Source: Candidatus Multivoradales bacterium (GTDB lineage: Bacteria; Acidobacteriota; Thermoanaerobaculia; Multivoradales; J023). From it: a stretch of 64,000 nt of DNA. Under the pieces are notes generated by a model. The model did no database searches. It was given only the letters and a program-made list of their open reading frames with translations, and was not told the DNA's origin. Below are positions 1 to 64,000 of the stretch, piece by piece. The position numbers and the translations under genes are program-made. The stretch covers positions 2,144,001-2,208,000 of the forward strand of contig CBDFLE010000005.1 of NCBI GenBank assembly GCA_965248925.1, in the 5' to 3' direction. The stretch's first letter is position 1. Each line of letters opens with the position of its first letter.

Positions 1-380
1 GTACGAACGGGTTAGGGGTCCTGTCCGATGACTTGACTTGGCTCCAAGATCAACCAGACGGCCCTTTCCGTCTGTGGGCCGGACCGGCCGCCGGTTCGCC
101 GACGCAAGTTCTGCCGACTGCGGATGGAGTGCCCCTGGCGGCGATCGTATGCCCGACGATCACCGGCCGCCAAGCAAGCCGACTCGTCGCTCTATCCCTG
201 CCCCAGCTGTTGGAGGTTCTGCTGCCGCAGTGCAGCTTTCTCGCCCTTGGTTCCGAGGCCGGCGACCGCTTCGGACGACTGATTCGGGCAGCGGATTCAG
301 CGACGGCCTACCGCCTCGAAGCCGGCGGCGACCGCAGCGAGACAATAAGGATCTTGGGTCGGCTTTTCTCCCCTTGCTGA
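1..380 (+). CDS. HprK-related P-loop kinase, C-terminal part (5' end outside window)
   Basis: Frame is open from the window start (TNGLGVLSDDLTWL...). The LSDD motif and the tail (PLAAIVCP...AYRLEAG) resemble HprK-like/PEPCK-fold kinases. Confidence 0.55.
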   Translation, partial: TNGLGVLSDDLTWLQDQPDGPFRLWAGPAAGSPTQVLPTADGVPLAAIVCPTITGRQASRLVALSLPQLLEVLLPQCSFLALGSEAGDRFGRLIRAADSATAYRLEAGGDRSETIRILGRLFSPC

Positions 381-409
381 GGCCGCCGCCGGTCACTTTC
401 CTCGGCACC

Positions 410-1099
410 CTACGGCAGCTCGAATCGATAGCCCACATCGCGAATCGTCTGGATCAGACAAGGCTGCCGCGGGTCCGCTTCGATCTTGCTTCTCAAGGTG
501 GTAACGCAGCGATCAACACTGCGGGAGCCAACCAGGATGTCGCGTCCCCACACCGAGCGCATGATCTGGTCGCGGGTCAGGGCTCGCCCGGCCTGGCGCA
601 CGAATAGCTCCAACAAGCGAAACTCCTTCGGCGACAAGGCCAATTCTCGGCCTTGCTTGAGCAGCCGATGGGAGCGCAGATCTAGCTCACAATCGCCAAA
701 AGAGAAGGTTTCCGGCGCTAGCGCAGAAGCTCTTCGCCGACGCAGAAAAGCCGCCGAGCGGGCTAGCAATTCGCGCACACTAAATGGCTTGGTCAGATAG
801 TCGTCGGCACCGAGATTGAGACCGCGCACGATGTCCTCTTCCTGACCCTTGGCGGTGAGCATGATGATCGGCATGTCGAGCTCGGCGGCGCGGATCTGCT
901 GGCAGATCTCGAATCCGTTCAACTTGGGCAGCATAATGTCGAGAATTATCAGCTCGCTATCGTCAGCTAGCGCCGCCTCCAGACCCGCTTCGCCATCCCT
1001 AGCAGTCCGCACCTGGTAGCCCCGCAACTCGAAATTGTCCTTCAGGCCACGCAGCAGCGTCGGGTCGTCTTCGATGATCAATACCGACTCGTTGGGCAT
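410..1099 (-). CDS. OmpR/PhoB-family response regulator
   Basis: Receiver domain (LIIEDD, LDIMLP, GADDYLTKPF) plus winged-helix tail (IQTIRDVGYRF). Confidence 0.95.
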   Translation of the reverse strand: MPNESVLIIEDDPTLLRGLKDNFELRGYQVRTARDGEAGLEAALADDSELIILDIMLPKLNGFEICQQIRAAELDMPIIMLTAKGQEEDIVRGLNLGADDYLTKPFSVRELLARSAAFLRRRRASALAPETFSFGDCELDLRSHRLLKQGRELALSPKEFRLLELFVRQAGRALTRDQIMRSVWGRDILVGSRSVDRCVTTLRSKIEADPRQPCLIQTIRDVGYRFELP

Positions 1100-1105
1100 C
1101 TAGGA

Positions 1106-3097
1106 TCACTCCGTAGGGATCTCGGGCTCGCCAGGTGCCGCTGGCAAACAGACGGTGAAGGTGCTGCCCTCCCCTGGACGGCTGTCAACCGACACCGAGC
1201 CGCCGTGGGCCTGGACGATGAATTGGACGATGCTCAGCCCCAGGCCACAGCCGCTCTCAGGGCGGGAAAGGCTCTGGTCGACCTGGTAGAAACGGTCGAA
1301 GATTTTACCAGCGACGCGGCCCGACAGCCCGATGCCATGATCGCGCACCGCGAAGCACACCTCCCCGCCGTCACGATAGGTGCGTAAGACGATGTGGCGC
1401 TCGTCACCGGAGTATTTGTAGGCATTGTCGAGCAGGTTGAGGAGCACCGCGACCAAGGCATCCTGGTCGGCGATCAGGGCCGGCAAGCCAGGCTCGACCT
1501 GCACTTCGAAGTGACAGCCCGCGGCGCTGAATCGATCCGCGACCAACTCGCCAGCAGCCACGACCACCGCATCGGGCAAGATCCGCTGCCGATCGAAGTT
1601 TTGGCGCCCTTGTTCCATCCGCGAGAAGGTCAAGAAGTTGTCCACCAACCGCGACAAGCGGAGGTTCTCTTTAGCGATCAATTGCAAGTACTCGCGAACC
1701 CGCTGACCATCCTCGATCCCGCCATCCTCGAAACCACTGTCTAGCAAAGTGTCGACCAGCAGAAGCATCGACGCCAAGGGAGTCTTCAGCTCGTGGGAGA
1801 CGGTCGCTAGCAGATCGTTTTTCAGTCGAGTGAGCCGCAGTTGCCGCGAGATAGTACGGACCATCAGCGCGGCGACCATCAGCACCACCGCGACCACCAG
1901 GGCCGCGGTCAGCCGGTAGGCCCTAATCCGCTCCTTGGCCGCCACCGCGAAGAGGGTCTGATCTTCAGGAAGCAGCACCAGCTGCCAATCCTGGAGAAAG
2001 CCACCGGCAGGAAGCGACACCAGAAACACCTCCTCAGCCACCGCGCCAGGGGGGAGAAGCTCGACCTGGGTCCCCTCCGGCAGCCGCTGGCGACTGATCA
2101 GAGATTCTAGATCCTCGATCAGCTGCTGTTGGCTGTACAACCCCACCACCCGGCCGCTGGGAGCGGCGAGGTGCCAGACCTCCGGCAACCCACTGGGCTG
2201 TAGCGAGGTGGTCGGCGGGGTGGGTGGGTCGGAGTCAAGGTAGCGCTGGGCTAGCTCTTCGGCCTGCAGGGTGTCGAATACCGAGGCTTGCTCCGCAAGC
2301 GGGCCAGAGAGTTTCATCAGCTGCCGCATCAGAAAGAGACGCTGCACGGCGGGCAGGCCGGGATCTTCATAGTTGTCTAGACGGTCACCCAGGACCTTCG
2401 CCACCTGCTGGAATTTCGCGCTCGTTGGGTCACCGATCAACTCCAGCGCCCGTAGCTGGGCACTCGGCGCAATCAGGCGACCCTGAGAATCGACGGCAGC
2501 CCGGTATTCTGCGCCACCCAGTACAACGTTAAGTATGGAAATCGCCGCGGGCGTCTGCTGCGCTTGGACCAGACACCGGGCCTGGGCCAGAAGCGCTCGC
2601 GCGGCGAGATTCTGATCCGTCGCCCTCTCGGCGATCAGGGCATAACGCGCCGCCGCCGCCGCGCTCTGCCCTGAGTGCTCCAATCGTTCAGCTCGACGCC
2701 AGCTACGACTCGGTAAATTGAACTCGGGCTGAGAACTCCCCGCTGGTGCCGGATAGGCGGGGCGTCCAGACGGGTCCAAGACCACGACACTGTCCGCCAA
2801 GCCACCGCGCACCCGCGCGGCGAAGAGGCGCGAACCCGGAACCTCCTGATTCCGCCAATCCAGCTCTGCCAATCGGGCTTGCCAGTAGAGCTGCAATTCC
2901 TGCCGCAAGCCGACGAGCTGAGCCTGGTACACGTCGCTCAGCTTCTGACGCACCGCAAGCTGCTCGTTGCGCATCGCCTGGTTCATGAACCACAGCCCGC
3001 CCGCCGTGGGCAAGAGCACCACGGCGAGCAGCAACAACAAGACGGGCCACGACTCGGTGTCGTGACCCCGCCTGCGAAATGGCCGCCTGAGCTTCAT
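1106..3097 (-). CDS. Sensor histidine kinase with large extracytoplasmic, partly TPR-like domain
   Basis: Two TM segments, H-box VSHELKTPL, N-box NLLDNAYKYS, G-boxes DHGIG and GCGLGL. Confidence 0.93.
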   Translation of the reverse strand: MKLRRPFRRRGHDTESWPVLLLLLAVVLLPTAGGLWFMNQAMRNEQLAVRQKLSDVYQAQLVGLRQELQLYWQARLAELDWRNQEVPGSRLFAARVRGGLADSVVVLDPSGRPAYPAPAGSSQPEFNLPSRSWRRAERLEHSGQSAAAAARYALIAERATDQNLAARALLAQARCLVQAQQTPAAISILNVVLGGAEYRAAVDSQGRLIAPSAQLRALELIGDPTSAKFQQVAKVLGDRLDNYEDPGLPAVQRLFLMRQLMKLSGPLAEQASVFDTLQAEELAQRYLDSDPPTPPTTSLQPSGLPEVWHLAAPSGRVVGLYSQQQLIEDLESLISRQRLPEGTQVELLPPGAVAEEVFLVSLPAGGFLQDWQLVLLPEDQTLFAVAAKERIRAYRLTAALVVAVVLMVAALMVRTISRQLRLTRLKNDLLATVSHELKTPLASMLLLVDTLLDSGFEDGGIEDGQRVREYLQLIAKENLRLSRLVDNFLTFSRMEQGRQNFDRQRILPDAVVVAAGELVADRFSAAGCHFEVQVEPGLPALIADQDALVAVLLNLLDNAYKYSGDERHIVLRTYRDGGEVCFAVRDHGIGLSGRVAGKIFDRFYQVDQSLSRPESGCGLGLSIVQFIVQAHGGSVSVDSRPGEGSTFTVCLPAAPGEPEIPTE

Positions 3098-3106
3098 CGC
3101 CGGGCT

Positions 3107-4555
3107 CTACTCCTTTGCGATGCCTTCGACCACCGAGTCAAAGGCAGCCTGAAGCCCGGCGAATTTCTCCAACGGTGTACGGAAGATGAACTCGAGCCGT
3201 ACCTTCTCGACAAAGGTGTAGAGGCGGTACTGGACCCAGGGATTGCCGTCGCGCTCGAAATCGCCGACAAAGCTGATCAGGGGACGGCCGTCGATGGTTC
3301 GCTCGCTCCAACTGTCCTGGCGCACCTGATAGCCCTCGAAGCGCCGCTCGGCTCCGGCGAGTTCCCGCTTGGCATTCTCTAGTAGTCCGGGGCAGCGGCC
3401 ATGGGGACAGCGATCCACCTCCAGGGAGTTGAGCCCCGCGCCAGCGGCATCCAACAGCCGCACCGCGGTGCTATTGCTCTTGTCTGGCCGCGGCATTTCA
3501 TGCGACCACCAACCCTCCGGCAAGGTGACGGAGAAGCCAAAGTCCGTTAGGTCGAGGGTGACCGGCGCTCCCGGCTCAATGCGGTCGATCTTGGCCAACT
3601 CGATGATCGCTCCCCCACCCACTATCTTCAACGGATAGCGCTCGGCGGAGGTCGAAATCCACACCGTTTGGCCGGTGTCGATCTGCACCTTGAAACACTC
3701 GAACTCACCCGCCGGCACGGTGCAGGTCTCCTCACCGAGGACCTCTATTTCGGCCTCGATGATTTCTGGCGCCCAAGTGGGCAGGAAGCTGATCTTGACC
3801 TTGTAACCGGCTGCCAGCGGCAGTAGCCGCATCAGGTGTAACGACTGCTCGTTGTCATAGACCTGCACGTCGCCGTCCACATGGGTGTCGGCCGCGCCGC
3901 CCCTAACCTCCACGCCGTCGACGCCATAGGTTGCCTCGGCATTGCCGAGAACCCCATGCCGAAACGTACTGCTGATCGGCTGTTGAGAATGACGATGTAC
4001 CAGAATGCGACTGACGCCATGGTTACTAGCGGCGGTGACGGCGAACTTGCGCTGCTCCAACAGCCAGGCAGCGATCCCCTCGACCACCGTCGACTGCGCC
4101 CCCAGGTGTAGGGAGCCAATCACCTTGCCAGTGGTTAGGCTGATTTGGTAGTCGAGCGACTCACCATCCTGCCAAGGAACCAGACCCAAAGCGAGAGCTG
4201 GTTGGACCGTCGCCAGCCGCTCGCGGGCCTGGGCGACTAGCTGCTGCTGCTCCGGAAACTCTCGGATCAAGTTGTCGAGAGCCGCTCGGGCTGCAGCGTC
4301 GTTGCCCCTTTTCAGGTGGCAGATGCCGAGGCGAAACTGCGCCTGGGCCACATGCGGACGATTGGCCTCAGCATTCTCTACGACGCGGGAGTAGATCTCG
4401 ATAGCGGCGTCCAGGTCGCCGACCGTCTCTTCAGTGTAGAGACCCCGCTCCAGCAGCTCGGCAGCAGACTCCGCCGCCGCCGGTAGAGCGATTCCCAGGG
4501 TGAGGACCACCGCGAGCAGGAGCCGAGCAGAATTCGAAATGCGTATTGTGTTCAT
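3107..4555 (-). CDS. Secreted TPR protein with DUF3108-like central domain
   Basis: Signal peptide (ALPAAA|E), N-terminal TPRs (AQFRLGICHLK), E-x-x-TVPAGEFECFKV motif; first gene of the two-component operon. Confidence 0.75.
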   Translation of the reverse strand: MNTIRISNSARLLLAVVLTLGIALPAAAESAAELLERGLYTEETVGDLDAAIEIYSRVVENAEANRPHVAQAQFRLGICHLKRGNDAAARAALDNLIREFPEQQQLVAQARERLATVQPALALGLVPWQDGESLDYQISLTTGKVIGSLHLGAQSTVVEGIAAWLLEQRKFAVTAASNHGVSRILVHRHSQQPISSTFRHGVLGNAEATYGVDGVEVRGGAADTHVDGDVQVYDNEQSLHLMRLLPLAAGYKVKISFLPTWAPEIIEAEIEVLGEETCTVPAGEFECFKVQIDTGQTVWISTSAERYPLKIVGGGAIIELAKIDRIEPGAPVTLDLTDFGFSVTLPEGWWSHEMPRPDKSNSTAVRLLDAAGAGLNSLEVDRCPHGRCPGLLENAKRELAGAERRFEGYQVRQDSWSERTIDGRPLISFVGDFERDGNPWVQYRLYTFVEKVRLEFIFRTPLEKFAGLQAAFDSVVEGIAKE

Positions 4556-4595
4556 GACGTTACCTCCGTCTTCGTTGGTTTATCTAACCAAGGAG

Positions 4596-4628
4596 ACGAT
4601 ACGCAGCGCATGTTACCGACTTGTGACC
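4596..4628 (-). promoter_or_regulatory. Putative OmpR/PhoB-type tandem box plus -10 element of the TPR-HK-RR operon
   Basis: Minus strand GTCACaagtcgGTAAC (11-bp period) in the -35 position, followed by TATCGT. Confidence 0.55.
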
Positions 4629-4701
4629 GGCAGATCCTCTTCTTGTCCAATCGCGGGTTGCAGAGTCCCAATGGCGGCAGACTTCGCCCCGAGTTGCCGC
4701 A

Positions 4702-4827
4702 TCAGATTGCCCAATAGGTCACCGGTTGCGACAAGAACTGGTCGTTTCGATCAGAGAAGCGCCGCGGTGCCTGCAGACGGCGAGCGAACTCGGCGGCCTG
4801 CGGCCGGATATACTGCGATTTACTCAT
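4702..4827 (-). pseudogene. Probable N-terminal remnant of an AAA_14/DUF4143 ATPase
   Basis: MSKSQYIRPQAAEFARRLQAPRRF resembles the segment before the Walker A motif of these ATPases; similarity stops abruptly. Preceded by an AT-rich dyad. Confidence 0.4.
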
Positions 4828-4840
4828 GACACTGAGGAAT

Positions 4841-4862
4841 ATTACTCAATACTCTGAGTAAT
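4841..4862. promoter_or_regulatory. AT-rich inverted repeat (operator-like)
   Basis: ATTACTCA-N6-TGAGTAAT perfect 8-bp dyad, with an extra TTACTCA at 4820-4826. Confidence 0.5.
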
Positions 4863-4977
4863 TCCCAAGTCCACGGGCTAAATCCTCGCCCCACCACCCA
4901 TCGCCACCGGCGAGTTCTTTCCGGGTGCCGAAGGCCCTTACCGATTGGGGTCGCCTGGGGCTGGTCAGCAGCTGAGG

Positions 4978-5379
4978 CTATTCATGCAGGGAGAAGCCGT
5001 TGGCGGACGCTAGCGCAGTGTCGAAGGTGACCGTTTCCGCGCACCCTGCCCCGACGTTCTGCCGGCCGATCAGGTAGTCGGCGAAGCCAGCGCGGCCTTC
5101 TCGATAGTCAACCAGCGCCAGACGCACCAGATCTCGGCTCTGAAACTCGAAGAGCGGTACTTCAAGCAACCTCTCGATGGCAGCAGCGACAGCGTGACGG
5201 TCGAAGCGATAGATGCGGCCACTCAGGGTTCATGCTAGCTCGTAGAGGACCACCATACTGACGTAGAGGCGCCACCCTCCCCTTTCGGCCTGCTCGAGGA
5301 ACTCCTGGGCTCTCGGGCTCGGGACAGGATCATCGGCGGTGAGGAAACGCAATAAGACGTTGGTATCGAGGCCGATCAC
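4978..5379 (-). pseudogene. vapC: PIN-domain (VapC) toxin interrupted by an in-frame TGA
   Basis: GTG start overlaps the antitoxin stop. Reads MIGLDTNVLLRFL...YELA*TLSG...FADYLI...TFD; TGA at 5230-5232 (codon 50), where Trp is typical. Confidence 0.85.
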
Positions 5380-5645
5380 GATCGCTGGCCACGAATCCGC
5401 TCATCGTCAGCCGCGAGGTCCTCGCTCAGCGCATCGTCGAGCTGCCCCAGGACGACCGCTTCGCTACTGTCCGGGGTCAAGAAACTGTAGAGGTTTCGCA
5501 CTCTCCGACCGACGGGGCGCAGGACGACAGACCCACTGTCAGCAGCAATGAACTCGATCCGATCGCCCCACCCTAGGCCGAGCCGATCTCGCACCGATTT
5601 CGGCAGCGTAATCTGGCCTTTGCTGGTGAGCGTCGCAGTGGGCAT
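5376..5645 (-). CDS. AbrB/MazE/SpoVT-family antitoxin
   Basis: MPTATLTSKGQITLPKSVRDRLGL..GDRIEF signature; coupled to the PIN gene. Confidence 0.92.
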   Translation of the reverse strand: MPTATLTSKGQITLPKSVRDRLGLGWGDRIEFIAADSGSVVLRPVGRRVRNLYSFLTPDSSEAVVLGQLDDALSEDLAADDERIRGQRS

Positions 5646-5760
5646 GATAGCTCCCGGATCAAGGTAGGTTTCTTTCTTGAGGTAAGGCTAGCACTAGTGG
5701 GGCCGAGTTGAGAATCAAGAGCAGACTCTGGACAGTCTTGCCTGCCAACTTGTTCGCACC

Positions 5761-6174
5761 CTAGAACTTGGTCAGCACGGGATTAACGGCCAGCAGGCCA
5801 GAAGCCGCGATGAACTCGAAGTCCCGATCCTTGAACAGCAAGCTGAAACCGTTCTCGGCAGCCAAGACAGCGATCAGGCAGTCGATGGTCGAGCGAATGG
5901 TGATTCCCTTAGCGCGCAGCTGGCGGTAGAGGTCCGCGGCAACGAGATAGCTGGAAGGTTCACTGGGGCGCAAGTAGATCAAGCTCAGCAGACTGAAGCG
6001 AATCTCGGCAAAACTGGTGGGCCGGGTCAGTCCTTGCAGTACTTCCGCCAGCACCACTCCACAAATGGCAACCTCCTCTTCATCGGCCAACAACTCCGCC
6101 AAGGTCTCCACCTGTGGCGATGGATAGCCGTTGAAGAAATCCACCCAGACCGAGGTGTCGACCAGCACTCTCAA
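5761..6174 (-). CDS. vapC: PIN-domain toxin VapC (intact)
   Basis: VLVDTSVWVDF, E-VLQG, IRSTIDCLIA, DRDF motifs; likely TTG start overlapping the VapB stop. Confidence 0.9.
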   Translation of the reverse strand: MRVLVDTSVWVDFFNGYPSPQVETLAELLADEEEVAICGVVLAEVLQGLTRPTSFAEIRFSLLSLIYLRPSEPSSYLVAADLYRQLRAKGITIRSTIDCLIAVLAAENGFSLLFKDRDFEFIAASGLLAVNPVLTKF

Positions 6175-6389
6175 CTGGCAGGCCGTCCGGCAAGTCGGCG
6201 AAGCTCCTCCAGATCGCCTTCCCAAGGTGCCCTCCCCCGGAAGCCGAGCAGCTTCTTAGCTTGCTTGCGCCGCCCAAAGTCGCGCAATGCGAGGTTGATC
6301 ACCTCGGTCTTGTTGAGACCGTGGGCATGCTGCATCGCCAAGGCCAAGGCCTCGGCGTCGAGATTGAGGGTCGTCCGAGCGGCTTTCAT
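6171..6389 (-). CDS. vapB: VapB-family antitoxin
   Basis: RTTLNLD...KTEVINLAL...WEGDLEELR, directly upstream of the PIN toxin. Confidence 0.9.
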   Translation of the reverse strand: MKAARTTLNLDAEALALAMQHAHGLNKTEVINLALRDFGRRKQAKKLLGFRGRAPWEGDLEELRRLAGRPAS

Positions 6390-6464
6390 TGATCTGTATC
6401 CTCCATGCAGACGATACCTCGTATGGAGCAGGTCGTCAATTCAGTACCTGACCTTGTAGGCCGA

Positions 6465-7667
6465 CTAGAAGAACCAGGCCAGTCGCAGAGTCAGAAAATC
6501 ATCGTTCTGGATCGCGAAAAGAGGATCGTCAGCGTCGGCACCGCTGAAGACCCGCGCCTCGACGGCGAAGGTCCAGCCGTCGGCGAGGCGCCTCTCTCCC
6601 TCGGCAAAGTAGGCGCTGCCGCCTCCCTCGCGGTCAACTACTACCCCCGCCAGCAGGGAGCTGTCGTGGATGTCGTTCAACGCCCAGCGAGCGCCGACGA
6701 AGATGTCGTCGTCAAAAAAGGTCACCGGCGCCGAGGAATCACGACCGTCGACCAACAGCTCGACCAACACCCCCAGATCGCTAGCGCCGCTGCCAAGCTG
6801 GTAGAAGGTGTACTCAAGACCCGCCACCGCAGCAGCGAAGGTCTTGCCCTGCCCTTGACGGCCGATCGCTTCGAGCTTCCACAGCCAGGCGTTGTGGGTG
6901 TACTGCAAATCGACCCCCACTTGCTGAACCAGATCGTAGAAAGGCAGCAGAGCGCGCCCTTCAATCGTCGACAGCAAGCGTGGCTCGCGACCGGTGCCGC
7001 GGAAATAGTAGGCGCCAAAATCCCAATCGCCAAGGTAATGCGAATAGCGCAGGGCCAGGTCGAGATGCCCATCCTCGGCACTCGACTCGTAGAGCGGCCG
7101 ATCGCTGTCGACCGCCAAGGGTGGCCGCAGTCGCCCTTCCTCGCCGGCAAAGGTGCGCTCGCGAAAGGCCGGCATGACGAACAGGCTCAATGTTCCCCAG
7201 TCTCGCTGAGTACTCAGCCGCACCATCGGCTGGCCCAGCTTGTCTTCGCCATCGACCTCTTCCACCGCATCGGTCTGATTGATCACGTCCACCAAGTGGA
7301 GGGACTCGGTGACTCCCCAAAAAACCTTGTCAATCCCTACTGTCAGCTCCCAAGAATCGGCGATGTAGAGCCAATATGCCTCGCGCAGGTCGAAGTGGGT
7401 GCGCTCGTCGTCGTTGCCGTCGAGGCGTAGAAAAGGAATGAAGCTCAGCTTGTGGCGTCCTTCCTCAGAGGTGTAGCGCCACTCTGGTTGCAGGGTCAAC
7501 GAGGGCTGGGTTGACTCACTGTCTTGCCCGGCAAAGACCGGATCGGCGGCAAAGACGCGCAGTTCCAGGGCTGCCGAACCGGACCAGCGTAGTTCACCTG
7601 ACCCAGCCGACGACACAGAGGTAGAGGCCAGCAACAGGGCGGCAACCACCTTCCCTGGGCGATGCAT
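6465..7667 (-). CDS. Outer-membrane beta-barrel protein of an MMPL/LolA-like cassette
   Basis: Signal peptide, LREAY...FWGV motif, amphipathic strands, C-terminal aromatic WFF. Confidence 0.75.
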   Translation of the reverse strand: MHRPGKVVAALLLASTSVSSAGSGELRWSGSAALELRVFAADPVFAGQDSESTQPSLTLQPEWRYTSEEGRHKLSFIPFLRLDGNDDERTHFDLREAYWLYIADSWELTVGIDKVFWGVTESLHLVDVINQTDAVEEVDGEDKLGQPMVRLSTQRDWGTLSLFVMPAFRERTFAGEEGRLRPPLAVDSDRPLYESSAEDGHLDLALRYSHYLGDWDFGAYYFRGTGREPRLLSTIEGRALLPFYDLVQQVGVDLQYTHNAWLWKLEAIGRQGQGKTFAAAVAGLEYTFYQLGSGASDLGVLVELLVDGRDSSAPVTFFDDDIFVGARWALNDIHDSSLLAGVVVDREGGGSAYFAEGERRLADGWTFAVEARVFSGADADDPLFAIQNDDFLTLRLAWFF

Positions 7668-7681
7668 GCTCGTATTCCTCT

Positions 7682-8512
7682 TCAGCGGATCCGCCGCAAG
7701 ACGCCTTGGGTAAAGTCCTTATTCTCGAGGCCGACGGAAAACTGGTAATCGGAATAGACCAGATCTGTGCTCTTGCCGCTTTTGTGATTGACCATGTGCA
7801 AGGTGTGGGCTCGCCAATAGCTTTCTCGATGCAGCCGATAATCCTCCAGAGTCAGAGTCTTTAGCAGATCACCTCGCCGGTCGTAGAATTCCACTTGACG
7901 AATCTGAAAACACTGCTGATCGACCCAAGCGATCTGCCGGGTGTAGCCCGAATGCTCATAGCGCGGCAGGCGTTCGATCACGTCGCAAGTGAGCGACGCG
8001 CAGGGTTCGCTGCGCAAGTATTTGTAGGTGAACTTGTTGAGCTCGAGGGAGGTGAAATCTTCGAAAGCGAACTCACTGCCAACGAAAGGCCCCGACTTGT
8101 TGGCCGAGGAGATCCGTTTCACCCGCTTCAACGCCGGTAGGTAGAGCCACTGGTCGTCCGGCTCGAGAATCTTGGCATGGGACAGCAGTGCGGTGCCGGA
8201 GATATCTGCCGGGCTGGTGAAAATCGTCAGACTCTTGTCGCCGACATCTTCGGCCGCTACTTCCAGGGTCTTGATCGACAACGAGCGGGTGCTCTCGGCG
8301 CCGGCGGCGTTGCGCAAAACCATCTTCAAGTCGACACTGGTATCACCGAAACCGCGATCGCTGCGATCGCTGCGCGCGGCGATCGCAAAGCCCTTCTCCG
8401 CCGCCGTCTGGCCGGCTGCCATAGCCGGCAGGATTAGCAACAGGGCCACAGGAATGAACGCCACGGGCGCAGAAACAAATTCAGCTAGCTTTGGCCAGTG
8501 CAATATCTTCAT
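7682..8512 (-). CDS. LolA-like outer-membrane lipoprotein-sorting protein
   Basis: DDQWLYLPALKRVKRISS..KSGPFVGSEFAFED motif. Start chosen at ATG 8512 (MKILHW), overlapping the MMPL end. Confidence 0.85.
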   Translation of the reverse strand: MKILHWPKLAEFVSAPVAFIPVALLLILPAMAAGQTAAEKGFAIAARSDRSDRGFGDTSVDLKMVLRNAAGAESTRSLSIKTLEVAAEDVGDKSLTIFTSPADISGTALLSHAKILEPDDQWLYLPALKRVKRISSANKSGPFVGSEFAFEDFTSLELNKFTYKYLRSEPCASLTCDVIERLPRYEHSGYTRQIAWVDQQCFQIRQVEFYDRRGDLLKTLTLEDYRLHRESYWRAHTLHMVNHKSGKSTDLVYSDYQFSVGLENKDFTQGVLRRIR

Positions 8513-10832
8513 CGACAAGTCCTTTCGCGTCGTCTTCTTGGCGGTGCCCGAGCATGAGGATCGCCGGTACCAGTAGAAAGTCAACCGCCAGTGCGGCGAG
8601 AATGGTGAGAGCAGTGAGCAGCCCCATCTCCGAATTGATCCGAAAGGTCGAGGCGGCAAGCACGGCGAAACCGACCGAGAGCACCACCGTGGTGATGACT
8701 ATCGGTTTGCCGACGGTGGCAAAGGCGTAGTGAATTGCTTGCGGTATCGGCAGCCCTTTCTCGCGCCGAGCGCGCCGGTATTTGGTCAAGAAATGAACCG
8801 TATCGTCAACCACGATGCCCAGCGAGGTGCTGGTCACGGTAGCCGCCGCCATTCCGACCTGGCCTACAAATATAGCCCAAAAGCCAAAAGCCATGAGGAT
8901 CGGCACTGCATTCGATACCAGGCTTAGGGCCGCCAATCCGCGGCTGCGCAAGGCCAGCAACATGATACCTCCGATCAGCAACACGGCAAGGACGTTGCCG
9001 CGCAGCATGCTCTGGATATTGCGCTTCGAGATGTGGGAGAACATAACCACCGGACCGGTGCCCTTGGCCTGCATGGTCGGCGGCACCTGGTCCACCAGCC
9101 ACTGCTCCGCGCGGTCGACGAAGGCGCGGGTGTCGACCGTCGACAGATCCGCCAAGGTCACCGTGACTCGGGTCGCCGACTTGTCGAGGCTGATGCGGTC
9201 GTTCAGATCGAGACCGTAAGGCAGGGACAACTCGTAGAGCAGTAGATACTGCGCCGCCAATCTTGAATCTCCAGGCAGACGGTACCAAGACGGGTCGTCG
9301 CCGTGCAGGTTCTTGTTGAGCCGGCGGACGATATCGGCGTAGCTGAAAACATGGCGCACTTCCGGCTGCTCGCGCAACCACTCGGCAAAGGCCGAGAGAT
9401 GGCGCAGATATCGCGGCTCACTGATGCCCTCCGGCTGACCTGAAGGCAAAGGGAAGTCGACCACGTAGACGCCGCTCAGATTCTCGACCACGAACTCGGT
9501 GTCGTTGCGGAAGTCCGTTCGGCGATCAAAGTACTTGGTCCACTCGTCGTTGAGCTCGATGGTCGGCACCAGCGCTAACAGCACGAGCGACAAGACCCCC
9601 ATGAAAATCAGCATCGGCCGATGGCGAGTCGTTACCCAACGGCCCAGGCGCTCCAGCCAGGTATCGAGCCCAGAGGGGCGCGCCACCCGAGTCATCTTCA
9701 TCGGCAACAGGCATACCAGAGCCGGTAGCAGGGTCATCGACAGTAGCCAAGCAGAACCGATGCCGAAAGCTGTGATATTGCCCAGGTGCCAAAAAGGAGG
9801 CGTGTCCGAGAAATTCAAGGTCAGGAAGCCGACGATGGTGGTCAGACTGGTGATCGAGACCGCCATGAAGTTGATCCGGAAGCTCTCCCGCAACGCAGAG
9901 ATCTTCTCCAGCCCCGAGCGTTGGAGAGTCCGCATCGAAAGCAGGATATGCACACTGTCGGCGATCGCCAGAGTGAGAATGATGGTCGGAGCCATCAACG
10001 AAAGGGGGCTGAGTCTGATGCCTACCCAGCCAGCAAAACCGAGCGCGGCCAGGGTTGAGAATGCAATCACCACCAGCGTTGCCAGCGTGCCCCCTATCGA
10101 ACGCAGAGTGATCAACATCCCCAGGATCAAGACCAGATACATGAAAGGCACCAGGGTCATGGCGTCGTTTTGGCCCGATTCGGCAAACGCATTGTTGAGC
10201 ATCGTGACGCCGGAAATCGCCACCTGCAAACGCGGATAGTCCGCCTCCAGATCGGCCGCGATCTGGCGCGCGGCGGCGGCGGCGGCGGGTACCTCTGAGA
10301 GGCTCAACTGCGGGAACTGCAAGGTCACGTTGACCCCGGTGGTGCGCCCATCGAGAGACACCAACTTGCCCCGCAACAGCGGCTCGGCAAACACCACCTC
10401 GCGCCGCGCGGCGAGCTCTTCCGACGACATCATCGCCGCGTCGCGAATCAGATCCTCCACCGTCAAGTCATCGCCATCCGCCCAACTGTGTTGAAAGTTG
10501 GTCAGCGAATCGACCCGCGAGGTAAACGGGATCTGCCAAGACTCGGTGGTCAGTCGCTCAATCGCCGATGCCACCTCGGGGGTGAAGACATCGCCTTCCT
10601 CGGGTCGCAGGGCGAACAAGATGTTGTCGGTCTTGGTGTAGGTGTCCTGCAGCGCCTCGAAGGCCGCCAGTTCCGGATTGCCTTCACTGAAAAAGTCCTT
10701 GTAGTTGTTCGACATCTCGAGCAAACGGACGCCGCTACCAACAGCCAGCACCCCGGCTATCGCTACCCCGATCACCCACCAAGGGCGCCGGGCGATGAAG
10801 TCAAATAGGCGCAGCGTCAATCGATCGGTCAT
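8481..10832 (-). CDS. MMPL/RND-family transporter
   Basis: Two repeats of TM + periplasmic domain + TM bundle; LAIADSVH and LGIVVDDTVHF motifs. Confidence 0.92.
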   Translation of the reverse strand: MTDRLTLRLFDFIARRPWWVIGVAIAGVLAVGSGVRLLEMSNNYKDFFSEGNPELAAFEALQDTYTKTDNILFALRPEEGDVFTPEVASAIERLTTESWQIPFTSRVDSLTNFQHSWADGDDLTVEDLIRDAAMMSSEELAARREVVFAEPLLRGKLVSLDGRTTGVNVTLQFPQLSLSEVPAAAAAARQIAADLEADYPRLQVAISGVTMLNNAFAESGQNDAMTLVPFMYLVLILGMLITLRSIGGTLATLVVIAFSTLAALGFAGWVGIRLSPLSLMAPTIILTLAIADSVHILLSMRTLQRSGLEKISALRESFRINFMAVSITSLTTIVGFLTLNFSDTPPFWHLGNITAFGIGSAWLLSMTLLPALVCLLPMKMTRVARPSGLDTWLERLGRWVTTRHRPMLIFMGVLSLVLLALVPTIELNDEWTKYFDRRTDFRNDTEFVVENLSGVYVVDFPLPSGQPEGISEPRYLRHLSAFAEWLREQPEVRHVFSYADIVRRLNKNLHGDDPSWYRLPGDSRLAAQYLLLYELSLPYGLDLNDRISLDKSATRVTVTLADLSTVDTRAFVDRAEQWLVDQVPPTMQAKGTGPVVMFSHISKRNIQSMLRGNVLAVLLIGGIMLLALRSRGLAALSLVSNAVPILMAFGFWAIFVGQVGMAAATVTSTSLGIVVDDTVHFLTKYRRARREKGLPIPQAIHYAFATVGKPIVITTVVLSVGFAVLAASTFRINSEMGLLTALTILAALAVDFLLVPAILMLGHRQEDDAKGLVDEDIALAKAS

Positions 10833-10981
10833 ACTTCAGACTCCCACAAGGCGTTCCTGGCGGCTGACATTGGTGACCTGTAGCAGAGGTTCCATCGAGC
10901 CTCTGCGTGGCCGCGACGCCCAATGAACACAACTGATTGCTCCAGCGCTGGGTCGGGTTCGAATCTTCGGACTCTCAGCAT
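10829..10981 (-). pseudogene. Degenerate TetR-family regulator remnant
   Basis: MLRVRRFEPDPALEQSVVFIGRRGHAEA then (frameshift) SMEPLLQVTNVSRQ aligns to a TetR HTH. The rest is deleted; the stop overlaps the MMPL ATG. Confidence 0.65.
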
Positions 10982-10987
10982 GACTCG

Positions 10988-11016
10988 AATATGACCATTC
11001 TGAAATCTGCGGTCAA
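10988..11016 (-). promoter_or_regulatory. Sigma70-like promoter overlapped by a TetR-type operator
   Basis: Minus strand TTGACC-17bp-CATATT, with dyad TGACC-N14-GGTCA at 10992-11015. Confidence 0.6.
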
Positions 11017-11179
11017 GCCTCTACCCGCTGGGATGAATCGCGGAATGGCTGAAACCCAAGCCCGCGGTCAGCGTAGGGGCGGTAGAACCGATCTACTGCT
11101 GAGCTGCCGCCCTTCCTGCCACGGAGCCGGCAAGCTAACCGCAACAGCAGCGGCAGCGTCTAATCGGTGAAAGGACCCA

Positions 11180-13606
11180 ATGACGATGACAAAAAACTGG
11201 ACCCGAGACGTTCGCCATGCCCTCCGCGCCCTGCTTCGCAATCCCAGCTTCGCCCTGGTGGCGATCGGCACCTTGGGGCTCGCCATCGGCGCCAACGCTG
11301 GGATCTTCTGCGTTGTCCAGACGGTGCTGCTCGATCCACTGCCGTTCGCCAACACCGACCGTCTGGTGTATATCGCCGCTTCGGCGCCGGGCTCCGACTT
11401 CCCCGAGGAATTCCCGGCGGCGGCAGAGTTCTTCGTCCAGTACCAGGAGCAGAGCAATCTGCTGCAAGACATCTCGACCTACAACTCCTTCACCAGCACC
11501 CTGCGGGCCGAGGATCGGATCGAGAGGATCAGGATGTCCTCGCCCACCTCGACACTGTTCAGCACCCTCGGGGTGACCCCGATCCACGGCCGCATGCCGA
11601 TGGCCGAAGACGGCGATGAAGTAGTGGTGATCAGCCACGCGCTGTGGACCTCTTGGTTCGCCTCCGACCCCGAGGTCATCGGTCGGAGCTACTACGTGTC
11701 GGGGCAACAGCGCACCGTGATCGGCATCATGGGGCCCAAATTCTGGTTCCCGACCGACGACACCTTGCTGTGGTTTCCGCGGGTCATTCGCCCCGAGGAA
11801 ATCCGCCCTGGCCGCTTTGGCCAGCCTTTGGTGGCCCGTCTGGCGCCGGGCGCCACAGCGGAAGCGTTGGCCACCGAACTGCAAGGCCTCGCCCTCCGCC
11901 TGCCAGAGCGATTTGGTAGCTCGGCTTCCTATGACCGGGTGATCGAACAACACCGCCCGGTGGTGCGATCGCTCAATGAGCAGCTTCTCGGCTCGATCTC
12001 CGGCCCGCTGTGGATCTTGCTCGGTTCGATGGCTATCGTCTTGATGATCGCCTGCGCCAGCGTCGCCAACCTATTCATGGTCCGCGCCGAGCGCCGGCTA
12101 CCTGACTTGGCCGTGCGCCGCGCCTTGGGCGCCGATCGTGGGCGCTTGATTTTCTCCATGTTGACCGAAGCGGCGGTCGTCGCCGGTCTGGCGGGGACAC
12201 TGGCAGTCGCCCTCGCCTGGGCCGGGGTACCGCTGCTGCTGAGCGCCGCGCCGGCTAACCTGCCGCGCCTCGGCGAGGTCGCGATCAGGCCCGGTACGCT
12301 GCTCTTCACCTTTTTACTCTGCGCCTACTGCGCTCTGGTCTGCGGCCTGGTGCCGGCCATCCGTTTCTCGGCACCGAGCCTGATGCAGCTGCGCCAGGGA
12401 GGGCGCGGCTCGATGCGGCGCCGCTGGGGACGCAACGGCCTGGTGATCGCCCAGACCGCGCTGGCCCTGGTGCTGTTGATCGGTTCGGCCCTGCTGCTGC
12501 GAAGTTTCGACAAGTTGCGCCATGTCGATCCCGGTTACGACACCAAAGACATCTTCACCTTCCAGATCGCTCCCGACAGCGAAGAACTCCACGACGCCCC
12601 GACTTTCGCCCGCTTCCATTTGTCGTTCATGGATCGGGTGGCGGCGTTGCCAGGGATCGAGCGAGTGGGCATCGTCGAGAATGTGCCGTTGAACGAAGGT
12701 CTCTCCACCCACCGTTTCCGCACCCCGGACGGTAGTAGAGAAGAAGGCACCGGCACCCTGCTGAGTTACACCTGGGCGGCGGGAGAGTATTTTCGCAGCA
12801 TGGGCATCGACGTCCTGAGCGGTCGAGCCTTCACCCGCGCCGACCATGAGACCGAGTTCGGCAACATAATGATCAGCCGCTCAGCGGCCGCCCTGTTGTG
12901 GCCTGGCGAAGATCCGGTGGGCAAGCGTCTCCAGCCGGAGAGTTTAGAGCAGTGGGAGACCGTGGTCGGAGTAGTCGAAGACGTTCTGCAATACGGCTTT
13001 CGCCAAGCAGCAGAGCCGATGCTCTACTTCTCATTGGTCGGTCAGGATCCGGAGAATCGGCGCACCCTCTCCTCCCCCGCCTATGTCGTCAAGACCCCGC
13101 GGGCCGAACAGATCGCCCCCGAGATCCGCGCCCTGGTGCGCGAACTCGCCCCCTCCGCTCCGATGTACCGCATGTACACCATGGAGGGCCTGGCCGCCGA
13201 GTCGATGCTACAGCTCTCCTTCGCCACCCTGACCATCGGCTTGGCCTCAGTGCTGGCCTTGATCCTCGGCATCGTCGGGCTCTACGGCGTCCTCTCCTAT
13301 GCCGTCGCCGAACGCACCCGCGAGATCGGCCTGCGCATGGCGCTGGGAGCAGCGGCCAGCCGCGTACAGCGAATGATCGTGCAACAGGGAGCGCGAGTGC
13401 TGGTGATTGGCATCGCCATTGGCAGCGTCATCGCCTTCGTCGCCACCAGAGCCCTGGGCAGCTTACTCTTTGACGTCGAAGCCTTCGATTTCGGCACCTA
13501 CCTGGGGGTCTCTGCGCTGATGCTGGTGGTCGGCCTGGCGGCAAGCTACCTGCCGGCCCGGCGAGCGTCGAAAGTCGATCCGATCGTCTCGCTGCGGGCG
13601 GATTGA
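11180..13606 (+). CDS. ADOP-family duplicated MacB/FtsX-type orphan permease
   Basis: RDVRHALRALLRNPSFA start, two MacB_PCD-FtsX repeats, RTREIGLRMALGA, PARRASKVDP end; no ATPase gene nearby. Confidence 0.92.
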   Translation: MTMTKNWTRDVRHALRALLRNPSFALVAIGTLGLAIGANAGIFCVVQTVLLDPLPFANTDRLVYIAASAPGSDFPEEFPAAAEFFVQYQEQSNLLQDISTYNSFTSTLRAEDRIERIRMSSPTSTLFSTLGVTPIHGRMPMAEDGDEVVVISHALWTSWFASDPEVIGRSYYVSGQQRTVIGIMGPKFWFPTDDTLLWFPRVIRPEEIRPGRFGQPLVARLAPGATAEALATELQGLALRLPERFGSSASYDRVIEQHRPVVRSLNEQLLGSISGPLWILLGSMAIVLMIACASVANLFMVRAERRLPDLAVRRALGADRGRLIFSMLTEAAVVAGLAGTLAVALAWAGVPLLLSAAPANLPRLGEVAIRPGTLLFTFLLCAYCALVCGLVPAIRFSAPSLMQLRQGGRGSMRRRWGRNGLVIAQTALALVLLIGSALLLRSFDKLRHVDPGYDTKDIFTFQIAPDSEELHDAPTFARFHLSFMDRVAALPGIERVGIVENVPLNEGLSTHRFRTPDGSREEGTGTLLSYTWAAGEYFRSMGIDVLSGRAFTRADHETEFGNIMISRSAAALLWPGEDPVGKRLQPESLEQWETVVGVVEDVLQYGFRQAAEPMLYFSLVGQDPENRRTLSSPAYVVKTPRAEQIAPEIRALVRELAPSAPMYRMYTMEGLAAESMLQLSFATLTIGLASVLALILGIVGLYGVLSYAVAERTREIGLRMALGAAASRVQRMIVQQGARVLVIGIAIGSVIAFVATRALGSLLFDVEAFDFGTYLGVSALMLVVGLAASYLPARRASKVDPIVSLRAD

Positions 13607-13751
13607 GATCTGCCAAGTGGACTGGATTCTGCGGCCCAAAGGGATAGCCCCCACGGCGATCGATAGAGTCCGAGAAGTCCCGCGAAATCGCCTGCGCCGA
13701 GGCGATGAAGGTCGCCGGGAAGAAAATTTCGCTTGCCTTCGCCAACCATAG

Positions 13752-14258
13752 CTACCCGCTGGATCGTTCCGGGGCCACGCACTCGTTTGCCAGACGCACC
13801 GCGCGGCTGACGAAACTCTCGATACCGGGCGGCAGATCGTTGGGTTCAAACCAGCGAGCTGAGAGGATCTCCCGCCCCAGGTCCAGCTCGCCGCCAGCGA
13901 GGCGGGCGTTGAAAACCACGGTGAGGTGGGAAGGGCGGATCTCGCGGCTGATCAACACCACCGCTCCCAGCTGGCACTTTAAGCCGGTCTCTTCTTCGAG
14001 TTCGCGCACGGCAGCTTGCCCCGGCGTTTCCCCACGACGCAACCAACCTCCCGGCAAACCCCACGGGTTCGGGTTATGGAAGACGTGCTCGAGAAGCAAG
14101 ACGCGGCCCTCCTCATCGAACATCACCACCAGCGCCCCCAGCCGGTGGCGCGGCACCACCAGCGCAGCCGCCAGGGCGAGCAATGACGGCATCGGCGGTC
14201 GTGCTATCCACCGGGCGAGACGCTGCTTGGTGGTTGAAGAAAGCTGAAACAAAGTCAT
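13752..14258 (-). CDS. NUDIX hydrolase
   Basis: Nudix box GGWLRRGETPGQAAVRELEEETGL; ATG 14258 overlaps the GT4 stop. Confidence 0.9.
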   Translation of the reverse strand: MTLFQLSSTTKQRLARWIARPPMPSLLALAAALVVPRHRLGALVVMFDEEGRVLLLEHVFHNPNPWGLPGGWLRRGETPGQAAVRELEEETGLKCQLGAVVLISREIRPSHLTVVFNARLAGGELDLGREILSARWFEPNDLPPGIESFVSRAVRLANECVAPERSSG

Positions 14259-15400
14259 GGAGTCCGCGGAAGGTGGCTCGGCAGCGCCTCTTGATAAATC
14301 GCTCGCCAACGGGCCACGGAGGCCGCCAACGAGCAGGCACGACCACGCTGTTCGGCTGCCGAACGGACGGCCCGTGGATCCTCGCACAGCGCGGCGAGAA
14401 CCGCAGCCGCCAGTCCATCCGCGTCGCCAGGAGCCGCCAAATGGGGGCTGAACTCAGCCATCTGACCCACTTGTGTTCCAGCCACTGGGCAGCCGCAAGC
14501 GGCGGCTTCGAGAATCACCATGCACTGGCTCTCGAAGCGCGAGCTGACCAACAACAATCTCGCTCGGCGGTAAAATGCCGGTAGCCGCTCATGGCTCAGC
14601 GCGCCGTGAAAACGCACCCGACCGCCACAGCCAAGCAAGGCGGCGAGTTCTTCGAGGGTAGCTCGGCACTCCCCCTCCCCCACCAAGTGAAGAACCGCCC
14701 CGGGATGCACTGCGAGCACTGCGGGCAGGGCCTCGAGCAGCGTCCGGTGGTCTTTGACGGCGATCAGCGAGCCCACCGCTAGCAGTGCCGGATCTCCCTC
14801 CAAGGGTGGCTCAGAGGATTCTGGCCGAGTGTTGAAGAGTTCTATATCGATGCCGAGCGGAGCCTGGCGCAGACGCTCACTGGCCACTAGCGAGGCCATC
14901 GACGCAGCGAGCTGCCGCGAACCGACGGTGACTCGCGCCGCGCCGCCCAAAGCCCGCCGAGCAAGCCAACGATTGACTCTGCTGAGTTGGCCGCCGTAAC
15001 CGATCTCGGGCAACCCAACCAACTCACCACCCATCACCGAGGCCACCACCGGCACCCCTAGGCGGCGCCCACTCCACGCCGCCAGCGCACCGGGCTCATG
15101 GATCCACAGGGCATGCAGGATATCGAACGGGCGATGCCGCGCCGCACGCCGCAAACGCCGGTCGGCGGCCGCCAGCAGCGGCAGCCGCGCCAAACCGCGA
15201 TCCTCGGCTCCACCACTGGGGTGTACTTCGGCGCCAGCAACCCTGTAGGGCTGGCGATGGTGGGGATAGCGCAGCGGAAAAACCCGTACCGAATCATGGC
15301 GGGCCAGTTCGCGCACCAGGCCAAGGAGGGCCGGGATACACCAATCATCCTCAGCAGCGCTGAAACCGGGTACCACCAGGCCGATTTCGAGCCGCTTCAC
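14255..15400 (-). CDS. Glycosyltransferase family 4 (GT-B)
   Basis: VGSLIAVKD, SRFESQCMVILEAAACG (EX7E). Confidence 0.92.
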   Translation of the reverse strand: MKRLEIGLVVPGFSAAEDDWCIPALLGLVRELARHDSVRVFPLRYPHHRQPYRVAGAEVHPSGGAEDRGLARLPLLAAADRRLRRAARHRPFDILHALWIHEPGALAAWSGRRLGVPVVASVMGGELVGLPEIGYGGQLSRVNRWLARRALGGAARVTVGSRQLAASMASLVASERLRQAPLGIDIELFNTRPESSEPPLEGDPALLAVGSLIAVKDHRTLLEALPAVLAVHPGAVLHLVGEGECRATLEELAALLGCGGRVRFHGALSHERLPAFYRRARLLLVSSRFESQCMVILEAAACGCPVAGTQVGQMAEFSPHLAAPGDADGLAAAVLAALCEDPRAVRSAAEQRGRACSLAASVARWRAIYQEALPSHLPRTP

Positions 15401-16143
15401 CGGTCATCCCGCCACAACCGCCAGCGCAGTGCCAGCAGCTCACCCAGGGCCCGGCCGACCACCGCGCCACGGGCGCCGGTGGGCTGGCCTGCTAGTCGCG
15501 GATGATGCCGCACCGGCAACTCGCGGATCAGCAGGCCGGCACTCCTCGCTCGCACAAGCCACTCGGCTGAAAACGTGGCGCCAGCCGCCTGGATCCGTGG
15601 CTCGATGGCGGCGAAAGCCTGGCGGTGGATGAGCTTGAAGGCGCAGTTGACATCGCTGGCAGCAACTCCGAAAAGCAGCCTGATCAACAGCGACCAAGTC
15701 TTGCCGAGCAACACCCGAGCAAGCCGATCGGAACGCGGCGCGCGGCGGCCGATGACCATGTCGGCCCAGTCGGCGGCGCTCAAGAAAGCCGGCAGGGCTT
15801 CGAGGTCGAACTGGCCATCGCTGTCCATCGACAGCAACAACCGGTGCCGACCGGCGCGTAAGGCGGTCAGGCAAGCGGCACCGTAGCCGCGGTTTTCCGG
15901 GTGTCTCTCGACTCGCAAGCAGGGATGCCTGTGGATCAACTCGGCCAACACCTCGGCAGTGTTGTCGCTAGAGCCATCGTCAACGACCACGATCTCGAAC
16001 GGTTCGATCACCGCCGCCGCTTGCCGCACCAAAGTGTCGATCAGCCGTGGCAGATTGCCGGCTTCGTTGTAGGCCGGCAAGCAGACCGACAGGCCACCAG
16101 CAGCAGCAGTCAAGGTACTCGGCTCTGAGTGGTCGCTGCCCAC
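15397..16143 (-). CDS. Glycosyltransferase family 2 (polyprenol-phosphate glycosyltransferase-like)
   Basis: CLPAYNE, VVDDGSSD, NRGYG, MDSDGQF, DVNCAFKL. Confidence 0.92.
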   Translation of the reverse strand: MGSDHSEPSTLTAAAGGLSVCLPAYNEAGNLPRLIDTLVRQAAAVIEPFEIVVVDDGSSDNTAEVLAELIHRHPCLRVERHPENRGYGAACLTALRAGRHRLLLSMDSDGQFDLEALPAFLSAADWADMVIGRRAPRSDRLARVLLGKTWSLLIRLLFGVAASDVNCAFKLIHRQAFAAIEPRIQAAGATFSAEWLVRARSAGLLIRELPVRHHPRLAGQPTGARGAVVGRALGELLALRWRLWRDDR

Positions 16144-16148
16144 GGTGT

Positions 16149-17831
16149 CTATTCCGGAAAGCTCAGCGAGTTCACTGGCCGAGCGAGGCCAGCGGGATAC
16201 CCGTTTGCCATTTCGCCAGGCAGCGGGCAGGGAGTTTCAGGTTGAGCGGCGGCGACAGGGCTGGTCGAACTACAGATCTCGAAGTGGCCATAGGTGGAGT
16301 CATCAATCTCGGCGATGAGCCTGAAATCGTGGCGCTGCAACCAGACGGCGAGATGTTCCCTCCGAACCTGATCGTGGGCCAACATACGGCGGATCTGGCG
16401 GTCGATCACCAGGGTCGTCGGGGCGACCTCGTCCACTGCCGCGGCAAAGTTCAGCGGCGGCTGATAGTAGCGGGGATGGCTCTTCACCACCGGCACTACC
16501 CAACTGCGGACGTTGAATTCTTGGAGACCCAGCCAGTAGTCGTGCAAGAGCAGCACCGGGCCGCTATCGGCGGGCAGCTGGCGGCGTAGCTCAGCCGCCA
16601 GCTGCGGCCAGGGGGTGGTATTGGCAGCAGCGCGGTGCAGGCCCGCCACTTGGCTCCCTCCTTCGAGCACCACGGCGAGCGCCGCTGCGATCAAAAAGAG
16701 GCGCCGCCCGCGCTGCCCATTGCGCCACAAGTGCATCACCAGGCTGGCCACCATCAAGGCAACTAGCGGCAAGAAGGCGATGATGTAGTTGATCAATTTG
16801 AGCCAGATCAGCAAGGCGTAGAGGGTGACAAAAACCAAGGTCGGCAAAAGCAACAGCAGAGCGGCACGGTGGCTCTCGCTGCTAGCTGGCAGCGAACCGC
16901 GCCACGCCCTACGGCCAAAGGCGAGGAGACTCGCCGGGATAGCCACCAAGGCCAGCCAGAAACCGGGGCGCAATACCCAACCCCAACCCGCGGCACCGAG
17001 GCCCTGACCATAGCGGTGACGCTCACGCAGCAGATTGTCCAAATACCAGCGCGGATCGAAGAGTTGGAAACGCGGTCCGTAGTCCCGCACTTGCCCCGAC
17101 CATTCCTGCACTCCGCCGAAGACGTAGCCCAAGTAGCCTAGGCACGGCAGAGCAAAGCCAACAGCTAAAGCGGCCAAGACCCGCCAGCCCCGACGTTCTA
17201 CCAGCGCCACCCAACCCAATCCGAGGAGCCAAAAAGCGCCGTAAACATGGCCTAGCGTGGCCAGACCGGCCAGGAGGCCGGCGAGGGTAAATAGCCAACT
17301 GTGCCCGCTATCGTCCGCCCGCAAATAGGCTAGCAACGCCAGCAGGCCCAGCACCGGCACCAGCATGTCGTAGCGGGCGATGCGCGCCAGATCGATCAAC
17401 GGGATACCACTGAGCAAGTAAGGGGTGGTGAGGGTGAGGCGTAGGGTCAGCAACAAAGAGACAGCAACGATTGCCGTCGACGCGTCGAGCAAACGGCGAC
17501 CCAGAGAGTAGGTCAACAGCAGCACAGCGAGGCCGAGAAGCACGGTCTCAAAGCGCGCCTGGAAGAGACCGAGACCGCCGATCTTGAAGCTCGCCGCCAG
17601 CAACAGCGGATGCAGCGGCATGAAACCGTAGTAGCGTCGCTCCATGCCGTGCCAGCCGGCGAAGAGGTCGGAGCCGAACACCCCTTCCTCGGCCAGCTTC
17701 CAGCCCGTGGAGGCTTGCCAAGGTTCGTCCGGATAGACCCGCGGCACGGTGTCGAGATGGGGCAGAGAGACCGCCAGATAGGCCAGCAGCAGGCAGGCGA
17801 GCAGCGCTCGATGAATATGCGGTGTTCTCAA
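16149..17831 (-). CDS. ArnT/PMT-type (GT-C) integral membrane glycosyltransferase
   Basis: DE motif after TM1 (YPDEPW), HPLL, ARYD, multiple TM helices and a periplasmic C-terminal domain. Confidence 0.8.
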   Translation of the reverse strand: MRTPHIHRALLACLLLAYLAVSLPHLDTVPRVYPDEPWQASTGWKLAEEGVFGSDLFAGWHGMERRYYGFMPLHPLLLAASFKIGGLGLFQARFETVLLGLAVLLLTYSLGRRLLDASTAIVAVSLLLTLRLTLTTPYLLSGIPLIDLARIARYDMLVPVLGLLALLAYLRADDSGHSWLFTLAGLLAGLATLGHVYGAFWLLGLGWVALVERRGWRVLAALAVGFALPCLGYLGYVFGGVQEWSGQVRDYGPRFQLFDPRWYLDNLLRERHRYGQGLGAAGWGWVLRPGFWLALVAIPASLLAFGRRAWRGSLPASSESHRAALLLLLPTLVFVTLYALLIWLKLINYIIAFLPLVALMVASLVMHLWRNGQRGRRLFLIAAALAVVLEGGSQVAGLHRAAANTTPWPQLAAELRRQLPADSGPVLLLHDYWLGLQEFNVRSWVVPVVKSHPRYYQPPLNFAAAVDEVAPTTLVIDRQIRRMLAHDQVRREHLAVWLQRHDFRLIAEIDDSTYGHFEICSSTSPVAAAQPETPCPLPGEMANGYPAGLARPVNSLSFPE

Positions 17832-17925
17832 ATGCCCTGTTCCGGCTCTTGCAGTTCACCCCGGCGGTCTGCGGCGACCGTTGGTGCGGCGAATGGAGGA
17901 AGTCTGACCGACGACCAGACTAGCG

Positions 17926-18855
17926 TCAACCGGTGGCTTTGCGGTTGGTGGCCAGCCAGCGGCGCCGCTGAGTGGCGCCCAGCAAGTAGGCCAGGGGATC
18001 GCTCCAGGCATCGTAGCGCAGACTGCGAAACGGACTCGCTGGCGAGCTGGAGCAATCCAAGTGCAGGTCACAGTAGCGCTCGACGCTGAGCTCGAAGAAC
18101 TCCTCCACCAGGCGACCCAGCCGATGTTGACGGGCAGCATACCGGCGCATTCGTAGACAGCGTTGCAAGCTGCCGAGCTGCGACGGATAAGCCGCGAAAG
18201 CCTGGCGAATAACCTCTTCCACCTCCTCGATCGGCAGCGCTCGGTTGGCCACCAGCGGCGTCAACGGTACCTGCACCGGATAAATCCGCAGCTGCTCGAC
18301 CCTCGATTCCCTCTCGCCAAGAGCCACCGCCAGGGCACTCGCCACGGCCAGATGCTCGGGGTGAAAATCCACCCAGCCGGGAGCGTAGAGTAGGTTTGGA
18401 CGGAAATCATCCAACAGCTCGCCAAGACGCTCTACCAGTGTTCCATGGCGCCAGTCGCCCTCCGGAAAGCCCAACCAAAGGAACTTCACATCCAGGCGAT
18501 GGGCAGCTTCCTCGGCCTCGAGACGGCGGTGCCGGGCGGTCTCGTCAGCATCGAGCCCGAGCGCCCGCGAGCGCCGCCCGTCGGTAACCCAAGCCACCGT
18601 CACCTCATCACCAGCACGACGGTGAAGGGTGATCGCACCGGCGCAGCCAGCTACCTCGTCGTCGGGATGGGGGGCTAGGATCAAGACTCTTCGTCCGCCG
18701 CCGAGCGCCGGGGCCGGGGTCGGGCCAGACCTGGAACCAAGACCGAATATCGTCGCCCAGACACCGGTGAAAGCCTCATTAATCGCCCGCCGCAGGCGCC
18801 TCAGCTGCCGGCGTCTAGGGTCGGATTCCATGCGCTCGAGTCGCTCAGATGACAT
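17926..18855 (-). CDS. PIG-L/LmbE-family deacetylase
   Basis: LAPHPDDE, VTDG, R..EA, HPEH motifs. Confidence 0.9.
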   Translation of the reverse strand: MSSERLERMESDPRRRQLRRLRRAINEAFTGVWATIFGLGSRSGPTPAPALGGGRRVLILAPHPDDEVAGCAGAITLHRRAGDEVTVAWVTDGRRSRALGLDADETARHRRLEAEEAAHRLDVKFLWLGFPEGDWRHGTLVERLGELLDDFRPNLLYAPGWVDFHPEHLAVASALAVALGERESRVEQLRIYPVQVPLTPLVANRALPIEEVEEVIRQAFAAYPSQLGSLQRCLRMRRYAARQHRLGRLVEEFFELSVERYCDLHLDCSSSPASPFRSLRYDAWSDPLAYLLGATQRRRWLATNRKATG

Positions 18856-19912
18856 CGAAGTCGCCACCCGCCAACTGCCAGGCCTCGGGGCGGCGCAGAG
18901 CAGTGAGCGGCAAATCCTCGGTCAAGGGTACACACTCGACACTGAAGCTACCCCGCCGAAACCAAAAGCCGGCGCGATGCAGAGCGCGATCGAAGGGGGC
19001 GCCCGGCACCGCCAGAGCACCCACAAACTCGGCGCCCTGAGCGCTGAGCAAGGCCACCGCGCGGTCGATCAACAAGCCAACACTCGCCGGCTCGTGGCGA
19101 CTGCCGTGCACCTCCGCTATCCAGCCCAGCCGGCGACCATCGGGCAGCTCTTCGAGACGCAGAGCGGCAAATCCGACCGGCTCGGCAGCAGCTCCATTCG
19201 CTCGTTCGGCCAGCAGCAATCGATAGCGGTCTTGGGGCGACTCCAGATAGCGCCAGCCGATGCGTGCCGCGTCGCGGACGATAGAGAAACGACTCTCGCT
19301 ACGGGTTCGCTGCCACAGACGATCAATCTCTTCGCCCGCGGAGGTGATTTCTCGCACCACCAAACCAGCTGCCGGTGTGGACGTCGTCAAGCGGCTGAGT
19401 AGGCGACCGGCTAGGCGACGACGGCCTAACCAAGGCAGCCGCCAGCGGCGAGCGAGCAAGGCTTCAGGACGTAAGGGCCGGAAACGCCAACCGAGGGTGA
19501 AGAGCTGCTCCCAGCCCAGGGCTCTGGTGCGCGAACCCCACTGCTGGTTGGGCAGACCGAGCACCAAGGAGACGCCAGCGTCGCGCCAAGCCTGGTAGGC
19601 CCGGTGGCCAACCGCGGTCAGCAGGCCACGGCGACGCTGCTCCGGGTCAGCCATGGTGTCGACCGAGATCATCGCTTCGACCTCGCGCCCGTCGAGGTGA
19701 AAGCGGCAGGGAATACCAGCGTATTGGAAGACTGGCCGGTCGTCGTCGTCTACCGCCAACCACACGTTGTCGGTCGGAGCGTGACGCCGGTCGAGCTTCC
19801 ACTTCCACACCGCCTCCGACATCGGTTGGCCAAAAGCACGGCCAAATAGGTCGACCAGAGGAGCAACGTCGGCCGGTCGAACAGGCCGCAAACGAGGGAG
19901 AAGAGCACTCAA
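18845..19912 (-). CDS. Tandem GNAT-family acetyltransferase
   Basis: SVDTMADPEQRRRGLL acetyl-CoA motif, LGLPN; likely TTG start overlapping the methyltransferase stop. Confidence 0.8.
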   Translation of the reverse strand: MSALLPRLRPVRPADVAPLVDLFGRAFGQPMSEAVWKWKLDRRHAPTDNVWLAVDDDDRPVFQYAGIPCRFHLDGREVEAMISVDTMADPEQRRRGLLTAVGHRAYQAWRDAGVSLVLGLPNQQWGSRTRALGWEQLFTLGWRFRPLRPEALLARRWRLPWLGRRRLAGRLLSRLTTSTPAAGLVVREITSAGEEIDRLWQRTRSESRFSIVRDAARIGWRYLESPQDRYRLLLAERANGAAAEPVGFAALRLEELPDGRRLGWIAEVHGSRHEPASVGLLIDRAVALLSAQGAEFVGALAVPGAPFDRALHRAGFWFRRGSFSVECVPLTEDLPLTALRRPEAWQLAGGDFDVI

Positions 19913-20781
19913 GACGGCGCCCGCCAGAAGCCGTGGCAAAAGTAGGGGGTCGATCGGCGCAACAGGGTGCTCAGATTGCGCAGCCACAAGCGCCGATACG
20001 GGCGCAGCACAAGGCCCGCTTGGCGGAAGCGCCGACGATCCCCGCGATCGAGATAGCCGCGGGCCGGCCGCAAGAAGAGCTCTCCCCCCTGCTGGTCGCG
20101 GAAACGCTGCTGTAGCGCGGCCACATCGCCGCGCCGACGGCGACTATCACCAAAGATCTGCAAGCCGAGCACCAGCAGCAAACCCCCCGGCTCGACCTTG
20201 TGCTGCAAGGCGGTCAGATGCGCCAGCGGATCGGGGAAGAAAGCCAAGCCATGGTTGACCACTACCACCTCGAAACGCCCATCGATCAATGACAGATCCG
20301 CCAGATCAAGTTGCACCGCCGGCCAATCGGTACTGTAGAAACGGCGCGCGCCGAGACCGTCATACCTATCATCGAAACACTCCGCGGCCAGCGGGTGGTG
20401 CCCGGCCAAGGCCAGTTGATGACTCAGCCAGCCATTGGCCGCGCCGACGTCGAGCACCCGCACGCCACCGTCAGCGCCAGCGCCGCCGAAGCACCGAGAA
20501 ATAGCCCGCAGCACCAGAGCTACGTCATCCTGGCGCAGACGCCATTCAAAATTTTTCGCCACCGCCTGCCCCCCCGGCAATGCTTCGAAGGCCCCTTCGT
20601 CGAGCAGGCGCAGCGCCGCCTGGCCGCGGAAGTCGCACAACTTGTCGGCCAGCTCCGCCAAGCGCTGAGCAAAAGCCGGTTCGAGCAAACGAACCAGGCC
20701 CTCTTCGACCTCGAAGTGATGACCGGCAGCACACCGCTGTTGAGCGAGAGGTTGACGGCAGATGGCACAGAGCAGCTTCAC
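19909..20781 (-). CDS. Class I SAM-dependent methyltransferase with N-terminal Zn-ribbon-like segment
   Basis: CAIC...C..GH N-terminus; VLDVGAANGW motif I; VEPGGLL. Confidence 0.85.
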   Translation of the reverse strand: MKLLCAICRQPLAQQRCAAGHHFEVEEGLVRLLEPAFAQRLAELADKLCDFRGQAALRLLDEGAFEALPGGQAVAKNFEWRLRQDDVALVLRAISRCFGGAGADGGVRVLDVGAANGWLSHQLALAGHHPLAAECFDDRYDGLGARRFYSTDWPAVQLDLADLSLIDGRFEVVVVNHGLAFFPDPLAHLTALQHKVEPGGLLLVLGLQIFGDSRRRRGDVAALQQRFRDQQGGELFLRPARGYLDRGDRRRFRQAGLVLRPYRRLWLRNLSTLLRRSTPYFCHGFWRAPS

Positions 20782-20935
20782 CGCTGCAATCTAACCTACC
20801 GACCGCCTATTGGACATAGCCCAGCGTCCGCAAGCGTTCAACCGTTTCCGGCCTGCGGCGAGCGTCTTCCCTGGCGGTATTGCCGGACGCCGGCTGGGGG
20901 TGCCAATAGGCGACGGTAGCCGCCGCCGGTTTACT

Positions 20936-22156
20936 TCAATCACCCTTCTCGACCCCTACCTGGCATGCCAAATCGCGCCCCGCCAGACCGCGGTAAGCCA
21001 ACAACCCGGCCCACTGCACCAAGGCTGTCGCGACCAGCGCGCCGAGTAATCCGAAGGTTGGCAGCAAGAGCAAGTTGAGCAGCAAGTTGAGCAGCGCGCC
21101 AACCGCGTTGACCGTCACCACCGTAGTCTGGCGACCGGCCTTGAACAGAGCATAAATGGTCGGCAAGTAGAAGTAGACTGGTGGCACTGTGCAAGCCGCC
21201 GCCAGCCACACCGACGGCGGCAGGCGGAAATCGAAGAAACCGGTCAACAGCCAACGGCAAGCGGCAATGGCCGGTGGGGTTAGCAGCAGACCGACGACAA
21301 ACAGCCGCCCTGCGATCTTTGATAGAGTGCGGTCCGACGCCCGATACAACGCCGGCACGAAAGGCGCTAAGGCCAAAGCGGCGAAGCTCTGCAAGTAGAG
21401 CAACACATTGCTCAACACCTGATAGCCACCGAGTTCGGCCGCTGGAAGGTAGGCGGCAACGCAGTAAAGGTCGATTCTCGATTGCAACAAGCCGCTCAAT
21501 CCGAGTAGAAAAAAAGGCAATGAGCGGCGCCAGATCACTGGCTCGAAGCGCGCCGCGAAAGGCTGCAGAGCACGGAGTCGTAGGCGCCACCCCAGGAGCA
21601 AGACTTTGCCCAGGTGGACCGCTGCGAACCAACCCAACAGCCCCACGACTGTCGGCGGCTCTGGGTTGCTGAGCACCGCCGCCAGCAGCACCGCCAGGCC
21701 GAACAGGTCGAGGGCGGCAGCAAAGCCGAACGCCCGCCGCCGGATCACCAACGGATCGAAGCTCTGATAGAGCACCAAACCGGCGCAGAAAAGGCTCGCC
21801 GCAACCGCGGCAGCTGGCGACGGCGCCAACAGCCACAGAGCCCAGAAGGCCAGCGGTAGCAGTGTCGAGCGGGTGAGCAGACTGCTCTGCCAGATAGCTG
21901 CCAAGGCGCCAGGTCGCCGGGCCAGTTCGCGCAGCACGTCGTCACGGTTGCCCCAGCCGATGATATGCGCCGCCAAATGCACCACCAGCTGAATGGCCAC
22001 AAACCTCCCCCACAGCTCCAGCGACCCCCGTTGGGTTACCGCCGCCGCGGTCAGCGGATAGAGCATCGGCACTAGCAGCTTCTGTACTGAATGCGTGGCC
22101 ACTACTCGCAGACGGCGACCGGTGGCAGCCCTGGGCCTGTCTTGACCGCGGCTCAT
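20936..22156 (-). CDS. Polysaccharide flippase (Wzx/MOP superfamily)
   Basis: About 12 TM helices; RIDLY..AAYL...GGY; C-terminal LNLLLLPTFGLLGA. Confidence 0.8.
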   Translation of the reverse strand: MSRGQDRPRAATGRRLRVVATHSVQKLLVPMLYPLTAAAVTQRGSLELWGRFVAIQLVVHLAAHIIGWGNRDDVLRELARRPGALAAIWQSSLLTRSTLLPLAFWALWLLAPSPAAAVAASLFCAGLVLYQSFDPLVIRRRAFGFAAALDLFGLAVLLAAVLSNPEPPTVVGLLGWFAAVHLGKVLLLGWRLRLRALQPFAARFEPVIWRRSLPFFLLGLSGLLQSRIDLYCVAAYLPAAELGGYQVLSNVLLYLQSFAALALAPFVPALYRASDRTLSKIAGRLFVVGLLLTPPAIAACRWLLTGFFDFRLPPSVWLAAACTVPPVYFYLPTIYALFKAGRQTTVVTVNAVGALLNLLLNLLLLPTFGLLGALVATALVQWAGLLAYRGLAGRDLACQVGVEKGD

Positions 22157-23376
22157 GGCGAGTTCGGCAGATTCAGCAGGGCGCGCTGTTCGAGAAAGTT
22201 CAGCACCGCCGCAGAGGCCAGCGAGTGGCCGGCGGCGGTCCAGTGGATATCGACCGAGAAGTACAGCGGCCTCTCAGGTCCTGACGGCGAGTCGATGGCG
22301 GCGCGAAAAATTGGGCTCAGATCGAGACAATCGAGATCGGCGACGGCGCAGAGTTCACGCAGCGGCCGCACCAGACGGTCGAGGTCATGCTCCGGCGGCA
22401 GGTCCGCGGCGACGCGGTAGAGTTCACCGTAGACCTGCTCCTTGGCCGGCACGATCACCACCGCAAAACGACCTCCGGCAGCTTCGACCCGAGCACGGGT
22501 TTGCAAGATAGCCTGGCGAGCCAGCGGCCAGCCGAACTGCAACATGCGGTCTTGAACCTGCGGATCGCAGATATCGTGATCACGGCAGAAAACCTGGCCA
22601 TGCGGCTGCGCCGCTGACCGCACGAGCTCCTCGGTATAAGCGCAAGCGCCGCGACTGGCCAGCCACAGCTCGTAACTCAGTGACAGCCGGCGCAGTAGCC
22701 GGTGCGGTCCGCTGGTGCATCGTGGCGGCCGAGCGGCTTGCGGCACCGCCGCCGCCGGATCGGCCCAGGCAGCAAACCGCAGATTCTCTTTGAGGTCGTT
22801 CTGAAAAAATGTCCACAGCACCAGCGGCGCAGCCAGCGGACGACCATAGTGCTGATAGATCAAAGCCTCTTGCAGCGAACTGGCACCGACCTGCGAGAGG
22901 TTGACGAACGACCGTCCACTGCTCTGTTCCATGACCTCGACCCAACCCTCTCGGCGCTCGACGCCGACCGCGAAAGCGAACGAATCGCCCAACACGACGG
23001 CAAAGGGCGTGCCCAGCGGCCGCTGATCGCGAAAACCAGCCCCGCCAAGGCCCAGGCCGCTCGACCGGATCGGCCACCGTGGGTACTCGGGATGGCCATG
23101 CAAGACGGTGTCGAGGCCGGCAATCAGCCGCTCGCGTAGCAGCGGATCGTCCCGCCACAGCCGCCGATACTCAGCCATGAATCGGGGCAAACCGTGCCAG
23201 CGCACAATGCCCGGTTTGTCCCAAGCCTGCGCCATCACCGGCGGCGGCAGCAGACCGGGCAACAGGCGCAGGATCAATTCCACCAGCAGCAGACCGAGCG
23301 CCAGACCAAGAATGACCAACGCGCCGCGCATCGGCAGCGAAGTGACAGAACGTTGGTTAACTGGCTCTGGATTCAT
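22153..23376 (-). CDS. SGNH/GDSL hydrolase (AlgX/AlgJ-like O-acyltransferase/esterase)
   Basis: N-terminal TM, LGDSF block I, FQND block III, DIHW block V. Confidence 0.82.
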   Translation of the reverse strand: MNPEPVNQRSVTSLPMRGALVILGLALGLLLVELILRLLPGLLPPPVMAQAWDKPGIVRWHGLPRFMAEYRRLWRDDPLLRERLIAGLDTVLHGHPEYPRWPIRSSGLGLGGAGFRDQRPLGTPFAVVLGDSFAFAVGVERREGWVEVMEQSSGRSFVNLSQVGASSLQEALIYQHYGRPLAAPLVLWTFFQNDLKENLRFAAWADPAAAVPQAARPPRCTSGPHRLLRRLSLSYELWLASRGACAYTEELVRSAAQPHGQVFCRDHDICDPQVQDRMLQFGWPLARQAILQTRARVEAAGGRFAVVIVPAKEQVYGELYRVAADLPPEHDLDRLVRPLRELCAVADLDCLDLSPIFRAAIDSPSGPERPLYFSVDIHWTAAGHSLASAAVLNFLEQRALLNLPNSP

Positions 23377-23573
23377 GGAGCAACTTATACCTGCGGAGTT
23401 GGGAAGAGCCGTGCCGGAGCAGATGTGATTGGCACCTCCGCCGGCTCGCAGGCCAAGCCGGCACCAAAAAAACAGACAAGACACACTGTCCGGCAGAAAA
23501 CTCTCGGGTCAGCCCGCAACCCACCATCTTTCGTCATTGCCGCCATCCGGTCGAAGAACCAATGGCCAACCGC

Positions 23574-24281
23574 TCAGCAGCGAGCGTGCTTGCGCTTCTT
23601 GCCCAGCCGCCCCATGCCAACCACCTTGGCGATCATCTGGGTGGCCAGCGGCACTTTGCAGGCGGTGCCACCCATGTCGACTTGCACCTTTCCCACCGCC
23701 TCAGCCGCCGTACTTGCCCTGCCGCTAAGCGCCTCGACATAACAACCAACGGCGATGACGAAACCGTTCATGGTGTAGCGCACTCGATTGGGAGCCTGGG
23801 GCAACTCACCCTCAATCCGCCGCAGCAAGCCGTCCAAAGCATCGAGATCGAGGTCCTCGTCAGGCCGGATCGAAACCCAGCCAGCCAGGGTCGCCCAACC
23901 GATGCAAGCGACGTGGGCAACCGCGGATTCGATCCAGCGCAGCCCCGCCGACCAGCCATGGGGCCCTTCGGCGGCCAGACCCGCCAGCGCGTACTCGCCC
24001 ACCATGTAGAACTCAGTGGCCACAGCCCAGCGGTCGAGGTCCACGGCGCTCATCGCCTGGGCATCGGCCGCCAGAGCGGCCAAGTACATAGCATCCACAT
24101 TGCCGGTGGCGAACAACTCGGCAACCACCGCCTGCTCCTTCTTCAGTGGCCGCAGCAGCTTCTTCATGTCTCCCACTTTGACCCCGAAATAGGGCTCCTG
24201 GGCACCGTGCTTGCCATAGATCTTGCGCGTCTGAGGGTTGCCCATCTCTTCCAACTGGGTCATGACTTCTTGGCGGTCCAT
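23574..24281 (-). CDS. DNA alkylation repair protein (AlkD-like HEAT repeat)
   Basis: FGVKVGDMK, TGNVDAMYLA, VRYTMNGF, VDMGGTACKVP...KKRKHARC; start at MDRQEVM. Confidence 0.85.
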   Translation of the reverse strand: MDRQEVMTQLEEMGNPQTRKIYGKHGAQEPYFGVKVGDMKKLLRPLKKEQAVVAELFATGNVDAMYLAALAADAQAMSAVDLDRWAVATEFYMVGEYALAGLAAEGPHGWSAGLRWIESAVAHVACIGWATLAGWVSIRPDEDLDLDALDGLLRRIEGELPQAPNRVRYTMNGFVIAVGCYVEALSGRASTAAEAVGKVQVDMGGTACKVPLATQMIAKVVGMGRLGKKRKHARC

Positions 24282-24607
24282 TGCTGCTCTCCCGTTGAGT
24301 CGTGCTGCCTCATGAATGGAAGCCGATCCTATCAACTGCAAAGCAGTCCCCAGACTGAGGAGAGCTTCCCGGGGAGACACCACTGCTCGACCCTGGTCCC
24401 GCCGAGCCAACCGGCGGCGGACATCATTCCCAGCATAGTTGTCCAAGAGCGCCTCACCAACCTCATCAGTTCTGAGAATGCCTCCTTCTCAGAACTGAAT
24501 TTGAGTGTTGAAAATCTGCTCCAAGTGGGCGCAGCTGCTAGAGATTCAATAGCCGGCATGCTGCCGGTTGCAACAAGATCGTGATAAACCGCAAACGAAG
24601 AGGAAGC

Positions 24608-26106
24608 ATGATGCAAAACAGCTCCAGGATTCTATCGATTCTCGCCCTTCTCGCAGCTCTCTCCTGCTAGTCACCCCGGCTTTCGCCCAGGTAGTTGAGA
24701 CACCGGGTGAACAAGTGCCTGGCTTCTTCGACACTGCAGGAGTAGCGAAAGACCAGGCAGCCCAGAGTCTGTGGCTGCTTGAGCAAGAGAGCGGTGCCAA
24801 GCCCGAGGGCATCTCGGTTCAACCCTCCAAAGAGAGGCTGCTAACTCTGAAGAACGCACCTGCCGACCAAGGCCGGCTGCTAGTCGGGCTCAATCTCACG
24901 GTCGGCGCCAAGGTCGCCTTCCAGGCCGACGGCAAGGTGGTGGGTAGTCTCGGCGCGCTGCGAAAAAGCCGCAACAACATCTCCTGGTTTACCACCGTGC
25001 GTTCGCCGGATGCCTCGGCGATGCGTCTACATCTGACTAACATGCGGCTGCCAGTGGGCGTCGAACTCTACCTCTACAGCCGCCGCGGCGAGGCTTTCGG
25101 CCCCACACCGGCGCCGATATCCAAGGCGAGGGCGAGCTGTGGACGAACACCATTCGCCGTTGGCAGCAGCGCTTTTATCTGTTCTGGCGGCTTGGTCAAC
25201 GACGCCAACACCTCGACCACGGTGCCTTATTTCCTGACCGCCAACCACTGCATCAGTCGCCAATCTTCGGCCAACAGCATTGAGGCATTCTTCCAATTCA
25301 ACACTAGCTGTGGCGGTTCCTGCCCCAGCGCCAGCAGCTCGCTACCGCGGATGCTTGGCTCAACACTGTTGGTCAGCAGCGCCAACAGCGATTTCTGTCT
25401 GTTGCAACTCAACGGCAGCGTCCCGGGTGGCCCAAGTCTGCTCGGCTGGACCACCACGGCAGTGGCTAATAGCAACAGTACGGATCTATTCCGCATCAGC
25501 CATCCCAAGGGCGCCCCACAGGCCTACTCGCGGCAAGACGTGAGCACCACGGCCGGCACCTGCGGCAGCATTCCGCGAGGTAACTTTATTTACAGCCGTA
25601 ACAGCTTTGGCGCCACCGAAGGCGGTTCGAGCGGCTCGCCGGTACTCAACAGCGGCGGCCAGATCGTCGGCCAGCTGTTCGGCGCCTGCGGCACCAACAC
25701 CAGAAATGTATGTGATTCGAGTTCCAACGCCACCGTAGATGACGCCTTTGCAGTCACTTTCTCTAGCATCTCGCAGTTCATCAACAACCCCGGTAACACC
25801 AGCTGTCATTCGGGTGCGAACGGCAGCGCGAGCTTCTGCCGCTCCGGTTGTAAATGCGAGGACGGCGAAGGCGATTGTGACAGCAACAGTGAATGCGTGC
25901 CAGGCACCACTTGCCTCAGCAATGTCGGTCCGAACTATGGCTTCGCCAGCTGGGTTGACGTCTGCGAAACTAGCGGCGGAGGCGGTGGCGGCCCCAACTC
26001 ATGTGTCGGCAACTGCGGCGGCCAGGCCTCCGGTGGCTGCTGGTGTGACTCGGCCTGCGCCGGCTTCGGTGACTGCTGCGGCGATAAACTCTCGGTCTGC
26101 GGCTGA
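24608..26106 (+). pseudogene. Lysyl-endopeptidase-like S1 serine protease with C-terminal Cys-rich and somatomedin-B-like domains; damaged
   Basis: Catalytic TANHC, SDF and GGSSGSP are intact. The signal peptide is frameshifted at a CT repeat (about 24657-24663); a second frameshift at about 25104 and an apparent pro-region deletion at about 25157. Confidence 0.75.
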
Positions 26107-26172
26107 TCCTGGAAAGCTAGTCTTGGCTACCTAGGCCGATTGGCCCGATCCGCCAGCCGCGGGTCGGGCCTC

Positions 26173-26655
26173 CTAGCCAGAGATCCGTGTGACGACACTG
26201 AGGTCGAATTCCATCAGCGGCAGTGTCCGACCGGGGATGCTCCCCGAGGGGGTCGAACCTACCCGCTGCGCGCCGCGGCTGAGGTAGAACGGTTCGGCAC
26301 CCGGGTCGCTGTGAATCTGCAGCAGGCGAAAGCCTCGGTCGCTCGCCCGCGCACAGCAATGGTCCCAAAGCTCACTGCCAAGTCCGCCGCCAATCTGCTC
26401 AGGATCGACGAAGAGATGGCCGAGTTCGACCCGCGAAGCTGACTGCTCCTCCAACGAGTAGAAGCCCAACGGCTGGGGCCCCAAGGTGAGCACAAAGACC
26501 TCGTGCAACCCCAGATACTCAGCATCGATCGTCAGCTCTCCTCGGCAAGCGTCCATGAACTCTGCCGAGTAGCCCCAATATGCCTTGGAGCGGAGGGCAA
26601 GAGCGGTCAATGCTTCGCAATCGCTCTCTTTCACGACTCTAATAGCAGCATCCAT
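26173..26655 (-). CDS. GNAT-family N-acetyltransferase
   Basis: ALRSKAYWGY, HLFVDPEQIGGGLG, SDPGAEPFY, SIPGRTLP. Confidence 0.9.
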   Translation of the reverse strand: MDAAIRVVKESDCEALTALALRSKAYWGYSAEFMDACRGELTIDAEYLGLHEVFVLTLGPQPLGFYSLEEQSASRVELGHLFVDPEQIGGGLGSELWDHCCARASDRGFRLLQIHSDPGAEPFYLSRGAQRVGSTPSGSIPGRTLPLMEFDLSVVTRISG

Positions 26656-26806
26656 GGCCGCGAAAATACCACGCTCCAGAGGTCCAAGAACCACTTGCGA
26701 TGCAAGCCAAAGCCGCAATTGCACTGGGATAGCGAAACCCAACTGTGACTGGCCAAAACCTGATCTGGCTTGAGCTGCACCCAGATTCTAAGCGAATGAG
26801 AGCGAC

Positions 26807-26853
26807 AAAACGGCAACGGGGCTTCGGTCGATCCCAGCACAACCGAAGCCCCG
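26807..26853 (-). terminator. Rho-independent terminator of the vWA gene
   Basis: Perfect 12-bp stem CGGGGCTTCGGT/ACCGAAGCCCCG (26817-26853), followed on the minus strand by TTGCCGTTTT, just after the stop at 26882. Confidence 0.7.
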
Positions 26854-26881
26854 CATTTGACGTGCTCACGAGTCGCTGAGC

Positions 26882-29680
26882 TTACGGCGCCGGCGTATCC
26901 TCCTCGGGCTCGAAGTCGAAACGCTTGAGCACCAGGGTCGGAATATCCGCCGCGGTCAGTTCGGCTCGGGTCAAGCCTTCGACCGTGACAGGGTTTTCGA
27001 AGAAGATGCGTACTTCGTTTCCTAGCCCCTGCCAGTGGTTGTCGAGTTGTAGGTGCACCGGCTCGGACCAGGTCACCCCGGCGATGTTGTTGCTCGTGAT
27101 CAGCCCCCCCTTCTGAATGGACATTCCTTGCGCGCTGATCCCCTCGAGATTTTCTATCATCACGAAACCCGTCGGCCAGTCTCCGTCCACGGCAGTGACG
27201 ATCCCGGCCTGCACGCTGGACGCGACCACCTCGCCGTCGAGCAGGACCAGGATCTCTCGGACGCCCGGCGCCCCTTCCGGGTAGACCAGAACCTCACCCT
27301 GGGCAAGGGTGGCCATGGCGTTGGCCGCCTCTACCAACTCGCCTGCGGCGATGCCGCTGACCCCAAAGCGGACGGAGGCACCTTCGGCCAGGGGCACGCC
27401 GAGGCTGAAGTCCTGGAGCGAAATCCCGACCTCGCTGGCGGGTCCGAAAGTGGCCGCCACGCCGTCTTTACCGCTGCTTCCGATGTCCGACACGATGAAG
27501 ACGTTGCCGGAACGCGTCAGGGCGGCGCCACCCAGCGGGTCGAAGTCCACCGGGCCGAAGAAGCAGTCCGGTATGGTCAGACACTTGACGATCGAGCAGC
27601 ACTGGGCAAAGGTCGCGTCATGGGTGCTGAGTCGGAAGCACGCCTCTTCCCTCGGCTTCGCCGCCGGTCCGCTGAGCCCGACGGTGATGGAACCGGTCTC
27701 GTCGCCGCCGAAAAGGGTGTCGCCCAGGAGCAGGACGTTGGGATCGATCACCAACTCGGACGGTGAGATCGGGGTCAGGTGGTCCGCTGGCGATACCGGC
27801 GCCAAGAGCAGGTAGTCCACCGGAACCGTGGTGAGGTTCTCGAGGTCGAAGGTGTAGTGCCATGGCGGGCCGATGTTGGAAAACGGTGGCCCGAAGCATC
27901 TGGGCTCGCGATCCACCCTGAGCTGGGCGCAGTCGCACTCGGGAACCTCGAGCTCCACCTCTTTGGCGCAACACTGGGCGAGGGTTGCATCGTGAAGAGT
28001 GATCCGGAAGTCGAGGACCGTGCCGGGAGTGGCGCCTGTGATCTTGACCGTGACCCGCCGGGGCTGGTTGGTCTTGATCGGCGGCGTGAACGTCAAGTGC
28101 TGCGGCTCGATGGTCACGCCGGCCGGGAGATCGACGAAGAAGAGGTGCTGCACGTCTTCCGCTGCCCGATTGCGGACAATGAAGGTCCATTCGAAGCTGC
28201 CGGTGAAGCCGCCCTCGTCGGCGTTGCAGAGGTGACTGAGCGTGACCAGATCGAAGCACTTGGGACACTTGAGGTTCACCGGCAGGCCCATGCCGAGGCC
28301 GCCGTTCGAGGCCGCGTCGACGAAACTAAGCCCGAGGTTACCGCCGTCGAAGGTTTCGTCGCCGGCGAAGGTGACGGTGAAACATGCCTCATCGCCAGGA
28401 CCCACGTCCTCCCGGATCGGCGGATCGGTGGTGACGGTGAGCCCGGGAAGCTCCGGGTCCGGCACCAGGGCGATATCGATGGGGGTGGTAAGACTGGTCT
28501 CCACGGCCTGGACGATGGCATTCCTGATGCCGTTCGAGCCGGCGCCGAGGTCAAAGACCAACGGCTCACCGTCCGCGTCCAGCGCGCCGGTCAAGCGGGC
28601 GAGGGCCGAGAGGAAGACGGATTCGTCGTTACTCGGCCCAGGATCGGACGAGGGTGCGGCGTTGGTGCCGAGGCCGATCACCCGGATGCCGAGGTCGTTC
28701 AGTGCCTGCACCGTCTCCGGCACGGTCGCGGCACCGCGTGGTGCCTCCGCGCCGAGCACGGTGTTGTTGGCCTGACTCTCGGCATCGCTGACGAAGCCGA
28801 ATCTTTTACCGCAATTGAAAGTCGAGGAAGGGACAGTAGCTCCAGTGCCCGTGATGAAATCGGGGATGTCGGCACCGGCCGCGAAAGGGGCAACTGAACA
28901 GGCGTCGGTAGCGAGAATCACCAGCCGCAAGCAGCTTTCCGGCCGCCAGCCGACGCCACCCAACTCGCCGATCTTCGGGACGTCGCTGGTGTAGCTCGCG
29001 AAGCTCGGTACGTCACCGCTCGGTCCGGGCGTCTGCCAGGTTGCCGGGATGCCGGCGGCACCGGAATCGAGAAGGCTGGTGTTGGCGTCGGGGTTGCCAT
29101 TGAACCCGGTGCCGGTCGCAATCTGAAAAAGAGCTTCGATCGCGGACTCGGGGCCGTCCCCGCCAAAACCGGGTGCAGTTCCCGCGTCGGAGAGAGCTGC
29201 CGTGAGGGCCAGTAAGTTTCTTGTGAGTGCTTGGTTGAGGATGAAGGGCCGATCCTCCTCGAATGCGGAGGGACTGCCGAAGGCTCGCCCAGGCCCCCCG
29301 TACTCTTCGAATCTACCGACGCCGAAAGTGAAGTCCACACATGGTGAACCGGAAGTGAGGTCAGCAACGATACTGCCGAATATTTCACCGGCCGTTACCA
29401 CCTTGTCTTCAAAGCTACCGGTATCGTCGAAGAGCAGGAAAATGTCTGCTGAATTGCAAGTGCTGGCCTCGGGCAAAATGATACACAAGTCCTCCACCGT
29501 ATCCGAGCCGCCGCCGCACGCGGTACTCGGGTCGATGGTAATCGAGCCTGGGGAAACGGTCTGCGCGCCGAGCGCGGTAGCGACCAAGAGCGATGCTGCG
29601 ATAGCTACCGCCCATAGGGCTAGCGCCCTCCGAGGGTGACCGGTCAACCGGTCGTTCAAATACCATTGGGCTGTGCGCAT
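26882..29680 (-). CDS. Large secreted protein with integrin-beta-like vWA domain and two Cys-rich repeats
   Basis: Signal peptide; DIFLLFDDTGSF (MIDAS-like), GGDGPESAIEALFQ, VGWR...LVILATDA; repeated HDAT[LF]AQCC...[VI]P[ED]C. Confidence 0.8.
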   Translation of the reverse strand: MRTAQWYLNDRLTGHPRRALALWAVAIAASLLVATALGAQTVSPGSITIDPSTACGGGSDTVEDLCIILPEASTCNSADIFLLFDDTGSFEDKVVTAGEIFGSIVADLTSGSPCVDFTFGVGRFEEYGGPGRAFGSPSAFEEDRPFILNQALTRNLLALTAALSDAGTAPGFGGDGPESAIEALFQIATGTGFNGNPDANTSLLDSGAAGIPATWQTPGPSGDVPSFASYTSDVPKIGELGGVGWRPESCLRLVILATDACSVAPFAAGADIPDFITGTGATVPSSTFNCGKRFGFVSDAESQANNTVLGAEAPRGAATVPETVQALNDLGIRVIGLGTNAAPSSDPGPSNDESVFLSALARLTGALDADGEPLVFDLGAGSNGIRNAIVQAVETSLTTPIDIALVPDPELPGLTVTTDPPIREDVGPGDEACFTVTFAGDETFDGGNLGLSFVDAASNGGLGMGLPVNLKCPKCFDLVTLSHLCNADEGGFTGSFEWTFIVRNRAAEDVQHLFFVDLPAGVTIEPQHLTFTPPIKTNQPRRVTVKITGATPGTVLDFRITLHDATLAQCCAKEVELEVPECDCAQLRVDREPRCFGPPFSNIGPPWHYTFDLENLTTVPVDYLLLAPVSPADHLTPISPSELVIDPNVLLLGDTLFGGDETGSITVGLSGPAAKPREEACFRLSTHDATFAQCCSIVKCLTIPDCFFGPVDFDPLGGAALTRSGNVFIVSDIGSSGKDGVAATFGPASEVGISLQDFSLGVPLAEGASVRFGVSGIAAGELVEAANAMATLAQGEVLVYPEGAPGVREILVLLDGEVVASSVQAGIVTAVDGDWPTGFVMIENLEGISAQGMSIQKGGLITSNNIAGVTWSEPVHLQLDNHWQGLGNEVRIFFENPVTVEGLTRAELTAADIPTLVLKRFDFEPEEDTPAP

Positions 29681-30066
29681 TCATGTTCTCCTTGATATGA
29701 ACAGAGAAATTTACGAGCTGGCAAACAACTTCGAATGACAGCTTTCCACTCGAGGTCTTCCTCGTTCCTCCCAACGTGCGGCCTGGCCTCAGCGCTGGCG
29801 GCGGGAGAAAGCCTCATTCCGGTCTCGACGGGCTCCAAGTGTTGGCCGGTAGCTCTTTGGTAAGACCGGCCTCAACTAAAGGACGCGCAAAAAGCTTCTC
29901 GGAAGGCTAATAAAAATCACTGCGCGTCTGAACTGCCGACATGGGTTGGCACCGGCTCCGACCCACAGGATCGGACTGGGGACCGATACTCTTTCGCGAG
30001 GGGGTTCCGGGGGTCGCCAAGCGGCCGGATCTGTTGCATGGTGATTCCTCAAGAGGAGGAACCGCT

Positions 30067-30441
30067 ATGGAACAACGAATCGCGAGCTTTCGTCATCAGG
30101 TCGAGGTCTACTTTGGCTGCCGCCCAGGCCGCGGATGTCGGTATCCGGCTTCCCTTCGGGCAGAAGCCGTGGATCTGGCTTTGGAAGCGCAGTCCAACGG
30201 CGATCGGTTGGGCCGGGCGGCCACTGCTTTGGGAGTCGGTGTGGACACGCTCCACCGCTGGATCGAGGCAGCGCCGCCGATGCCCATTCAGCTGCGGGCG
30301 GTCGAAGTCGTAGAGGCCGAAGCAGCAGCAATCATCAATCGAAGCCATCGAGAGGGCTTGGTCCTGGTGACTGTCGCTGGCCACCGCGTGGAGGGGCTGG
30401 CTCTGGCCGACGTGGCATTGCTGCTGGAAGCGCTCGGATGA
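30067..30441 (+). CDS. tnpA: IS66 accessory protein TnpA (HTH)
   Basis: AGGAGGA RBS; RYPASLRAEAV...LGVGVDTLHRW...GHRVEGL; stop overlaps the tnpB start. Confidence 0.8.
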   Translation: MEQRIASFRHQVEVYFGCRPGRGCRYPASLRAEAVDLALEAQSNGDRLGRAATALGVGVDTLHRWIEAAPPMPIQLRAVEVVEAEAAAIINRSHREGLVLVTVAGHRVEGLALADVALLLEALG

Positions 30442-30719
30442 TCGGCTCGACCCGCCGGGTCAGCCTCTACGCCTTCGGTGCGCCTGCCGACCTCCGCAAG
30501 GGGTTCGACGGTCTCCCGGGTCTGGTGACCGGCGAGCTTGACCAAGACCCTCTCTCAGGCGATCTGTTCCTATTCGTCAATCGGGCGCAAACCCTCGCGA
30601 AGGTTCTGGTCTGGGACGGTACCGGGCTCTGTGTCTACAGCAAGCGGCTCGAGCAGGGGCGGTTTGCCTGTCTGTGGCGCGAACGGGAAGAGGACCGGCT
30701 GCGGCTGACTATGACCTAG
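30438..30719 (+). pseudogene. tnpB: IS66 TnpB (Orf2), C-terminally truncated
   Basis: PADLRKGFDGL, DPLSGDLFLFVNR, WDGTGL..YSKRLEQGRF; the stop is supplied by the IS1380 left IR. Confidence 0.88.
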
Positions 30720-30751
30720 ATTGAGCGGTTTAAACCACAATAATCCCCCAC

Positions 30752-30783
30752 CTGCTGTGCTAAACTGCTGTGCTAAACTGCTG
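30752..30783 (+). repeat. 13-bp tandem repeat (about 2.5 copies) in the IS1380 left end
   Basis: CTGCTGTGCTAAA CTGCTGTGCTAAA CTGCTG; creates two TGnTAAACT extended -10-like motifs. Confidence 0.8.
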
Positions 30784-30848
30784 ACATTGAAACCGTTAGC
30801 AGTAATTGTCGAAGTGACTCGCCACAACCCAACAGGTGGGAGATCAAG

Positions 30849-32278
30849 ATGAAGTCTATCACGGCCCCGAAGAGCCTGCACGCCATCACCAAGATTGAGG
30901 TAACCCCCGATTCTCTGACTGGCCGAGCAGGGCTGAACCTTTTCGTGCAATACCTGGACAGCATTTGTATCCAACCGCTTCTGCAGCATCTATTCGGCCG
31001 ACTGCGCAAGAGCAGCAAGGGTCTGCCGATCGTCGACATCTCCAACAGGTTTTCCTCTTCTTGCTCGATGGAACGAGTCGTCACCTCAACTACTTCGATG
31101 CGCTGAAGAAGGATCCGGCCTACGCCAGCATCGTCGAATGCCACCAGCATCAGTTGCTGTCTTCCCACTCTGTAAAGCGGTTCTTCAAAGCCTTCTCACT
31201 CCCTGTCATTCACTTCTTTCGCAAGCTTCTGCGCGAGCTGTTTGTGTGGCGGCTGCGCCTTGCAGCACCTGACGTCGTTGTCCTGGGCCTCGATTCGATG
31301 GTCATGGACAACGATGATGCTATCAAGCGGCATGGGGTCCAGCCCACCTACAAGAAAGTCAAGGGGTTCCAGCCTCTCCAGCTGACTTGGCGGCGATTCA
31401 TCATCGATGCGGTCTTCCGTCGAGGTGACCGGCACTGCAACTACGGCAACGACGCCGTCAAGATGATTCGCCAAGCGGTATCCGCCATCCGTACTCACCT
31501 CCAGGCCGATGTGCCGATTATGCTGCGCATGGACAGTGGATTTTTCGACCAGGCGATCTTCGTCGCCTGTGAAGAACTGAAGATCGGATACGTCTGCGGA
31601 GGAAAGCTGTACCAGGGAATTCGTGACCGGGCCCAGGAACTCCCAGAAGAGGAATGGAAGCTCCTCGCCCGAGAGCCCCAGCAGTGGCGCTTCTTCGAAT
31701 TCGAGGATCAACGCGGGACTTGGAGCCAGACTCGAAGGGCGATCTTCTGCCAGCCGCTCTACAAGGATCGCCAGCGACTCCTGGCGTTCGCCCGGCCGGA
31801 CACGGTGATCTATACCAACCTGGGGCGAGGACAACACATTGACGGGTTGCTGCGCGAGGCGGGGTACGCGAACCGCGTGGATGCAGCCAAGGTGATCGGC
31901 TTTTACCACCGACGTGGAGCGGATGAGCTGGTTCATCGCGAGCTGAAAGACTTCGCCAGCGAGCGGTTGCCTTTCCTGCGTTTTGGCCCCAACATGGCGT
32001 ACTACTTCACCATCCTGGTTGCGTTCTTCCTCTTCGAGGCGTTCAAGGAAGATGTTAGCGCCGAAGTGATCCCTTTGGAATCGTACCCGACCACGGTCCG
32101 TCGGCGGCTCTTCGACCAGGCCGGAAAGATCGTCTGCCACGCCGGGGCGATAGCGCTCAAGGTTACGCAAGTGCTGTGGGACCAACTCAAACTTCCCGTT
32201 CTCTGGAAAAACGCACATTCGGCGCCCCGAATCAACCCCTCGGTTATTCTGCTTCAAGCTCAGAACCGCTCAGTTTAG
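30849..32278 (+). pseudogene. IS1380-family DDE transposase with a single-base frameshift
   Basis: MKSIT...LTGRAGL...VDI joins FQQVFLFLLDG if one T is restored at about 31040. LDS, RMDSGF and YHRRGADE motifs present. Confidence 0.82.
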
Positions 32279-32279
32279 G

Positions 32280-32347
32280 TCAAAGCAACGCGAGCAGCTC
32301 TCGAAAAGCCCGGTACCGTCACCCTGCCGGCCATTCCCGGCGATTGA
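32280..32347 (+). pseudogene. tnpC: 3' remnant of IS66 transposase TnpC
   Basis: KATRAALEKPGTVTLPAIPGD* lies between the IS1380 IRR and the IS66 IRR. Confidence 0.65.
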
Positions 32348-32670
32348 CTGCCGAACGACGCAACCCGCTACCCGACTGAGGCCAATCTGTCCAGGTGGGG
32401 CGGGGCCAGGTCTTACGTTTGGTGCGCATGGAACGGAATAATCGGCATCGGCGCGGCCGGTAGCCAACGAGATGTGTGGCACCGCGTCTGGCAGGTCGGG
32501 TTAGCAGCACCGCAAATAGGTTCCACCACGGATAGGGCCGCCGCGTGATCCGTTTTCGCCGCGGTTGGGTCAGTATGAAGCAGGAGACCCAAGATTCTCC
32601 ATTGAGCTGATTCGGTTCACCACCTTCGAGTCTCGAACCGCAATCAAAAACAACTTTCAAGGAGGTACTG

Positions 32671-33012
32671 ATGTCACTCAGAAAACTCATTACCCGATCA
32701 GCCATGACTGCCCTGGTAGCTGGCATGCTGCTGATACTCGTCTTGGTCCCCGCCTCAACGGCATCCGAGCAAGCAAACGAATCAACCAAGAGAGTGCGCA
32801 ATGAAGAAGAGCGCGTACAGGATCGAGTAAGGGTCATCATCCCACCTATTGATCCCGAGCAAGCCTGGGCGCTCTGTAGCCGTTTACCCACCCCCGCAAA
32901 GGTGCAACAGTGCTTGGACAATTTGATCTGCTCCGGTCTTGGAAGTGCTGATATTTCTGAGGAATCCTGCACTCCTTATGCGTTCTCTTCGATCCAGTCG
33001 GCGTCGCAATGA
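32671..33012 (+). CDS. Small secreted hypothetical protein with 4 Cys
   Basis: Strong AAGGAGGT RBS; signal peptide ending ASTA. Confidence 0.65.
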   Translation: MSLRKLITRSAMTALVAGMLLILVLVPASTASEQANESTKRVRNEEERVQDRVRVIIPPIDPEQAWALCSRLPTPAKVQQCLDNLICSGLGSADISEESCTPYAFSSIQSASQ

Positions 33013-33133
33013 TGAATCGATCTGCGATCTAGTCTCTATACGGACCCGCCCACGCAAGTGCCTGGGGAAATTGCCTGGGCACCCTGCCGCACCATCTACT
33101 TCACGCTGGCCAATAGACTGACTCCCCCCCGGT

Positions 33134-33408
33134 TCAGGTCTGTACCAGCCTGGGGAGCCAAGAAACAGCATCGAGGGGGATATTGCAGATCTTGCCAGCT
33201 CGGTTGAGAATGAGCAGGTTAGTCTGGAGGAGAACCGGCGGGCTGAGCTGCTGGTCATATGATCTCAAGCTCTAGCTCCTCAGGCTCAGCCCTGCCTGGG
33301 CAGCTTGCACAGAAAGTCGAGTTCGGCTCTGCCGCCGGGGCTGCTCCAGTTGTAGAGGTCAGGGCCGCCGGCGGCGACCAACTGCTGGGCAACGTAGCTC
33401 TCAGCTAG
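33134..33408 (-). pseudogene. C-terminal remnant of an AAA/DUF4143 ATPase
   Basis: LAESYVAQQLVAAGGPDLYNWSSPGGRAELDFL, then after a break SLRSYDQQLSPPVLLQTNLL...KICNIPLDAVSWLPRL*. Confidence 0.7.
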
Positions 33409-33460
33409 ACAAGGACATGTTTTTGGCACGATCCCTAGAAGATCGCCTACGGCGCTACCC

Positions 33461-34150
33461 TCATCGCCGCAGCCGATAGCCGGCTTTGCGCGCGGTGAGG
33501 ATGTACCGCGGCTTGGCCGGGTCGTCTTCGAGCTTGCGCCGTAGCATGCCGATGTGGGTGTCGACGGTGCGTGAGACCACCGCCGAGGAGTAGCCCCAGA
33601 CCTCGCCCATCAGCTCGAGCCGGGAGCGGACGGCACCGCCGTGGCGCAGTAGGGCGAGCAGTAGATCGAGCTCCTTGGGGGCCAGCTCGACCGGCTGGCC
33701 GGCTTTGCGCACACTGCGTTCGGCGGCCCGCACCTCGACCTCGCCGAAGCGCTCGACCTCGGCCGGTGCCTTGCCCCTGCCGGCCCGCCGCAGCAGTGCT
33801 TCGACCCGCGCCAGCAACTCGAGCAGACCGAAGGGCTTGGTCACGAAGTCGTCGGCACCGAGCTTCAATCCTCGTACTTTGTCGGCTTCCTCACTACGGG
33901 CGGTGAGCACCAACACCGGCATCTCGGAGCCGGCTCGACGCAGCTCGCGCAGGACGCGAAAACCATCGAGTTCTGGCAACATCAGATCGAGGATCAGCAA
34001 CTCAGGGCGCCAGCTGATGGCCAGCTCCAAACCGCGGCGACCATCACCAGCGACCTGCACCTCGTAGCCTTCGATTTCCAAGTTGTTGCGCAAGCCAAAA
34101 GCCAGATCCTCGTTGTCCTCGACCAAGAGAACGCGCGCCCCGCTACTCAT
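33461..34150 (-). CDS. OmpR/PhoB-family response regulator
   Basis: LLVEDN, LDLMLP, GADDFVTKPF, RTVDTHI, ILTARKAGYR; start at 34150 or 34162. Confidence 0.95.
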   Translation of the reverse strand: MSSGARVLLVEDNEDLAFGLRNNLEIEGYEVQVAGDGRRGLELAISWRPELLILDLMLPELDGFRVLRELRRAGSEMPVLVLTARSEEADKVRGLKLGADDFVTKPFGLLELLARVEALLRRAGRGKAPAEVERFGEVEVRAAERSVRKAGQPVELAPKELDLLLALLRHGGAVRSRLELMGEVWGYSSAVVSRTVDTHIGMLRRKLEDDPAKPRYILTARKAGYRLRR

Positions 34151-34158
34151 GCCGTCAC

Positions 34159-35853
34159 TCACACCGACACCTCTCCGGAGGGCTCGGCCAAGATCTGAGG
34201 GGAATCTGGCGAAGACAGCTGCGGGTCGCCGCGCGGCAATTCGACGACAAATCGGGCTCCGCCCTCAATGCCATCTTCGACCCACGCCCGTCCGCCGTGC
34301 AACTCGCTGAGCTGGCGGACCACCGCCAAGCCGATGCCGGCTCCGGCCACCGCCGAGCGGCGGTCACGGCCCAAACGGTGAAAGCTGCGCCAGATGCTCT
34401 GCTGCTGCCGGGCCGGCACCCCCGGCCCCTGGTCTTCGACATAGAGCCGCAGCCACTGCTCAGCGACTTCGATCCCTACCGTCACCCGCTGCCCCGGCGG
34501 GCCGTATTTGATCGCGTTGTCGAGCAGGTTCAGTAGGATTTGGCGCAACGCATCGTGGTCAAAGACGGCTCTCGCACCGGCGACCAGCTGACAGTGGATC
34601 CGTACTCCCCGACTGGCTGCCAGCGGCGCGAAACCAGCCACTTGCTCGCCCACCCACGGCGCCAGTTCACGACATTCGAGCTTGAGGGCCAAGGCACCGC
34701 GCTCGCCGCGAGAGAACTGCAACACATTGTCGACTAGATGACTGAGGCGCCGCGCTTCCTGGTCGATGATCTGCAAGGAGCGGCGTCTTTCTTCAGCCGA
34801 TCGCACCCGACCGAGCAACAGGGTTTCTGAGAACATTCGGATCTGGGTCAGCGGGGTCCGCAGCTCGTGCGAGACCTCGGCAACGAATTCAGAGCGCAGC
34901 CGGCCCAAAGCCCGCGCTCTGCGCAGCTGCAGGATTGCCGCCAGCAGCAGCCCACAGGTCAGCACCAGCAATGCCGCCAGCAGCGGTAGGCGGCTCTTCG
35001 GCAAGCCACCGATCAGCAGCCGCGGCGCCGCCTCTTCGGCCAGCGTGGCGCGCACAGAGAGACCGTCGAGGACACCGCTGGCGGTGTCGCCAAAGGGCCG
35101 CTCCGCGGTCAGGTCGGGGGCGTAGGGATCGGGTGCCCGGAGTTCGGCTGGGCCGAAGCGGAACAGCGTCCCGGCTTGGGGATGCAGCACTTCGATCCGC
35201 ACTAGCTGGTTGCCGACCCCTCTTTCGGCCAACGAGGCCGGCAGCAACGGCCCCCGATCAAAGGCTTGCTGAAACCACTCGCCGAGGGCCTCGATCTCAA
35301 CTTCGAAGCCAAGCACCGCACTCCCCTCCTGCTCCGCCTCCGGCATGGCAAAGGCGAAGCCGCGCAGCTCGCCGCCACTCCAGCGATGGCGAGCACGGTA
35401 GCGGTCGGGCCGGCCACTGGCCAGCGGCTCGGCGCTTAGCATCTTGACCAGTAAATCAGCGACCGGCGGCGCGAGCGGTGTACCGCTGAAGAGGAGAGAA
35501 CCAGCCGCCGGATCGAAGCGAAAAAGGGTGCGAGCCAGCGGCCGGGAGCGATCGAGGCGCGAGTTGCCCACCTCTAGTTCGGCCAGCTCCGGTAGCTTCC
35601 CGGCGGCCTGCTTTTCGAGCGCAATCAACAGCGGATAGTAGCCGTAGTAGCCAAGATCGCGAGCCGAGCGCTGCACCATTTCATCGGCGGCGAGACCGGC
35701 AAAGTCGCGCAGGATCTCCTCCGCTACCCGCCGGTGGGAGCGGGCCGCGGCCTGTGCCTGCCAGGTGATCAACGCCACCAACCCAAGGCAGAGCAGCAGC
35801 AGAAAGGCAATCAGAGCAGAGCCGTCGCCAGGCGGCGATCCTTGCTTTCGCAC
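34159..35853 (-). CDS. Sensor histidine kinase
   Basis: Two TM segments; VSHELRTPL, NLLDNAIKYG, DQGPG, GAGIGL. Confidence 0.93.
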   Translation of the reverse strand: MRKQGSPPGDGSALIAFLLLLCLGLVALITWQAQAAARSHRRVAEEILRDFAGLAADEMVQRSARDLGYYGYYPLLIALEKQAAGKLPELAELEVGNSRLDRSRPLARTLFRFDPAAGSLLFSGTPLAPPVADLLVKMLSAEPLASGRPDRYRARHRWSGGELRGFAFAMPEAEQEGSAVLGFEVEIEALGEWFQQAFDRGPLLPASLAERGVGNQLVRIEVLHPQAGTLFRFGPAELRAPDPYAPDLTAERPFGDTASGVLDGLSVRATLAEEAAPRLLIGGLPKSRLPLLAALLVLTCGLLLAAILQLRRARALGRLRSEFVAEVSHELRTPLTQIRMFSETLLLGRVRSAEERRRSLQIIDQEARRLSHLVDNVLQFSRGERGALALKLECRELAPWVGEQVAGFAPLAASRGVRIHCQLVAGARAVFDHDALRQILLNLLDNAIKYGPPGQRVTVGIEVAEQWLRLYVEDQGPGVPARQQQSIWRSFHRLGRDRRSAVAGAGIGLAVVRQLSELHGGRAWVEDGIEGGARFVVELPRGDPQLSSPDSPQILAEPSGEVSV

Positions 35854-35904
35854 CCGCGAATCCTAGCAGCTGGAGCCACGCTCACCGCCGGGCCAGTGCG
35901 CTCC

Positions 35905-35953
35905 TGACCGCCCCATTGCATAGCCTTGACAGATTCCTGACAGGTCGCTGATC
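35905..35953. promoter_or_regulatory. Array of 11-bp-period TGACA-like boxes in the divergent promoter region
   Basis: TGACC (35905), TTGCA (35916), TGACA (35927), TGACA (35938), TGATC (35949). Confidence 0.6.
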
Positions 35954-36011
35954 GAGGCCCCACCTTAGCCTGGCGCCGCCAACCTAGGCTAGCGTACAGG
36001 AGGTTCCATAG

Positions 36012-36809
36012 ATGAAGACCGAGACCGACTTGCACGCTCCACTGCGCCCCCTAACCGCGCTGTTGATCGGCGCACTGACCCTAGCGCTCACCCTGCCGAC
36101 CTCGTTGCCAGCGCAAATACCCGACACCTTCGAGAATCTTCAGGTGTTGCCCAAGGACCTTGACAAGCGCGCCCTGGTCGACACCATGCGTGGTTTCGCC
36201 ATCGCTCTCGGTGTGCGCTGCTCCCACTGCCATGTCGGGCCAGAGAACGGAGGCTTGGCAGACATGGAATTCGCCGCCGACGACAAGCCGACGAAGAACA
36301 CCGCCCGGCTGATGATGGGTATGGTGCGAGCCATCAACGAGCAGCATCTGGCCGAGCTGAAGGGCGGCGACAAGCGTCTGGAGGTCAGTTGCCAGACCTG
36401 TCACCGAGGGATCGACAAGCCCCGCTCTCTCCTTGACCTGCTGAGTGCGACCGCCACCGACGACGGTATTGAAGCGGCGATCGCGAAATATAGCGAGCTG
36501 CGCGAGAAGCACTTCGGCAGCGACGCCTACGACTTCGGTGAATTCGTGCTGCTGCAGGTCGCCGAGAAGCTGTTCCGCGGTGGCCAGGCCACGGCGGCCC
36601 GGCAAATGCTCGACCTCAACGCCGAGCACTTTCCGAAGTCCTCGGTCACCGAGTTCTCCTACGGTCGCCTCGACGCCGAGACCGGCCACCCCGAAACGGC
36701 CAAGAAACACCTGCGACGGGCTCTCGAGTACGACCCCAAGAACCGCGCCGCCAGCCGCTTGCTCGGCAAGCTCGAAGCGCCCACCGAGGGCATCCCCAAG
36801 GACGGCTGA
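36012..36809 (+). CDS. Dihaem c-type cytochrome (reaction-centre cytochrome c-like) with C-terminal TPR
   Basis: Signal peptide; NLQVLPKD, CSHCH and CQTCH haem motifs; TPR-like tail. Confidence 0.88.
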   Translation: MKTETDLHAPLRPLTALLIGALTLALTLPTSLPAQIPDTFENLQVLPKDLDKRALVDTMRGFAIALGVRCSHCHVGPENGGLADMEFAADDKPTKNTARLMMGMVRAINEQHLAELKGGDKRLEVSCQTCHRGIDKPRSLLDLLSATATDDGIEAAIAKYSELREKHFGSDAYDFGEFVLLQVAEKLFRGGQATAARQMLDLNAEHFPKSSVTEFSYGRLDAETGHPETAKKHLRRALEYDPKNRAASRLLGKLEAPTEGIPKDG

Positions 36810-36851
36810 CGGTCCTGCCAGGCAGGGCGATCAACCGTCCCACCGAACTCT

Positions 36852-37361
36852 CTACCGCAACAGCTCGCCGGCCCTGCGCATGTAGTCGAAGACCCCCCGG
36901 ATCGACCACCATGCCGTGGCGCTGGGCATCGAGCGTCTCAAGCTGTTCCGGGGTGTAGTACTTCTCATACATCAGGATGTCCTCGATGGTCTGTAGGAAT
37001 TGTTCAATAGAGACCTCCGCAGCCGCGCCGAGGTACTCGGCGAGCTTCTCCAGCCGAGTGGTCAATCGACGGGTGACCTCGAGCTGCTCGCGCAGTCGCC
37101 CAAGGTGCAGCTCGATGACTTTGGCTGGCGAGAAGGGGGGTGCTCGAACCAGCAACGGATCTCGTCGAGCGGCAGGTCGAGCTGGCGCAGCGACAGGATC
37201 TGCTGCAACCGCGCCACCTCCTCGACACCGTAGATCCGGTGGCCTGAGGTGGCTTGCCGCGGTGGATCGAGCAGGCCGATCTCTTCGTAGTAATGCAGCG
37301 TGCGGATCGAGATACCGGTCCGCCGAGCGAGCTCGCCGACTTTCATCGCCTCGCTGGCCAT
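36852..37361 (-). pseudogene. MerR-family (TipA/Mta-like) regulator with two frameshifts and most of TipAS deleted
   Basis: KVGELARRTGISIRTLHYYEEIGLL HTH; frameshifts at G6 37135-37140 and C6 36893-36898; EKYYTPEQL is followed almost directly by the C-terminal HGM..DP.VFDYM. Confidence 0.85.
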
Positions 37362-37410
37362 AGGTCTTCCTCCTTCACGGTGCGGCGGCGATCCGGCCGC
37401 CACCAAGAAC

Positions 37411-37441
37411 ATGGTAGGGCCTCACGCAAGGTCAGGTTCAA
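37411..37441 (-). promoter_or_regulatory. MerR-type promoter with 19-bp spacer and operator dyad
   Basis: TTGAAC-ctgaccttgcgtgaggccc (19 bp)-TACCAT, with imperfect dyad CCTGAC...GTGAGG. Confidence 0.75.
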
Positions 37442-37641
37442 TACCTTTTTTCACCTCTTTCCCAGCAGAGGTCGCCCACCCCCGCGCGATAGCTCTGCCC
37501 TGGAAGGCGAACCAGCGAGGAATACCTGGCTATGTGGCTGGCCGGCTCCTCCGGCCAAGATCATCTCTATCAGACCTGAACTTTCAGAGTCACGGATGTA
37601 GCAACTCCGCCCGTCCAACGCCTAAAGCTGTGGCACCTCGC

Positions 37642-38559
37642 TCAAGCGGTTCGCCGGGCGGCGCCGGGACCGTGGCCGAAGTAGCGTTTGTAGGCCTTGG
37701 CGAAGGCGAACTCGGAGCGGTAGCCAACCCGCTGAGCGACTTGCGCGGTGCTCAGAAAGTCGTCACGCAAGTGCTGCCGGGCGGCGAGCATGCGCCAACG
37801 GGTCAGGTAACGCATCGGGCTCTCGGCGAGCAAGCCGCGGAAGCGTTCGGCGAAAGACGAGCGAGACAGGCCGGCGATCTGCGCCAGCTCTGGCAGCGAC
37901 CACTCCCTGGCAGGATCGTCGTGCAACTTCGACAGCACCCGACCGATCGCCGGATCGTCGACCGCGGCAAGAAAGCCGCCAGGCTGCTGATGCCGATCGA
38001 GGAAGAGGCGCAAGGTCTGCATCAACAGGGCTTCGGCGAGCCGATCGACGACCGCCGAGGCCCCCCGCTGGCGGCCAGCCGTCTCAGCCGCAGCGAGCCG
38101 TGAGGCGGTGGCCAACCAGGCCGCTTGCTCACTCTCGCCGGAGGAGATCTGGATCACTTCGGGCAGGGTCTCAAAGAACGGGTGCAGGGCCTTCTGATCG
38201 TACTCGAAATGGCCGCAAACCAGGGTAGTGGCGGCCCCTTCGGTCTCGACCGGGGAAGCCGTGGCGCCAGCGCGGATCGCCGCCAACACCTCCTCGGCCG
38301 GCCGAGCCTCACCATCGAGAGCGTGCAGCAGCTGGTGGGCGGCACCGTGGGCAAGTAACACGATGTCGCCTTGTTGGAGCTTGCTGGCCTCACTGTCGGC
38401 CAGCCGCAGCCAACACTCACCGGCCACCACCACATGAAAGATGGCGACATCCCGCGACGGTACGGCCATGCCCCAGGGGGCGTGGAAGGCCGCTTCGAAG
38501 TAGACCGTGCCGCTCAGCCGTAGAGCTTCCAGGGTCTTCGCCAGGACGTCGGTCGCCAT
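37642..38559 (-). CDS. AraC-family regulator with Cupin_6 domain
   Basis: DVLA..L..LRL.G, PWG, FHVV..GEC, LVCGHF; C-terminal double HTH (VGYRSEFAFAKAYKR). Confidence 0.93.
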   Translation of the reverse strand: MATDVLAKTLEALRLSGTVYFEAAFHAPWGMAVPSRDVAIFHVVVAGECWLRLADSEASKLQQGDIVLLAHGAAHQLLHALDGEARPAEEVLAAIRAGATASPVETEGAATTLVCGHFEYDQKALHPFFETLPEVIQISSGESEQAAWLATASRLAAAETAGRQRGASAVVDRLAEALLMQTLRLFLDRHQQPGGFLAAVDDPAIGRVLSKLHDDPAREWSLPELAQIAGLSRSSFAERFRGLLAESPMRYLTRWRMLAARQHLRDDFLSTAQVAQRVGYRSEFAFAKAYKRYFGHGPGAARRTA

Positions 38560-38566
38560 GGTACTT

Positions 38567-39040
38567 CTATAAGGTCTTCCAGCCCGCGACAGCTTGCTCG
38601 TAGAGGCTGCGCTCGTTCTGGTTCCACATCACCTTGGTGTTGACCTTCTGGCCCTCGTAGAGATCGTTGAAGAAGAGCAGCAGCTCACCATTATAGATCT
38701 TGAAGGTCTCCGGATTGGCAGGCACCCGCGCTTTCTTGGCGGCAACGCCGAAAGCGCAGTAGCCGCCGAACTTCGGCACGAACGCCTCGGGATTGGCTTG
38801 AAAGGCGGTCAGATTCTCCTGGCTGTCAAAGCGGAACCCGGCACCCTCATAGGTGGTGCTGAAGCGGGCTCGACCACGGACCGCACGGTCCTGCTGATGG
38901 TACGCGACCACATCGTAGCCGTCCAAGACCAGGTTGTCACTATTGGTGTTCCACGCCCCTTCGGCCATCACCAGGGCGGGCAGCCCAAGGCAGAAGATCA
39001 GACCGATCAGCCACTTTCTTGAATCTCGCAAGCTCATCAT
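38567..39040 (-). CDS. Secreted YHS-domain protein
   Basis: Signal peptide; GYDVVAY, F.ANPEAFVPKFGGYCAFG motifs. Confidence 0.88.
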   Translation of the reverse strand: MMSLRDSRKWLIGLIFCLGLPALVMAEGAWNTNSDNLVLDGYDVVAYHQQDRAVRGRARFSTTYEGAGFRFDSQENLTAFQANPEAFVPKFGGYCAFGVAAKKARVPANPETFKIYNGELLLFFNDLYEGQKVNTKVMWNQNERSLYEQAVAGWKTL

Positions 39041-39184
39041 CACGCTTCTCCTATGGTATTCGCAGGATCGCTCAACTCTGTGTTGCTTATCACCGAGCTA
39101 ATTCGTCACCGTGCCAGGTTAGAGCCCATCACTGAACAAAGCCATGCTCAAACGTCCGCAAGATCTGTCCATTCGGCTGCGCGG

Positions 39185-39277
39185 CTAGCGCCGGCAAAGC
39201 TATCGAGGACCTCCTGCCGGTCCTGCTGCACTTGCTGCATGCGGTCCTCGCCCACCACCTCGTGCTGGGTATTCGAG
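39185..39277 (-). pseudogene. Displaced TipAS-like fragment
   Basis: QHEVVGEDRMQQVQQDRQEVLDSFAGA resembles the segment missing from the MerR gene 2 kb away. Confidence 0.55.
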
Positions 39278-39404
39278 CCGAGAGCGCGCAACCTTCTTCA
39301 ACCTATGCCGCGGGAGCGAATCACGTGCTATCCCACTGCCCTACCGCCAAATTCTCGGTACAAAGAGGAACGGCCCGAAAGGCGGAGTCCTTTGGTAGCC
39401 TCTG

Positions 39405-39486
39405 CTGAGCAAATCAGTGGCTCCGGGCTGCCTGCGCAAAGTCTCAGGTCCTGTCTTGTTCTGCCCGCTGCCAGGATGCCCTACGG
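39405..39486 (+). ncRNA. Possible degenerate c-di-GMP-I (GEMM)-like riboswitch
   Basis: AGCAAATCAG...CTG...GCGCAAAGTCTCAGGTCCTG...CAGGATG...CTAC in the M28 5' UTR; the GNRA loop and 3' pairing are imperfect. Confidence 0.25.
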
Positions 39487-39502
39487 CGAAGGTCTGTCAA
39501 CA

Positions 39503-41887
39503 ATGAAGAAGTCCACCCTCGGTCTCGTTCTGATCCTATTGGCCGTGCTATCCGTACTGGCCAGCTTCAGCACCCTCTCCCCGCCGACCGCCGTCGACGA
39601 CCAAGCCGCCGCGGATCGTTTCTCCGCCGCCCGTGCCTGGCTTCATCTGCAGCGCATCGCACGGCAACCCCATCCGATGGGCACCCCTGAGCACGCCGCG
39701 GTCAGGGCCTATCTGAGCGACACACTGAGCGCTCTCGGGGTTGAGCCGGAGATTCAGACCGCCGCCGTGGCAGGCTTCAGCTGGCCACCTTGGGAGGTCG
39801 CCGGCACCGTCCACAACGTCATCGCCAGATTGCCGGGCAGCTCTTCGACCGGCACCGTACTGCTGCTGGCGCACTACGACAGCGTGCCGAGCAGTCCCGG
39901 CGCCGGTGACGATGGCGCGGCGGTGGCAGCGCTGCTCGAGACCCTGCGTGCACTCCAGTCAGGGCCGCAGCTGCGCAACGACATCCTCTTCTTGTTCACC
40001 GATGGCGAGGAGGTCGCCCTGCTGGGCGCCAAAGCCTTCGTCGAGCAGCACCGCTGGGCCGAGCAGCTCGACGTGGTGCTGAACTTCGAGGCCCGTGGCA
40101 CCGAGGGACCAGCGTTGATGTTCCAAACCAACGCCCCCAATCGACGAATGATCGAGGTCTTGGCCCGCTCCACCCCCCACCCGGTAGGGACTTCGCTCAG
40201 TGGCGAGATCTATCGGCGGATGCCGAACAACACCGACCTGACCGTCTTCAAGCCCCTCGGGGTGCTGGCGATGGACTTCGCTTTCATCCACGGTGAGTCG
40301 ACCTACCACACCGGTCAGGACGAGCTGGCACGACTCGATCGGCGGAGCCTGCAACACCATGGAGACAACGCCCTCGGCCTGGCCCGAGAACTCGGCAGTC
40401 TCGACCTCAGCACCGAGCTCTCCTCGACCCACAGCTCGATCTACTTCAACCTCAGCGGCCTCGGCTTGGTGACCTATCCGACCACCTGGGCGTTGCCGCT
40501 GCTGGCTCTCGCCTCGGTCGCCTTGGTGGTTCTGCTGGTGCTCGGCAGCAGGCGCCGACTATCACTGCTGGGGATGGTCAGCGCTAGCCTCTTTCACTTG
40601 CTCGGCACCCTGCTGGTCACCGTGCTGATGTACTTCCTCGGCCAGTGGCTGATCGGCTGGGGCTACGTCTTCTCCATCTGGGGGGGTTGGAGCAGCTTGA
40701 CCCTCTACCTCCTCGGGCTGGGACTGTCGACCCTCGCCCTGGCGCTGCTCTTTCACCGCTGGCGGGTCAAGCGCCAGGATGCTGACCACCTGATCGCCGG
40801 CGGCTTGTTGATCTGGTGGCTATTCGCGGTGTTCGCCACTCTGCTGGTACCCGGCGCGAGCTACCTCTTCACCCTGCCACTGATGCTCGCCTTGCTGGCC
40901 GCATGGCCCTGGTTGACCGGCGAATCGCAGCTCGACAGAGAGCGGGATGAGGTGTTGGTAGGCTGGCCACGGGTGGCTACCCTGGCCCTGGCGACGCTGC
41001 TGGTCTGCCAGCTATGGCCGCCGATCCTGTCGCTGGTCGGCCTTGCTCTGGGCAGCATCGGCGCGGCGGTCGCCGGACTGGTTTTGTTCCTGGTCCTCAA
41101 CACCCTCTTGGCACCCCAACTGGAGCTGGCCCGGCTGTCGCGCCTCGGCCGAACGCTGCCAGCGCTGCTGCTCGCTACCGGCTTGCTGCTGATCATCGCC
41201 ACTCGCATCTCGGCTCACCATGGGGCCGACAACAGGGGCTTCAGCGGCTTGATCTTGGTGCATGATGTCGATGCCGGCGAGGCCTTCTGGGCGACCCCTG
41301 ATCGCCAGCCGGACAGCTGGGCACGCCAGCTACTCGGCGACACCGCGCTGCAGCAGCAGGCACCGGCCTACCTGGCTTTCTCCCGTCGACCGATGCTCTG
41401 GCGGATAGCGGCCGAGGTGCCACCGGTGGCCGCCGCCGAGGTCGAGCTGCTGTCGCGACAGCCCGGCGATGGCGGCGATCGGCTGGAAATCCTCATCCGC
41501 TGGCCAGCAGCGGTCCATCAAGCTACCGTGCTGCTGCGCTCGGCAGGTGAGATCGCTTTCGTCTCCGTCGAGGGCCAGGAGCTGCGCGCCGGCCTCGACT
41601 TTGGCGACGGTGGGCAAGCCGCCCGCCGCGCACTGCGTTACTACGCGCCGCCAGCCGCGGGTATCCACCTAGTCGTCAAGGCCGATCCCGCAACCCCGCT
41701 GGTGGTCGAGACCGTCGGTCAGCTCTACCAGCTGCCGCCGCTCAACGGCGCGGTGCCGCGACTCCCCGACGACACCATGCCACGCCGCGGCTGGACCTAC
41801 GGCTCGACCTACCACCGCAGCCAGGTGGTCATCAACGCTGACACCGAGGTTGCCGCCGCGCCAGCAGCAGCAGAATCGCCGTCTTGA
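39503..41887 (+). CDS. Membrane-bound M28-family metallopeptidase
   Basis: AHYDSV, GAGDDG, DGEE, NFEARG, TD, YHT zinc ligands, followed by multiple TM helices; start at MKKSTLG. Confidence 0.92.
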   Translation: MKKSTLGLVLILLAVLSVLASFSTLSPPTAVDDQAAADRFSAARAWLHLQRIARQPHPMGTPEHAAVRAYLSDTLSALGVEPEIQTAAVAGFSWPPWEVAGTVHNVIARLPGSSSTGTVLLLAHYDSVPSSPGAGDDGAAVAALLETLRALQSGPQLRNDILFLFTDGEEVALLGAKAFVEQHRWAEQLDVVLNFEARGTEGPALMFQTNAPNRRMIEVLARSTPHPVGTSLSGEIYRRMPNNTDLTVFKPLGVLAMDFAFIHGESTYHTGQDELARLDRRSLQHHGDNALGLARELGSLDLSTELSSTHSSIYFNLSGLGLVTYPTTWALPLLALASVALVVLLVLGSRRRLSLLGMVSASLFHLLGTLLVTVLMYFLGQWLIGWGYVFSIWGGWSSLTLYLLGLGLSTLALALLFHRWRVKRQDADHLIAGGLLIWWLFAVFATLLVPGASYLFTLPLMLALLAAWPWLTGESQLDRERDEVLVGWPRVATLALATLLVCQLWPPILSLVGLALGSIGAAVAGLVLFLVLNTLLAPQLELARLSRLGRTLPALLLATGLLLIIATRISAHHGADNRGFSGLILVHDVDAGEAFWATPDRQPDSWARQLLGDTALQQQAPAYLAFSRRPMLWRIAAEVPPVAAAEVELLSRQPGDGGDRLEILIRWPAAVHQATVLLRSAGEIAFVSVEGQELRAGLDFGDGGQAARRALRYYAPPAAGIHLVVKADPATPLVVETVGQLYQLPPLNGAVPRLPDDTMPRRGWTYGSTYHRSQVVINADTEVAAAPAAAESPS

Positions 41888-42101
41888 CTTGGGTCCGCCA
41901 GGCCCATTTTAGGGTCAGGCGTTGGCAGCCGGCCAGCAGCGAGAAGACCACCAGCGGGTCGAGCTCGGCAGAACTCTCCCACACCAGGTCGCCGTTGCCA
42001 TCGCGGGCCGGGTAGAGCGGCAAGATGATGAGATCGGCCTGCGGATCGAGAGGGCCGCAGGAGGGCGGGCTCGGGTCAAGGCTGTCATTCGGCAGCACTT
42101 G

Positions 42102-43802
42102 CTACTCGGCGCCAGTACCTATCAACTGGTATTCACCCTGCTCGAGCACTGGCCCGTCGTAGGCGATCTTTCCGTCAGCCAACTTGATCAAGCGATCGGC
42201 AACGCCGTAGTACTGATCGTCGTGGCTCACCACCAGCACGGTCTTGCCGTCCGCTCGCAAAGCTGGCAACAACTCGTGATAGAAGATGCGCTTAAAATAC
42301 GGATCCTGGTCCGCCGCCCACTCGTCGAAAACATAGATCTGCCGATCTTCCAAGAAAGCCGTCATCAGAGCCAGGCGTTTGCGCTGACCTTGGGACAGCT
42401 CAATAGTCGATAACTTGCCGCCATCCACCTCGACTTTATGATCCAGTTTGAGCTCTTCCAAGAAGTGCCGGGCGCGCGAGTCGACGTTGGCAGAGTCGAT
42501 ACCCAAGAGCTCCTCGAACAGGTAGAAGTCCGAAAAGACGGCGGTAAAAAGCTGCCGATAGCTATCGCGAGTCTGATCCGAGACGACCTCCTGGTCGAGG
42601 AGTATCCGCCCCTTCTCTGGCACGTAGAGCCCAAGAATCAGCTTGACGAAGGTGGTTTTTCCGGTGCCATTGCCGCCGACGATAAAGACTAGCTCGCCAC
42701 GACGAAAAGTCAGATCGATAGGACCCAGATCAAAACCATCTGCCTCGGTCTCCTGATAGTACGTATGTTGCACACCTTCCAAGGTGATCTCGCTCCAATC
42801 GAGATTGCCATTGGTTCCGCTCAGCGCCAGTCCTTCCTCTTCCGCTGATGCCAGCTCTAGTCCCAAGTTCTCGATCTTCTGTACCGCGACCCGGGCACGG
42901 GCCAAGCCCGGAATGATGTTCAGCAAAATCTCTAGTGGGCCCATCAGATGGAGAATCACCAAGACATAGCCGGTCAGAGCCTCACGACTGACCGGGAAGT
43001 AGCGCGGATAGACCAGGATGACACCACCAATGAGGACATAGAACAGAATTTGTCCCCAACTCTGGGCGGCGGTGGTGATCAGCCCGCCACGGTAGGACGC
43101 AGCCTGCTGAAGGGTAGCTGAGGCACGCAGGTGATCTTCGAAAAAGACTGCTCTGCGCTGACTGTGCAGCTTGAGTTCCTTGGCGCCACCGGTGAGCCCT
43201 TGCAGAGCCTTGAACAGAGCGTCCCAATGCTCGCGCGACACCCGCATATGTCCGATCGCCCGAGTCAGCGGAATCTGGTAGGTCACCAGGCCAACACCCA
43301 TCGCCAGCAAGACCACCAGCAGCAAGGGCCAGGAGAGCCAGCCTAGATAGACCAAGCAGCCCACCAGCACCGCGCCATGCATGCAGAGCAAGGGAACGGT
43401 GGAGAGGGCCGCCGAAAGGGATCCGACGTCGTCGGTCAAGGTGGCCAACAAGCGGTGAGGCCCGAGTTGCTCGAGGGTCCGTAGGGGCGAGCCGAGAATC
43501 TTCTTGGCCAGCTGCATTCGAACCTCCAACACCGTCGTCAGCGACAACTTCATCAGCAGCACACTGGAGATGAATCGCGCCACCGGCAATACGACACAGA
43601 GCACCACGAAACCCCACAGGACCCGCGGATCGGTCACTTCGTTGACAGTGCTGAGGGTACGGTTCATCAGCGCTACCAAGCCGACGCTGGCCAAACCGCT
43701 ACCTGCTCCTGCCAGACCGATCATCAGTATCCGCAGACGAGACAAACTGATTTCGCGGGTAAACCGCAGCAGGAAAGAGATGACTTGAGAGATGTCTTTC
43801 AT
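42102..43802 (-). CDS. Cyclic-peptide export ABC transporter (SyrD/PvdE/YojI family)
   Basis: TM domain plus ABC domain: GGNGTGKTT, LSQGQRKRLAL, FDEWAADQDP. Confidence 0.95.
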   Translation of the reverse strand: MKDISQVISFLLRFTREISLSRLRILMIGLAGAGSGLASVGLVALMNRTLSTVNEVTDPRVLWGFVVLCVVLPVARFISSVLLMKLSLTTVLEVRMQLAKKILGSPLRTLEQLGPHRLLATLTDDVGSLSAALSTVPLLCMHGAVLVGCLVYLGWLSWPLLLVVLLAMGVGLVTYQIPLTRAIGHMRVSREHWDALFKALQGLTGGAKELKLHSQRRAVFFEDHLRASATLQQAASYRGGLITTAAQSWGQILFYVLIGGVILVYPRYFPVSREALTGYVLVILHLMGPLEILLNIIPGLARARVAVQKIENLGLELASAEEEGLALSGTNGNLDWSEITLEGVQHTYYQETEADGFDLGPIDLTFRRGELVFIVGGNGTGKTTFVKLILGLYVPEKGRILLDQEVVSDQTRDSYRQLFTAVFSDFYLFEELLGIDSANVDSRARHFLEELKLDHKVEVDGGKLSTIELSQGQRKRLALMTAFLEDRQIYVFDEWAADQDPYFKRIFYHELLPALRADGKTVLVVSHDDQYYGVADRLIKLADGKIAYDGPVLEQGEYQLIGTGAE

Positions 43803-43870
43803 GAATATCCGCTAGAGTGCAAAATCAGAGTGGGAAGAATGCCGCTCTACCAGCAATTCCAATCCAAGTC

Positions 43871-44914
43871 TCAGTTGACCGGTTCAAGGGTGTGAGGCTG
43901 GCCCATCGCGACGATGATCTTACGTGGCCCAGCGAACGCCTCGCGGCCGTGAGAGACCAGGAAGTTGTCGACCAGCAACAAGTCGCTTTGCTGCCAATCG
44001 AAGCGCACTGCCTGACGCTCATAGAGATCCCGCACCTCCCCCATCGCCAGCGAGTCGATCGGCGAGCCGTCACCGAAGAAGGCGTTCCTCGGCAGCTCAT
44101 CTTGGTCGAATTCCTCGAGCAACGCCGCACGCACCCGCGGCTCGAGATTCGATTGGTGAAAGAGGTGCGCGTGATTGAACCACACTCGTTCACCAGTTTG
44201 CGGATGATCGGCCACAACGTGTCGGACCACCCGGGTCCGCAGACGATTCTTACCGCGCCATTCGACTTCCATCCCAGCACTTTTACAAAAGGCTTCGGCA
44301 ACCTCCCGCTCGGTAGTCTGGAACGCTTCTTGCCATGAGATATCAACCCCCTCGCCGTAGTTCCGGACATACATCACTTTCTTGCGCAGAAACTCCTGCC
44401 GCAAGTCTTTGTCAATCAAGCCAAAAATCTTGCGGTCCTCGACCACCGGCGTACGCCCGGCCCGAGTTGGCGGCTGCTGGCAGTAGAACATCAGGCGAGT
44501 CGGACAGGTCTGGGCATAGGACATCTCGTGGTGAAGGGGGATGATCTGACTGGCCGGGAACTCGGTCGAAGTATAGACCCCCTTGGCGACCGACAACCGG
44601 GGCGCTGCACGGTCCTGGTAGTCCAGGAGCTTGGGAACAAAAACCTCCGACACGGCGCGAAATGGCTCCACCCCATCCACTCCAAAGCCCCGAAACAGGA
44701 CCGCCCCCGCGGCGAGCAACTGCTCTTCGATCAGAGCCAAGTTACCGGCTGCCCAATCCCGCAGGTCAACACTGCCTTCGGCCGGCTTCGCCACTCTCAC
44801 AAAGCCGGTTTCCGGCGAGCTTCCGAAACTGACCGCCGCGGCCGAAGACAGGCGAACTGATTTCCGCTGCCGCCGACCCGGTAGGGAGGATGACCGACGA
44901 TTCATCTTCTTCAT
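43871..44914 (-). CDS. SyrP-like TauD/TfdA Fe(II)/2-oxoglutarate dioxygenase
   Basis: GAVLFRGF, YTSTE, LHHE, WFNHAHLFH, DNFLVSHGR. Confidence 0.92.
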   Translation of the reverse strand: MKKMNRRSSSLPGRRQRKSVRLSSAAAVSFGSSPETGFVRVAKPAEGSVDLRDWAAGNLALIEEQLLAAGAVLFRGFGVDGVEPFRAVSEVFVPKLLDYQDRAAPRLSVAKGVYTSTEFPASQIIPLHHEMSYAQTCPTRLMFYCQQPPTRAGRTPVVEDRKIFGLIDKDLRQEFLRKKVMYVRNYGEGVDISWQEAFQTTEREVAEAFCKSAGMEVEWRGKNRLRTRVVRHVVADHPQTGERVWFNHAHLFHQSNLEPRVRAALLEEFDQDELPRNAFFGDGSPIDSLAMGEVRDLYERQAVRFDWQQSDLLLVDNFLVSHGREAFAGPRKIIVAMGQPHTLEPVN

Positions 44915-44963
44915 GATCTCAAAGGCCCCTCGGGCCACGATCCGAACCGCAAACGGATCGCTC

Positions 44964-46034
44964 TTAGTTGGAATTCGGAGTTTCGGTCCTCGCGGTGACA
45001 TCCCGCCAGGCAATCGGAACAGCCATGGCGACCACGATCTTGCGAGGACCCGAGAAAGCAGCTCGACCATGGGCGGCAAGCATGTTGTCCAGCATCAAGA
45101 TGTCGCCTTGCTGCCAGGGAAACTCGACCGTTTCAGCGGCGTAGGCCGCACGTAGTTCGTCGAGGACCGCCGGTTCGATATCTGCGCCGTCTCCGTAGTA
45201 GGTATTGTTCGGCAAGTCTTCCTGCGCAAACCCCGACAACAGAGCTTCGCGGATGCTGGCCTCGAGAGTGCTGAGGTGAAAGAACGTGATGTGGTTGAAC
45301 CAGGTAAGCTCGCCGCTGAGCGGATGCCGCGCTAGAGCCGGTCGCACCTGCGCCGTCCGCAGCCTCCCCTCTGGCAGCCATTGGTACTCAATCTGGCTGC
45401 GCTCACAATAGCCCTCCAACTGACGCCGATCAGAGGTCTGAAAGGCCTCCTGCCAGGTCAGACCGAATCTGCCGTTGAAGTTTCTTACGTAACGATAGCC
45501 GCGATCACGGAATGTCTGGACCACCGCCGGATCGAGTCTGCGTAGCACAGCTCGAGAGTCAGCGATTGGCGTCACGCCTCCCTGCGCCGGCGCGGTTACG
45601 CAATGGAAAGCAATCCTGTTCGGAAAGACCAGATTATATGACTGCTCATTGTGTAGGTAGATCCGCTGGTCTTGCGGTTGGTCGGTCGAGGTGTAGATGC
45701 GGCCTCCGACCTTGGAACGAGGGGAAGAACGCTCAGTATATTCGAGCGCTTCACCACAAGACTGGGTGATGAAGTCCTGGAACTCCGCGACCGACCGGAC
45801 ATTGAAGCCACGGAACAGGATGCCGGCATAGCGAGTCAGCTTGGATTGCAGATCGGTTCGATGTTCGGCCGCCCATTCGATCAAGCTGAGATCGGCCACC
45901 GCGGGCTCGATAACCAACGGCAGGCCAGAGGAATTACCAAGGAACCGCTCTTTGACGAGTTCGCCCTCAGTCAAAGTTACGGTCTTCCTCGCTCTTCGCG
46001 AAATAGAACCTGCCATTACTGAACTACGTTTCAT
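44964..46034 (-). CDS. Second SyrP-like TauD/TfdA dioxygenase
   Basis: GILFRGF, RSSPRS, YTSTD, LHNE, WFNH, DNMLAAHGR. Confidence 0.92.
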   Translation of the reverse strand: MKRSSVMAGSISRRARKTVTLTEGELVKERFLGNSSGLPLVIEPAVADLSLIEWAAEHRTDLQSKLTRYAGILFRGFNVRSVAEFQDFITQSCGEALEYTERSSPRSKVGGRIYTSTDQPQDQRIYLHNEQSYNLVFPNRIAFHCVTAPAQGGVTPIADSRAVLRRLDPAVVQTFRDRGYRYVRNFNGRFGLTWQEAFQTSDRRQLEGYCERSQIEYQWLPEGRLRTAQVRPALARHPLSGELTWFNHITFFHLSTLEASIREALLSGFAQEDLPNNTYYGDGADIEPAVLDELRAAYAAETVEFPWQQGDILMLDNMLAAHGRAAFSGPRKIVVAMAVPIAWRDVTARTETPNSN

Positions 46035-46372
46035 GCCAACTCCTCTCCACAGTTCAAACGGTGACCAGGGCAACCCGAGAGTTTCCGGAAATCGCTGCCT
46101 CAGAGTAATAACTTGAAGAGGAAGATCACCGGGTCGAGCATATACCAAGACTCCCGGAATGAGCGTTTCTCGACTCCGCTCTGAGCACTGCCCCGGCTTT
46201 CGAGAGATCCTTCTGGAAGGTCAGATTCTTTCTGCTTCTCGGCACTTTCTCGAGCCGCGGCTAGAACAGCCTGAGCCCCTCCCCGACCTACTCCGCCTGA
46301 TACACTGAAAACGAAGCGTACTCGCCACAGATTGACCCTTTAGCCAACGACGATTGCCACTGTGGAATCATC

Positions 46373-48817
46373 GTGGAGCGAATATTCATGCTAAGAGAAT
46401 TCTCGGAAGAGCTGCTCGGAACCCTCAAGACCCTGGTCCGATCGCGGCCCCCAGAGATGCTGGCCGCGGTTCTCACCATGGCCCTGGGCTGCTGTGGGGT
46501 GATCACCGCCTTCACCGTCGTCAACGGCGTCTTGCTGCGCCCGCTCCCCTACCCGGAGCCGCAGCAGCTAGTCGCCGTCTGGAATGAGTTCTCCCAGCTC
46601 GGTCTACCCCGCTTGGAACTCTCTGAGCCCGAGTTGATCGACTTCCGGGAGCAAGCCAGCTTCCTGCAAGACATCGCGGCAACCTACGTAGTCGACGCAA
46701 ACGTTACTGGTGGCGGCGGGCCCGAACGTCTTCGCGCGTCGCTGACCTCGGCCAGTCTCTTCCGACTGAGTGGCTTGGAACCTGTGCAAGGCAGATCGTT
46801 TGCCGCCGATGAGGATCAGCGCGGAGGCCCTCGAGTGGCGGTGATCAGCTACCGGTTATGGCAACGGCGCTACGGCGGTTCAGCGGGCGCCATTGGCGAG
46901 GTGTTGTCGCTGAATAGCATCCCGCACGAGATCATCGGAGTGATGCCAGGCGAGTTCCAGTTGCCGGCCGGAGTCGACCTGTGGCTTCCCCTGCGTCTGG
47001 ATACGGAACAGCCGGCAAGACGTTCTGAGCACCTGTACGAGGTGTTCGCTCGGCTCGCGCCGGGGGTCAACTTCGACCAAGCCAATTCCCAGATGCGGGT
47101 GATCGGCGAACGGCTGCAGAGTGAATATCCCAACTACTACCCGGCCGATAGCGGCTGGGGCAGCTACCTGGTGCCGCTGCTCGACGAAGTCACCGGAGAC
47201 AGCCGCCCAGCGCTGTTGGTGCTGCTCGCCGCTGGCACTTTGGTTTTGTTGATCGCTTGCGCCAACATGGCCAATCTGTTCCTCGCTCGAGCCGTCGCGC
47301 GCACCCGTGATACAGCGATCCAGGTCGCCCTGGGCTGTGGTGCCAGGCGGATTGCGATGCGTGGAATCAGTGAGAGCATCGTCGTCAGCTTGGCGGGCGC
47401 AGGGCTCGGATTGCTGATTGCTAGCCTCCTATTGGACGCTTTCCTCAAGCTCTTCCACTCAGTCATCCCGCGAGCGGATATGGTCCAGCTCGATAGACGC
47501 AGTCTGATTTTCACTCTCTTGCTGCCGCTAGCCACTGGCCTACTGCTCGGCGTTCTGACGGGCTTGCAGGGAGTCAAACGCAACTTGGTGACCTACCTCA
47601 AGGAGGGCGGCGAGAAGTCCATGGGCGGAGTGGCCAAAGGCCGACTGCGGAAACTGGTGATCGTGATCGAGACCGCCCTCGGCTTGATCTTGGTCTCCGC
47701 CGCCGTGCTGCTGGCCCGCGGTTACCTCAATCTCCAGCGCGTCGATCCTGGATTCTCTGCTCCGCAGGTGCTGACCCTACAGCTCAATCTACCGACCCGA
47801 GACTACCGCGAGGACACTCAGCTCAACGAGTTCTACCGTCGCTTGCTCGAACAGGTCAATGCCCTGCCGACGGTCGACCGAGCCGGCCTGATCGACTACT
47901 TGCCGTTGGGTGGTATCGAGTCCTCCGGGTCATATTACGTGCCGGAGAGAACCACCGCCGAAGGTGAGATTGCCCCCGAGGCCGACATCCGAGTGATCAG
48001 CTCTGGCTACCTGGAGTCCATGGGCCTCGAGCTGATCCAAGGTCGCGACTTCGCAGCGTCCGACGACACTACCGCTGGACCGGTGGCAATCATCGACCAG
48101 AACCTGGCGCGAAAAGTATGGCCTGATCAGGATCCACTCGGCCGACAAATCAATCGACAAGGACTCGACGCTGCGTACGCGACGGTGATTGGGGTGGTCA
48201 AGTCGGTGCGCAACTCGGGCCTCGACGTGACTTCCCGCGAGCAGCTCTATCTGCCCTTCGAGCAGCAGCCCTCGCGCTCGGTCTTCTTGGCTGTCCGCAG
48301 CCACATAGAGCCCGGCACCATCGTTGAGTCGATTCGACGGCAGGTCATGGCGCTCGACCCTAACCTACCGATATTCGATATCCAGACCATGTCGAATCGA
48401 GTCGACAGCTGGATGCTGACCCGGCGTTTCTCGACTCTTCTACTGGGACTTCTGGCGCTGCTGGCAGTACTGCTGGCAGCAGCCGGCGTCTACAGCCTGC
48501 TGAGCTACATGGTGGCGCGTCGCCAACGGGAGATAGGTCTGCGTTTGGCGCTTGGCGGATTGCGTCGGGACATCTTTCGCTTGATTCTCGGCGAGGCCGG
48601 CAAGCTCGCTCTGCTGGGCATCGCCTGCGGCGTCGTCGGCACCCTGCTGCTGAGCGGCTTCCTGACTTCGCTGATCTACGGTCTCAGCGCCACCGATCCG
48701 CTGACCCTGGTGATCAGCTCGGTGCTGCTGATCTTGGTAGCGCTGGGTGCCAGCTTCTTGCCAGCCTGGCGGGCGACGCGTATCGACCCGATGGTGTCGA
48801 TACGCGAGGCCGATTGA
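46373..48817 (+). CDS. ADOP-family duplicated orphan permease inside the NRPS cluster
   Basis: VLLRPLPYPEP, LLIACANMANL, RQREIGLRLALG, PAWRATRIDP. Confidence 0.92.
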   Translation: MERIFMLREFSEELLGTLKTLVRSRPPEMLAAVLTMALGCCGVITAFTVVNGVLLRPLPYPEPQQLVAVWNEFSQLGLPRLELSEPELIDFREQASFLQDIAATYVVDANVTGGGGPERLRASLTSASLFRLSGLEPVQGRSFAADEDQRGGPRVAVISYRLWQRRYGGSAGAIGEVLSLNSIPHEIIGVMPGEFQLPAGVDLWLPLRLDTEQPARRSEHLYEVFARLAPGVNFDQANSQMRVIGERLQSEYPNYYPADSGWGSYLVPLLDEVTGDSRPALLVLLAAGTLVLLIACANMANLFLARAVARTRDTAIQVALGCGARRIAMRGISESIVVSLAGAGLGLLIASLLLDAFLKLFHSVIPRADMVQLDRRSLIFTLLLPLATGLLLGVLTGLQGVKRNLVTYLKEGGEKSMGGVAKGRLRKLVIVIETALGLILVSAAVLLARGYLNLQRVDPGFSAPQVLTLQLNLPTRDYREDTQLNEFYRRLLEQVNALPTVDRAGLIDYLPLGGIESSGSYYVPERTTAEGEIAPEADIRVISSGYLESMGLELIQGRDFAASDDTTAGPVAIIDQNLARKVWPDQDPLGRQINRQGLDAAYATVIGVVKSVRNSGLDVTSREQLYLPFEQQPSRSVFLAVRSHIEPGTIVESIRRQVMALDPNLPIFDIQTMSNRVDSWMLTRRFSTLLLGLLALLAVLLAAAGVYSLLSYMVARRQREIGLRLALGGLRRDIFRLILGEAGKLALLGIACGVVGTLLLSGFLTSLIYGLSATDPLTLVISSVLLILVALGASFLPAWRATRIDPMVSIREAD

Positions 48818-48827
48818 ACGCTGCTGA

Positions 48828-49442
48828 TCAGGCTTCGATCTGCTCGAGGACCCGGCGTAGTTCTGCTTCCTCACCGATCAGCTGACGCTCGGCCGCAGCG
48901 CGAATGGCGGCGATTTGCTCCGCCGCCCAATCGTGGGTCATCAACTCGGTGAAGTAGATCCGTTTGACCCAGGGTCTCTGCAACTGCTGAATCTCTTCAA
49001 GCACTCCCTCGAGGCCGTGCAGGTCGAGCAGTCGCTCAACCCGCCGCTCGACTCCCAAGCCAGTGCGGCGAATCACCAGCGGCAAATGCTCAGTCAACCA
49101 GCGCTCAGCGGCCGCGGCGGCTAGGGGTTGGTCGTCGAGGGTCACAGCGCGTTGCGGAACTCCGCCAGCCGAGGCCCGATATTCACACCGCACCGTGCCG
49201 CCCTCGCCCGCCTGCCGAATGATCAGATAGCTGCCGGCGGCAAGATGGGCGACGTCGCCATCGTCGTCCGCAAAGATGATCTCACCCAGGGCCTCGACTT
49301 TGTAGAGCGAGCCACTGCCATGGTCTCCCCAATTGTAGATCTCAGCCACCGAACTGTCGGCGACGATCTCCCCACCTCCCGCAGCGCAGAGAGAGGCCAA
49401 GCCAAACATCGCGATCAATACTGAAGTCCATTTCATTTCCAA
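48828..49442 (-). CDS. Secreted hypothetical protein coupled to the NRPS
   Basis: Signal peptide; start overlaps the NRPS stop; GEI.F.DD..DV..L..GSYL and WL...LP.VIRRTGLG.E.RV pattern. Confidence 0.75.
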   Translation of the reverse strand: MEMKWTSVLIAMFGLASLCAAGGGEIVADSSVAEIYNWGDHGSGSLYKVEALGEIIFADDDGDVAHLAAGSYLIIRQAGEGGTVRCEYRASAGGVPQRAVTLDDQPLAAAAAERWLTEHLPLVIRRTGLGVERRVERLLDLHGLEGVLEEIQQLQRPWVKRIYFTELMTHDWAAEQIAAIRAAAERQLIGEEAELRRVLEQIEA

Positions 49443-52400
49443 TCCTCCGAAGTTGATGAGGTCAGCGGGTCGAAGCTGAGCAACTGCCGTAGTTTCAGAG
49501 CCAAGTCTGCCAATTGTGGTGGTCGCAGCATCGAGTGGTGGGTTCCTGCCACATCCCGCACTGTCAACCTAGCGGCCAAAGACCGCCAATTTGCTGCCGG
49601 ATCTGCCATTCGGCCTGGCCGATCGCTGGCCCTGAACAGGTTCACGGTACCAGAGTAGGGACCCGGTCTATAGCTTTCGAGAGCTTTGATGTTGCGCCGG
49701 AAGATAGAGAATAGGCGACCGCCGAGACGGGGGCCAATCTCTGCCGGTATCTGACCCGAGGCGACCAGACGGACGATCAACTCGGCAACTTTGACCTCAG
49801 TGATCGAACCGGTCGGCAGATCCAGGCCGTCGACATCGAGACTCTCACCAGCCAACCCCAACAGGTCGCTGACAAACAACCGCAACAAGGTAGCGTCGTC
49901 CACCAGCGGCCGGGAATCGGCAGAGGTCTCCACAAAGCTGTCCAGCAGAGCGAGGAACTCCACTTGCCGCCCTTGCTGTTGCAGCTGGCGAGCCATCTCG
50001 AAGGCCACCACTCCACCCATCGACCAACCTGCCAGTCGGTACGGGCCGCCAGGTTGCACTGTCTCGAGAGATGCCAGATAGGACGCCGCCATGGCTGACA
50101 CGCTGCTCGGCTGCGCTGCCACCACGCCTTCTACCACTCGCAAGCCGTAGCTCGGCTGCCCAGGGAGCGCCGCGGCCAGGTCGAGATAGCAAAACACGGT
50201 ACCGCCGATCGGGTGCACCCAGAAGATGGGCGGCCCGGTGCCGTCGCGATGCAAGCGCACCAATGGCGAACCACTGACCGGCTGCTCGGGCGCGGTCACC
50301 AACGTCGCTAGCAGAGCGACCGTGGGATGTTCGAACAGGGCCGCCAGTGGCACTTCCACGCCAAGCTCCCGGTCGATCATCGCCAACAGGCGCACCGCGA
50401 GCAATGAATGGCCACCGAGTTCGAAGAAGCTTTGCTCGACACCGACCGTCGGGATCTGCAACAGCTCTTCAAAGAGACCGACCAAACAGCGCTCGAGGGC
50501 GCTCCGTGGAGCGCCGTAAGTCGCGCTAGAGACCAGCTCCGGCTCGGGCAGCGCGGCACGGTCGAGCTTGCCGTTGGGGGTCAGTGGCAACTCTTCCAGC
50601 TGGGTCAATGCGGCAGGGACCATGAAATCCGGCAACCGAGCTGCCAGCCGATCCCGCAACTCGGCGATGGCCAGCCGCGAAGGGTCGGCGGATTGATCCG
50701 CGGCCGCTACCACGTAAGCGTAGATCCGTCGGCCGAGCACCTCGTGGTCGCGCACCACGGCGACCGCCTGCGAGACCTGCTCCGCCGCTTCCAACAGCGC
50801 CTCGATCTCCCCCAGCTCGATGCGGAAGCCACGGATCTTGACCTGATGATCGATCCGGCCAAGGAAGTCGAGCTCACCCTCCGCCCGGTAACGCACCAAG
50901 TCGCCAGTGCGATACATCCGCTCACCGGCTTGCCCGCCCTGGGGTACCGGCACAAAGCTCGCGGCGGTCAACGCCGGCCGGTGGAGATACCCCCTGGCCA
51001 GGCCCAGACCTTCGATACACAGCTCACCCGGCACTCCGACCGGCTGTCGTTCGAGCTGGCGATCGAGCACGCTCAGGTGGTAGTTGGCCAGCGGTCGGCC
51101 GATCGGGGGTAGACGGCCGGGCTCGAAGCGCACCTTCGCCCAGCTGGCGTTGATCGTCGCCTCGGTCGGACCGTAGAGGTTGAACAGCTGCCAGCCTCCT
51201 GGAATCGGCCCCGGCAAGCGCAGACGATCGCCACCAGCGAGCAGCATTCGTAGGCTTCCGGAATCAGGCCACGGATCATCGAGCAACACCTCCATGATCG
51301 CGGTCGGCAGATCTGCCACGGTGATGCGCTCGGCCAGCAACCACCGCTGCAAGTCAGCTGGCGACAGGCGCAGGGCTTCCGGAACGATGTGCAGACAGGC
51401 GCCATGGCACAGACTGCCCCAGATCTCTCCCGCCGCCACGTCGAAGGCCACCCCGGCAGCTTGCGCGATGTGCTCTCCCGGGGCAAAGCCGAGGTCTTCG
51501 CCGCACCATCCCACCAGGTTGGCGAGGCTGCGCAGAGTGACGCCTACTCCCTTGGGCACGCCGGTCGAGCCCGAGGTGTAGATCACATAGGCCAGATTCT
51601 CCGGCTCCCGACCGGCGATCGGCAAGCGATCACCGTCGCCACCGCCAGCGCCGGCGTCGGCGAGCGGCCAGGTGAGGACCGAGGCCGGCAAGCGCTCCGC
51701 CAAGTCCGGCGATGCCAGGACGATGCGGACCGGGCTATCCGCGAGGATGAAAGCCACTCGCTGGTCCGGAGTCGACGGATCGATCGGCAGATAGGCACCG
51801 CCGGCATAGAGCACCGCCAGCGCGCCCACCACCATCTCTCGCGACCGTTCGACGTAGAGCCCCACGACCTGTTCGAGATCGACCCCGGCGGTCTGCAGCC
51901 GGGTGGCCAAGGCGATGGCCCGGCGATGCAGCTCGGCATAGCTCAGCTGCCCCTGCTGATCCACTACCGCCACCGCGGCGGGGGTGCGCTCGGCCCAAGC
52001 CGCCACCCGTTGCTGGAGCGGTATCTCATCTTCGACCCGAACGACCGCGCTGCCATTCCACTCCTGCGCCAGCTGGTGCCTCTCCGCGGCGGCGAGCAAG
52101 GGCAGGCTGCCCGTAGCATTGTCCGGCTGCTCGGCGATGCACTCCGCCAACCGCTCAAAGTGGCTCAGGAAGCGGGCCGCGGTGGTCGGGTCAAACAGGC
52201 CGCGGTCATATTCGAGATCGCAGATCAGCTCCGGACCACGCTCCTCGACCTGTAAGGTCCAGTCGAATTTCGCCAGCCCATTGCTCAGCGGCACCGGCTG
52301 GGAGCTGAGCACAGCGTTAGAGCCGGCTTCTCCATCACCGACCGGGGGCTCGCCCGAGCCCCCCTCGGCAACATAGGTAAACATTGCCTGGAACAAAGGA

Positions 52401-55400
52401 GTCCGCCCCAGGGCACGCTCGGGTTGGAGTTCCTGAACCAGCATCTCGAAGGGCAGGTCCTGATGGTCGTGGGCCTCGAGAACCTGGTCGCGGACGCGCC
52501 CGAGGAGAGTCGCAAACGACTCCGAGGAACGCCACCGAGCACGCAGCACCAAGGTGTTGACAAAGAAGCCGATCAGTTCCTCGATCTCGCGCCGATGGCG
52601 ACCCGCGATCAGCGAGCCAACGCTGACATCCAGGCGCCCGCCATAGCGGCCGAGAAGGAGTTGAAAGGTGGCCAGGAGAACGATGAAGGGGGTTGAGCGA
52701 TAGCGCCGCGAGAGCTGGTGAATAGCACTCGACAGCGCCGCCGGCAGAACCCGGCGACGAGCGGCGGCCAACGACTGGTGCAAGCCCTGCCGGGGCCGGT
52801 CCACCGGCAGCTGCAGCTGCCTCGGCGCCCCGGCGAGGCGCTCTCGCCAATAGGCCAGCTCCGCCTCGAGCCGGCTGCCGGTAAGCCAATCGCGCTGCCA
52901 GGCGGCATAGTCCACGTATTGCACAGGCAGGGCTGGCAACCCCCGCGGCGAGCCATCCACGGCCTGCTGATAGAGCACCTCAAGCTCGCGCCGCAGAAGA
53001 TCCACTGACCAACCGTCGGAGACGATGTGATGCATGTTGACCAGCAGCTGATGACTCTCCGGTTCGAGGCGCAGAAGCAGCGCCCGGAAAACCGGCCCCG
53101 ACCCCAGGTCGAAAGGCAGCGCGGCCTCGAACCGAACCCGCCACTGCCCCTCCTGCTGGCGCTGCTCCGCTGCCAACCCACTGAGGTCGACCAGCGGCAA
53201 GACCGCGGCAGGATCTTCGGCAAGGCGTAGCTCGGGCTCACCGTCGATCTCCGGGAAGCGACTGCGCAGAACGTCATGGCGGCGCTGAACCTCGCGGTAG
53301 GCGAATGTCAGCCCGGCGACCGAGACCGGCCCCTCGAGCCGCACCGCAAAAGGCATGTTGTACGCCGCACTGCCGGGCTGGAGACGGTCCAGGAACCACA
53401 GTCGGCGTTGCGCGAAGGACAGCTCGGGAGTGCCGCCCAACCGCTCGATCGGGGCCAGGGAGGCAGCGTCCGCGGTTTGCGCGGCGAGCACCTCAGCGCT
53501 CAACCCGGCCAAGACCGGCTGCTCGAAAACCGCCCGGATCGGCAGCTCGACAGCAAAGCTCTGGCGGATCCGGACCACCAGCTGAGTGGCCAGCAGAGAG
53601 TGACCGCCGAGGGCGAAGAAATCGGCATCGCGACCGATCTCGTCGATGCCGAGCAGGCCTGACCAGAACTCCGCCATACGCATTTCTGGCAAGCTCCGGG
53701 GAGCACTGTAGCGCCCCACCTGCTGCTCCGGCTCGGGCAGCGCGGCACGGTCGAGCTTGCCGTTGGGGGTCAGTGGCAACTCTTCCAGCTGGGTCAATGC
53801 GGCAGGGACCATGAAATCCGGCAACCGAGCTGCCAGCCGATCTCGCAACTCGGCGATGGCCAGCCGCGAAGGGTCGGCGGATTGATCCGCGGCCGCTACC
53901 ACGTAAGCGTAGATCCGTCGGCCGAGCACCTCGTGGTCGCGCACCACGGCGACCGCCTGCGAGACCTGCTCCGCCGCTTCCAACAGCGCCTCGATCTCCC
54001 CCAGCTCGATGCGGAAGCCACGGATCTTGACCTGATGATCGATCCGGCCAAGGAAGTCGAGCTCACCCTCCGCCCGGTAACGCACCAAGTCGCCAGTGCG
54101 ATACATCCGCTCACCGGCTTGCCCGCCCTGGGGTACCGGCACAAAGCTCGCGGCGGTCAACGCCGGCCGGTGGAGATACCCCCTGGCCAGGCCCAGACCT
54201 TCGATACACAGCTCACCCGGCACTCCGACCGGCTGTCGTTCGAGCTGGCGATCGAGCACGCTCAGGTGGTAGTTGGCCAGCGGTCGGCCGATCGGGGGTA
54301 GACGGCCGGGCTCGAAGCGCACCTTCGCCCAGCTGGCGTTGATCGTCGCCTCGGTCGGACCGTAGAGGTTGAACAGCTGCCAGCCTCCTGGAATCGGCCC
54401 CGGCAAGCGCAGACGATCGCCACCAGCGAGCAGCATTCGTAGGCTTCCGGAATCAGGCCACGGATCATCGAGCAACACCTCCATGATCGCGGTCGGCAGA
54501 TCTGCCACGGTGATGCGCTCGGCCAGCAACCACCGCTGCAAGTCAGCTGGCGACAGGCGCAGGGCTTCCGGAACGATGTGCAGACAGGCGCCATGGCACA
54601 GACTGCCCCAGATCTCTCCCGCCGCCACGTCGAAGGCCACCCCGGCAGCTTGCGCGATGTGCTCTCCCGGGGCAAAGCCGAGGTCTTCGCCGCACCATCC
54701 CACCAGGTTGGCGAGGCTGCGCAGAGTGACGCCTACTCCCTTGGGCACGCCGGTCGAGCCCGAGGTGTAGATCACATAGGCCAGATTCTCCGGCTCCCGA
54801 CCGGCGATCGGCAAGCGATCACCGTCGCCACCGCCAGCGCCGGCGTCGGCGAGCGGCCAGGTGAGGACCGAGGCCGGCAAGCGCTCCGCCAAGTCCGGCG
54901 ATGCCAGGACGATGCGGACCGGGCTATCCGCGAGGATGAAAGCCACTCGCTGGTCCGGAGTCGACGGATCGATCGGCAGATAGGCACCGCCGGCATAGAG
55001 CACCGCCAGCGCGCCCACCACCATCTCTCGCGACCGTTCGACGTAGAGCCCCACGACCTGTTCGAGATCGACCCCGGCGGTCTGCAGCCGGGTGGCCAAG
55101 GCGATGGCCCGGCGATGCAGCTCGGCATAGCTCAGCTGCCCCTGCTGATCCACTACCGCCACCGCGGCGGGGGTGCGCTCGGCCCAAGCCGCCACCCGTT
55201 GCTGGAGCGGTATCTCATCTTCGACCCGAACGACCGCGCTGCCATTCCACTCCTGCGCCAGCTGGTGCCTCTCCGCGGCGGCGAGCAAGGGCAGGCTGCC
55301 CGTAGCATTGTCCGGCTGCTCGGCGATGCACTCCGCCAACCGCTCAAAGTGGCTCAGGAAGCGGGCCGCGGTGGTCGGGTCAAACAGGCCGCGGTCATAT

Positions 55401-58400
55401 TCGAGATCGCAGATCAGCTCCGGACCACGCTCCTCGACCTGTAAGGTCCAGTCGAATTTCGCCAGCCCATTGCTCAGCGGCACCGGCTGGGAGCTGAGCA
55501 CAGCGTTAGAGCCGGCTTCTCCATCACCGACCGGGGGCTCGCCCGAGCCCCCCTCGGCAACATAGGTAAACATTGCCTGGAACAAAGGAGTCCGCCCCAG
55601 GGCACGCTCGGGTTGGAGTTCCTGAACCAGCATCTCGAAGGGCAGGTCCTGATGGTCGTGGGCCTCGAGAACCTGGTCGCGGACGCGCCCGAGGAGAGTC
55701 GCAAACGACTCCGAGGAACGCCACCGAGCACGCAGCACCAAGGTGTTGACAAAGAAGCCGATCAGTTCCTCGATCTCGCGCCGATGGCGACCCGCGATCA
55801 GCGAGCCAACGCTGACATCCAGGCGCCCGCCATAGCGGCCGAGAAGGAGTTGAAAGGTGGCCAGGAGAACGATGAAGGGGGTTGAGCGATAGCGCCGCGA
55901 GAGCTGGTGAATAGCACTCGACAGCGCCGCCGGCAGAACCCGGCGACGAGCGGCGGCCAACGACTGGTGCAAGCCCTGCCGGGGCCGGTCCACCGGCAGC
56001 TGCAGCTGCCTCGGCGCCCCGGCGAGGCGCTCTCGCCAATAGGCCAGCTCCGCCTCGAGCCGGCTGCCGGTAAGCCAATCGCGCTGCCAGGCGGCATAGT
56101 CCACGTATTGCACAGGCAGGGCTGGCAACCCCCGCGGCGAGCCATCCACGGCCTGCTGATAGAGCACCTCAAGCTCGCGCCGCAGAAGATCCACTGACCA
56201 ACCGTCGGAGACGATGTGATGCATGTTGACCAGCAGCTGATGACTCTCCGGTTCGAGGCGCAGAAGCAGCGCCCGGAAAACCGGCCCCGACCCCAGGTCG
56301 AAAGGCAGCGCGGCCTCGAACCGAACCCGCCACTGCCCCTCCTGCTGGCGCTGCTCCGCTGCCAACCCACTGAGGTCGACCAGCGGCAAGACCGCGGCAG
56401 GATCTTCGGCAAGGCGTAGCTCGGGCTCACCGTCGATCTCCGGGAAGCGACTGCGCAGAACGTCATGGCGGCGCTGAACCTCGCGGTAGGCGAATGTCAG
56501 CCCGGCGACCGAGACCGGCCCCTCGAGCCGCACCGCAAAAGGCATGTTGTACGCCGCACTGCCGGGCTGGAGACGGTCCAGGAACCACAGTCGGCGTTGC
56601 GCGAAGGACAGCTCGGGAGTGCCGCCCAACCGCTCGATCGGGGCCAGGGAGGCAGCGTCCGCGGTTTGCGCGGCGAGCACCTCAGCGCTCAACCCGGCCA
56701 AGACCGGCTGCTCGAAAACCGCCCGGATCGGCAGCTCGACAGCAAAGCTCTGGCGGATCCGGACCACCAGCTGAGTGGCCAGCAGAGAGTGACCGCCGAG
56801 GGCGAAGAAATCGGCATCGCGACCGATCTCGTCGATGCCGAGCAGGCCTGACCAGAACTCCGCCATACGCATTTCTGGCAAGCTCCGGGGAGCACTGTAG
56901 CGCCCCACCTGCTGCTCCGGCTCGGGCAGCGCGGCACGGTCGAGCTTGCCGTTGGGCAGCAACGGCAGAGCTTCGAGTTGCATGAAAACCGCCGGCACCA
57001 TATAGCCTGGCAAGTGTTCCGTCGCGAATTGTCGCAGCCGGTCCCCGTCAACCGCTCCTTCTGTGGTCACCCAGGCAACTAGCTGGGCGCCGGTGGCGCC
57101 CTCACCGCGAACCGCCACCACCGCTTCGCGCACCTGCGGACTCTGCACTAGGCAGGCCTCGATATCACCCAACTCGATCCGATAGCCCCGCAGCTTGACC
57201 TGGCGATCGTCGCGACCGAGGAAGTCCAACCGGCCATCGGTGCGGCGGCGGGCCAAGTCGCCGGCGCGGTAAAGCCGCGCCCCTGGATGCTCAGAAAACG
57301 GGTCGGGCACAAAACACTCGGCGCTTAGGGCCGGCGCGCCAAAGTAGCCGCGAGTCACCCCATCTCCACCGATGTACAACTCGCCTTCGAGGCCGATGGC
57401 CTGGACTTCTAGGGTGCGATCGAGCACCCGCAAAGAAGTGTTGTCGATCGCCCGGCCGATCGACAGACTGCCCGCTACTTCAGCAATTCTCTCAATGCTC
57501 GACCAGACGGTGGTCTCGGTCGGTCCGTAGAGATTCCACAAACTACCCACCCGGGGCAATAGGCGTCGAGCCAAATCGGCAGACAGGGCCTCGCCTCCAC
57601 ACAGCGCCGACAGCCTCGGCGAGCCCTCCCAACCTGACTCCAGGAGCAACCGCCAAGTGGCCGGGGTGGCTTGCATGGTGGTCACGCCCCGACCCCGCAA
57701 TAACTCCTGCAAGCGAGCACCATCGGCTGCGTCGGCGCTCTCGACCAGCTCTACTTGGGCGCCGACCATCAAGGGCAGAAACAGCTCCAGCACGGCGATG
57801 TCGAACGACAGCGTGGTTACCGCCAGCAACGTGTCGCCGGCCGTCAAGCCTGGCCGACGGCGCATCGAAGTCAAGAAATTGAGCAGTGCACCATGGGAAA
57901 CTTGCACCCCTTTCGGCCGGCCAGTAGAACCGGAGGTGTAGATCACATAGGCCAAGCTCTGCGCCGCCTTGGGCGGCAGCATCACCGCGTCACTCGCCGC
58001 CCTGGGAATCGAGTCGTCGAGCAGCCAGTGGCGAATCTCGACCGCCGGAAGGCGCTCCACGCAAGCCCGTTCGGTGACTATCAAACTCGGCCGAGCGTTG
58101 GCGACCACCTGCGCCAGGCGGTGGGTCGGGAACCCAGGATCGAGGGGCACATAGGCCGCCCCGGTGTCGAGAATCGCCCACAGGGCCACCAACATGTCGA
58201 CCGAGCGCTCGACGCACAGGCCCACTCGCTGCTCGGGCCGGACACCCAACTCCAGCAGCTCGCCGGCCAGTCCCAAAGAGCGGGCCCGCAGCTCGCCATA
58301 GGTCAGCATCCGGCCGGCACAGCGTACCGCCACCGCCTCCGGGGTGCGCTCGGCTTGCGCGGCCAGCAGTTCCGGCAGCGAGGGAGCGTGCCTGCGATCG

Positions 58401-61400
58401 ACCGCCCGAGCAACCCACTCCACCACCAACTGGTGCCGCTCGGCGCGGGCCAGCAGGGGCAGTTCATCCAGCGAGCGCCGAGGATCGTCGAGAGCCCCCC
58501 CGAGGAAACGCTGGTAATAAGCCAGCCAACGCCGCGGGGTCACCGCATCGTACAGATCGGTGTTGTATTCCCAGCCATAGCTGACCTCGTTCGGCTGCTC
58601 GCTGAGGCCAAAGGTCAGATCGAATTTAGCGGTCGTCGAGCTGCTGCTGCTGGTTTGCACCGTTTGTTGGCCGGCGTCGCCACCTCCCTCGGTGGCGCCC
58701 GCTGTCGACTCGGCGGAGTAGAGCATCATCACCTGGAACAGCGGTGAATGCGCCAGGCTGCGCTCGGGTTGCAACTCCTCGACCAGCTTCTCGAACGGCA
58801 GGTCCTGGTGATCCTGAGCCCCCAGAACGCTTTCCCGCACCTGCCCGACCAGTGACTCGAAGCTCAGCCCAGGAGCCAACCTGGCCCGCACCACCAGGGT
58901 GTTGACGAACAGGCCGATCAACGGCTCGAGTTCTTCGCGGCGCCGCCCGGCAACCGGTAGACCAACACTCAGATCGCGCTGGCCACTCAAGCGGTAGAGC
59001 AACGCCAGCAACGAGGCCAAGCCCACCATCAGTCGGCTGGCGCCGTGCTGGCGGGCACAGCGAGCCAGCTCATCCGCAGCGCGGCGATCCATCACCTTGG
59101 CGATACCGGCACCACGAAAAGTCTGCACCGCCGGGCGCGGCCGATCGGTCGGCAACTCGATCTGCGCTGGTGCTCCGTCCAGGGCCCGGCGCCAATAGTC
59201 CAACTGCCGATCGAGAATCTCACCGTCCAACCAGCGCCGCTGCCAGATGGCGAAATCGCCGTAACTCACCGGCAGCTCGGCCAACGGCGATGGGCGACCG
59301 GCGGAAAAAGCTTGGTAGAGGTCGCCCAGCTCGCTCTCCAGAATGCCGATCGACCAGCCGTCGGCGACGATGTGGTGCAGGGTGACTAACAGTCGATGAC
59401 GATCTTCAGCCAAGCGGAGCAGGGTCCAGCGCGTCACCGGCCCGCGCTCCAGCTCGAACGGCCGGCGAGCCTCCGCCGCCGCCCATCGAGCAGCGGCTAG
59501 GGATCTGTCGCTGCCCGACAAGGCACTCAAATCGAGCTGCCCCAAGACCGCTTTAGGAAGCGCTTCGACAACCACCCGCGGCCGGCCCTCCGAGCTACCT
59601 GGGAAACGGCTGCGCAAGACTTCGTGACGGAGCAGTATCGCGGTGATCGCCCGCCCCAGGGCAGCCGGGTTGGCCGGCCCGTCGAGCAGTACCGAAAAGG
59701 GCATGTTGTAGGCCGCGCTGGCGGGCTCGAAACGGTGCAAGAACCACAGCCGCTCTTGAGCGAAGGAGGGCGGGATCTCCTCTCCCGCGGCAGCCGGCAG
59801 CAGCTCCGGCACGGCAGGTACCACGGGCCGCCCCACGGCGCCCGCCGCACCATCACACTGGGCGCGACGGATCGCCTCGGCCAGGCCGGCGACCGTCGGA
59901 TATTCGAATAGCAGCGCCAGAGGAAGCTCCTCGTTAAGCTCACGACGAATGCGGTTGAGCAGCCGCACTGCCACCAACGAATGGCCGCCGAGCTCAAAGA
60001 AATCCTGCAACACGCCGATCGGCCGCTGGTCGAGAACCTCCTCGAAAAGTGCCACCAAACGACCCTCGAGGGCGTCTCGGGGAGCGACGGAGTCCTCTCC
60101 GCCGATCATCTGCGGCTCTGGCAAGGCGCCGCGATCGAGCTTGCCGACCGCGGTCAGGGGCAGCGCATCGAGCCGGGTCAGGGCGGCCGGCACCATGTAG
60201 CTGGGCAGGCTTTCGAGCAAGCTTCGCCGCAGTCCCTCGACCGAGATCGACTCGCTCGCGACCGCGCTCGCCACCACGTAAGCCAAAACCTGCTTGCCCA
60301 AGGTGTCATGGTGGCGGACAACGACCACCGCCTCGGCGATTCCGGGCAGCGCGAGCAAGCGCGCTTCGATCTCCTCCAGCTCGATGCGGAAGCCACGAAC
60401 CTTGACTTGACGATCACTGCGACCGACGAACTCGAGATCACCGCTGGGCAAACGACGAACCAGGTCACCACTGCGGTACAAACGCTGGCCGGGGACATCG
60501 GCATGGGGATCGGGCACGAAACGAGCCGCGGTCAGCCCAGGCCGCTTCCAATAGCCTCGGGCCAGACCCACGCCGCCGATCAGCAGTTCACCCGCCACCC
60601 CCAAAGCAACCGGCTCCCGCGGATCGAGCACCCGCAGAGAGGTGGAGCTGATCGGCCGACCTATAGGCACCGTGCTCGTCGCTTGCTCGGCGACCCGGAG
60701 CACCGGATACCAGGAGGCGAAGGTGGTGCATTCAGTAGGACCGTAGACATGCAACAGGCGGAGCCGCTCAGCGCTCGCTCGCACCCTCCTCACCGCCCGC
60801 GGGTCGCAAGCCTCGCCGCCGAACAACAAGGTAGACAAGCCGGCGAAGGCCCGTGGTAGCTCACGGGCTACCAAATTGAAAACTGCCGTGGTCAAGAACA
60901 GATGTTCGACTCGGCGCCGCTCCAGAACCCCACCCAGCTGCTCGGCGGAGGCCAAGCTCCGCGGCTCGATTCCGACCACTTCACCGCCATTCAACAACGC
61001 TCCCCAAATCTCGAATGTCGCAGCATCGAAGGACGCCGTCGAAGCCTGGGCGAGGCGTTCGGCCGGCCCAACCTGGAGGTAATTGGAGTCCCGGACCAGA
61101 CGCAGAATCGCGGCGTGAGATATCGCCACCCCTTTCGGCCGTCCGGTCGAGCCGGAAGTGAAGATGATGTAGGCCAGATTCGCCGGCTCGACCTGGGCGG
61201 CCAGGGTTGCGCCTTGCTGTGCCTCGAGCCAGGGCCAATCGCGGTCCAGACAGATGACTTCGAGGTCGTCGCTCGGTAACCGCTGCAACAGCCGCTGCTC
61301 GGTGACCAACGCTGCCACCCCGGTGTCTTGCAGCATGAAACGCAGGCGCTCCTCGGGATAGGTCGGGTCGAGGGGTACGTAGAGGCCGCCGGCCTTGAGA

Positions 61401-64000
61401 ATCCCCACCATGCCGACCAGCAGCTCCAGCGAGCGCTCGACGCTGAGGCCAACCCGGTCTTCCACCCCGATGCCGCGCCGCAGCAGCCCGGCAGCGAGCA
61501 GCGAAGACCGCCGGTCCAATTCACCATAGGTCAGGAACTCGCCACCGTAGCTGGCCGCTACCGCAGCTGGCCGCAGATTGACCTGACGCAGGAACAGGGC
61601 TCCGACCGACTCCCAACCAGACCCCGTGCTCGACCCTTCGTCGACCTCTAGGAGCAGTTGGTGTCGCTCGCCGCGGGTGAGCCAGGGGAGGCCGGCCAGG
61701 GGCCGTGCCGGGCTACTGACCGCCGCCTCAAGCAGGGTTTCGAAATGGCCCAGGAACCGCGCCACGGTCGCCGCATCAAAGAGGTCCTTGGCGTATTGCA
61801 GGGTACAACTCAGCGAGTCCTCACTGGCTTCTACCTGGAAAGTCCAATCGAACTTGGCCAAACCGCTGTCCAGGGTCGCCATCCGCCCGCGCCGGGTGAG
61901 GTCCAGCCCAGACCCGCCGGCCGGTCCGCCCGCGAGCTCGTAGGAGTCGCGGGCACGATAGGTGAACATTGTTTGGAATAGGGGCGTCCGCCCCAGCACG
62001 CGCTCCGGCCGCAGTTCCTGCACCAAGCGGTCGAAGGGCAGATCCTGATGTTGGTGAGCTTCCAGCACCGCTTCGCGGACTCGCTGGAACAGTTGCTCGA
62101 AGCTCTCCGCCACCGACCATCGGCTGCGCAACACCAGGGTGTTGACGAAGAAACCGATCAGCGGCTGTAGCTCCTGCCGCTGGCGGCCGGCGATCGGCGT
62201 GCCAACCGAGATATCGAGCTGGCCACTATGCCTGCCGAGCAGCAGCTGGAAAACCGCTAGAGTGAGGATGAAAGGTGTCGACTGGCCGCCGCGAGCAAAC
62301 TCCAAGGCCGCGGCCGCCAAATCTGCGGGCAACCGGCGACGGACCACCGCCGCTGCCGCACGCCGCAGGCCCCGCCGGGGTCGGTCGGTGGGCAAGCCGA
62401 GCAGGTCGGGGGCTTCAGCGAGGCGCTGGCGCCAGAAATCGACCTCGGACTCCAGCAGCGGCCCGGACAACCAGTCTTGCTGCCAGGCAGCATAGTCAGC
62501 GTATTGGATTGGCAGCTCGGCCAGAGCTGCTAATCGACCGTCCACGGCGCTGCTGTAGAGTTCCTCCAGCTCCCGCTGCAGCAGCTCCATCGACCAGCCG
62601 TCGGAGACGATGTGATGCATGCTCACCAGCAATCGGTGAACAGACTGCGACAAGCTCAGCACTGTCCAGCGCAGCACCGGCCCAGCCGTCAGGTCGAAGG
62701 GTTGGCGCGCCTCCTGGGCCGCCCAACGAGCCGCCTCTCGCCGGCCATCTGTGGAGGCCAGGCCAGCAAGATCGACCAGCGGCACCGGATAGGCTTCTGG
62801 CAACGGCACGATCTCTACGGTCGGCCGGTCGGCGACTTCTGGATAGCGACTGCGCAGCACCTGGTGGCGGCTCAGCACCTGGTGGAAAGCCCTACCCAGG
62901 ATCGGCCGATCTAGATTGCCGTCCAGATCCACCGCGAAAGACATGTTGTAGATCGGGCTACCCGGATCCAAGCGATCCAGCAGCCACATGCGCCGCTGAG
63001 CGAACGACAGGGTGGGTCCATGCTGGTCGTCAACAGCCGGCACCAAAGGCGGTAGGCTGGCGGCTGAAGGCCCCTCGATAGCGGTGATCGTGGCCGCCAG
63101 TCCGGCCGCTGTCGGCTGCTCGAAGAGCGCGGCTAGCGGCAGCTCGGTCCCGAGCTCGAAATTGATCCGGTTGATCAGTCGCACCGCCACCAACGAGTGC
63201 CCACCAAGGTCGAAGAAGCTTTGCTGGACGCCGATCGGGCGAACTGCAAACAGCTCTTCGAAAAGCTCCACCAGGCGCCTCTCCAAGGCGTTGCGCGGCG
63301 CCACTAGGTCCACCCCGACCTCGTCTTCGACACTCGGCAGCGCGGCCCGATCGAGCTTGCCATTCGGAGTCAGCGGCAACTCGTCGAGCTGGGTCAAAGC
63401 AGCGGGGATCATGTAGCCCGGTAGCCGCTCTTCCAACCAGCTCTGCAGCTCGCCAAGAGCCAGGGACGATGGGTCGAGAGCCTGATCCAAGGCGGCTATC
63501 ACGTAGGCGTAGATCCGTTGGCCGAGAACCTCGTGGTCGCGCACGATGGCGACCGCCTGCGAGACCTCGTCGAGCTCTTCCAGCAGCGCCTCGATCTCCC
63601 CCAGTTCGATGCGAAAGCCACGAATCTTGACCTGATGATCGAGCCGGCCGAGGTATTCAAGCTCGCCTCCCGAACCTCGCCGAACCAGATCACCAGTGCG
63701 ATAGAGGCGTTCTCCAGCCTGGCCAGCGAACGGATCGGGGACGAAGCGCGCAGCGGTGGCCGCCGGGTGGCACCAATACCCCCGGGCCAGCCCGTCGCCG
63801 CCGATCGACAGCTGGCCAGCAACGCCGAGCACCACCGGTCGCCCTACCGCATCGAGGACATGCAGAGAGGTGTTGGCGATGGGCCGCCCGATCGGCACTG
63901 TCACAGCGCTAGCGGTCGGCGCCTGCAACAGCTTGAAGCAAGCGGCGAAGGTCGTGCATTCGGTGGGTCCGTAGCCGTTCACCAAGCGCACCTCCGGCAA
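49433..64000 (-). CDS. Terminal NRPS (5' end outside window): (A)-T-C-A-T-C-A-T-C-A-T-C-A-T-TE
   Basis: Four C domains with HHIV[SA]DGWS, four full A domains (YTSGSTG/FTSGSTG, YGPTE, GKLDR) plus one partial, five GGHSL carrier domains, TE with GWSMGG. Confidence 0.98.
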   Translation of the reverse strand: MPEVRLVNGYGPTECTTFAACFKLLQAPTASAVTVPIGRPIANTSLHVLDAVGRPVVLGVAGQLSIGGDGLARGYWCHPAATAARFVPDPFAGQAGERLYRTGDLVRRGSGGELEYLGRLDHQVKIRGFRIELGEIEALLEELDEVSQAVAIVRDHEVLGQRIYAYVIAALDQALDPSSLALGELQSWLEERLPGYMIPAALTQLDELPLTPNGKLDRAALPSVEDEVGVDLVAPRNALERRLVELFEELFAVRPIGVQQSFFDLGGHSLVAVRLINRINFELGTELPLAALFEQPTAAGLAATITAIEGPSAASLPPLVPAVDDQHGPTLSFAQRRMWLLDRLDPGSPIYNMSFAVDLDGNLDRPILGRAFHQVLSRHQVLRSRYPEVADRPTVEIVPLPEAYPVPLVDLAGLASTDGRREAARWAAQEARQPFDLTAGPVLRWTVLSLSQSVHRLLVSMHHIVSDGWSMELLQRELEELYSSAVDGRLAALAELPIQYADYAAWQQDWLSGPLLESEVDFWRQRLAEAPDLLGLPTDRPRRGLRRAAAAVVRRRLPADLAAAALEFARGGQSTPFILTLAVFQLLLGRHSGQLDISVGTPIAGRQRQELQPLIGFFVNTLVLRSRWSVAESFEQLFQRVREAVLEAHQHQDLPFDRLVQELRPERVLGRTPLFQTMFTYRARDSYELAGGPAGGSGLDLTRRGRMATLDSGLAKFDWTFQVEASEDSLSCTLQYAKDLFDAATVARFLGHFETLLEAAVSSPARPLAGLPWLTRGERHQLLLEVDEGSSTGSGWESVGALFLRQVNLRPAAVAASYGGEFLTYGELDRRSSLLAAGLLRRGIGVEDRVGLSVERSLELLVGMVGILKAGGLYVPLDPTYPEERLRFMLQDTGVAALVTEQRLLQRLPSDDLEVICLDRDWPWLEAQQGATLAAQVEPANLAYIIFTSGSTGRPKGVAISHAAILRLVRDSNYLQVGPAERLAQASTASFDAATFEIWGALLNGGEVVGIEPRSLASAEQLGGVLERRRVEHLFLTTAVFNLVARELPRAFAGLSTLLFGGEACDPRAVRRVRASAERLRLLHVYGPTECTTFASWYPVLRVAEQATSTVPIGRPISSTSLRVLDPREPVALGVAGELLIGGVGLARGYWKRPGLTAARFVPDPHADVPGQRLYRSGDLVRRLPSGDLEFVGRSDRQVKVRGFRIELEEIEARLLALPGIAEAVVVVRHHDTLGKQVLAYVVASAVASESISVEGLRRSLLESLPSYMVPAALTRLDALPLTAVGKLDRGALPEPQMIGGEDSVAPRDALEGRLVALFEEVLDQRPIGVLQDFFELGGHSLVAVRLLNRIRRELNEELPLALLFEYPTVAGLAEAIRRAQCDGAAGAVGRPVVPAVPELLPAAAGEEIPPSFAQERLWFLHRFEPASAAYNMPFSVLLDGPANPAALGRAITAILLRHEVLRSRFPGSSEGRPRVVVEALPKAVLGQLDLSALSGSDRSLAAARWAAAEARRPFELERGPVTRWTLLRLAEDRHRLLVTLHHIVADGWSIGILESELGDLYQAFSAGRPSPLAELPVSYGDFAIWQRRWLDGEILDRQLDYWRRALDGAPAQIELPTDRPRPAVQTFRGAGIAKVMDRRAADELARCARQHGASRLMVGLASLLALLYRLSGQRDLSVGLPVAGRRREELEPLIGLFVNTLVVRARLAPGLSFESLVGQVRESVLGAQDHQDLPFEKLVEELQPERSLAHSPLFQVMMLYSAESTAGATEGGGDAGQQTVQTSSSSSTTAKFDLTFGLSEQPNEVSYGWEYNTDLYDAVTPRRWLAYYQRFLGGALDDPRRSLDELPLLARAERHQLVVEWVARAVDRRHAPSLPELLAAQAERTPEAVAVRCAGRMLTYGELRARSLGLAGELLELGVRPEQRVGLCVERSVDMLVALWAILDTGAAYVPLDPGFPTHRLAQVVANARPSLIVTERACVERLPAVEIRHWLLDDSIPRAASDAVMLPPKAAQSLAYVIYTSGSTGRPKGVQVSHGALLNFLTSMRRRPGLTAGDTLLAVTTLSFDIAVLELFLPLMVGAQVELVESADAADGARLQELLRGRGVTTMQATPATWRLLLESGWEGSPRLSALCGGEALSADLARRLLPRVGSLWNLYGPTETTVWSSIERIAEVAGSLSIGRAIDNTSLRVLDRTLEVQAIGLEGELYIGGDGVTRGYFGAPALSAECFVPDPFSEHPGARLYRAGDLARRRTDGRLDFLGRDDRQVKLRGYRIELGDIEACLVQSPQVREAVVAVRGEGATGAQLVAWVTTEGAVDGDRLRQFATEHLPGYMVPAVFMQLEALPLLPNGKLDRAALPEPEQQVGRYSAPRSLPEMRMAEFWSGLLGIDEIGRDADFFALGGHSLLATQLVVRIRQSFAVELPIRAVFEQPVLAGLSAEVLAAQTADAASLAPIERLGGTPELSFAQRRLWFLDRLQPGSAAYNMPFAVRLEGPVSVAGLTFAYREVQRRHDVLRSRFPEIDGEPELRLAEDPAAVLPLVDLSGLAAEQRQQEGQWRVRFEAALPFDLGSGPVFRALLLRLEPESHQLLVNMHHIVSDGWSVDLLRRELEVLYQQAVDGSPRGLPALPVQYVDYAAWQRDWLTGSRLEAELAYWRERLAGAPRQLQLPVDRPRQGLHQSLAAARRRVLPAALSSAIHQLSRRYRSTPFIVLLATFQLLLGRYGGRLDVSVGSLIAGRHRREIEELIGFFVNTLVLRARWRSSESFATLLGRVRDQVLEAHDHQDLPFEMLVQELQPERALGRTPLFQAMFTYVAEGGSGEPPVGDGEAGSNAVLSSQPVPLSNGLAKFDWTLQVEERGPELICDLEYDRGLFDPTTAARFLSHFERLAECIAEQPDNATGSLPLLAAAERHQLAQEWNGSAVVRVEDEIPLQQRVAAWAERTPAAVAVVDQQGQLSYAELHRRAIALATRLQTAGVDLEQVVGLYVERSREMVVGALAVLYAGGAYLPIDPSTPDQRVAFILADSPVRIVLASPDLAERLPASVLTWPLADAGAGGGDGDRLPIAGREPENLAYVIYTSGSTGVPKGVGVTLRSLANLVGWCGEDLGFAPGEHIAQAAGVAFDVAAGEIWGSLCHGACLHIVPEALRLSPADLQRWLLAERITVADLPTAIMEVLLDDPWPDSGSLRMLLAGGDRLRLPGPIPGGWQLFNLYGPTEATINASWAKVRFEPGRLPPIGRPLANYHLSVLDRQLERQPVGVPGELCIEGLGLARGYLHRPALTAASFVPVPQGGQAGERMYRTGDLVRYRAEGELDFLGRIDHQVKIRGFRIELGEIEALLEAAEQVSQAVAVVRDHEVLGRRIYAYVVAAADQSADPSRLAIAELRDRLAARLPDFMVPAALTQLEELPLTPNGKLDRAALPEPEQQVGRYSAPRSLPEMRMAEFWSGLLGIDEIGRDADFFALGGHSLLATQLVVRIRQSFAVELPIRAVFEQPVLAGLSAEVLAAQTADAASLAPIERLGGTPELSFAQRRLWFLDRLQPGSAAYNMPFAVRLEGPVSVAGLTFAYREVQRRHDVLRSRFPEIDGEPELRLAEDPAAVLPLVDLSGLAAEQRQQEGQWRVRFEAALPFDLGSGPVFRALLLRLEPESHQLLVNMHHIVSDGWSVDLLRRELEVLYQQAVDGSPRGLPALPVQYVDYAAWQRDWLTGSRLEAELAYWRERLAGAPRQLQLPVDRPRQGLHQSLAAARRRVLPAALSSAIHQLSRRYRSTPFIVLLATFQLLLGRYGGRLDVSVGSLIAGRHRREIEELIGFFVNTLVLRARWRSSESFATLLGRVRDQVLEAHDHQDLPFEMLVQELQPERALGRTPLFQAMFTYVAEGGSGEPPVGDGEAGSNAVLSSQPVPLSNGLAKFDWTLQVEERGPELICDLEYDRGLFDPTTAARFLSHFERLAECIAEQPDNATGSLPLLAAAERHQLAQEWNGSAVVRVEDEIPLQQRVAAWAERTPAAVAVVDQQGQLSYAELHRRAIALATRLQTAGVDLEQVVGLYVERSREMVVGALAVLYAGGAYLPIDPSTPDQRVAFILADSPVRIVLASPDLAERLPASVLTWPLADAGAGGGDGDRLPIAGREPENLAYVIYTSGSTGVPKGVGVTLRSLANLVGWCGEDLGFAPGEHIAQAAGVAFDVAAGEIWGSLCHGACLHIVPEALRLSPADLQRWLLAERITVADLPTAIMEVLLDDPWPDSGSLRMLLAGGDRLRLPGPIPGGWQLFNLYGPTEATINASWAKVRFEPGRLPPIGRPLANYHLSVLDRQLERQPVGVPGELCIEGLGLARGYLHRPALTAASFVPVPQGGQAGERMYRTGDLVRYRAEGELDFLGRIDHQVKIRGFRIELGEIEALLEAAEQVSQAVAVVRDHEVLGRRIYAYVVAAADQSADPSRLAIAELRDRLAARLPDFMVPAALTQLEELPLTPNGKLDRAALPEPELVSSATYGAPRSALERCLVGLFEELLQIPTVGVEQSFFELGGHSLLAVRLLAMIDRELGVEVPLAALFEHPTVALLATLVTAPEQPVSGSPLVRLHRDGTGPPIFWVHPIGGTVFCYLDLAAALPGQPSYGLRVVEGVVAAQPSSVSAMAASYLASLETVQPGGPYRLAGWSMGGVVAFEMARQLQQQGRQVEFLALLDSFVETSADSRPLVDDATLLRLFVSDLLGLAGESLDVDGLDLPTGSITEVKVAELIVRLVASGQIPAEIGPRLGGRLFSIFRRNIKALESYRPGPYSGTVNLFRASDRPGRMADPAANWRSLAARLTVRDVAGTHHSMLRPPQLADLALKLRQLLSFDPLTSSTSEDWK
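50536..56956. repeat. Near-identical tandem duplication, 3189-bp period (T-C-A unit x2)
   Basis: Sequence and all shadow ORFs recur at +3189 (e.g. 50707/53896). One difference noticed: 50654 C vs 53843 T, synonymous Arg. Confidence 0.97.

Follow-up and report, generated by a model that had tools for sequence, protein, structure and literature searches.

Syringomycin-type clusters of Pseudomonas combine a SyrP hydroxylase, which acts on a carrier-bound residue, with a SyrD exporter and the formation of dehydrobutyrine from Thr. Luciferase-like monooxygenases are embedded in the MtaG and MelG proteins of the myxothiazol and melithiazol pathways, respectively, and in myxothiazol-type pathways alpha-hydroxyglycine is a labile intermediate giving rise to a terminal amide; in MtaG, the monooxygenase module is the last one and the breakdown of its hydroxyglycine yields this amide. 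In the myxoglucamide pathway, MxgA ends with a C domain and a 2-oxoglutarate (2OG) oxygenase domain (C-Ox), and MxgB, which opens with an interface (I) domain devoid of the catalytic motif, loads Glu, the beta-hydroxylation of which takes place on the PCP (available text of PMC13638107). Siderophore interface systems act on Asp and His (Reitz et al. 2019, as cited in the available text of PMC12230676 and PMC13638107). In the AMB pathway of Pseudomonas aeruginosa (ambABCDE), AmbB has the organization A-T-C, AmbC and AmbD are Fe/2OG oxygenases, and AmbE, which loads Glu, carries an N-terminal stretch of 461 residues with no assigned function, followed by A-MT-T, a starred C domain and T-TE (available text of PMC4357302).

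Here we describe a nonribosomal peptide synthetase (NRPS) locus from Candidatus Multivoradales bacterium (Acidobacteriota), which combines features of these systems. The analyzed stretch of 64,000 nucleotides, hereafter the window, covers at positions 42102-64000 the 3' end of this locus of approximately 110 kb (C5:2186102-2295734), of which positions 49433-64000 on the minus strand hold the NRPS part. The following features were recognized (positions within the window; the coordinates of tauD1 and tauD2 correspond to their likely starts):

39053..41887 (+), membrane M28 peptidase (PF04389, E 4.5e-47)
42102..43802 (-), cyclic-peptide export ABC transporter of the SyrD/PvdE type, fused permease and ATPase (TIGR01194, 497.7 bits, cut-off 286.2; PF00664, PF00005)
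43871..44914 (-), tauD2, Fe(II)/2-oxoglutarate dioxygenase of the "second gene of tandem pair" type (PF02668, E 4.3e-37)
44964..46034 (-), tauD1, Fe(II)/2-oxoglutarate dioxygenase (PF02668, E 1.2e-45)
46373..48817 (+), ADOP duplicated MacB/FtsX-type permease, divergent from tauD1 (TIGR03434, 808.9 bits, cut-off 622.3)
48828..49436 (-), orf204, small secreted or lipid-anchored protein with a hydrophobic N-terminus
49511..50230 (-), TE domain, the only one of the assembly line (PF00975, E 5.6e-29)
50270..53485 (-), module 27, C-A-T, code DVGDLGLINK (cationic, probably Arg-type)
53462..56674 (-), module 26, C-A-T, duplicate of module 27, code DVGDLGLINK
56651..59827 (-), module 25, C-A-T, code DILQLGLVWK (Gly)
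59843..63073 (-), module 24, C-A-T, code DAFFLGVTFK (Ile or Val, a branched aliphatic residue)
63059..64000 (-), last part of module 23, namely its A domain from residue ~6183 onward and its T domain, code DALFIGGTFK (Val-like); the gene runs past the window

The terminal NRPS with its TE domain, the SyrD/PvdE-type exporter, the ADOP permease and the secreted protein coupled to the NRPS had all been proposed in the initial annotation, and each was recovered here. The NRPS part corresponds to the C-terminal 4,855 codons of the 11,037-codon gene N7, the frame of which remains open at the end of the window, and encompasses a partial A-T unit (module 23), 4 C-A-T modules (modules 24 to 27) and the TE domain. 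The ATG of orf204 overlaps the stop codon of N7 (ATGA) and is preceded by GGAGGA.

N7 and orf204 are the last members of a chain of 9 genes on the minus strand, arranged in the order N1-N2-tauD3-N3-N4-N5-N6-N7-orf204 and encoding approximately 33,700 residues. The 7 NRPS genes, all on the minus strand, are organized as follows:

N1 (-), FAAL-ACP-C, then modules 1-4
N2 (-), modules 5-6 and a terminal C domain
N3 (-), interface domain-A(MT)-T-C
N4 (-), A-T-C
N5 (-), interface domain-A(FkbM MT)-T, then modules 10-12 with an E domain
N6 (-), modules 13-17
N7, C5:2193433-2226546 (-), 11,037 codons, modules 18-27 and TE

Neighboring genes of the chain either share a 4-nt start/stop overlap (ATGA at N1/N2, tauD3/N3, N3/N4 and N7/orf204, GTGA at N5/N6 and TTGA at N6/N7) or are separated by no more than 25 nt. 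The assembly line comprises 27 A, 27 T (plus 1 ACP), 25 catalytic-type C, 2 dead C-like, 3 E and 1 TE domains, with the repeated C-A-T units, intact core motifs and terminal TE of a modular type I NRPS; the GG(H/D/N)S motif is conserved in all 27 T domains. The initial annotation saw no E domains, which holds true for the window but not for the cluster, because the 3 E domains are all encoded upstream. Dual E/C domains in N7 were considered and dismissed by eye, the first 45 residues of its C domains lacking a second HH and starting in an LCL-like manner with LSFAQxRLWF. The C domain that opens N2 has an unusual active-site motif, HHLIGEASS. No MbtH-like gene is present in the cluster, and the 2 MbtH-like genes of the genome are located on another contig (C6). 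The giant frame next upstream (L006:5306+, 5,997 codons) does not belong to the cluster; it encodes CARDB, DUF11 and prenyltransferase-like repeats and no NRPS domains.

All 6 protein junctions are complementary (in order, T to C, C to I-A, C to A, C to I-A, E to DCL-type C, and T to C). We consider that the locus as a whole is best explained as one collinear 27-module lipopeptide assembly line, in which the TauD hydroxylases serve the interface modules 7 and 9, and assign to this reading a probability of roughly 0.6; the substrates, the chemistry of the individual tailoring steps and the mode of release are predictions from sequence. Alternatively, the 7 NRPS genes could constitute 2 or 3 separate lines (N1-N2, N3-N4 and N5-N7), with the C domains at the ends of N2 and N4 serving for release or transfer and the dead C-like domains acting as starters or docking elements. 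Indeed, a C domain closes each of N2, N3 and N4, a C-like domain opens both N3 and N5, and terminal C domains can free chains in other systems. However, the 7 genes share a single loading module and a single TE domain and are joined by 4-nt overlaps, the absence of the catalytic His pair from the domains opening N3 and N5 rules these out as starter C domains, and the unit formed by a T-C end, an optional TauD and a dead C-A-T start recurs in other genomes as well as in MxgA/MxgB and AmbB/AmbE. Division into separate lines thus appears very unlikely.

Against PF00668, the C-like domains at the N-termini of N3 and N5 reach 93 and 135 bits, respectively, compared with 193-367 bits for the other C domains, and their HHxxxDG motif is replaced by LPAMAAD and APLMCLD. 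The consensus over 15 interface domains is LPALxAD, with an invariant Asp. Domains of this type account for 5 of the 76 C-type domains encoded in the genome, all 5 being located at protein N-termini within the 2 TauD-containing clusters. In other genomes, 14 interface domains were found within 10 of the 80 TauD-centered loci, and in most of these 10 loci the domain opens an NRPS frame that starts at the TauD gene(s) or no more than approximately 2.8 kb downstream; the exceptions are 2 interface domains inside longer open frames of locus L014 and 2 located upstream of the TauD gene (L020 and L023). Outside this cluster, 17 interface domains were found, and the A domains that follow them are of the Glu type in 6 cases, Gln type in 3, His in 3, Asp in 3 and other in 2. 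The order T-C followed by dead C-A-T occurs twice in the cluster (N2-tauD3-N3 and N4-N5) and also in the second cluster of the same genome. As in MxgA/MxgB, the C-like domain without HHxxxDG occupies the N-terminus of the residue-loading protein, and the preceding protein ends in a working C domain, with the 2OG dioxygenase being either fused, as in MxgA, or encoded by an adjacent gene. Condensation at modules 7 and 9 would be supplied by the C domain ending the preceding protein.

Searches against solved structures with the N3 interface domain yielded weak and unspecific matches, the best being to Txo1 (2.3e-18). A predicted complex between this domain and tauD3 scored 0.55 (median of 3 runs, with 0.00 for the best of 3 controls), which lends weak support to an interaction; at least 91% of the contacts agreed between the runs and the partner pLDDT was at least 84. 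Of the 157 solved complexes and 215 mismatched pairs that served for calibration, 116 and 2, respectively, attained the mark for such scores, counts that hold roughly because our own alignments were used; those passing at a score of 0.60 or lower included 18 of the 157 solved complexes and both passing mismatches. Since the I domain of MxgB is dispensable in vitro (available text of PMC13638107), recruitment of the hydroxylase by the interface domain is a proposal rather than a fact.

The initial annotation listed 2 tandem TauD genes; both are present in the window, but the cluster contains 3, the third one, tauD3, being located 25 nt after N2 and overlapping the start of N3. The window pair forms an operon with the ABC exporter gene (tauD1-tauD2-exporter, exporter last). 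The iron triad H-x-E...H (H131, E133 and H325 in tauD3 numbering) is invariant in all 19 aligned TauD proteins, At3g21360 and 9yut are the best solved relatives, and the genome encodes 5 full-length TauD homologues, all in the 2 clusters. In the TauD phylogeny (48 rows, with 66 further, mostly actinomycete, TauD rows left out), tauD3 and the stand-alone TauD of the second cluster, where an I-A module of the Gln type is also present, are sisters (support 96). The nearest rows to tauD1 come from L014, L017, L022 and L068, all adjoining interface-A(Glu code, FkbM)-T modules, and the FkbM insert (PF05050) was found in all 5 related modules tested. The tauD2 clade contains 11 rows (support 100). 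Ten of these come from other loci; for 9 of them a further TauD gene precedes, and the tenth is located on a 5.7-kb contig. Synteny of the tauD1-tauD2 pair with I-A(Glu code, FkbM)-T modules is seen in L022 and L068, and the Streptomyces locus L030, in which the order is TauD-TauD-[N-domain]-A(FkbM)-T-CmodAA, shows it with an AmbE-like module. In the present cluster, module 7 combines a Gln code with an N-methyltransferase and module 9 combines a Glu code with an FkbM methyltransferase. Thus, gene order, phylogeny and domain architecture indicate that the hydroxylases probably act on Gln (module 7) and Glu (module 9) rather than on Asp. They would act on the carrier-bound residues of the modules that open with a dead C-like interface domain: tauD3 would serve module 7, giving beta-hydroxy, N-methyl-Gln, and the tauD1-tauD2 pair would serve module 9, giving an oxidized, O-methylated Glu derivative, comparable to the action of AmbC/AmbD with AmbE.

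The initial annotation correctly placed the hydroxylated residues upstream of the window, although it expected Asp, Asn or His as their identity. Under that explanation, the TauD proteins would be SyrP-type beta-hydroxylases of carrier-bound Asp (or Asn/His), here of module 21, and the dead C-like domains would have no role. An Asp-coded module is indeed present upstream (module 21, DLTKIGHVGK, the only one among the 27 A domains, with no Asn or His code among them), interface-linked TauDs of other loci serve Asp- and His-coded modules, the window TauD genes lie nearer on the DNA to N7, which holds module 21, than to N5, and the dispensability of the I domain mentioned above, in one system, would also fit. 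However, the C domain of module 21 is an ordinary one and an interface domain is absent, the TauDs beside Asp modules form a clade of their own (support 100) that contains none of tauD1 to tauD3, the tauD1-tauD2 pair shows the synteny with Glu-coded and AmbE-like modules described above, and tauD3 is translationally coupled to N3; TauDs found beside His modules likewise form a separate clade (support 99). We therefore regard hydroxylation of Asp as unlikely, and the anticipated Asp/Asn/His targets are probably not the ones used.

With TauDs paired to modules 7 and 9, the locus differs from the siderophore interface systems in having Gln- and Glu-type codes accompanied by methyltransferase inserts and, unlike in the short siderophore lines, its interface modules are found inside a 27-module lipopeptide line; among the ORFs around the cluster that were covered by general profile scans, no TonB-type receptor gene turned up. 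The resemblance to AMB extends to the tandem 2OG genes and to a C-ending NRPS followed by [N-domain]-A(Glu)-MT-T, represented here by tauD1/tauD2 and the N4/N5 pair. By contrast, module 9 is followed by 18 further modules and the TauD pair is located approximately 55 kb away from it on the DNA. Furthermore, an LCL-type C domain (499.7 on an LCL-based model) and module 10 come after module 9, unlike the CmodAA-T-TE of AmbE. Because this C domain is an ordinary LCL-type one, an AMB-like vinylglycine is unlikely, and a decarboxylated methoxyvinylglycine is not expected from module 9.

The N1 loading domain has fatty acyl-AMP ligases (FAALs) as its best solved relatives (7r7f, 8.6e-150, and FadD23/32/28, with a range from 8.6e-150 to 3.6e-79), compared with 1.9e-36 for the best chain named as an amino-acid adenylation domain, and it is followed by PF23024, PF00550 and a C domain with HHLIGD, that is, the order FAAL-ACP-C. 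Modules 6 and 19 each have a C domain with NHxxxDG, in which Asn replaces the first His of the motif, and come after the Thr-coded modules 5 and 18 (DFWNVGMVHK). The closest solved relatives of the module 19 domain are McyA (8jbr, 4.2e-107) and the AmbE C domain (7r9x, 1.1e-58), both CmodAA domains, and that of module 6 is of the CmodAA type by our own models. A close code, DFWNIGMVHK, is given for Thr/Dhb in the available text of PMC12283262, and the 2 CmodAA-type domains probably dehydrate Thr to dehydrobutyrine. Heterocyclization was considered for the 2 domains and rejected, their own A domains being Gly- and Ser-coded and their best solved relatives being the McyA and AmbE CmodAA domains.

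In module 4, the Gly-coded A domain is interrupted between motifs A4 and A5 by a luciferase-like monooxygenase (PF00296, E 9.8e-53), which probably alpha-hydroxylates the Gly of this module. Its best solved relative is PuwE (6ket, 1.5e-114, 386 bits), another monooxygenase embedded in an A domain. Unlike in MtaG, the monooxygenase module is the fourth of 27 rather than the last. It is conceivable, though a long shot, that an in-chain alpha-hydroxyglycine at position 4 causes the released 27-mer to split, spontaneously or with assistance, into an acyl-tripeptide amide and a 23-residue N-terminal glyoxylyl peptide; the flanking M28 peptidases and the HHLIGEASS C domain, which would have to take up the module 4 donor, might be part of the same device. 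If true, the cluster would carry its own leader or pro-drug release step, for which no precedent has been described among NRPS lipopeptides. The only paralogue of the window M28 peptidase in the genome (36% identity over 810 residues) is located just past the other end of the cluster (L006:985-3432), making the peptidase a possible, if uncertain, flank member of the cluster.

Overall, the locus resembles the syringomycin type in combining a large NRPS, a TauD-family hydroxylase, a TIGR01194-type exporter and predicted dehydrobutyrine formation from Thr. It differs from it by the fused FAAL-ACP loading, separate E domains instead of dual E/C domains, 3 TauDs with interface domains, the ADOP permease, the embedded methyltransferases and monooxygenase, and its presence in another phylum. 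No sequence orthology was found in the genome comparisons.

Specificity codes were extracted from a MAFFT alignment of the 27 A domains anchored on motifs A4, A5 and A10, and the extraction was repeated with hmmalign. The codes obtained for the window are identical to the 5 read by eye in the initial annotation, with that of module 23 now complete. The expectation of Asp, Asn or His modules upstream was borne out for Asp, with module 21, but not for Asn or His. We take DILQLGLVWK of module 25 to be the canonical Gly code and DAFFLGVTFK of module 24 to denote Ile or Val, and several residue assignments (Gly, Glu and Ile/Val) presumably hold on the same basis of familiar codes. DVGDLGLINK of modules 26 and 27 probably specifies a cationic, Arg-type residue, sharing 7 of 10 positions with DIGDLGIIDK, which is tied to an Arg-derived residue in the available text of PMC12283262. 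For 6 of the 27 codes (modules 8, 11, 13 and 17 and the 2 DVGD-type codes) no documented match was found; 6 of the unusual codes, including DVGDLGLINK, were absent from the searchable literature text, also when queried as two-term codes, and the supplement of PMC12283262 contained none of the code strings sought.

From the 10-residue codes, we infer the order acyl-X(Arg-type)-D-Ser-Gln-Gly-Thr-Gly-Gln-X8-Glu-Gln(Me)-X11-D-(Thr-like)-X13-D-Thr-Ser-Gln-X17-Thr-Ser-Ile/Val-Asp-(Ser-like)-Val-Ile/Val-Gly-X-X, in which Gly, Gln and Glu at positions 4, 7 and 9 would be present in modified form. A fatty acid would be adenylated, loaded and condensed onto residue 1, the chain would grow collinearly to 27 residues, and the TE domain would then free the 27-mer by hydrolysis or cyclization. 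The expectation of a long, lipidated peptide is thus upheld by the 27 modules and the FAAL-ACP loading, with FAALs as the best solved relatives of the loading domain. The cyclic form also expected there is possible, a TE domain being present.

The end of the peptide depends on a repeat. Modules 26 and 27 form a tandem repeat of 3,189 bp (approximately 50530-53785 versus 53719-56974), the copies of which are 100% identical apart from about one base, so that the final X-X is determined by the repeat copy number. It could be an assembly artefact, with the last module misassembled and the peptide ending in Gly-X or in Gly plus more than 2 X, or the cluster could be decaying and perhaps silent. The near-perfect identity of the copies is compatible with this possibility, as is the metagenome-type data set underlying the genome (a single sample, 4 runs), and short-read unitigs (Logan contigs of the 4 runs) collapse the repeat, none of the contigs bridging it. 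However, the duplication comprises exactly one module (1,063 codons) in frame, and frames are open, with intact motifs, across approximately 100 kb of the locus. Moreover, the word depth of the repeat unitig is 1.4-2.4 times that of the flanks (25.9/12.8, 34.3/14-17.2, 12.2/6.97 and 29.8/16.5-21.4), as 2 copies would give, although depth is not a copy number and the 4 runs are not independent, representing one sample that may be the source of the assembly. Artefact or decay is accordingly improbable in our view.

Both candidate exporters of the initial annotation recur beside related clusters. A homologue of the ABC exporter (46% identity; the start codon here is the ATG at 43802) adjoins the TauD pair in L016. 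The ADOP permease contains 2 stretches each of PF12704 and PF02687, and homologues of it are encoded beside the TauD pair in L028 and, in L013 and L016, between the TE end of an NRPS and a TauD pair; in the latter 2 loci, the NRPS TE is followed by the whole set of ADOP permease, cyclic-peptide ABC exporter and TauD pair. Export would be mediated by the TIGR01194 ABC transporter and possibly also by the ADOP permease, a candidate second exporter or immunity pump. The orf204 product belongs to no Pfam or NCBIfam family, but has matches in 27 of 121 genomes of the order, within frames of 266-1,117 codons, and both matching frames tested carry PF05569 (Peptidase_M56); these matches relate orf204 to the C-terminal region of sensor proteins of the BlaR1/M56 type.

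As proposed initially, the pathway is apparently uncharacterized, judging from the literature text and genome comparisons. A comparison with 23 genomes of the family revealed no orthologous terminal module (best identity, 47%), the best TauD relative in a collection of species representatives is 59% identical, and no related cluster has the same ending, that of L013 consisting of a Glu-type module and a DAWTVAAVCK module. Listings and abstract beginnings of the literature on Acidobacteriota lipopeptides and NRPS or on 27-module lines contained no relevant product.

To our knowledge, this phylum has hardly any characterized natural products, and the longest known bacterial nonribosomal lipopeptides are the syringopeptins, with 25 residues; if the single line is true, its product would be a 27-residue lipopeptide, longer than syringopeptins. 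With 3 TauDs and 2 modules of the Gln and Glu types, the locus offers 2 natural test cases for the role of interface domains, and the Asp module 21, devoid of an interface domain, provides an internal control within the same protein set. The T-C to dead C-A-T junction resolves an apparent break of collinearity, at which automatic tools may split such clusters. Finally, the AMB-like TauD pair with interface-A(Glu)-FkbM-T would represent a portable cassette, found in Acidobacteriota, Myxococcota and Streptomyces, and here placed within a long peptide.

The minus-strand frame running from position 49433 to the end of the window is open throughout and carries a thioesterase (TE) domain within its C-terminal 288 residues (Pfam). 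It is the 3' end of N7, the last of seven NRPS genes (N1 to N7) of a ~110-kb locus on contig C5 (window, C5:2144001-2208000) of a 7.98-Mb assembly in six contigs. Beyond N7, the ORF listing of the window comprises a 204-codon ORF (orf204), a plus-strand 814-codon ORF, two overlapping frames of ~400 codons and a 566-codon ORF. The genes reported by the initial annotation are all present, namely 2 TauD-family dioxygenases (PF02668), a cyclic-peptide export ABC transporter (TIGR01194, 497.7 bits against a cut-off of 286.2), an ADOP duplicated permease (TIGR03434, 808.9 bits against 622.3) and the terminal TE. orf204 matched no family in Pfam or NCBIfam.

Principal features of the locus
49433-64000 (-), 3' part of N7
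48828-49436 (-), orf204
44964-46034 (-), tauD1, Fe(II)/2-oxoglutarate dioxygenase
43871-44914 (-), tauD2, Fe(II)/2-oxoglutarate dioxygenase
C5:2269194-2270282 (-), tauD3, third dioxygenase, between N2 and N3

The full frame of N7 spans 11,037 codons and extends past the window end; upstream of it, also on the minus strand, lie frames of 5,823, 5,377, 1,175, 1,939, 2,742 and 5,843 codons. The next giant frame past N1 was considered as a further NRPS part and ruled out, since it encodes a CARDB/DUF11 surface protein; the locus thus ends there. Consecutive genes are joined by 4-nt overlaps (ATGA at N1/N2, tauD3/N3, N3/N4 and N7/orf204, GTGA at N5/N6, TTGA at N6/N7) or, at N2/tauD3 (25 nt) and N4/N5, by gaps of at most 25 nt. 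Domains were mapped with profile models built from the C, A and T domains of N7 itself and with Pfam for the odd pieces, yielding 27 modules, one loading unit and one TE.

Domain organization of N1 to N7 (C', dead C-like domain; C*, C domain of modules 6 and 19)
N1: FAAL-ACP-C-A-T-C-A-T-E-C-A-T-C-A(luciferase-like monooxygenase insert)-T
N2: C-A-T-C*-A-T-C
N3: C'-A(methyltransferase)-T-C
N4: A-T-C
N5: C'-A(FkbM methyltransferase)-T-C-A(methyltransferase)-T-C-A-T-C-A-T-E
N6: C-A-T-C-A-T-E-C-A-T-C-A-T-C-A-T
N7: C-A-T-C*-A-T-(C-A-T)x8-TE

The closest solved relatives of the loading domain are fatty acyl-AMP ligases (7r7f at 8.6e-150; FadD23, FadD32 and FadD28), with the best chain named as an amino-acid adenylation domain far behind at 1.9e-36. 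The serine motif GG(H/D/N)S is kept in all 27 T domains; GGDSI is common to the T domains preceding E domains and both CmodAA-type C domains, and the remaining T domains have GGHS or GGNS. Separate E domains follow modules 2, 12 and 14, and the C domains after all three have the DCL-type start (Y/L)PL(S/T/A)PxQxG(M/I/L)L. Motif inspection of the C domains of N1 to N7 gave no sign of dual E/C domains, and the product should contain three D residues only.

Specificity codes were extracted from an alignment of the complete A-domain set (MAFFT), in which the FDxS, GGE, YGPTE and GK motifs of the Gly-coded domain fixed the columns, and the extraction was repeated with hmmalign. The 5 codes in the window (m23 to m27) are identical to those previously read by eye.

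Specificity codes of modules m1 to m27 (presumed, conventional reading of the code)
m1 DVGDTGIVNK, probably Arg-type
m2 DVWHISLVDK, Ser-type; E follows
m3 DAWQFGLIDK, Gln
m4 DILQLGMIWK, Gly-type (presumed); monooxygenase insert
m5 DFWNVGMVHK, Thr-type
m6 DILQLGLVWK, Gly-type (presumed)
m7 DAWQFGLIDK, Gln; methyltransferase
m8 DARHLALMTK
m9 DAKDLGVVDK, Glu-type (presumed); FkbM insert
m10 DAWQFGLID-, Gln; methyltransferase
m11 DVWEMSADNK
m12 DVWSVAMVHK, Thr-like; E follows
m13 DAWDLGVINK
m14 DFWNIGMVHK, Thr; E follows
m15 DVWHISLVDK, Ser-type
m16 DAWQFGLIDK, Gln
m17 DVLQIGLVYK
m18 DFWNVGMVHK, Thr-type
m19 DVWHISLIDK, Ser-type
m20 DAFFLGVTFK, Ile/Val (presumed)
m21 DLTKIGHVGK, Asp-type
m22 DVNHLSLIEK, Ser-like
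m23 DALFIGGTFK, Val-like
m24 DAFFLGVTFK, Ile/Val (presumed)
m25 DILQLGLVWK, Gly (presumed)
m26, m27 DVGDLGLINK, probably Arg-type

The Gly, Glu and Ile/Val assignments follow the conventional reading of such codes. The initial annotation had expected an Asp, Asn or His module upstream; the 27 A domains include one Asp code (m21), and neither an Asn nor a His code. Among published assignments, DAWQFGLIDK is given as Gln (PMC8313283), and a single source lists DFWNIGMVHK as Thr/Dhb, DVWHLSLVDK-type codes as Ser/Dha, DLTKVGHVGK as Asp/Asn (mostly Asp), DSALIAEVWK as His with the beta-hydroxylated form accepted, and DIGDLGIIDK as the code of an Arg-derived residue (PMC12283262). DVGDLGLINK equals the last of these listed codes at 7 of 10 positions, the 3 differences being conservative. 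The codes of m8, m11, m13 and m17 and the DVGD-type codes did not occur in searchable literature text.

The tandem TauD genes described by the initial annotation are in place, but the set is larger: a search with tauD1 of the genome and 30 relatives revealed a third gene, tauD3, which is 55% identical to tauD1, occupies the ~1.1-kb gap between N2 and N3, starts 25 nt past the N2 stop and overlaps the N3 start with its own stop. The C-like domains opening N3 and N5 score 93 and 135 bits against PF00668, compared with 193-367 bits for the other C-type pieces, and have LPAMAAD (N3) and APLMCLD (N5) in place of HHxxxDG. Such dead domains account for 5 of the 76 C-type domains of the genome, each at a protein N-terminus, and all 5 are confined to the N1 to N7 cluster and a second cluster on contig C6. 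The latter is also the site of the other two full-length TauD homologues of the genome, one of which forms the C-terminal end of an NRPS protein directly preceding a protein with a dead C-like domain. This second cluster (C6:5098941-5180396) has a stand-alone TauD, a TauD at the C-terminus of a 7,268-codon frame, and 3 proteins that open with dead C-like domains, behind which the codes are Gln-type, Asp and Asp.

Counterparts of the architecture at the N2-tauD3-N3 and N4-N5 junctions have been described. MxgA ends in C-Ox, where Ox is a 2OG dioxygenase, and MxgB, which loads Glu, begins with a C-like domain that is described as devoid of the motif and clusters with 'interface' domains; the dioxygenase beta-hydroxylates PCP-bound Glu, with completion coupled to the upstream condensation, and the interface domain is dispensable in vitro (PMC13638107). 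AmbB is an A-T-C protein, AmbC and AmbD are Fe/2OG oxygenases, and AmbE, which loads Glu, has an N-terminal stretch of 461 residues described as without known function, followed by A, MT, T1, an atypical C domain grouping with McyA, T2 and TE (PMC4357302). With reference to Reitz 2019, antiSMASH 8 introduced profiles that detect siderophore beta-hydroxylases and interface domains (PMC12230676). Because MxgA/MxgB and AmbB/AmbE share the architecture, the N2-tauD3-N3 and N4-N5 junctions conform to a known pattern. Condensation at these junctions would be performed by the C domain ending the upstream protein (N2 or N4), and the dead C-like domain would be part of the hydroxylation module. From gene order, phylogeny and domain architecture, module 7 is the proposed target of tauD3, and module 9 that of the conserved tauD1-tauD2 pair.

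Complex prediction for the N3 interface domain and tauD3 lent weak support to their association, with a median score of 0.55 over three runs (0.00 for the best of 3 controls), within the range up to 0.60 in which the calibration mark, reached overall by 116/157 solved complexes and 2/215 mismatched pairs, is reached by only 18/157 solved complexes and both passing mismatches, these counts being approximate here because custom alignments were used. At least 91% of contacts are common to the runs, and the pLDDT of the partner is no lower than 84.

Scanning a species-representative collection with tauD1 revealed 80 loci in genomes other than the one studied here, the best being from Acidobacteriota, Thermoanaerobaculia and other MAG contigs (52-59% identity), followed by actinomycetes, a Pseudomonas MAG, Paraliomyxa and Sorangium (42-53%). 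In 10 of the 80 loci, 14 full-length domains scored best on a dead-C model built from two sequences. In most of these loci, the dead-C domain opens an NRPS frame starting at, or at most ~2.8 kb downstream of, the TauD gene(s), the exceptions being 2 domains inside longer open frames of L014 and 2 upstream of TauD (L020, L023). Together with the 3 C6 modules, the A domains behind dead-C domains (n = 17) carry the Glu-type code DAKDLG(V/L)VDK (6), Gln-type codes (3), His DSALIAEVWK (3), Asp DLTK(V/I)GHVGK (3) or other codes (2). The 5 complete Glu-type domains have an insert of ~300 residues, the sixth being cut by a contig end, and this insert proved to be an FkbM-type methyltransferase (PF05050) in all 5 modules examined.

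In a maximum likelihood tree of 48 TauD sequences (5 from this genome and 43 from 33 loci, with 66 further, mostly actinomycete, rows omitted), one clade (support 100) unites the TauDs that neighbour Asp modules, and a second (support 99) those next to His modules. The sister sequence of tauD3 (support 96) is the stand-alone TauD from C6, where the cluster likewise has an interface-A(Gln-type) module. tauD1 clusters with TauDs adjoining interface-A(Glu, FkbM)-T modules (L014, L017, L022, L068). tauD2 falls into a clade of 11 (support 100); of the 10 sequences contributed by other loci, 9 come second in a TauD tandem and the tenth (L029) lies on a 5.7-kb contig. Positions 9881-16889 of the Streptomyces griseoluteus locus (L030) encode TauD-TauD-[~390-residue N-domain]-A(FkbM)-T-CmodAA within a larger NRPS, an AmbE-like cassette in an actinomycete.

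Further tailoring is predicted along the assembly line. Both C* domains have the motif NHxxxDG and come after Thr-coded modules; the best matches of that of module 19 among solved structures are McyA (8jbr, 4.2e-107) and the dehydrating C domain of AmbE (7r9x, 1.1e-58). Dehydrobutyrine is likely at positions 5 and 18. The monooxygenase of module 4 interrupts a Gly-coded A domain between A4 and A5, has PuwE as its best solved relative (6ket, 1.5e-114) and likely alpha-hydroxylates that Gly. The first C domain of N2 (residues ~110-560), which must accept the donor from this module, has HHLIGEASS instead of HHxxxDGWS. The predicted product is thus an acylated ~27-residue peptide that would bear two Dhb, N-methyl groups and an OMe group and end in Val-(Ile/Val)-Gly-X-X, X being probably basic.

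Modules 26 and 27 are perfect tandem copies of a 3,189-bp unit, exactly 1,063 codons long. In short-read unitigs of four public runs, which stem from one sample of one study and are possibly the source of the assembly itself, the repeat is collapsed, with 0 bridging unitigs, and hence the X-X ending is the least secure part of the predicted peptide sequence. The repeat unitig has a word depth 1.4-2.4x that of its flanks, a ratio that fits two copies, although such depth is no copy number according to the tool.

The inclusion of two exporters in the cluster, proposed initially, is supported by their recurrence: an ADOP and/or TIGR01194 exporter accompanies the TauD pair directly after the NRPS TE in L013 and L016, and an ADOP adjoins the pair in L028. 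The terminal A codes of these relatives differ, indicating that these make other peptides. Among 121 genomes of the order, 27 (own genome counted) have orf204 homologues, in frames of 266-1,117 codons, and both frames examined contain a BlaR1/M56 peptidase domain; orf204 may be a free copy of the extracytoplasmic domain of a sensor.

Membrane M28 peptidases, each other's sole paralogue in the genome (36% identity over 810 residues), stand at both flanks of the locus (window 39053-41887 (+) and L006:985-3432 (+), L006 being a stretch of the same genome). Beside the upstream one, near the cluster start, lies a third aspartate/ornithine carbamoyltransferase paralogue (L006:3362-4381 (+), C5:2298362-2299378), which could be related to the supply of Arg-type residues; the other two are on C6 (34% and 27% identity). 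Farther out in the window are a DDE transposase gene (PF13701; 30965-32278 (+)), ~10 kb from the exporter end of the cluster, and a run of glycosyltransferase, PIG-L deacetylase, GNAT, methyltransferase and AlgX-like genes (14255-23484 (-)), probably for polysaccharide modification, with an unusually strong plus-strand AT skew (0.23-0.25). A second ADOP-like permease (2x MacB_PCD + FtsX; 11180-13606 (+)) lies ~30 kb from the in-window end of the cluster.

The terminal A-T-TE had no match above 47% identity in 23 same-family genomes, the closest TauD in the species-representative set reaches 59% identity, and literature searches (Acidobacteriota lipopeptides/NRPS, unusual codes, 27 modules) retrieved no matching compound. 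These results suggest that the locus is novel. Elsewhere in the genome, an open frame of 19,437 codons (C6:338809-397122 (-)), the C-terminal end of which is 40% identical to the A-T-TE query, probably encodes another, even larger single-protein NRPS. Every part of the N1 to N7 locus has a known counterpart, including FAAL loading, interface/TauD pairs, CmodAA, embedded methyltransferases and monooxygenase, and the SyrD-type exporter. The locus is an orphan NRPS cluster in a cluster-rich genome, distinguished by its length (27 collinear modules, ~33,700 synthetase residues), and by two interface-domain modules with Gln- and Glu-type codes, an AMB-like cassette without the CmodAA partner among them.

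Follow-up and report, generated by a model that had tools for sequence, protein, structure and literature searches.

A near-identical tandem T-C-A unit joined at the A10-LPxP patch of a nonribosomal peptide synthetase gene

Architecture of the NRPS gene

The window analysed here is a stretch of 64,000 nt from Candidatus Multivoradales bacterium (assembly GCA_965248925.1, contig CBDFLE010000005.1, forward strand 2,144,001-2,208,000). It holds the 3′ part (49433..64000) of a nonribosomal peptide synthetase (NRPS) gene, the last gene of an NRPS cluster of ~100 kb. The gene lies on the minus strand, a detail that extends the earlier account of this DNA; its stop codon is at 49433-49435 and it runs past the window (whole gene G000:C5:2193433-2226546). 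The frame is open across all 11,037 codons, counted stop to stop. Pfam matches (PF00668, PF00501, PF13193, PF00550 and PF00975, comprising Condensation, AMP-binding, PP-binding and Thioesterase families) and the motif map place condensation, adenylation and carrier domains in C-A-T order through ten modules up to a terminal thioesterase (TE), the layout of a modular (type I) NRPS.

The features described here are all on the minus strand and are given in the direction of translation. The adenylation domain A2 of module 8 (56957..58459) has the pocket code DILQLGLVWK, which we take to be of the glycine type. It is followed by an upstream (53725..56913) and a downstream (50536..53724) copy of a T-C-A unit, both with the pocket code DVGDLGLINK. 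In the downstream copy, Pfam locates PP-binding at 53495-53671, Condensation at 52070-53425, AMP-binding at 50984-52003 and AMP-binding_C at 50567-50809; shifted by 3189, these coordinates correspond to ~56684-56860, ~55259-56614, ~54173-55192 and ~53756-53998 in the upstream copy. The gene closes with the terminal carrier Tf and the thioesterase (49436..50535; PP-binding 50297-50485, thioesterase 49514-50230), and Tf is unlike T*, the carrier of the duplicated unit. Pocket residues were placed by motif anchoring, using pocket positions that we assumed. Solved structures were also considered for the substrate of A3, the adenylation domain of the unit, but the high score against LgrA (644 bits) simply adds up two domain matches of ordinary strength (315 + 327 bits) and is uninformative on specificity.

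Extent and identity of the tandem repeat

A shift comparison within the window matched 50536-53767 with 53725-56956, giving 3232 nt at a period of 3189 with a single mismatch. Self-comparison of the whole genome returned the same pair (3232 nt, 99.969% identical, one mismatch, zero gaps). The repeat edges are sharp; outside them, identity is 20-42% per 50-nt window leftward and 24-70% in five windows rightward. The only difference between the copies is C at 50654 and T at 53843; it comes immediately after a GATC when the plus strand is read 5′ to 3′. It changes position 3 of an Arg codon (CGG/CGA) and is synonymous, so the two protein copies, of 1063 codons each, are identical, in agreement with the earlier note, which had described two in-frame copies separated by one synonymous change. 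Within the 1063 residues of one unit, PP-binding (19-77), Condensation (101-552), AMP-binding (575-914) and AMP-binding_C (973-1053) follow each other in T-C-A order. Pfam and the core motifs agree on this order, as had been proposed, and not on C-A-T, and the HHxxxDG, SGSTGxPKG, GRxDxQVKIRG, NGKLDR and GGHSL motifs are all intact in both copies.

The unit is bounded by a patch of 43 bp, here called R, which starts at 50536, 53725 and 56914 and is identical at all three sites, as first noted. On the coding (minus) strand it encodes PNGKLDRAALPEPE, that is, the A10 motif (NGKLDR) followed by LPxP. The first copy of R (56914..56956) forms the end of the A2 domain, the second (53725..53767) is the new junction at which the end of A3 is joined to the carrier T*, and the third (50536..50578) ends the last A domain, directly before the terminal carrier. 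The junction that the earlier note had put in the A10 motif and A-T linker therefore falls within the A10/LPxP patch, where that linker begins. It lies 50 codons upstream of GGHSL, outside the FFxxGGxS core of the carrier that defines an XUT boundary.

The identity of R between A2 and A3 is not due to chance, because the rest of A2 matches the duplicated A domain at merely 11-23 of 30 nt per window, and because no pair of A10-like sites exceeds 39/43 unless recent repeats are involved. Among 54 A10-like sites genome-wide (1431 pairs), only nine pairs are identical over 43/43 positions, and each of them belongs to the three R sites or lies inside another near-identical repeat. We also considered A2 as a domain swapped into a former three-copy array and rejected this origin, since the C domain preceding A2 is only ~61% identical to that of the unit (families D2, D5 and D7).

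Copy number of the unit

We examined the copy number with short-read contigs from four runs (X1-X4) of one sample, which is probably the assembly's own source. No contig spans the array, and stretches of copy 2 without cover merely reflect contigs placed on copy 1. With one copy, the unit and the 43-mer of R should show 1x and 2x the depth of the flanks, and with two copies 2x and 3x. The per-contig depths in X1-X4, which are not equal to copy number, are 12.8, 14, 21.4 and 6.97 for the left flank, 25.9, 34.3, 29.8 and 12.2 for the collapsed unit, and 9.86, 17.2, 16.5 and 2.3 for the right flank; the 43-mer reaches 50, 47 and 18 in X2-X4. The ratio of the collapsed unit to the flanks is thus 2.0-2.6x in X1, 2.0-2.45x in X2, 1.4-1.8x in X3, and 1.75 and 5.3x in the thin run X4. 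The corresponding ratio for the 43-mer is 2.2-3.6x in X2 and X3, and 2.6 and 7.8x in X4. Depth was one of the tests by which the earlier note had proposed to judge its duplication, and with the unit at 1.4-2.6x flank depth in three runs the outcome favours two copies.

These values, about 2x for the unit and 3x for the 43-mer, speak against a false duplication by the assembler. If the organism held a single unit that had been written twice, the unit should appear at 1x and the 43-mer at 2x, whereas the unit is at 1.4-2.6x in X1-X3 and at least 1.75x in X4, and the 43-mer at 2.2-3.6x in X2 and X3. Assemblers also typically collapse such repeats and seldom expand them. In the genome, assembled into six contigs, dozens of near-identical insertion sequences are kept apart, which is what one would expect of a long-read assembly. 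Some observations weaken the case for two units: the contig-only data display no spanning read, the unit in X3 is at just 1.4-1.8x, and the contig ends at 50565, 50549, 53754 and 56927, which match a graph having R as a shared node, also fit one copy when topology alone is considered. In addition, the lone difference between the copies adjoins GATC and is unconfirmed, as the T allele is absent from the short-read contigs of all four runs, which all carry C; T at 53843 may therefore stem from a faulty consensus call or from bubble popping. Taken with the depths, an artefact is very improbable.

A somewhat more serious alternative, which we regard as possible but on the unlikely side, is an unstable array, in which the population mixes cells with one, two and perhaps three copies and the assembly records the commonest or just one form. 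Two identical direct repeats of 3.2 kb are a far better RecA substrate than a patch of 43 bp, so loss and further gain are to be expected. The depth ratios, from 1.4 to 2.6 across runs of one sample, are in line with such a mixture, but a spread of this kind between runs may be plain noise. Moreover, neither A2-R joined straight to Tf nor any other form occurs among the contigs, in which rare forms would be invisible. The repeat, its open frame, its domain content and its junction are observed directly, and the depth is consistent with two copies.

A probable crossover at R as the origin of the duplication

The most probable explanation, which we hold with good confidence, is that an unequal homologous crossover within R added a second, identical last module, so that the peptide would end Gly-X-X. 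The ancestor would have had the arrangement ...A2(Gly-type)-R-T*-C-A3-R-Tf-TE, in which two A domains of otherwise diverged sequence already shared an identical R at their ends. If these two patches then crossed over, either across sister chromosomes that were misaligned or inside a single replicating molecule, the result would have been ...A2-R-T*-C-A3-R-T*-C-A3-R-Tf-TE, one added T-C-A unit of 1063 codons in frame. The observed footprint is as such a crossover would leave it: the copies are head to tail, the identity outruns the period by precisely the length of R, and R marks the junction as well as the two ends. RecA-type recombination in E. coli needs about 25-30 bp of homology, and the 43 identical bp of R lie above this threshold.

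Gene conversion, by which two old adjacent modules would recently have been made identical without any change in peptide length, was weighed against this reading. Modules of NRPS genes often undergo conversion with one another (Medema et al., 2014, PMC4256081), and cif A4 and A7 differ by one nucleotide (Goetze et al., 2019, PMC7472662). It is also active in the same genome, where the units of the older array nrpsB are mosaics, with tails at 30/30 over hundreds of nt beside stretches at 17-23/30, and where a 7911-bp repeat has its 52 mismatches in clusters, leaving the interval between C6:343243 and C6:348971 free of them. However, in nrpsB and nrpsC, another older array, the identical tracts are shorter than the period and diverged sequence lies between them, whereas here identity runs through the entire period and 43 nt beyond, leaving no diverged sequence over. 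A conversion tract would need to start and end in one 43-bp patch a full period apart, which is effectively a crossover. The carriers preceding both copies are identical as well, and the terminal carrier differs. Because the identical stretch of 3232 nt exceeds the period of 3189, crossover fits better, and conversion is improbable. The earlier note had left the choice between very recent crossover and conversion; the recent age stands, with at most one difference between the copies, and of the two mechanisms we retain the crossover.

With a T-C-A rather than a C-A-T unit duplicated, each carrier would keep its own type of downstream partner, with T* before C and Tf before TE, and the contact of A3 with T* would be the only new one in the protein. 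If the new module works, the end of the peptide would change from Gly-X to Gly-X-X, X being whatever the DVGDLGLINK pocket accepts; lengthening of the product by one residue is probable. The newly paired A3 and T* may function poorly together, by analogy with surviving natural exchanges, which tend to keep the native Asub-T interface (Baunach et al., 2021, PMC8097286, for the exchanges considered there). The duplication is too young for selection to have judged this pair.

Older arrays and related loci

We infer that the ancestor had one copy and that the change was a gain here rather than a loss elsewhere, because a relative bearing the cluster was not found in the genomes and collections searched: no orthologous cluster occurs in 40 related genomes (best foreign match about 69-71% nt) or in genome_contigs or metagenome_contigs (best 47% aa). 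We also surveyed 137 foreign NRPS loci in two sets (68 loci, 1.08 Mb, and 69 loci, 1.14 Mb), which have some contigs in common. They yielded 12 repeats with ≥90% identity and a length of 400 nt or more; the longest is 1654 nt, and none of these loci has a repeat of a full module period. The survey gives weak evidence that such repeats are rare, because short-read assemblies supply most of the loci.

The genome contains NRPS module duplications that fall into three age classes, at 99.97%, 99.4% and 90-95% identity. Two of the three are T-C-A units with their downstream end at the A10-LPxP patch, and the duplication of 7911 bp is joined in a C-A linker. An older array comprises three T-C-A units (1061, 1060 and 1061 codons) and ends at the same ALPEP/LPxP spot. 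Its frame is open, its dN/dS of 0.35-0.49 marks it, on sequence grounds, as being under purifying selection, and the pocket code has changed in one unit. A T-C-A unit of this kind can therefore persist.

Comparison with known systems

Both the duplication of modules and fusion sites of the T-C-A or A10 type are on record in the literature, and the fresh duplication is a clean further example. Bozhueyuek et al. (bioRxiv 10.1101/2022.12.02.518901) obtained active enzymes from T-C-A units joined at 'fusion point I', and the natural unit likewise ends between the A and T domains. Their evolution-derived XUT breakpoint (sites III/IV), however, lies inside T at GGxS, whereas the present junction is upstream of T at A10/LPxP, and they exchanged parts between synthetases rather than duplicating a unit in place. 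In RACE recombineering (bioRxiv 10.64898/2026.02.09.704528), the A10 fusion site S12/13 (TPNGKLDRR) was productive, with 79% success. The same A10 motif serves as the crossover point in both cases; theirs was laboratory recombination between chosen clusters, and the present event, known from sequence, is spontaneous in a wild genome.

Among natural events, cif A4 and A7 of Pseudomonas lipopeptide synthetases (PMC7472662) resemble the present case in the one-nucleotide difference within a cluster and in their sharp ends, which place the breakpoints within a few nucleotides. There, A replaced A, from the first helices to mid-Asub, and the number of modules stayed constant, whereas the present event inserted a complete further T-C-A unit in tandem. 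The syringopeptin NRPS and the mycolactone PKS (PMC4256081) combine module duplication with homogenizing internal recombination, and the three arrays of this genome fit that pattern. The evidence for those cases came from trees built on domains that had diverged; the newest event here, in contrast, has zero or one difference and an exact junction. Lastly, Baunach et al. (PMC8097286) call the A10-LPxP site a perfect recombination point, yet one unused among the surviving exchanges treated there; it appears to have been used at least once here, and the older array ends at the same spot.

Significance

Natural recombination events in NRPS genes are mostly met after long divergence, when junctions are blurred and failures have already been purged. 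Because the junction is exact to 43 bp and at most one mutation has followed, this event shows the raw product of recombination ahead of selection, and a surviving older array of the same design stands beside it in the same genome. We tentatively suggest, as a possibility slightly more doubtful than not, that crossover at A10-LPxP may be a natural, selectable route to longer and then diversified nonribosomal peptides, with a non-native Asub-T contact tolerated in nature. If this is true, such crossovers would have been overlooked mainly because short-read assemblies collapse them, and the loss of near-identical module repeats from these assemblies is a warning in itself. NRPS engineers dispute where modules should be cut and rejoined, and the finding lends support to treating the A10/LPxP boundary and the T-C-A unit as building blocks found in nature.

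Extent and host gene of the repeat

The segment 50536-53767 equals 53725-56956 over 3232 nt with a single mismatch, as shown both by a direct-repeat search and by comparing each base with the one 3189 nt away. The whole-genome self-comparison recovers the same pair (3232 nt, 99.969%, one mismatch, no gaps). At this 3189-nt offset, 50-nt windows to the left of the repeat fall immediately to 20-42% identity, and the five to its right have 24-70%. The sole mismatch, C at 50654 and T at 53843, changes an Arg codon at its third position (CGG/CGA) and leaves the two protein copies identical. A 43-bp patch at 50536, R, recurs exactly at 53725 and 56914. These results reproduce the repeat limits, the unit length of 1063 codons, the one synonymous difference and the three exact 43-bp copies described in an earlier note.

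On the minus strand, the repeat is part of an open frame entering from beyond the right end of the window and stopping at 49433. In the genome assembly (7.98 Mb, six contigs; window = C5:2144001-2208000) the full frame has 11,037 codons (C5:2193433-2226546). Motif mapping places ten C-A-T modules and one thioesterase in this gene, and Pfam confirmed Condensation, AMP-binding, AMP-binding_C, PP-binding and Thioesterase domains. Seven long minus-strand frames follow one another here (C5:2193433-2295791), with about 28 carrier-domain motifs by simple count, and this gene is the last of them. Just downstream are two adjacent TauD/TfdA-family dioxygenase genes (43871-46148, minus strand), followed by genes for ABC transporter and MacB/FtsX-type proteins; the dioxygenases are likely tailoring hydroxylases and the latter group likely exporters of the peptide. 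A 204-codon frame without a Pfam match (48828-49442, minus strand) shares 10 nt with the end of the NRPS gene, stop codon included. A DDE transposase gene (DDE_Tnp_1_4; 30965-32278, plus strand), about 17 kb from the NRPS gene, is one among many insertion sequences in the genome. Within the 100-kb cluster, two distant modules share a 1.4-kb stretch at 91% identity (C5:2253292-2254692 and 2283113-2284513), and the pocket DAWQFGLIDK is common to four A domains.

Domain anatomy and the 43-bp patch

Pfam analysis of one unit gives PP-binding (residues 19-77), Condensation (101-552), AMP-binding (575-914) and AMP-binding_C (973-1053), which is the T-C-A order proposed earlier. R encodes PNGKLDRAALPEPE, which is the A10 motif followed by LPxP, a pair that Baunach et al. 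2021 (PMC8097286) give as marking the start of the A-T linker. In reading direction the 3' end of the gene is A2-R-T*-C-A3-R-T*-C-A3-R-Tf-TE, where A2 is the adenylation domain of module 8, T* the carrier domain of the unit and Tf the terminal carrier domain before the thioesterase. T* and Tf are clearly unlike in sequence. A2 and A3 are also diverged, with 11-23 of 30 positions agreeing per window over the 600 nt before R; within R, 43 of 43 agree. We located 54 A10-like sites genome-wide and compared all 1431 pairs. Only nine pairs reach 43/43: three are the R copies, two lie in a 7911-bp repeat, one in an older three-unit array, and the remaining three in a different repeated element found on C3, C5 and C6. 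No other pair exceeds 39/43. Protein conservation therefore does not explain why R is identical in A2 and A3.

Copy number in the DNA

An assembly artefact would place one copy of the unit in the DNA, with a contig depth of 1x for the unit and 2x for R; two copies predict 2x and 3x, respectively. We compared these values with four public runs (X1-X4), all of one sample, probably the assembly's own source, which contain 99% of the region's sampled words. The runs are available as short-read contigs, none of which spans the array. The left flank contig ends at 50565 (depth 12.8, 14, 21.4 and 6.97 in X1-X4) and the right flank contig starts at 56927 (9.86, 17.2, 16.5 and 2.3). Between them is a collapsed unit, 50549-53754 (25.9, 34.3, 29.8 and 12.2), present as one contig of 3206 nt or split into 282+2954 and 297+2939 nt, and a separate 43-nt contig that is exactly R (50, 47 and 18 in X2-X4; not listed for X1). 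The shape of the contig graph is by itself compatible with any copy number of at least one. Contig depths should not be read as copy numbers; with that caveat, the unit/flank ratio is 2.0-2.6 in X1, 2.0-2.45 in X2, 1.4-1.8 in X3 and 1.75 and 5.3 in the thin run X4, and the R/flank ratio is 2.9-3.6 in X2, 2.2-2.85 in X3 and 2.6 or more in X4. The X3 ratios fall between the two predictions. The earlier note had taken half-depth as the sign of an artefact; contig depths of about 2x for the unit and 3x for R, from one sample, favour two copies.

The contigs of all four runs carry the C allele at the variable site and none carries the T of copy 2, so the repeat copies are possibly fully identical. 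The difference, which lies directly 3' of a GATC on the plus strand, may have arisen as a consensus error or from a popped bubble. Self-comparison of the genome yields 1589 pairs of repeats that are 500 nt or longer and at least 95% identical, and dozens of near-identical 1.6-, 2.5- and 2.9-kb repeats are resolved within six contigs, which fits long-read data. It is very rich in such repeats, with many element copies of about 1.64, 2.54 and 2.90 kb; C4 and the beginning of C5 also have arrays of ~10-kb repeats (95-97%). The two ends of C1 match each other at 99.9% over 10.8 kb, suggesting that C1 is a circular molecule whose sequence was written with an overlap.

A probable duplication and its proposed mechanism

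We consider a real, very recent tandem duplication of the T-C-A unit by crossover in the 43-bp A10-LPxP patch to be the likely origin of the structure. R is present at both repeat ends and at the junction, all three copies being identical; together with the exact repeat, this supports the earlier proposal of a very recent duplication joined in the A-T linker. A crossover between two R copies in misaligned sister molecules would generate exactly the observed structure. The minimal length for RecA-type recombination, by E. coli figures, is below 43 bp. A2 and A3 must then have shared an identical R beforehand, since differing patches would leave a hybrid middle copy. The earlier note left crossover and conversion side by side, and of the two, crossover fits better. 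Gene conversion between two older modules is a less likely way of making the copies identical. The identical tract exceeds one period and there is no diverged remainder, so both ends of a conversion tract would need to fall in this 43-bp patch, at positions a full period apart. For the prior identity of R under the crossover reading, one idea is that a previous conversion tract stopped at the A2 body; another is a conversion 'overhang' following an illegitimate first duplication.

Other arrays and other genomes

Two further synthetase genes of the genome contain tandem module repeats. The first, C5:1517869-1527415, lies in an open NRPS frame of 6,866 codons and has three T-C-A units of 1061, 1060 and 1061 codons, bounded by ALPEP and 90-95% identical. 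Its homology ends in the 30-nt comparison segment of the ten codons NGKVDRKALP, which still matches at 29/30, the next segment at 12/30; the array ends at the same spot as the fresh duplication. Between units, dS is 0.05-0.20 and dN/dS 0.35-0.49. The pockets are DVFFIGGTFK in units 1 and 3 and DAFFLGVTFK in unit 2, the last A10 motif is NSKVDR in place of NGKVDR, and the identity profile is mosaic, the pattern expected from conversion. The second is a 7911-bp A-T-C-A-T-E-C duplication (C6:341448-357331; 341448-349420 against 349359-357331), 99.4% identical with 52 clustered mismatches. It lies in a 19,438-codon minus-strand frame (stop to stop; C6:338809-397122), in which NRPS motifs occur only from about codon 7200 onwards. 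Its junction is in a C-A linker (…PDELSMLSAAER…), so junctions occur at more than one site. T-C-A units ending at A10-LPxP nonetheless make up two of the genome's three arrays.

This NRPS cluster is absent from the 40 related genomes searched, where the best match is 69% (nucleotide) over 0.8 kb. In the genome_contigs and metagenome_contigs sets the best protein identity is 47%, with matches from Anaerolineae, other Chloroflexota MAGs and cyanobacteria. No full-period repeat at 90% or more was found in 137 foreign NRPS loci (two surveys of 68 and 69 loci, 2.2 Mb in all, with some contigs in common), most of which are short-read assemblies unable to hold such repeats; 12 shorter repeats (400 nt or longer, 90% or more) occur there, the longest of 1654 nt.

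Predicted effect on the peptide

Both unit copies retain an intact frame and every core motif. The T-C-A unit would leave T* before a C domain and Tf before the thioesterase, so that A3-T* would be the only new protein contact. Pocket residues were read by core-motif anchoring in a MAFFT alignment, their positions relative to the core motifs being assumed. Codes were returned for 23 A domains of the cluster and include what we take to be classical Ser, Thr, Gln, Gly, Glu and Asx types; these recognisable types support the method. In this alignment the A2 pocket is DILQLGLVWK, presumably a Gly type. The A3 pocket is DVGDLGLINK in both copies, which we regard as nearest to ornithine or N5-hydroxyornithine types and not assignable to one substrate (here X). 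The second C domain would then receive an X-ending chain in place of a Gly-ending chain, and the peptide end is predicted from the sequence to change from …Gly-X to …Gly-X-X.

Comparison with published cases

Medema et al. 2014 (PMC4256081) describe module duplication followed by concerted evolution, and Goetze et al. 2019 (PMC7472662) describe A domains of the same cluster with one nucleotide difference, placing breakpoints within a few nucleotides. The latter case, as given there, is a replacement from early A to mid Asub, unlike the added unit here. Baunach et al. 2021 call the A10-LPxP site a perfect recombination point, but the surviving natural exchanges in their data tend to avoid it and to retain the native Asub-T interface. 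Bozhueyuek et al. (10.1101/2022.12.02.518901) obtained workable designs both with T-C-A units (their fusion point I) and with an XUT breakpoint within T, a 2026 preprint (10.64898/2026.02.09.704528) gives the a10 motif, at the site TPNGKLDRR, as a productive fusion site, and a 2026 review states that whole modules can be inserted or deleted by intra-cluster recombination. By these accounts the kind of event is not new, and its junction has been foreseen as well as used in laboratory work. Our literature search, which was not exhaustive and covered papers outside subscription, returned no natural tandem duplication of a T-C-A unit with near-identical copies at A10-LPxP. The locus supplies such a case from nature: its junction is exact, it shows essentially no later change, and an older array built in this way survives in the same genome.
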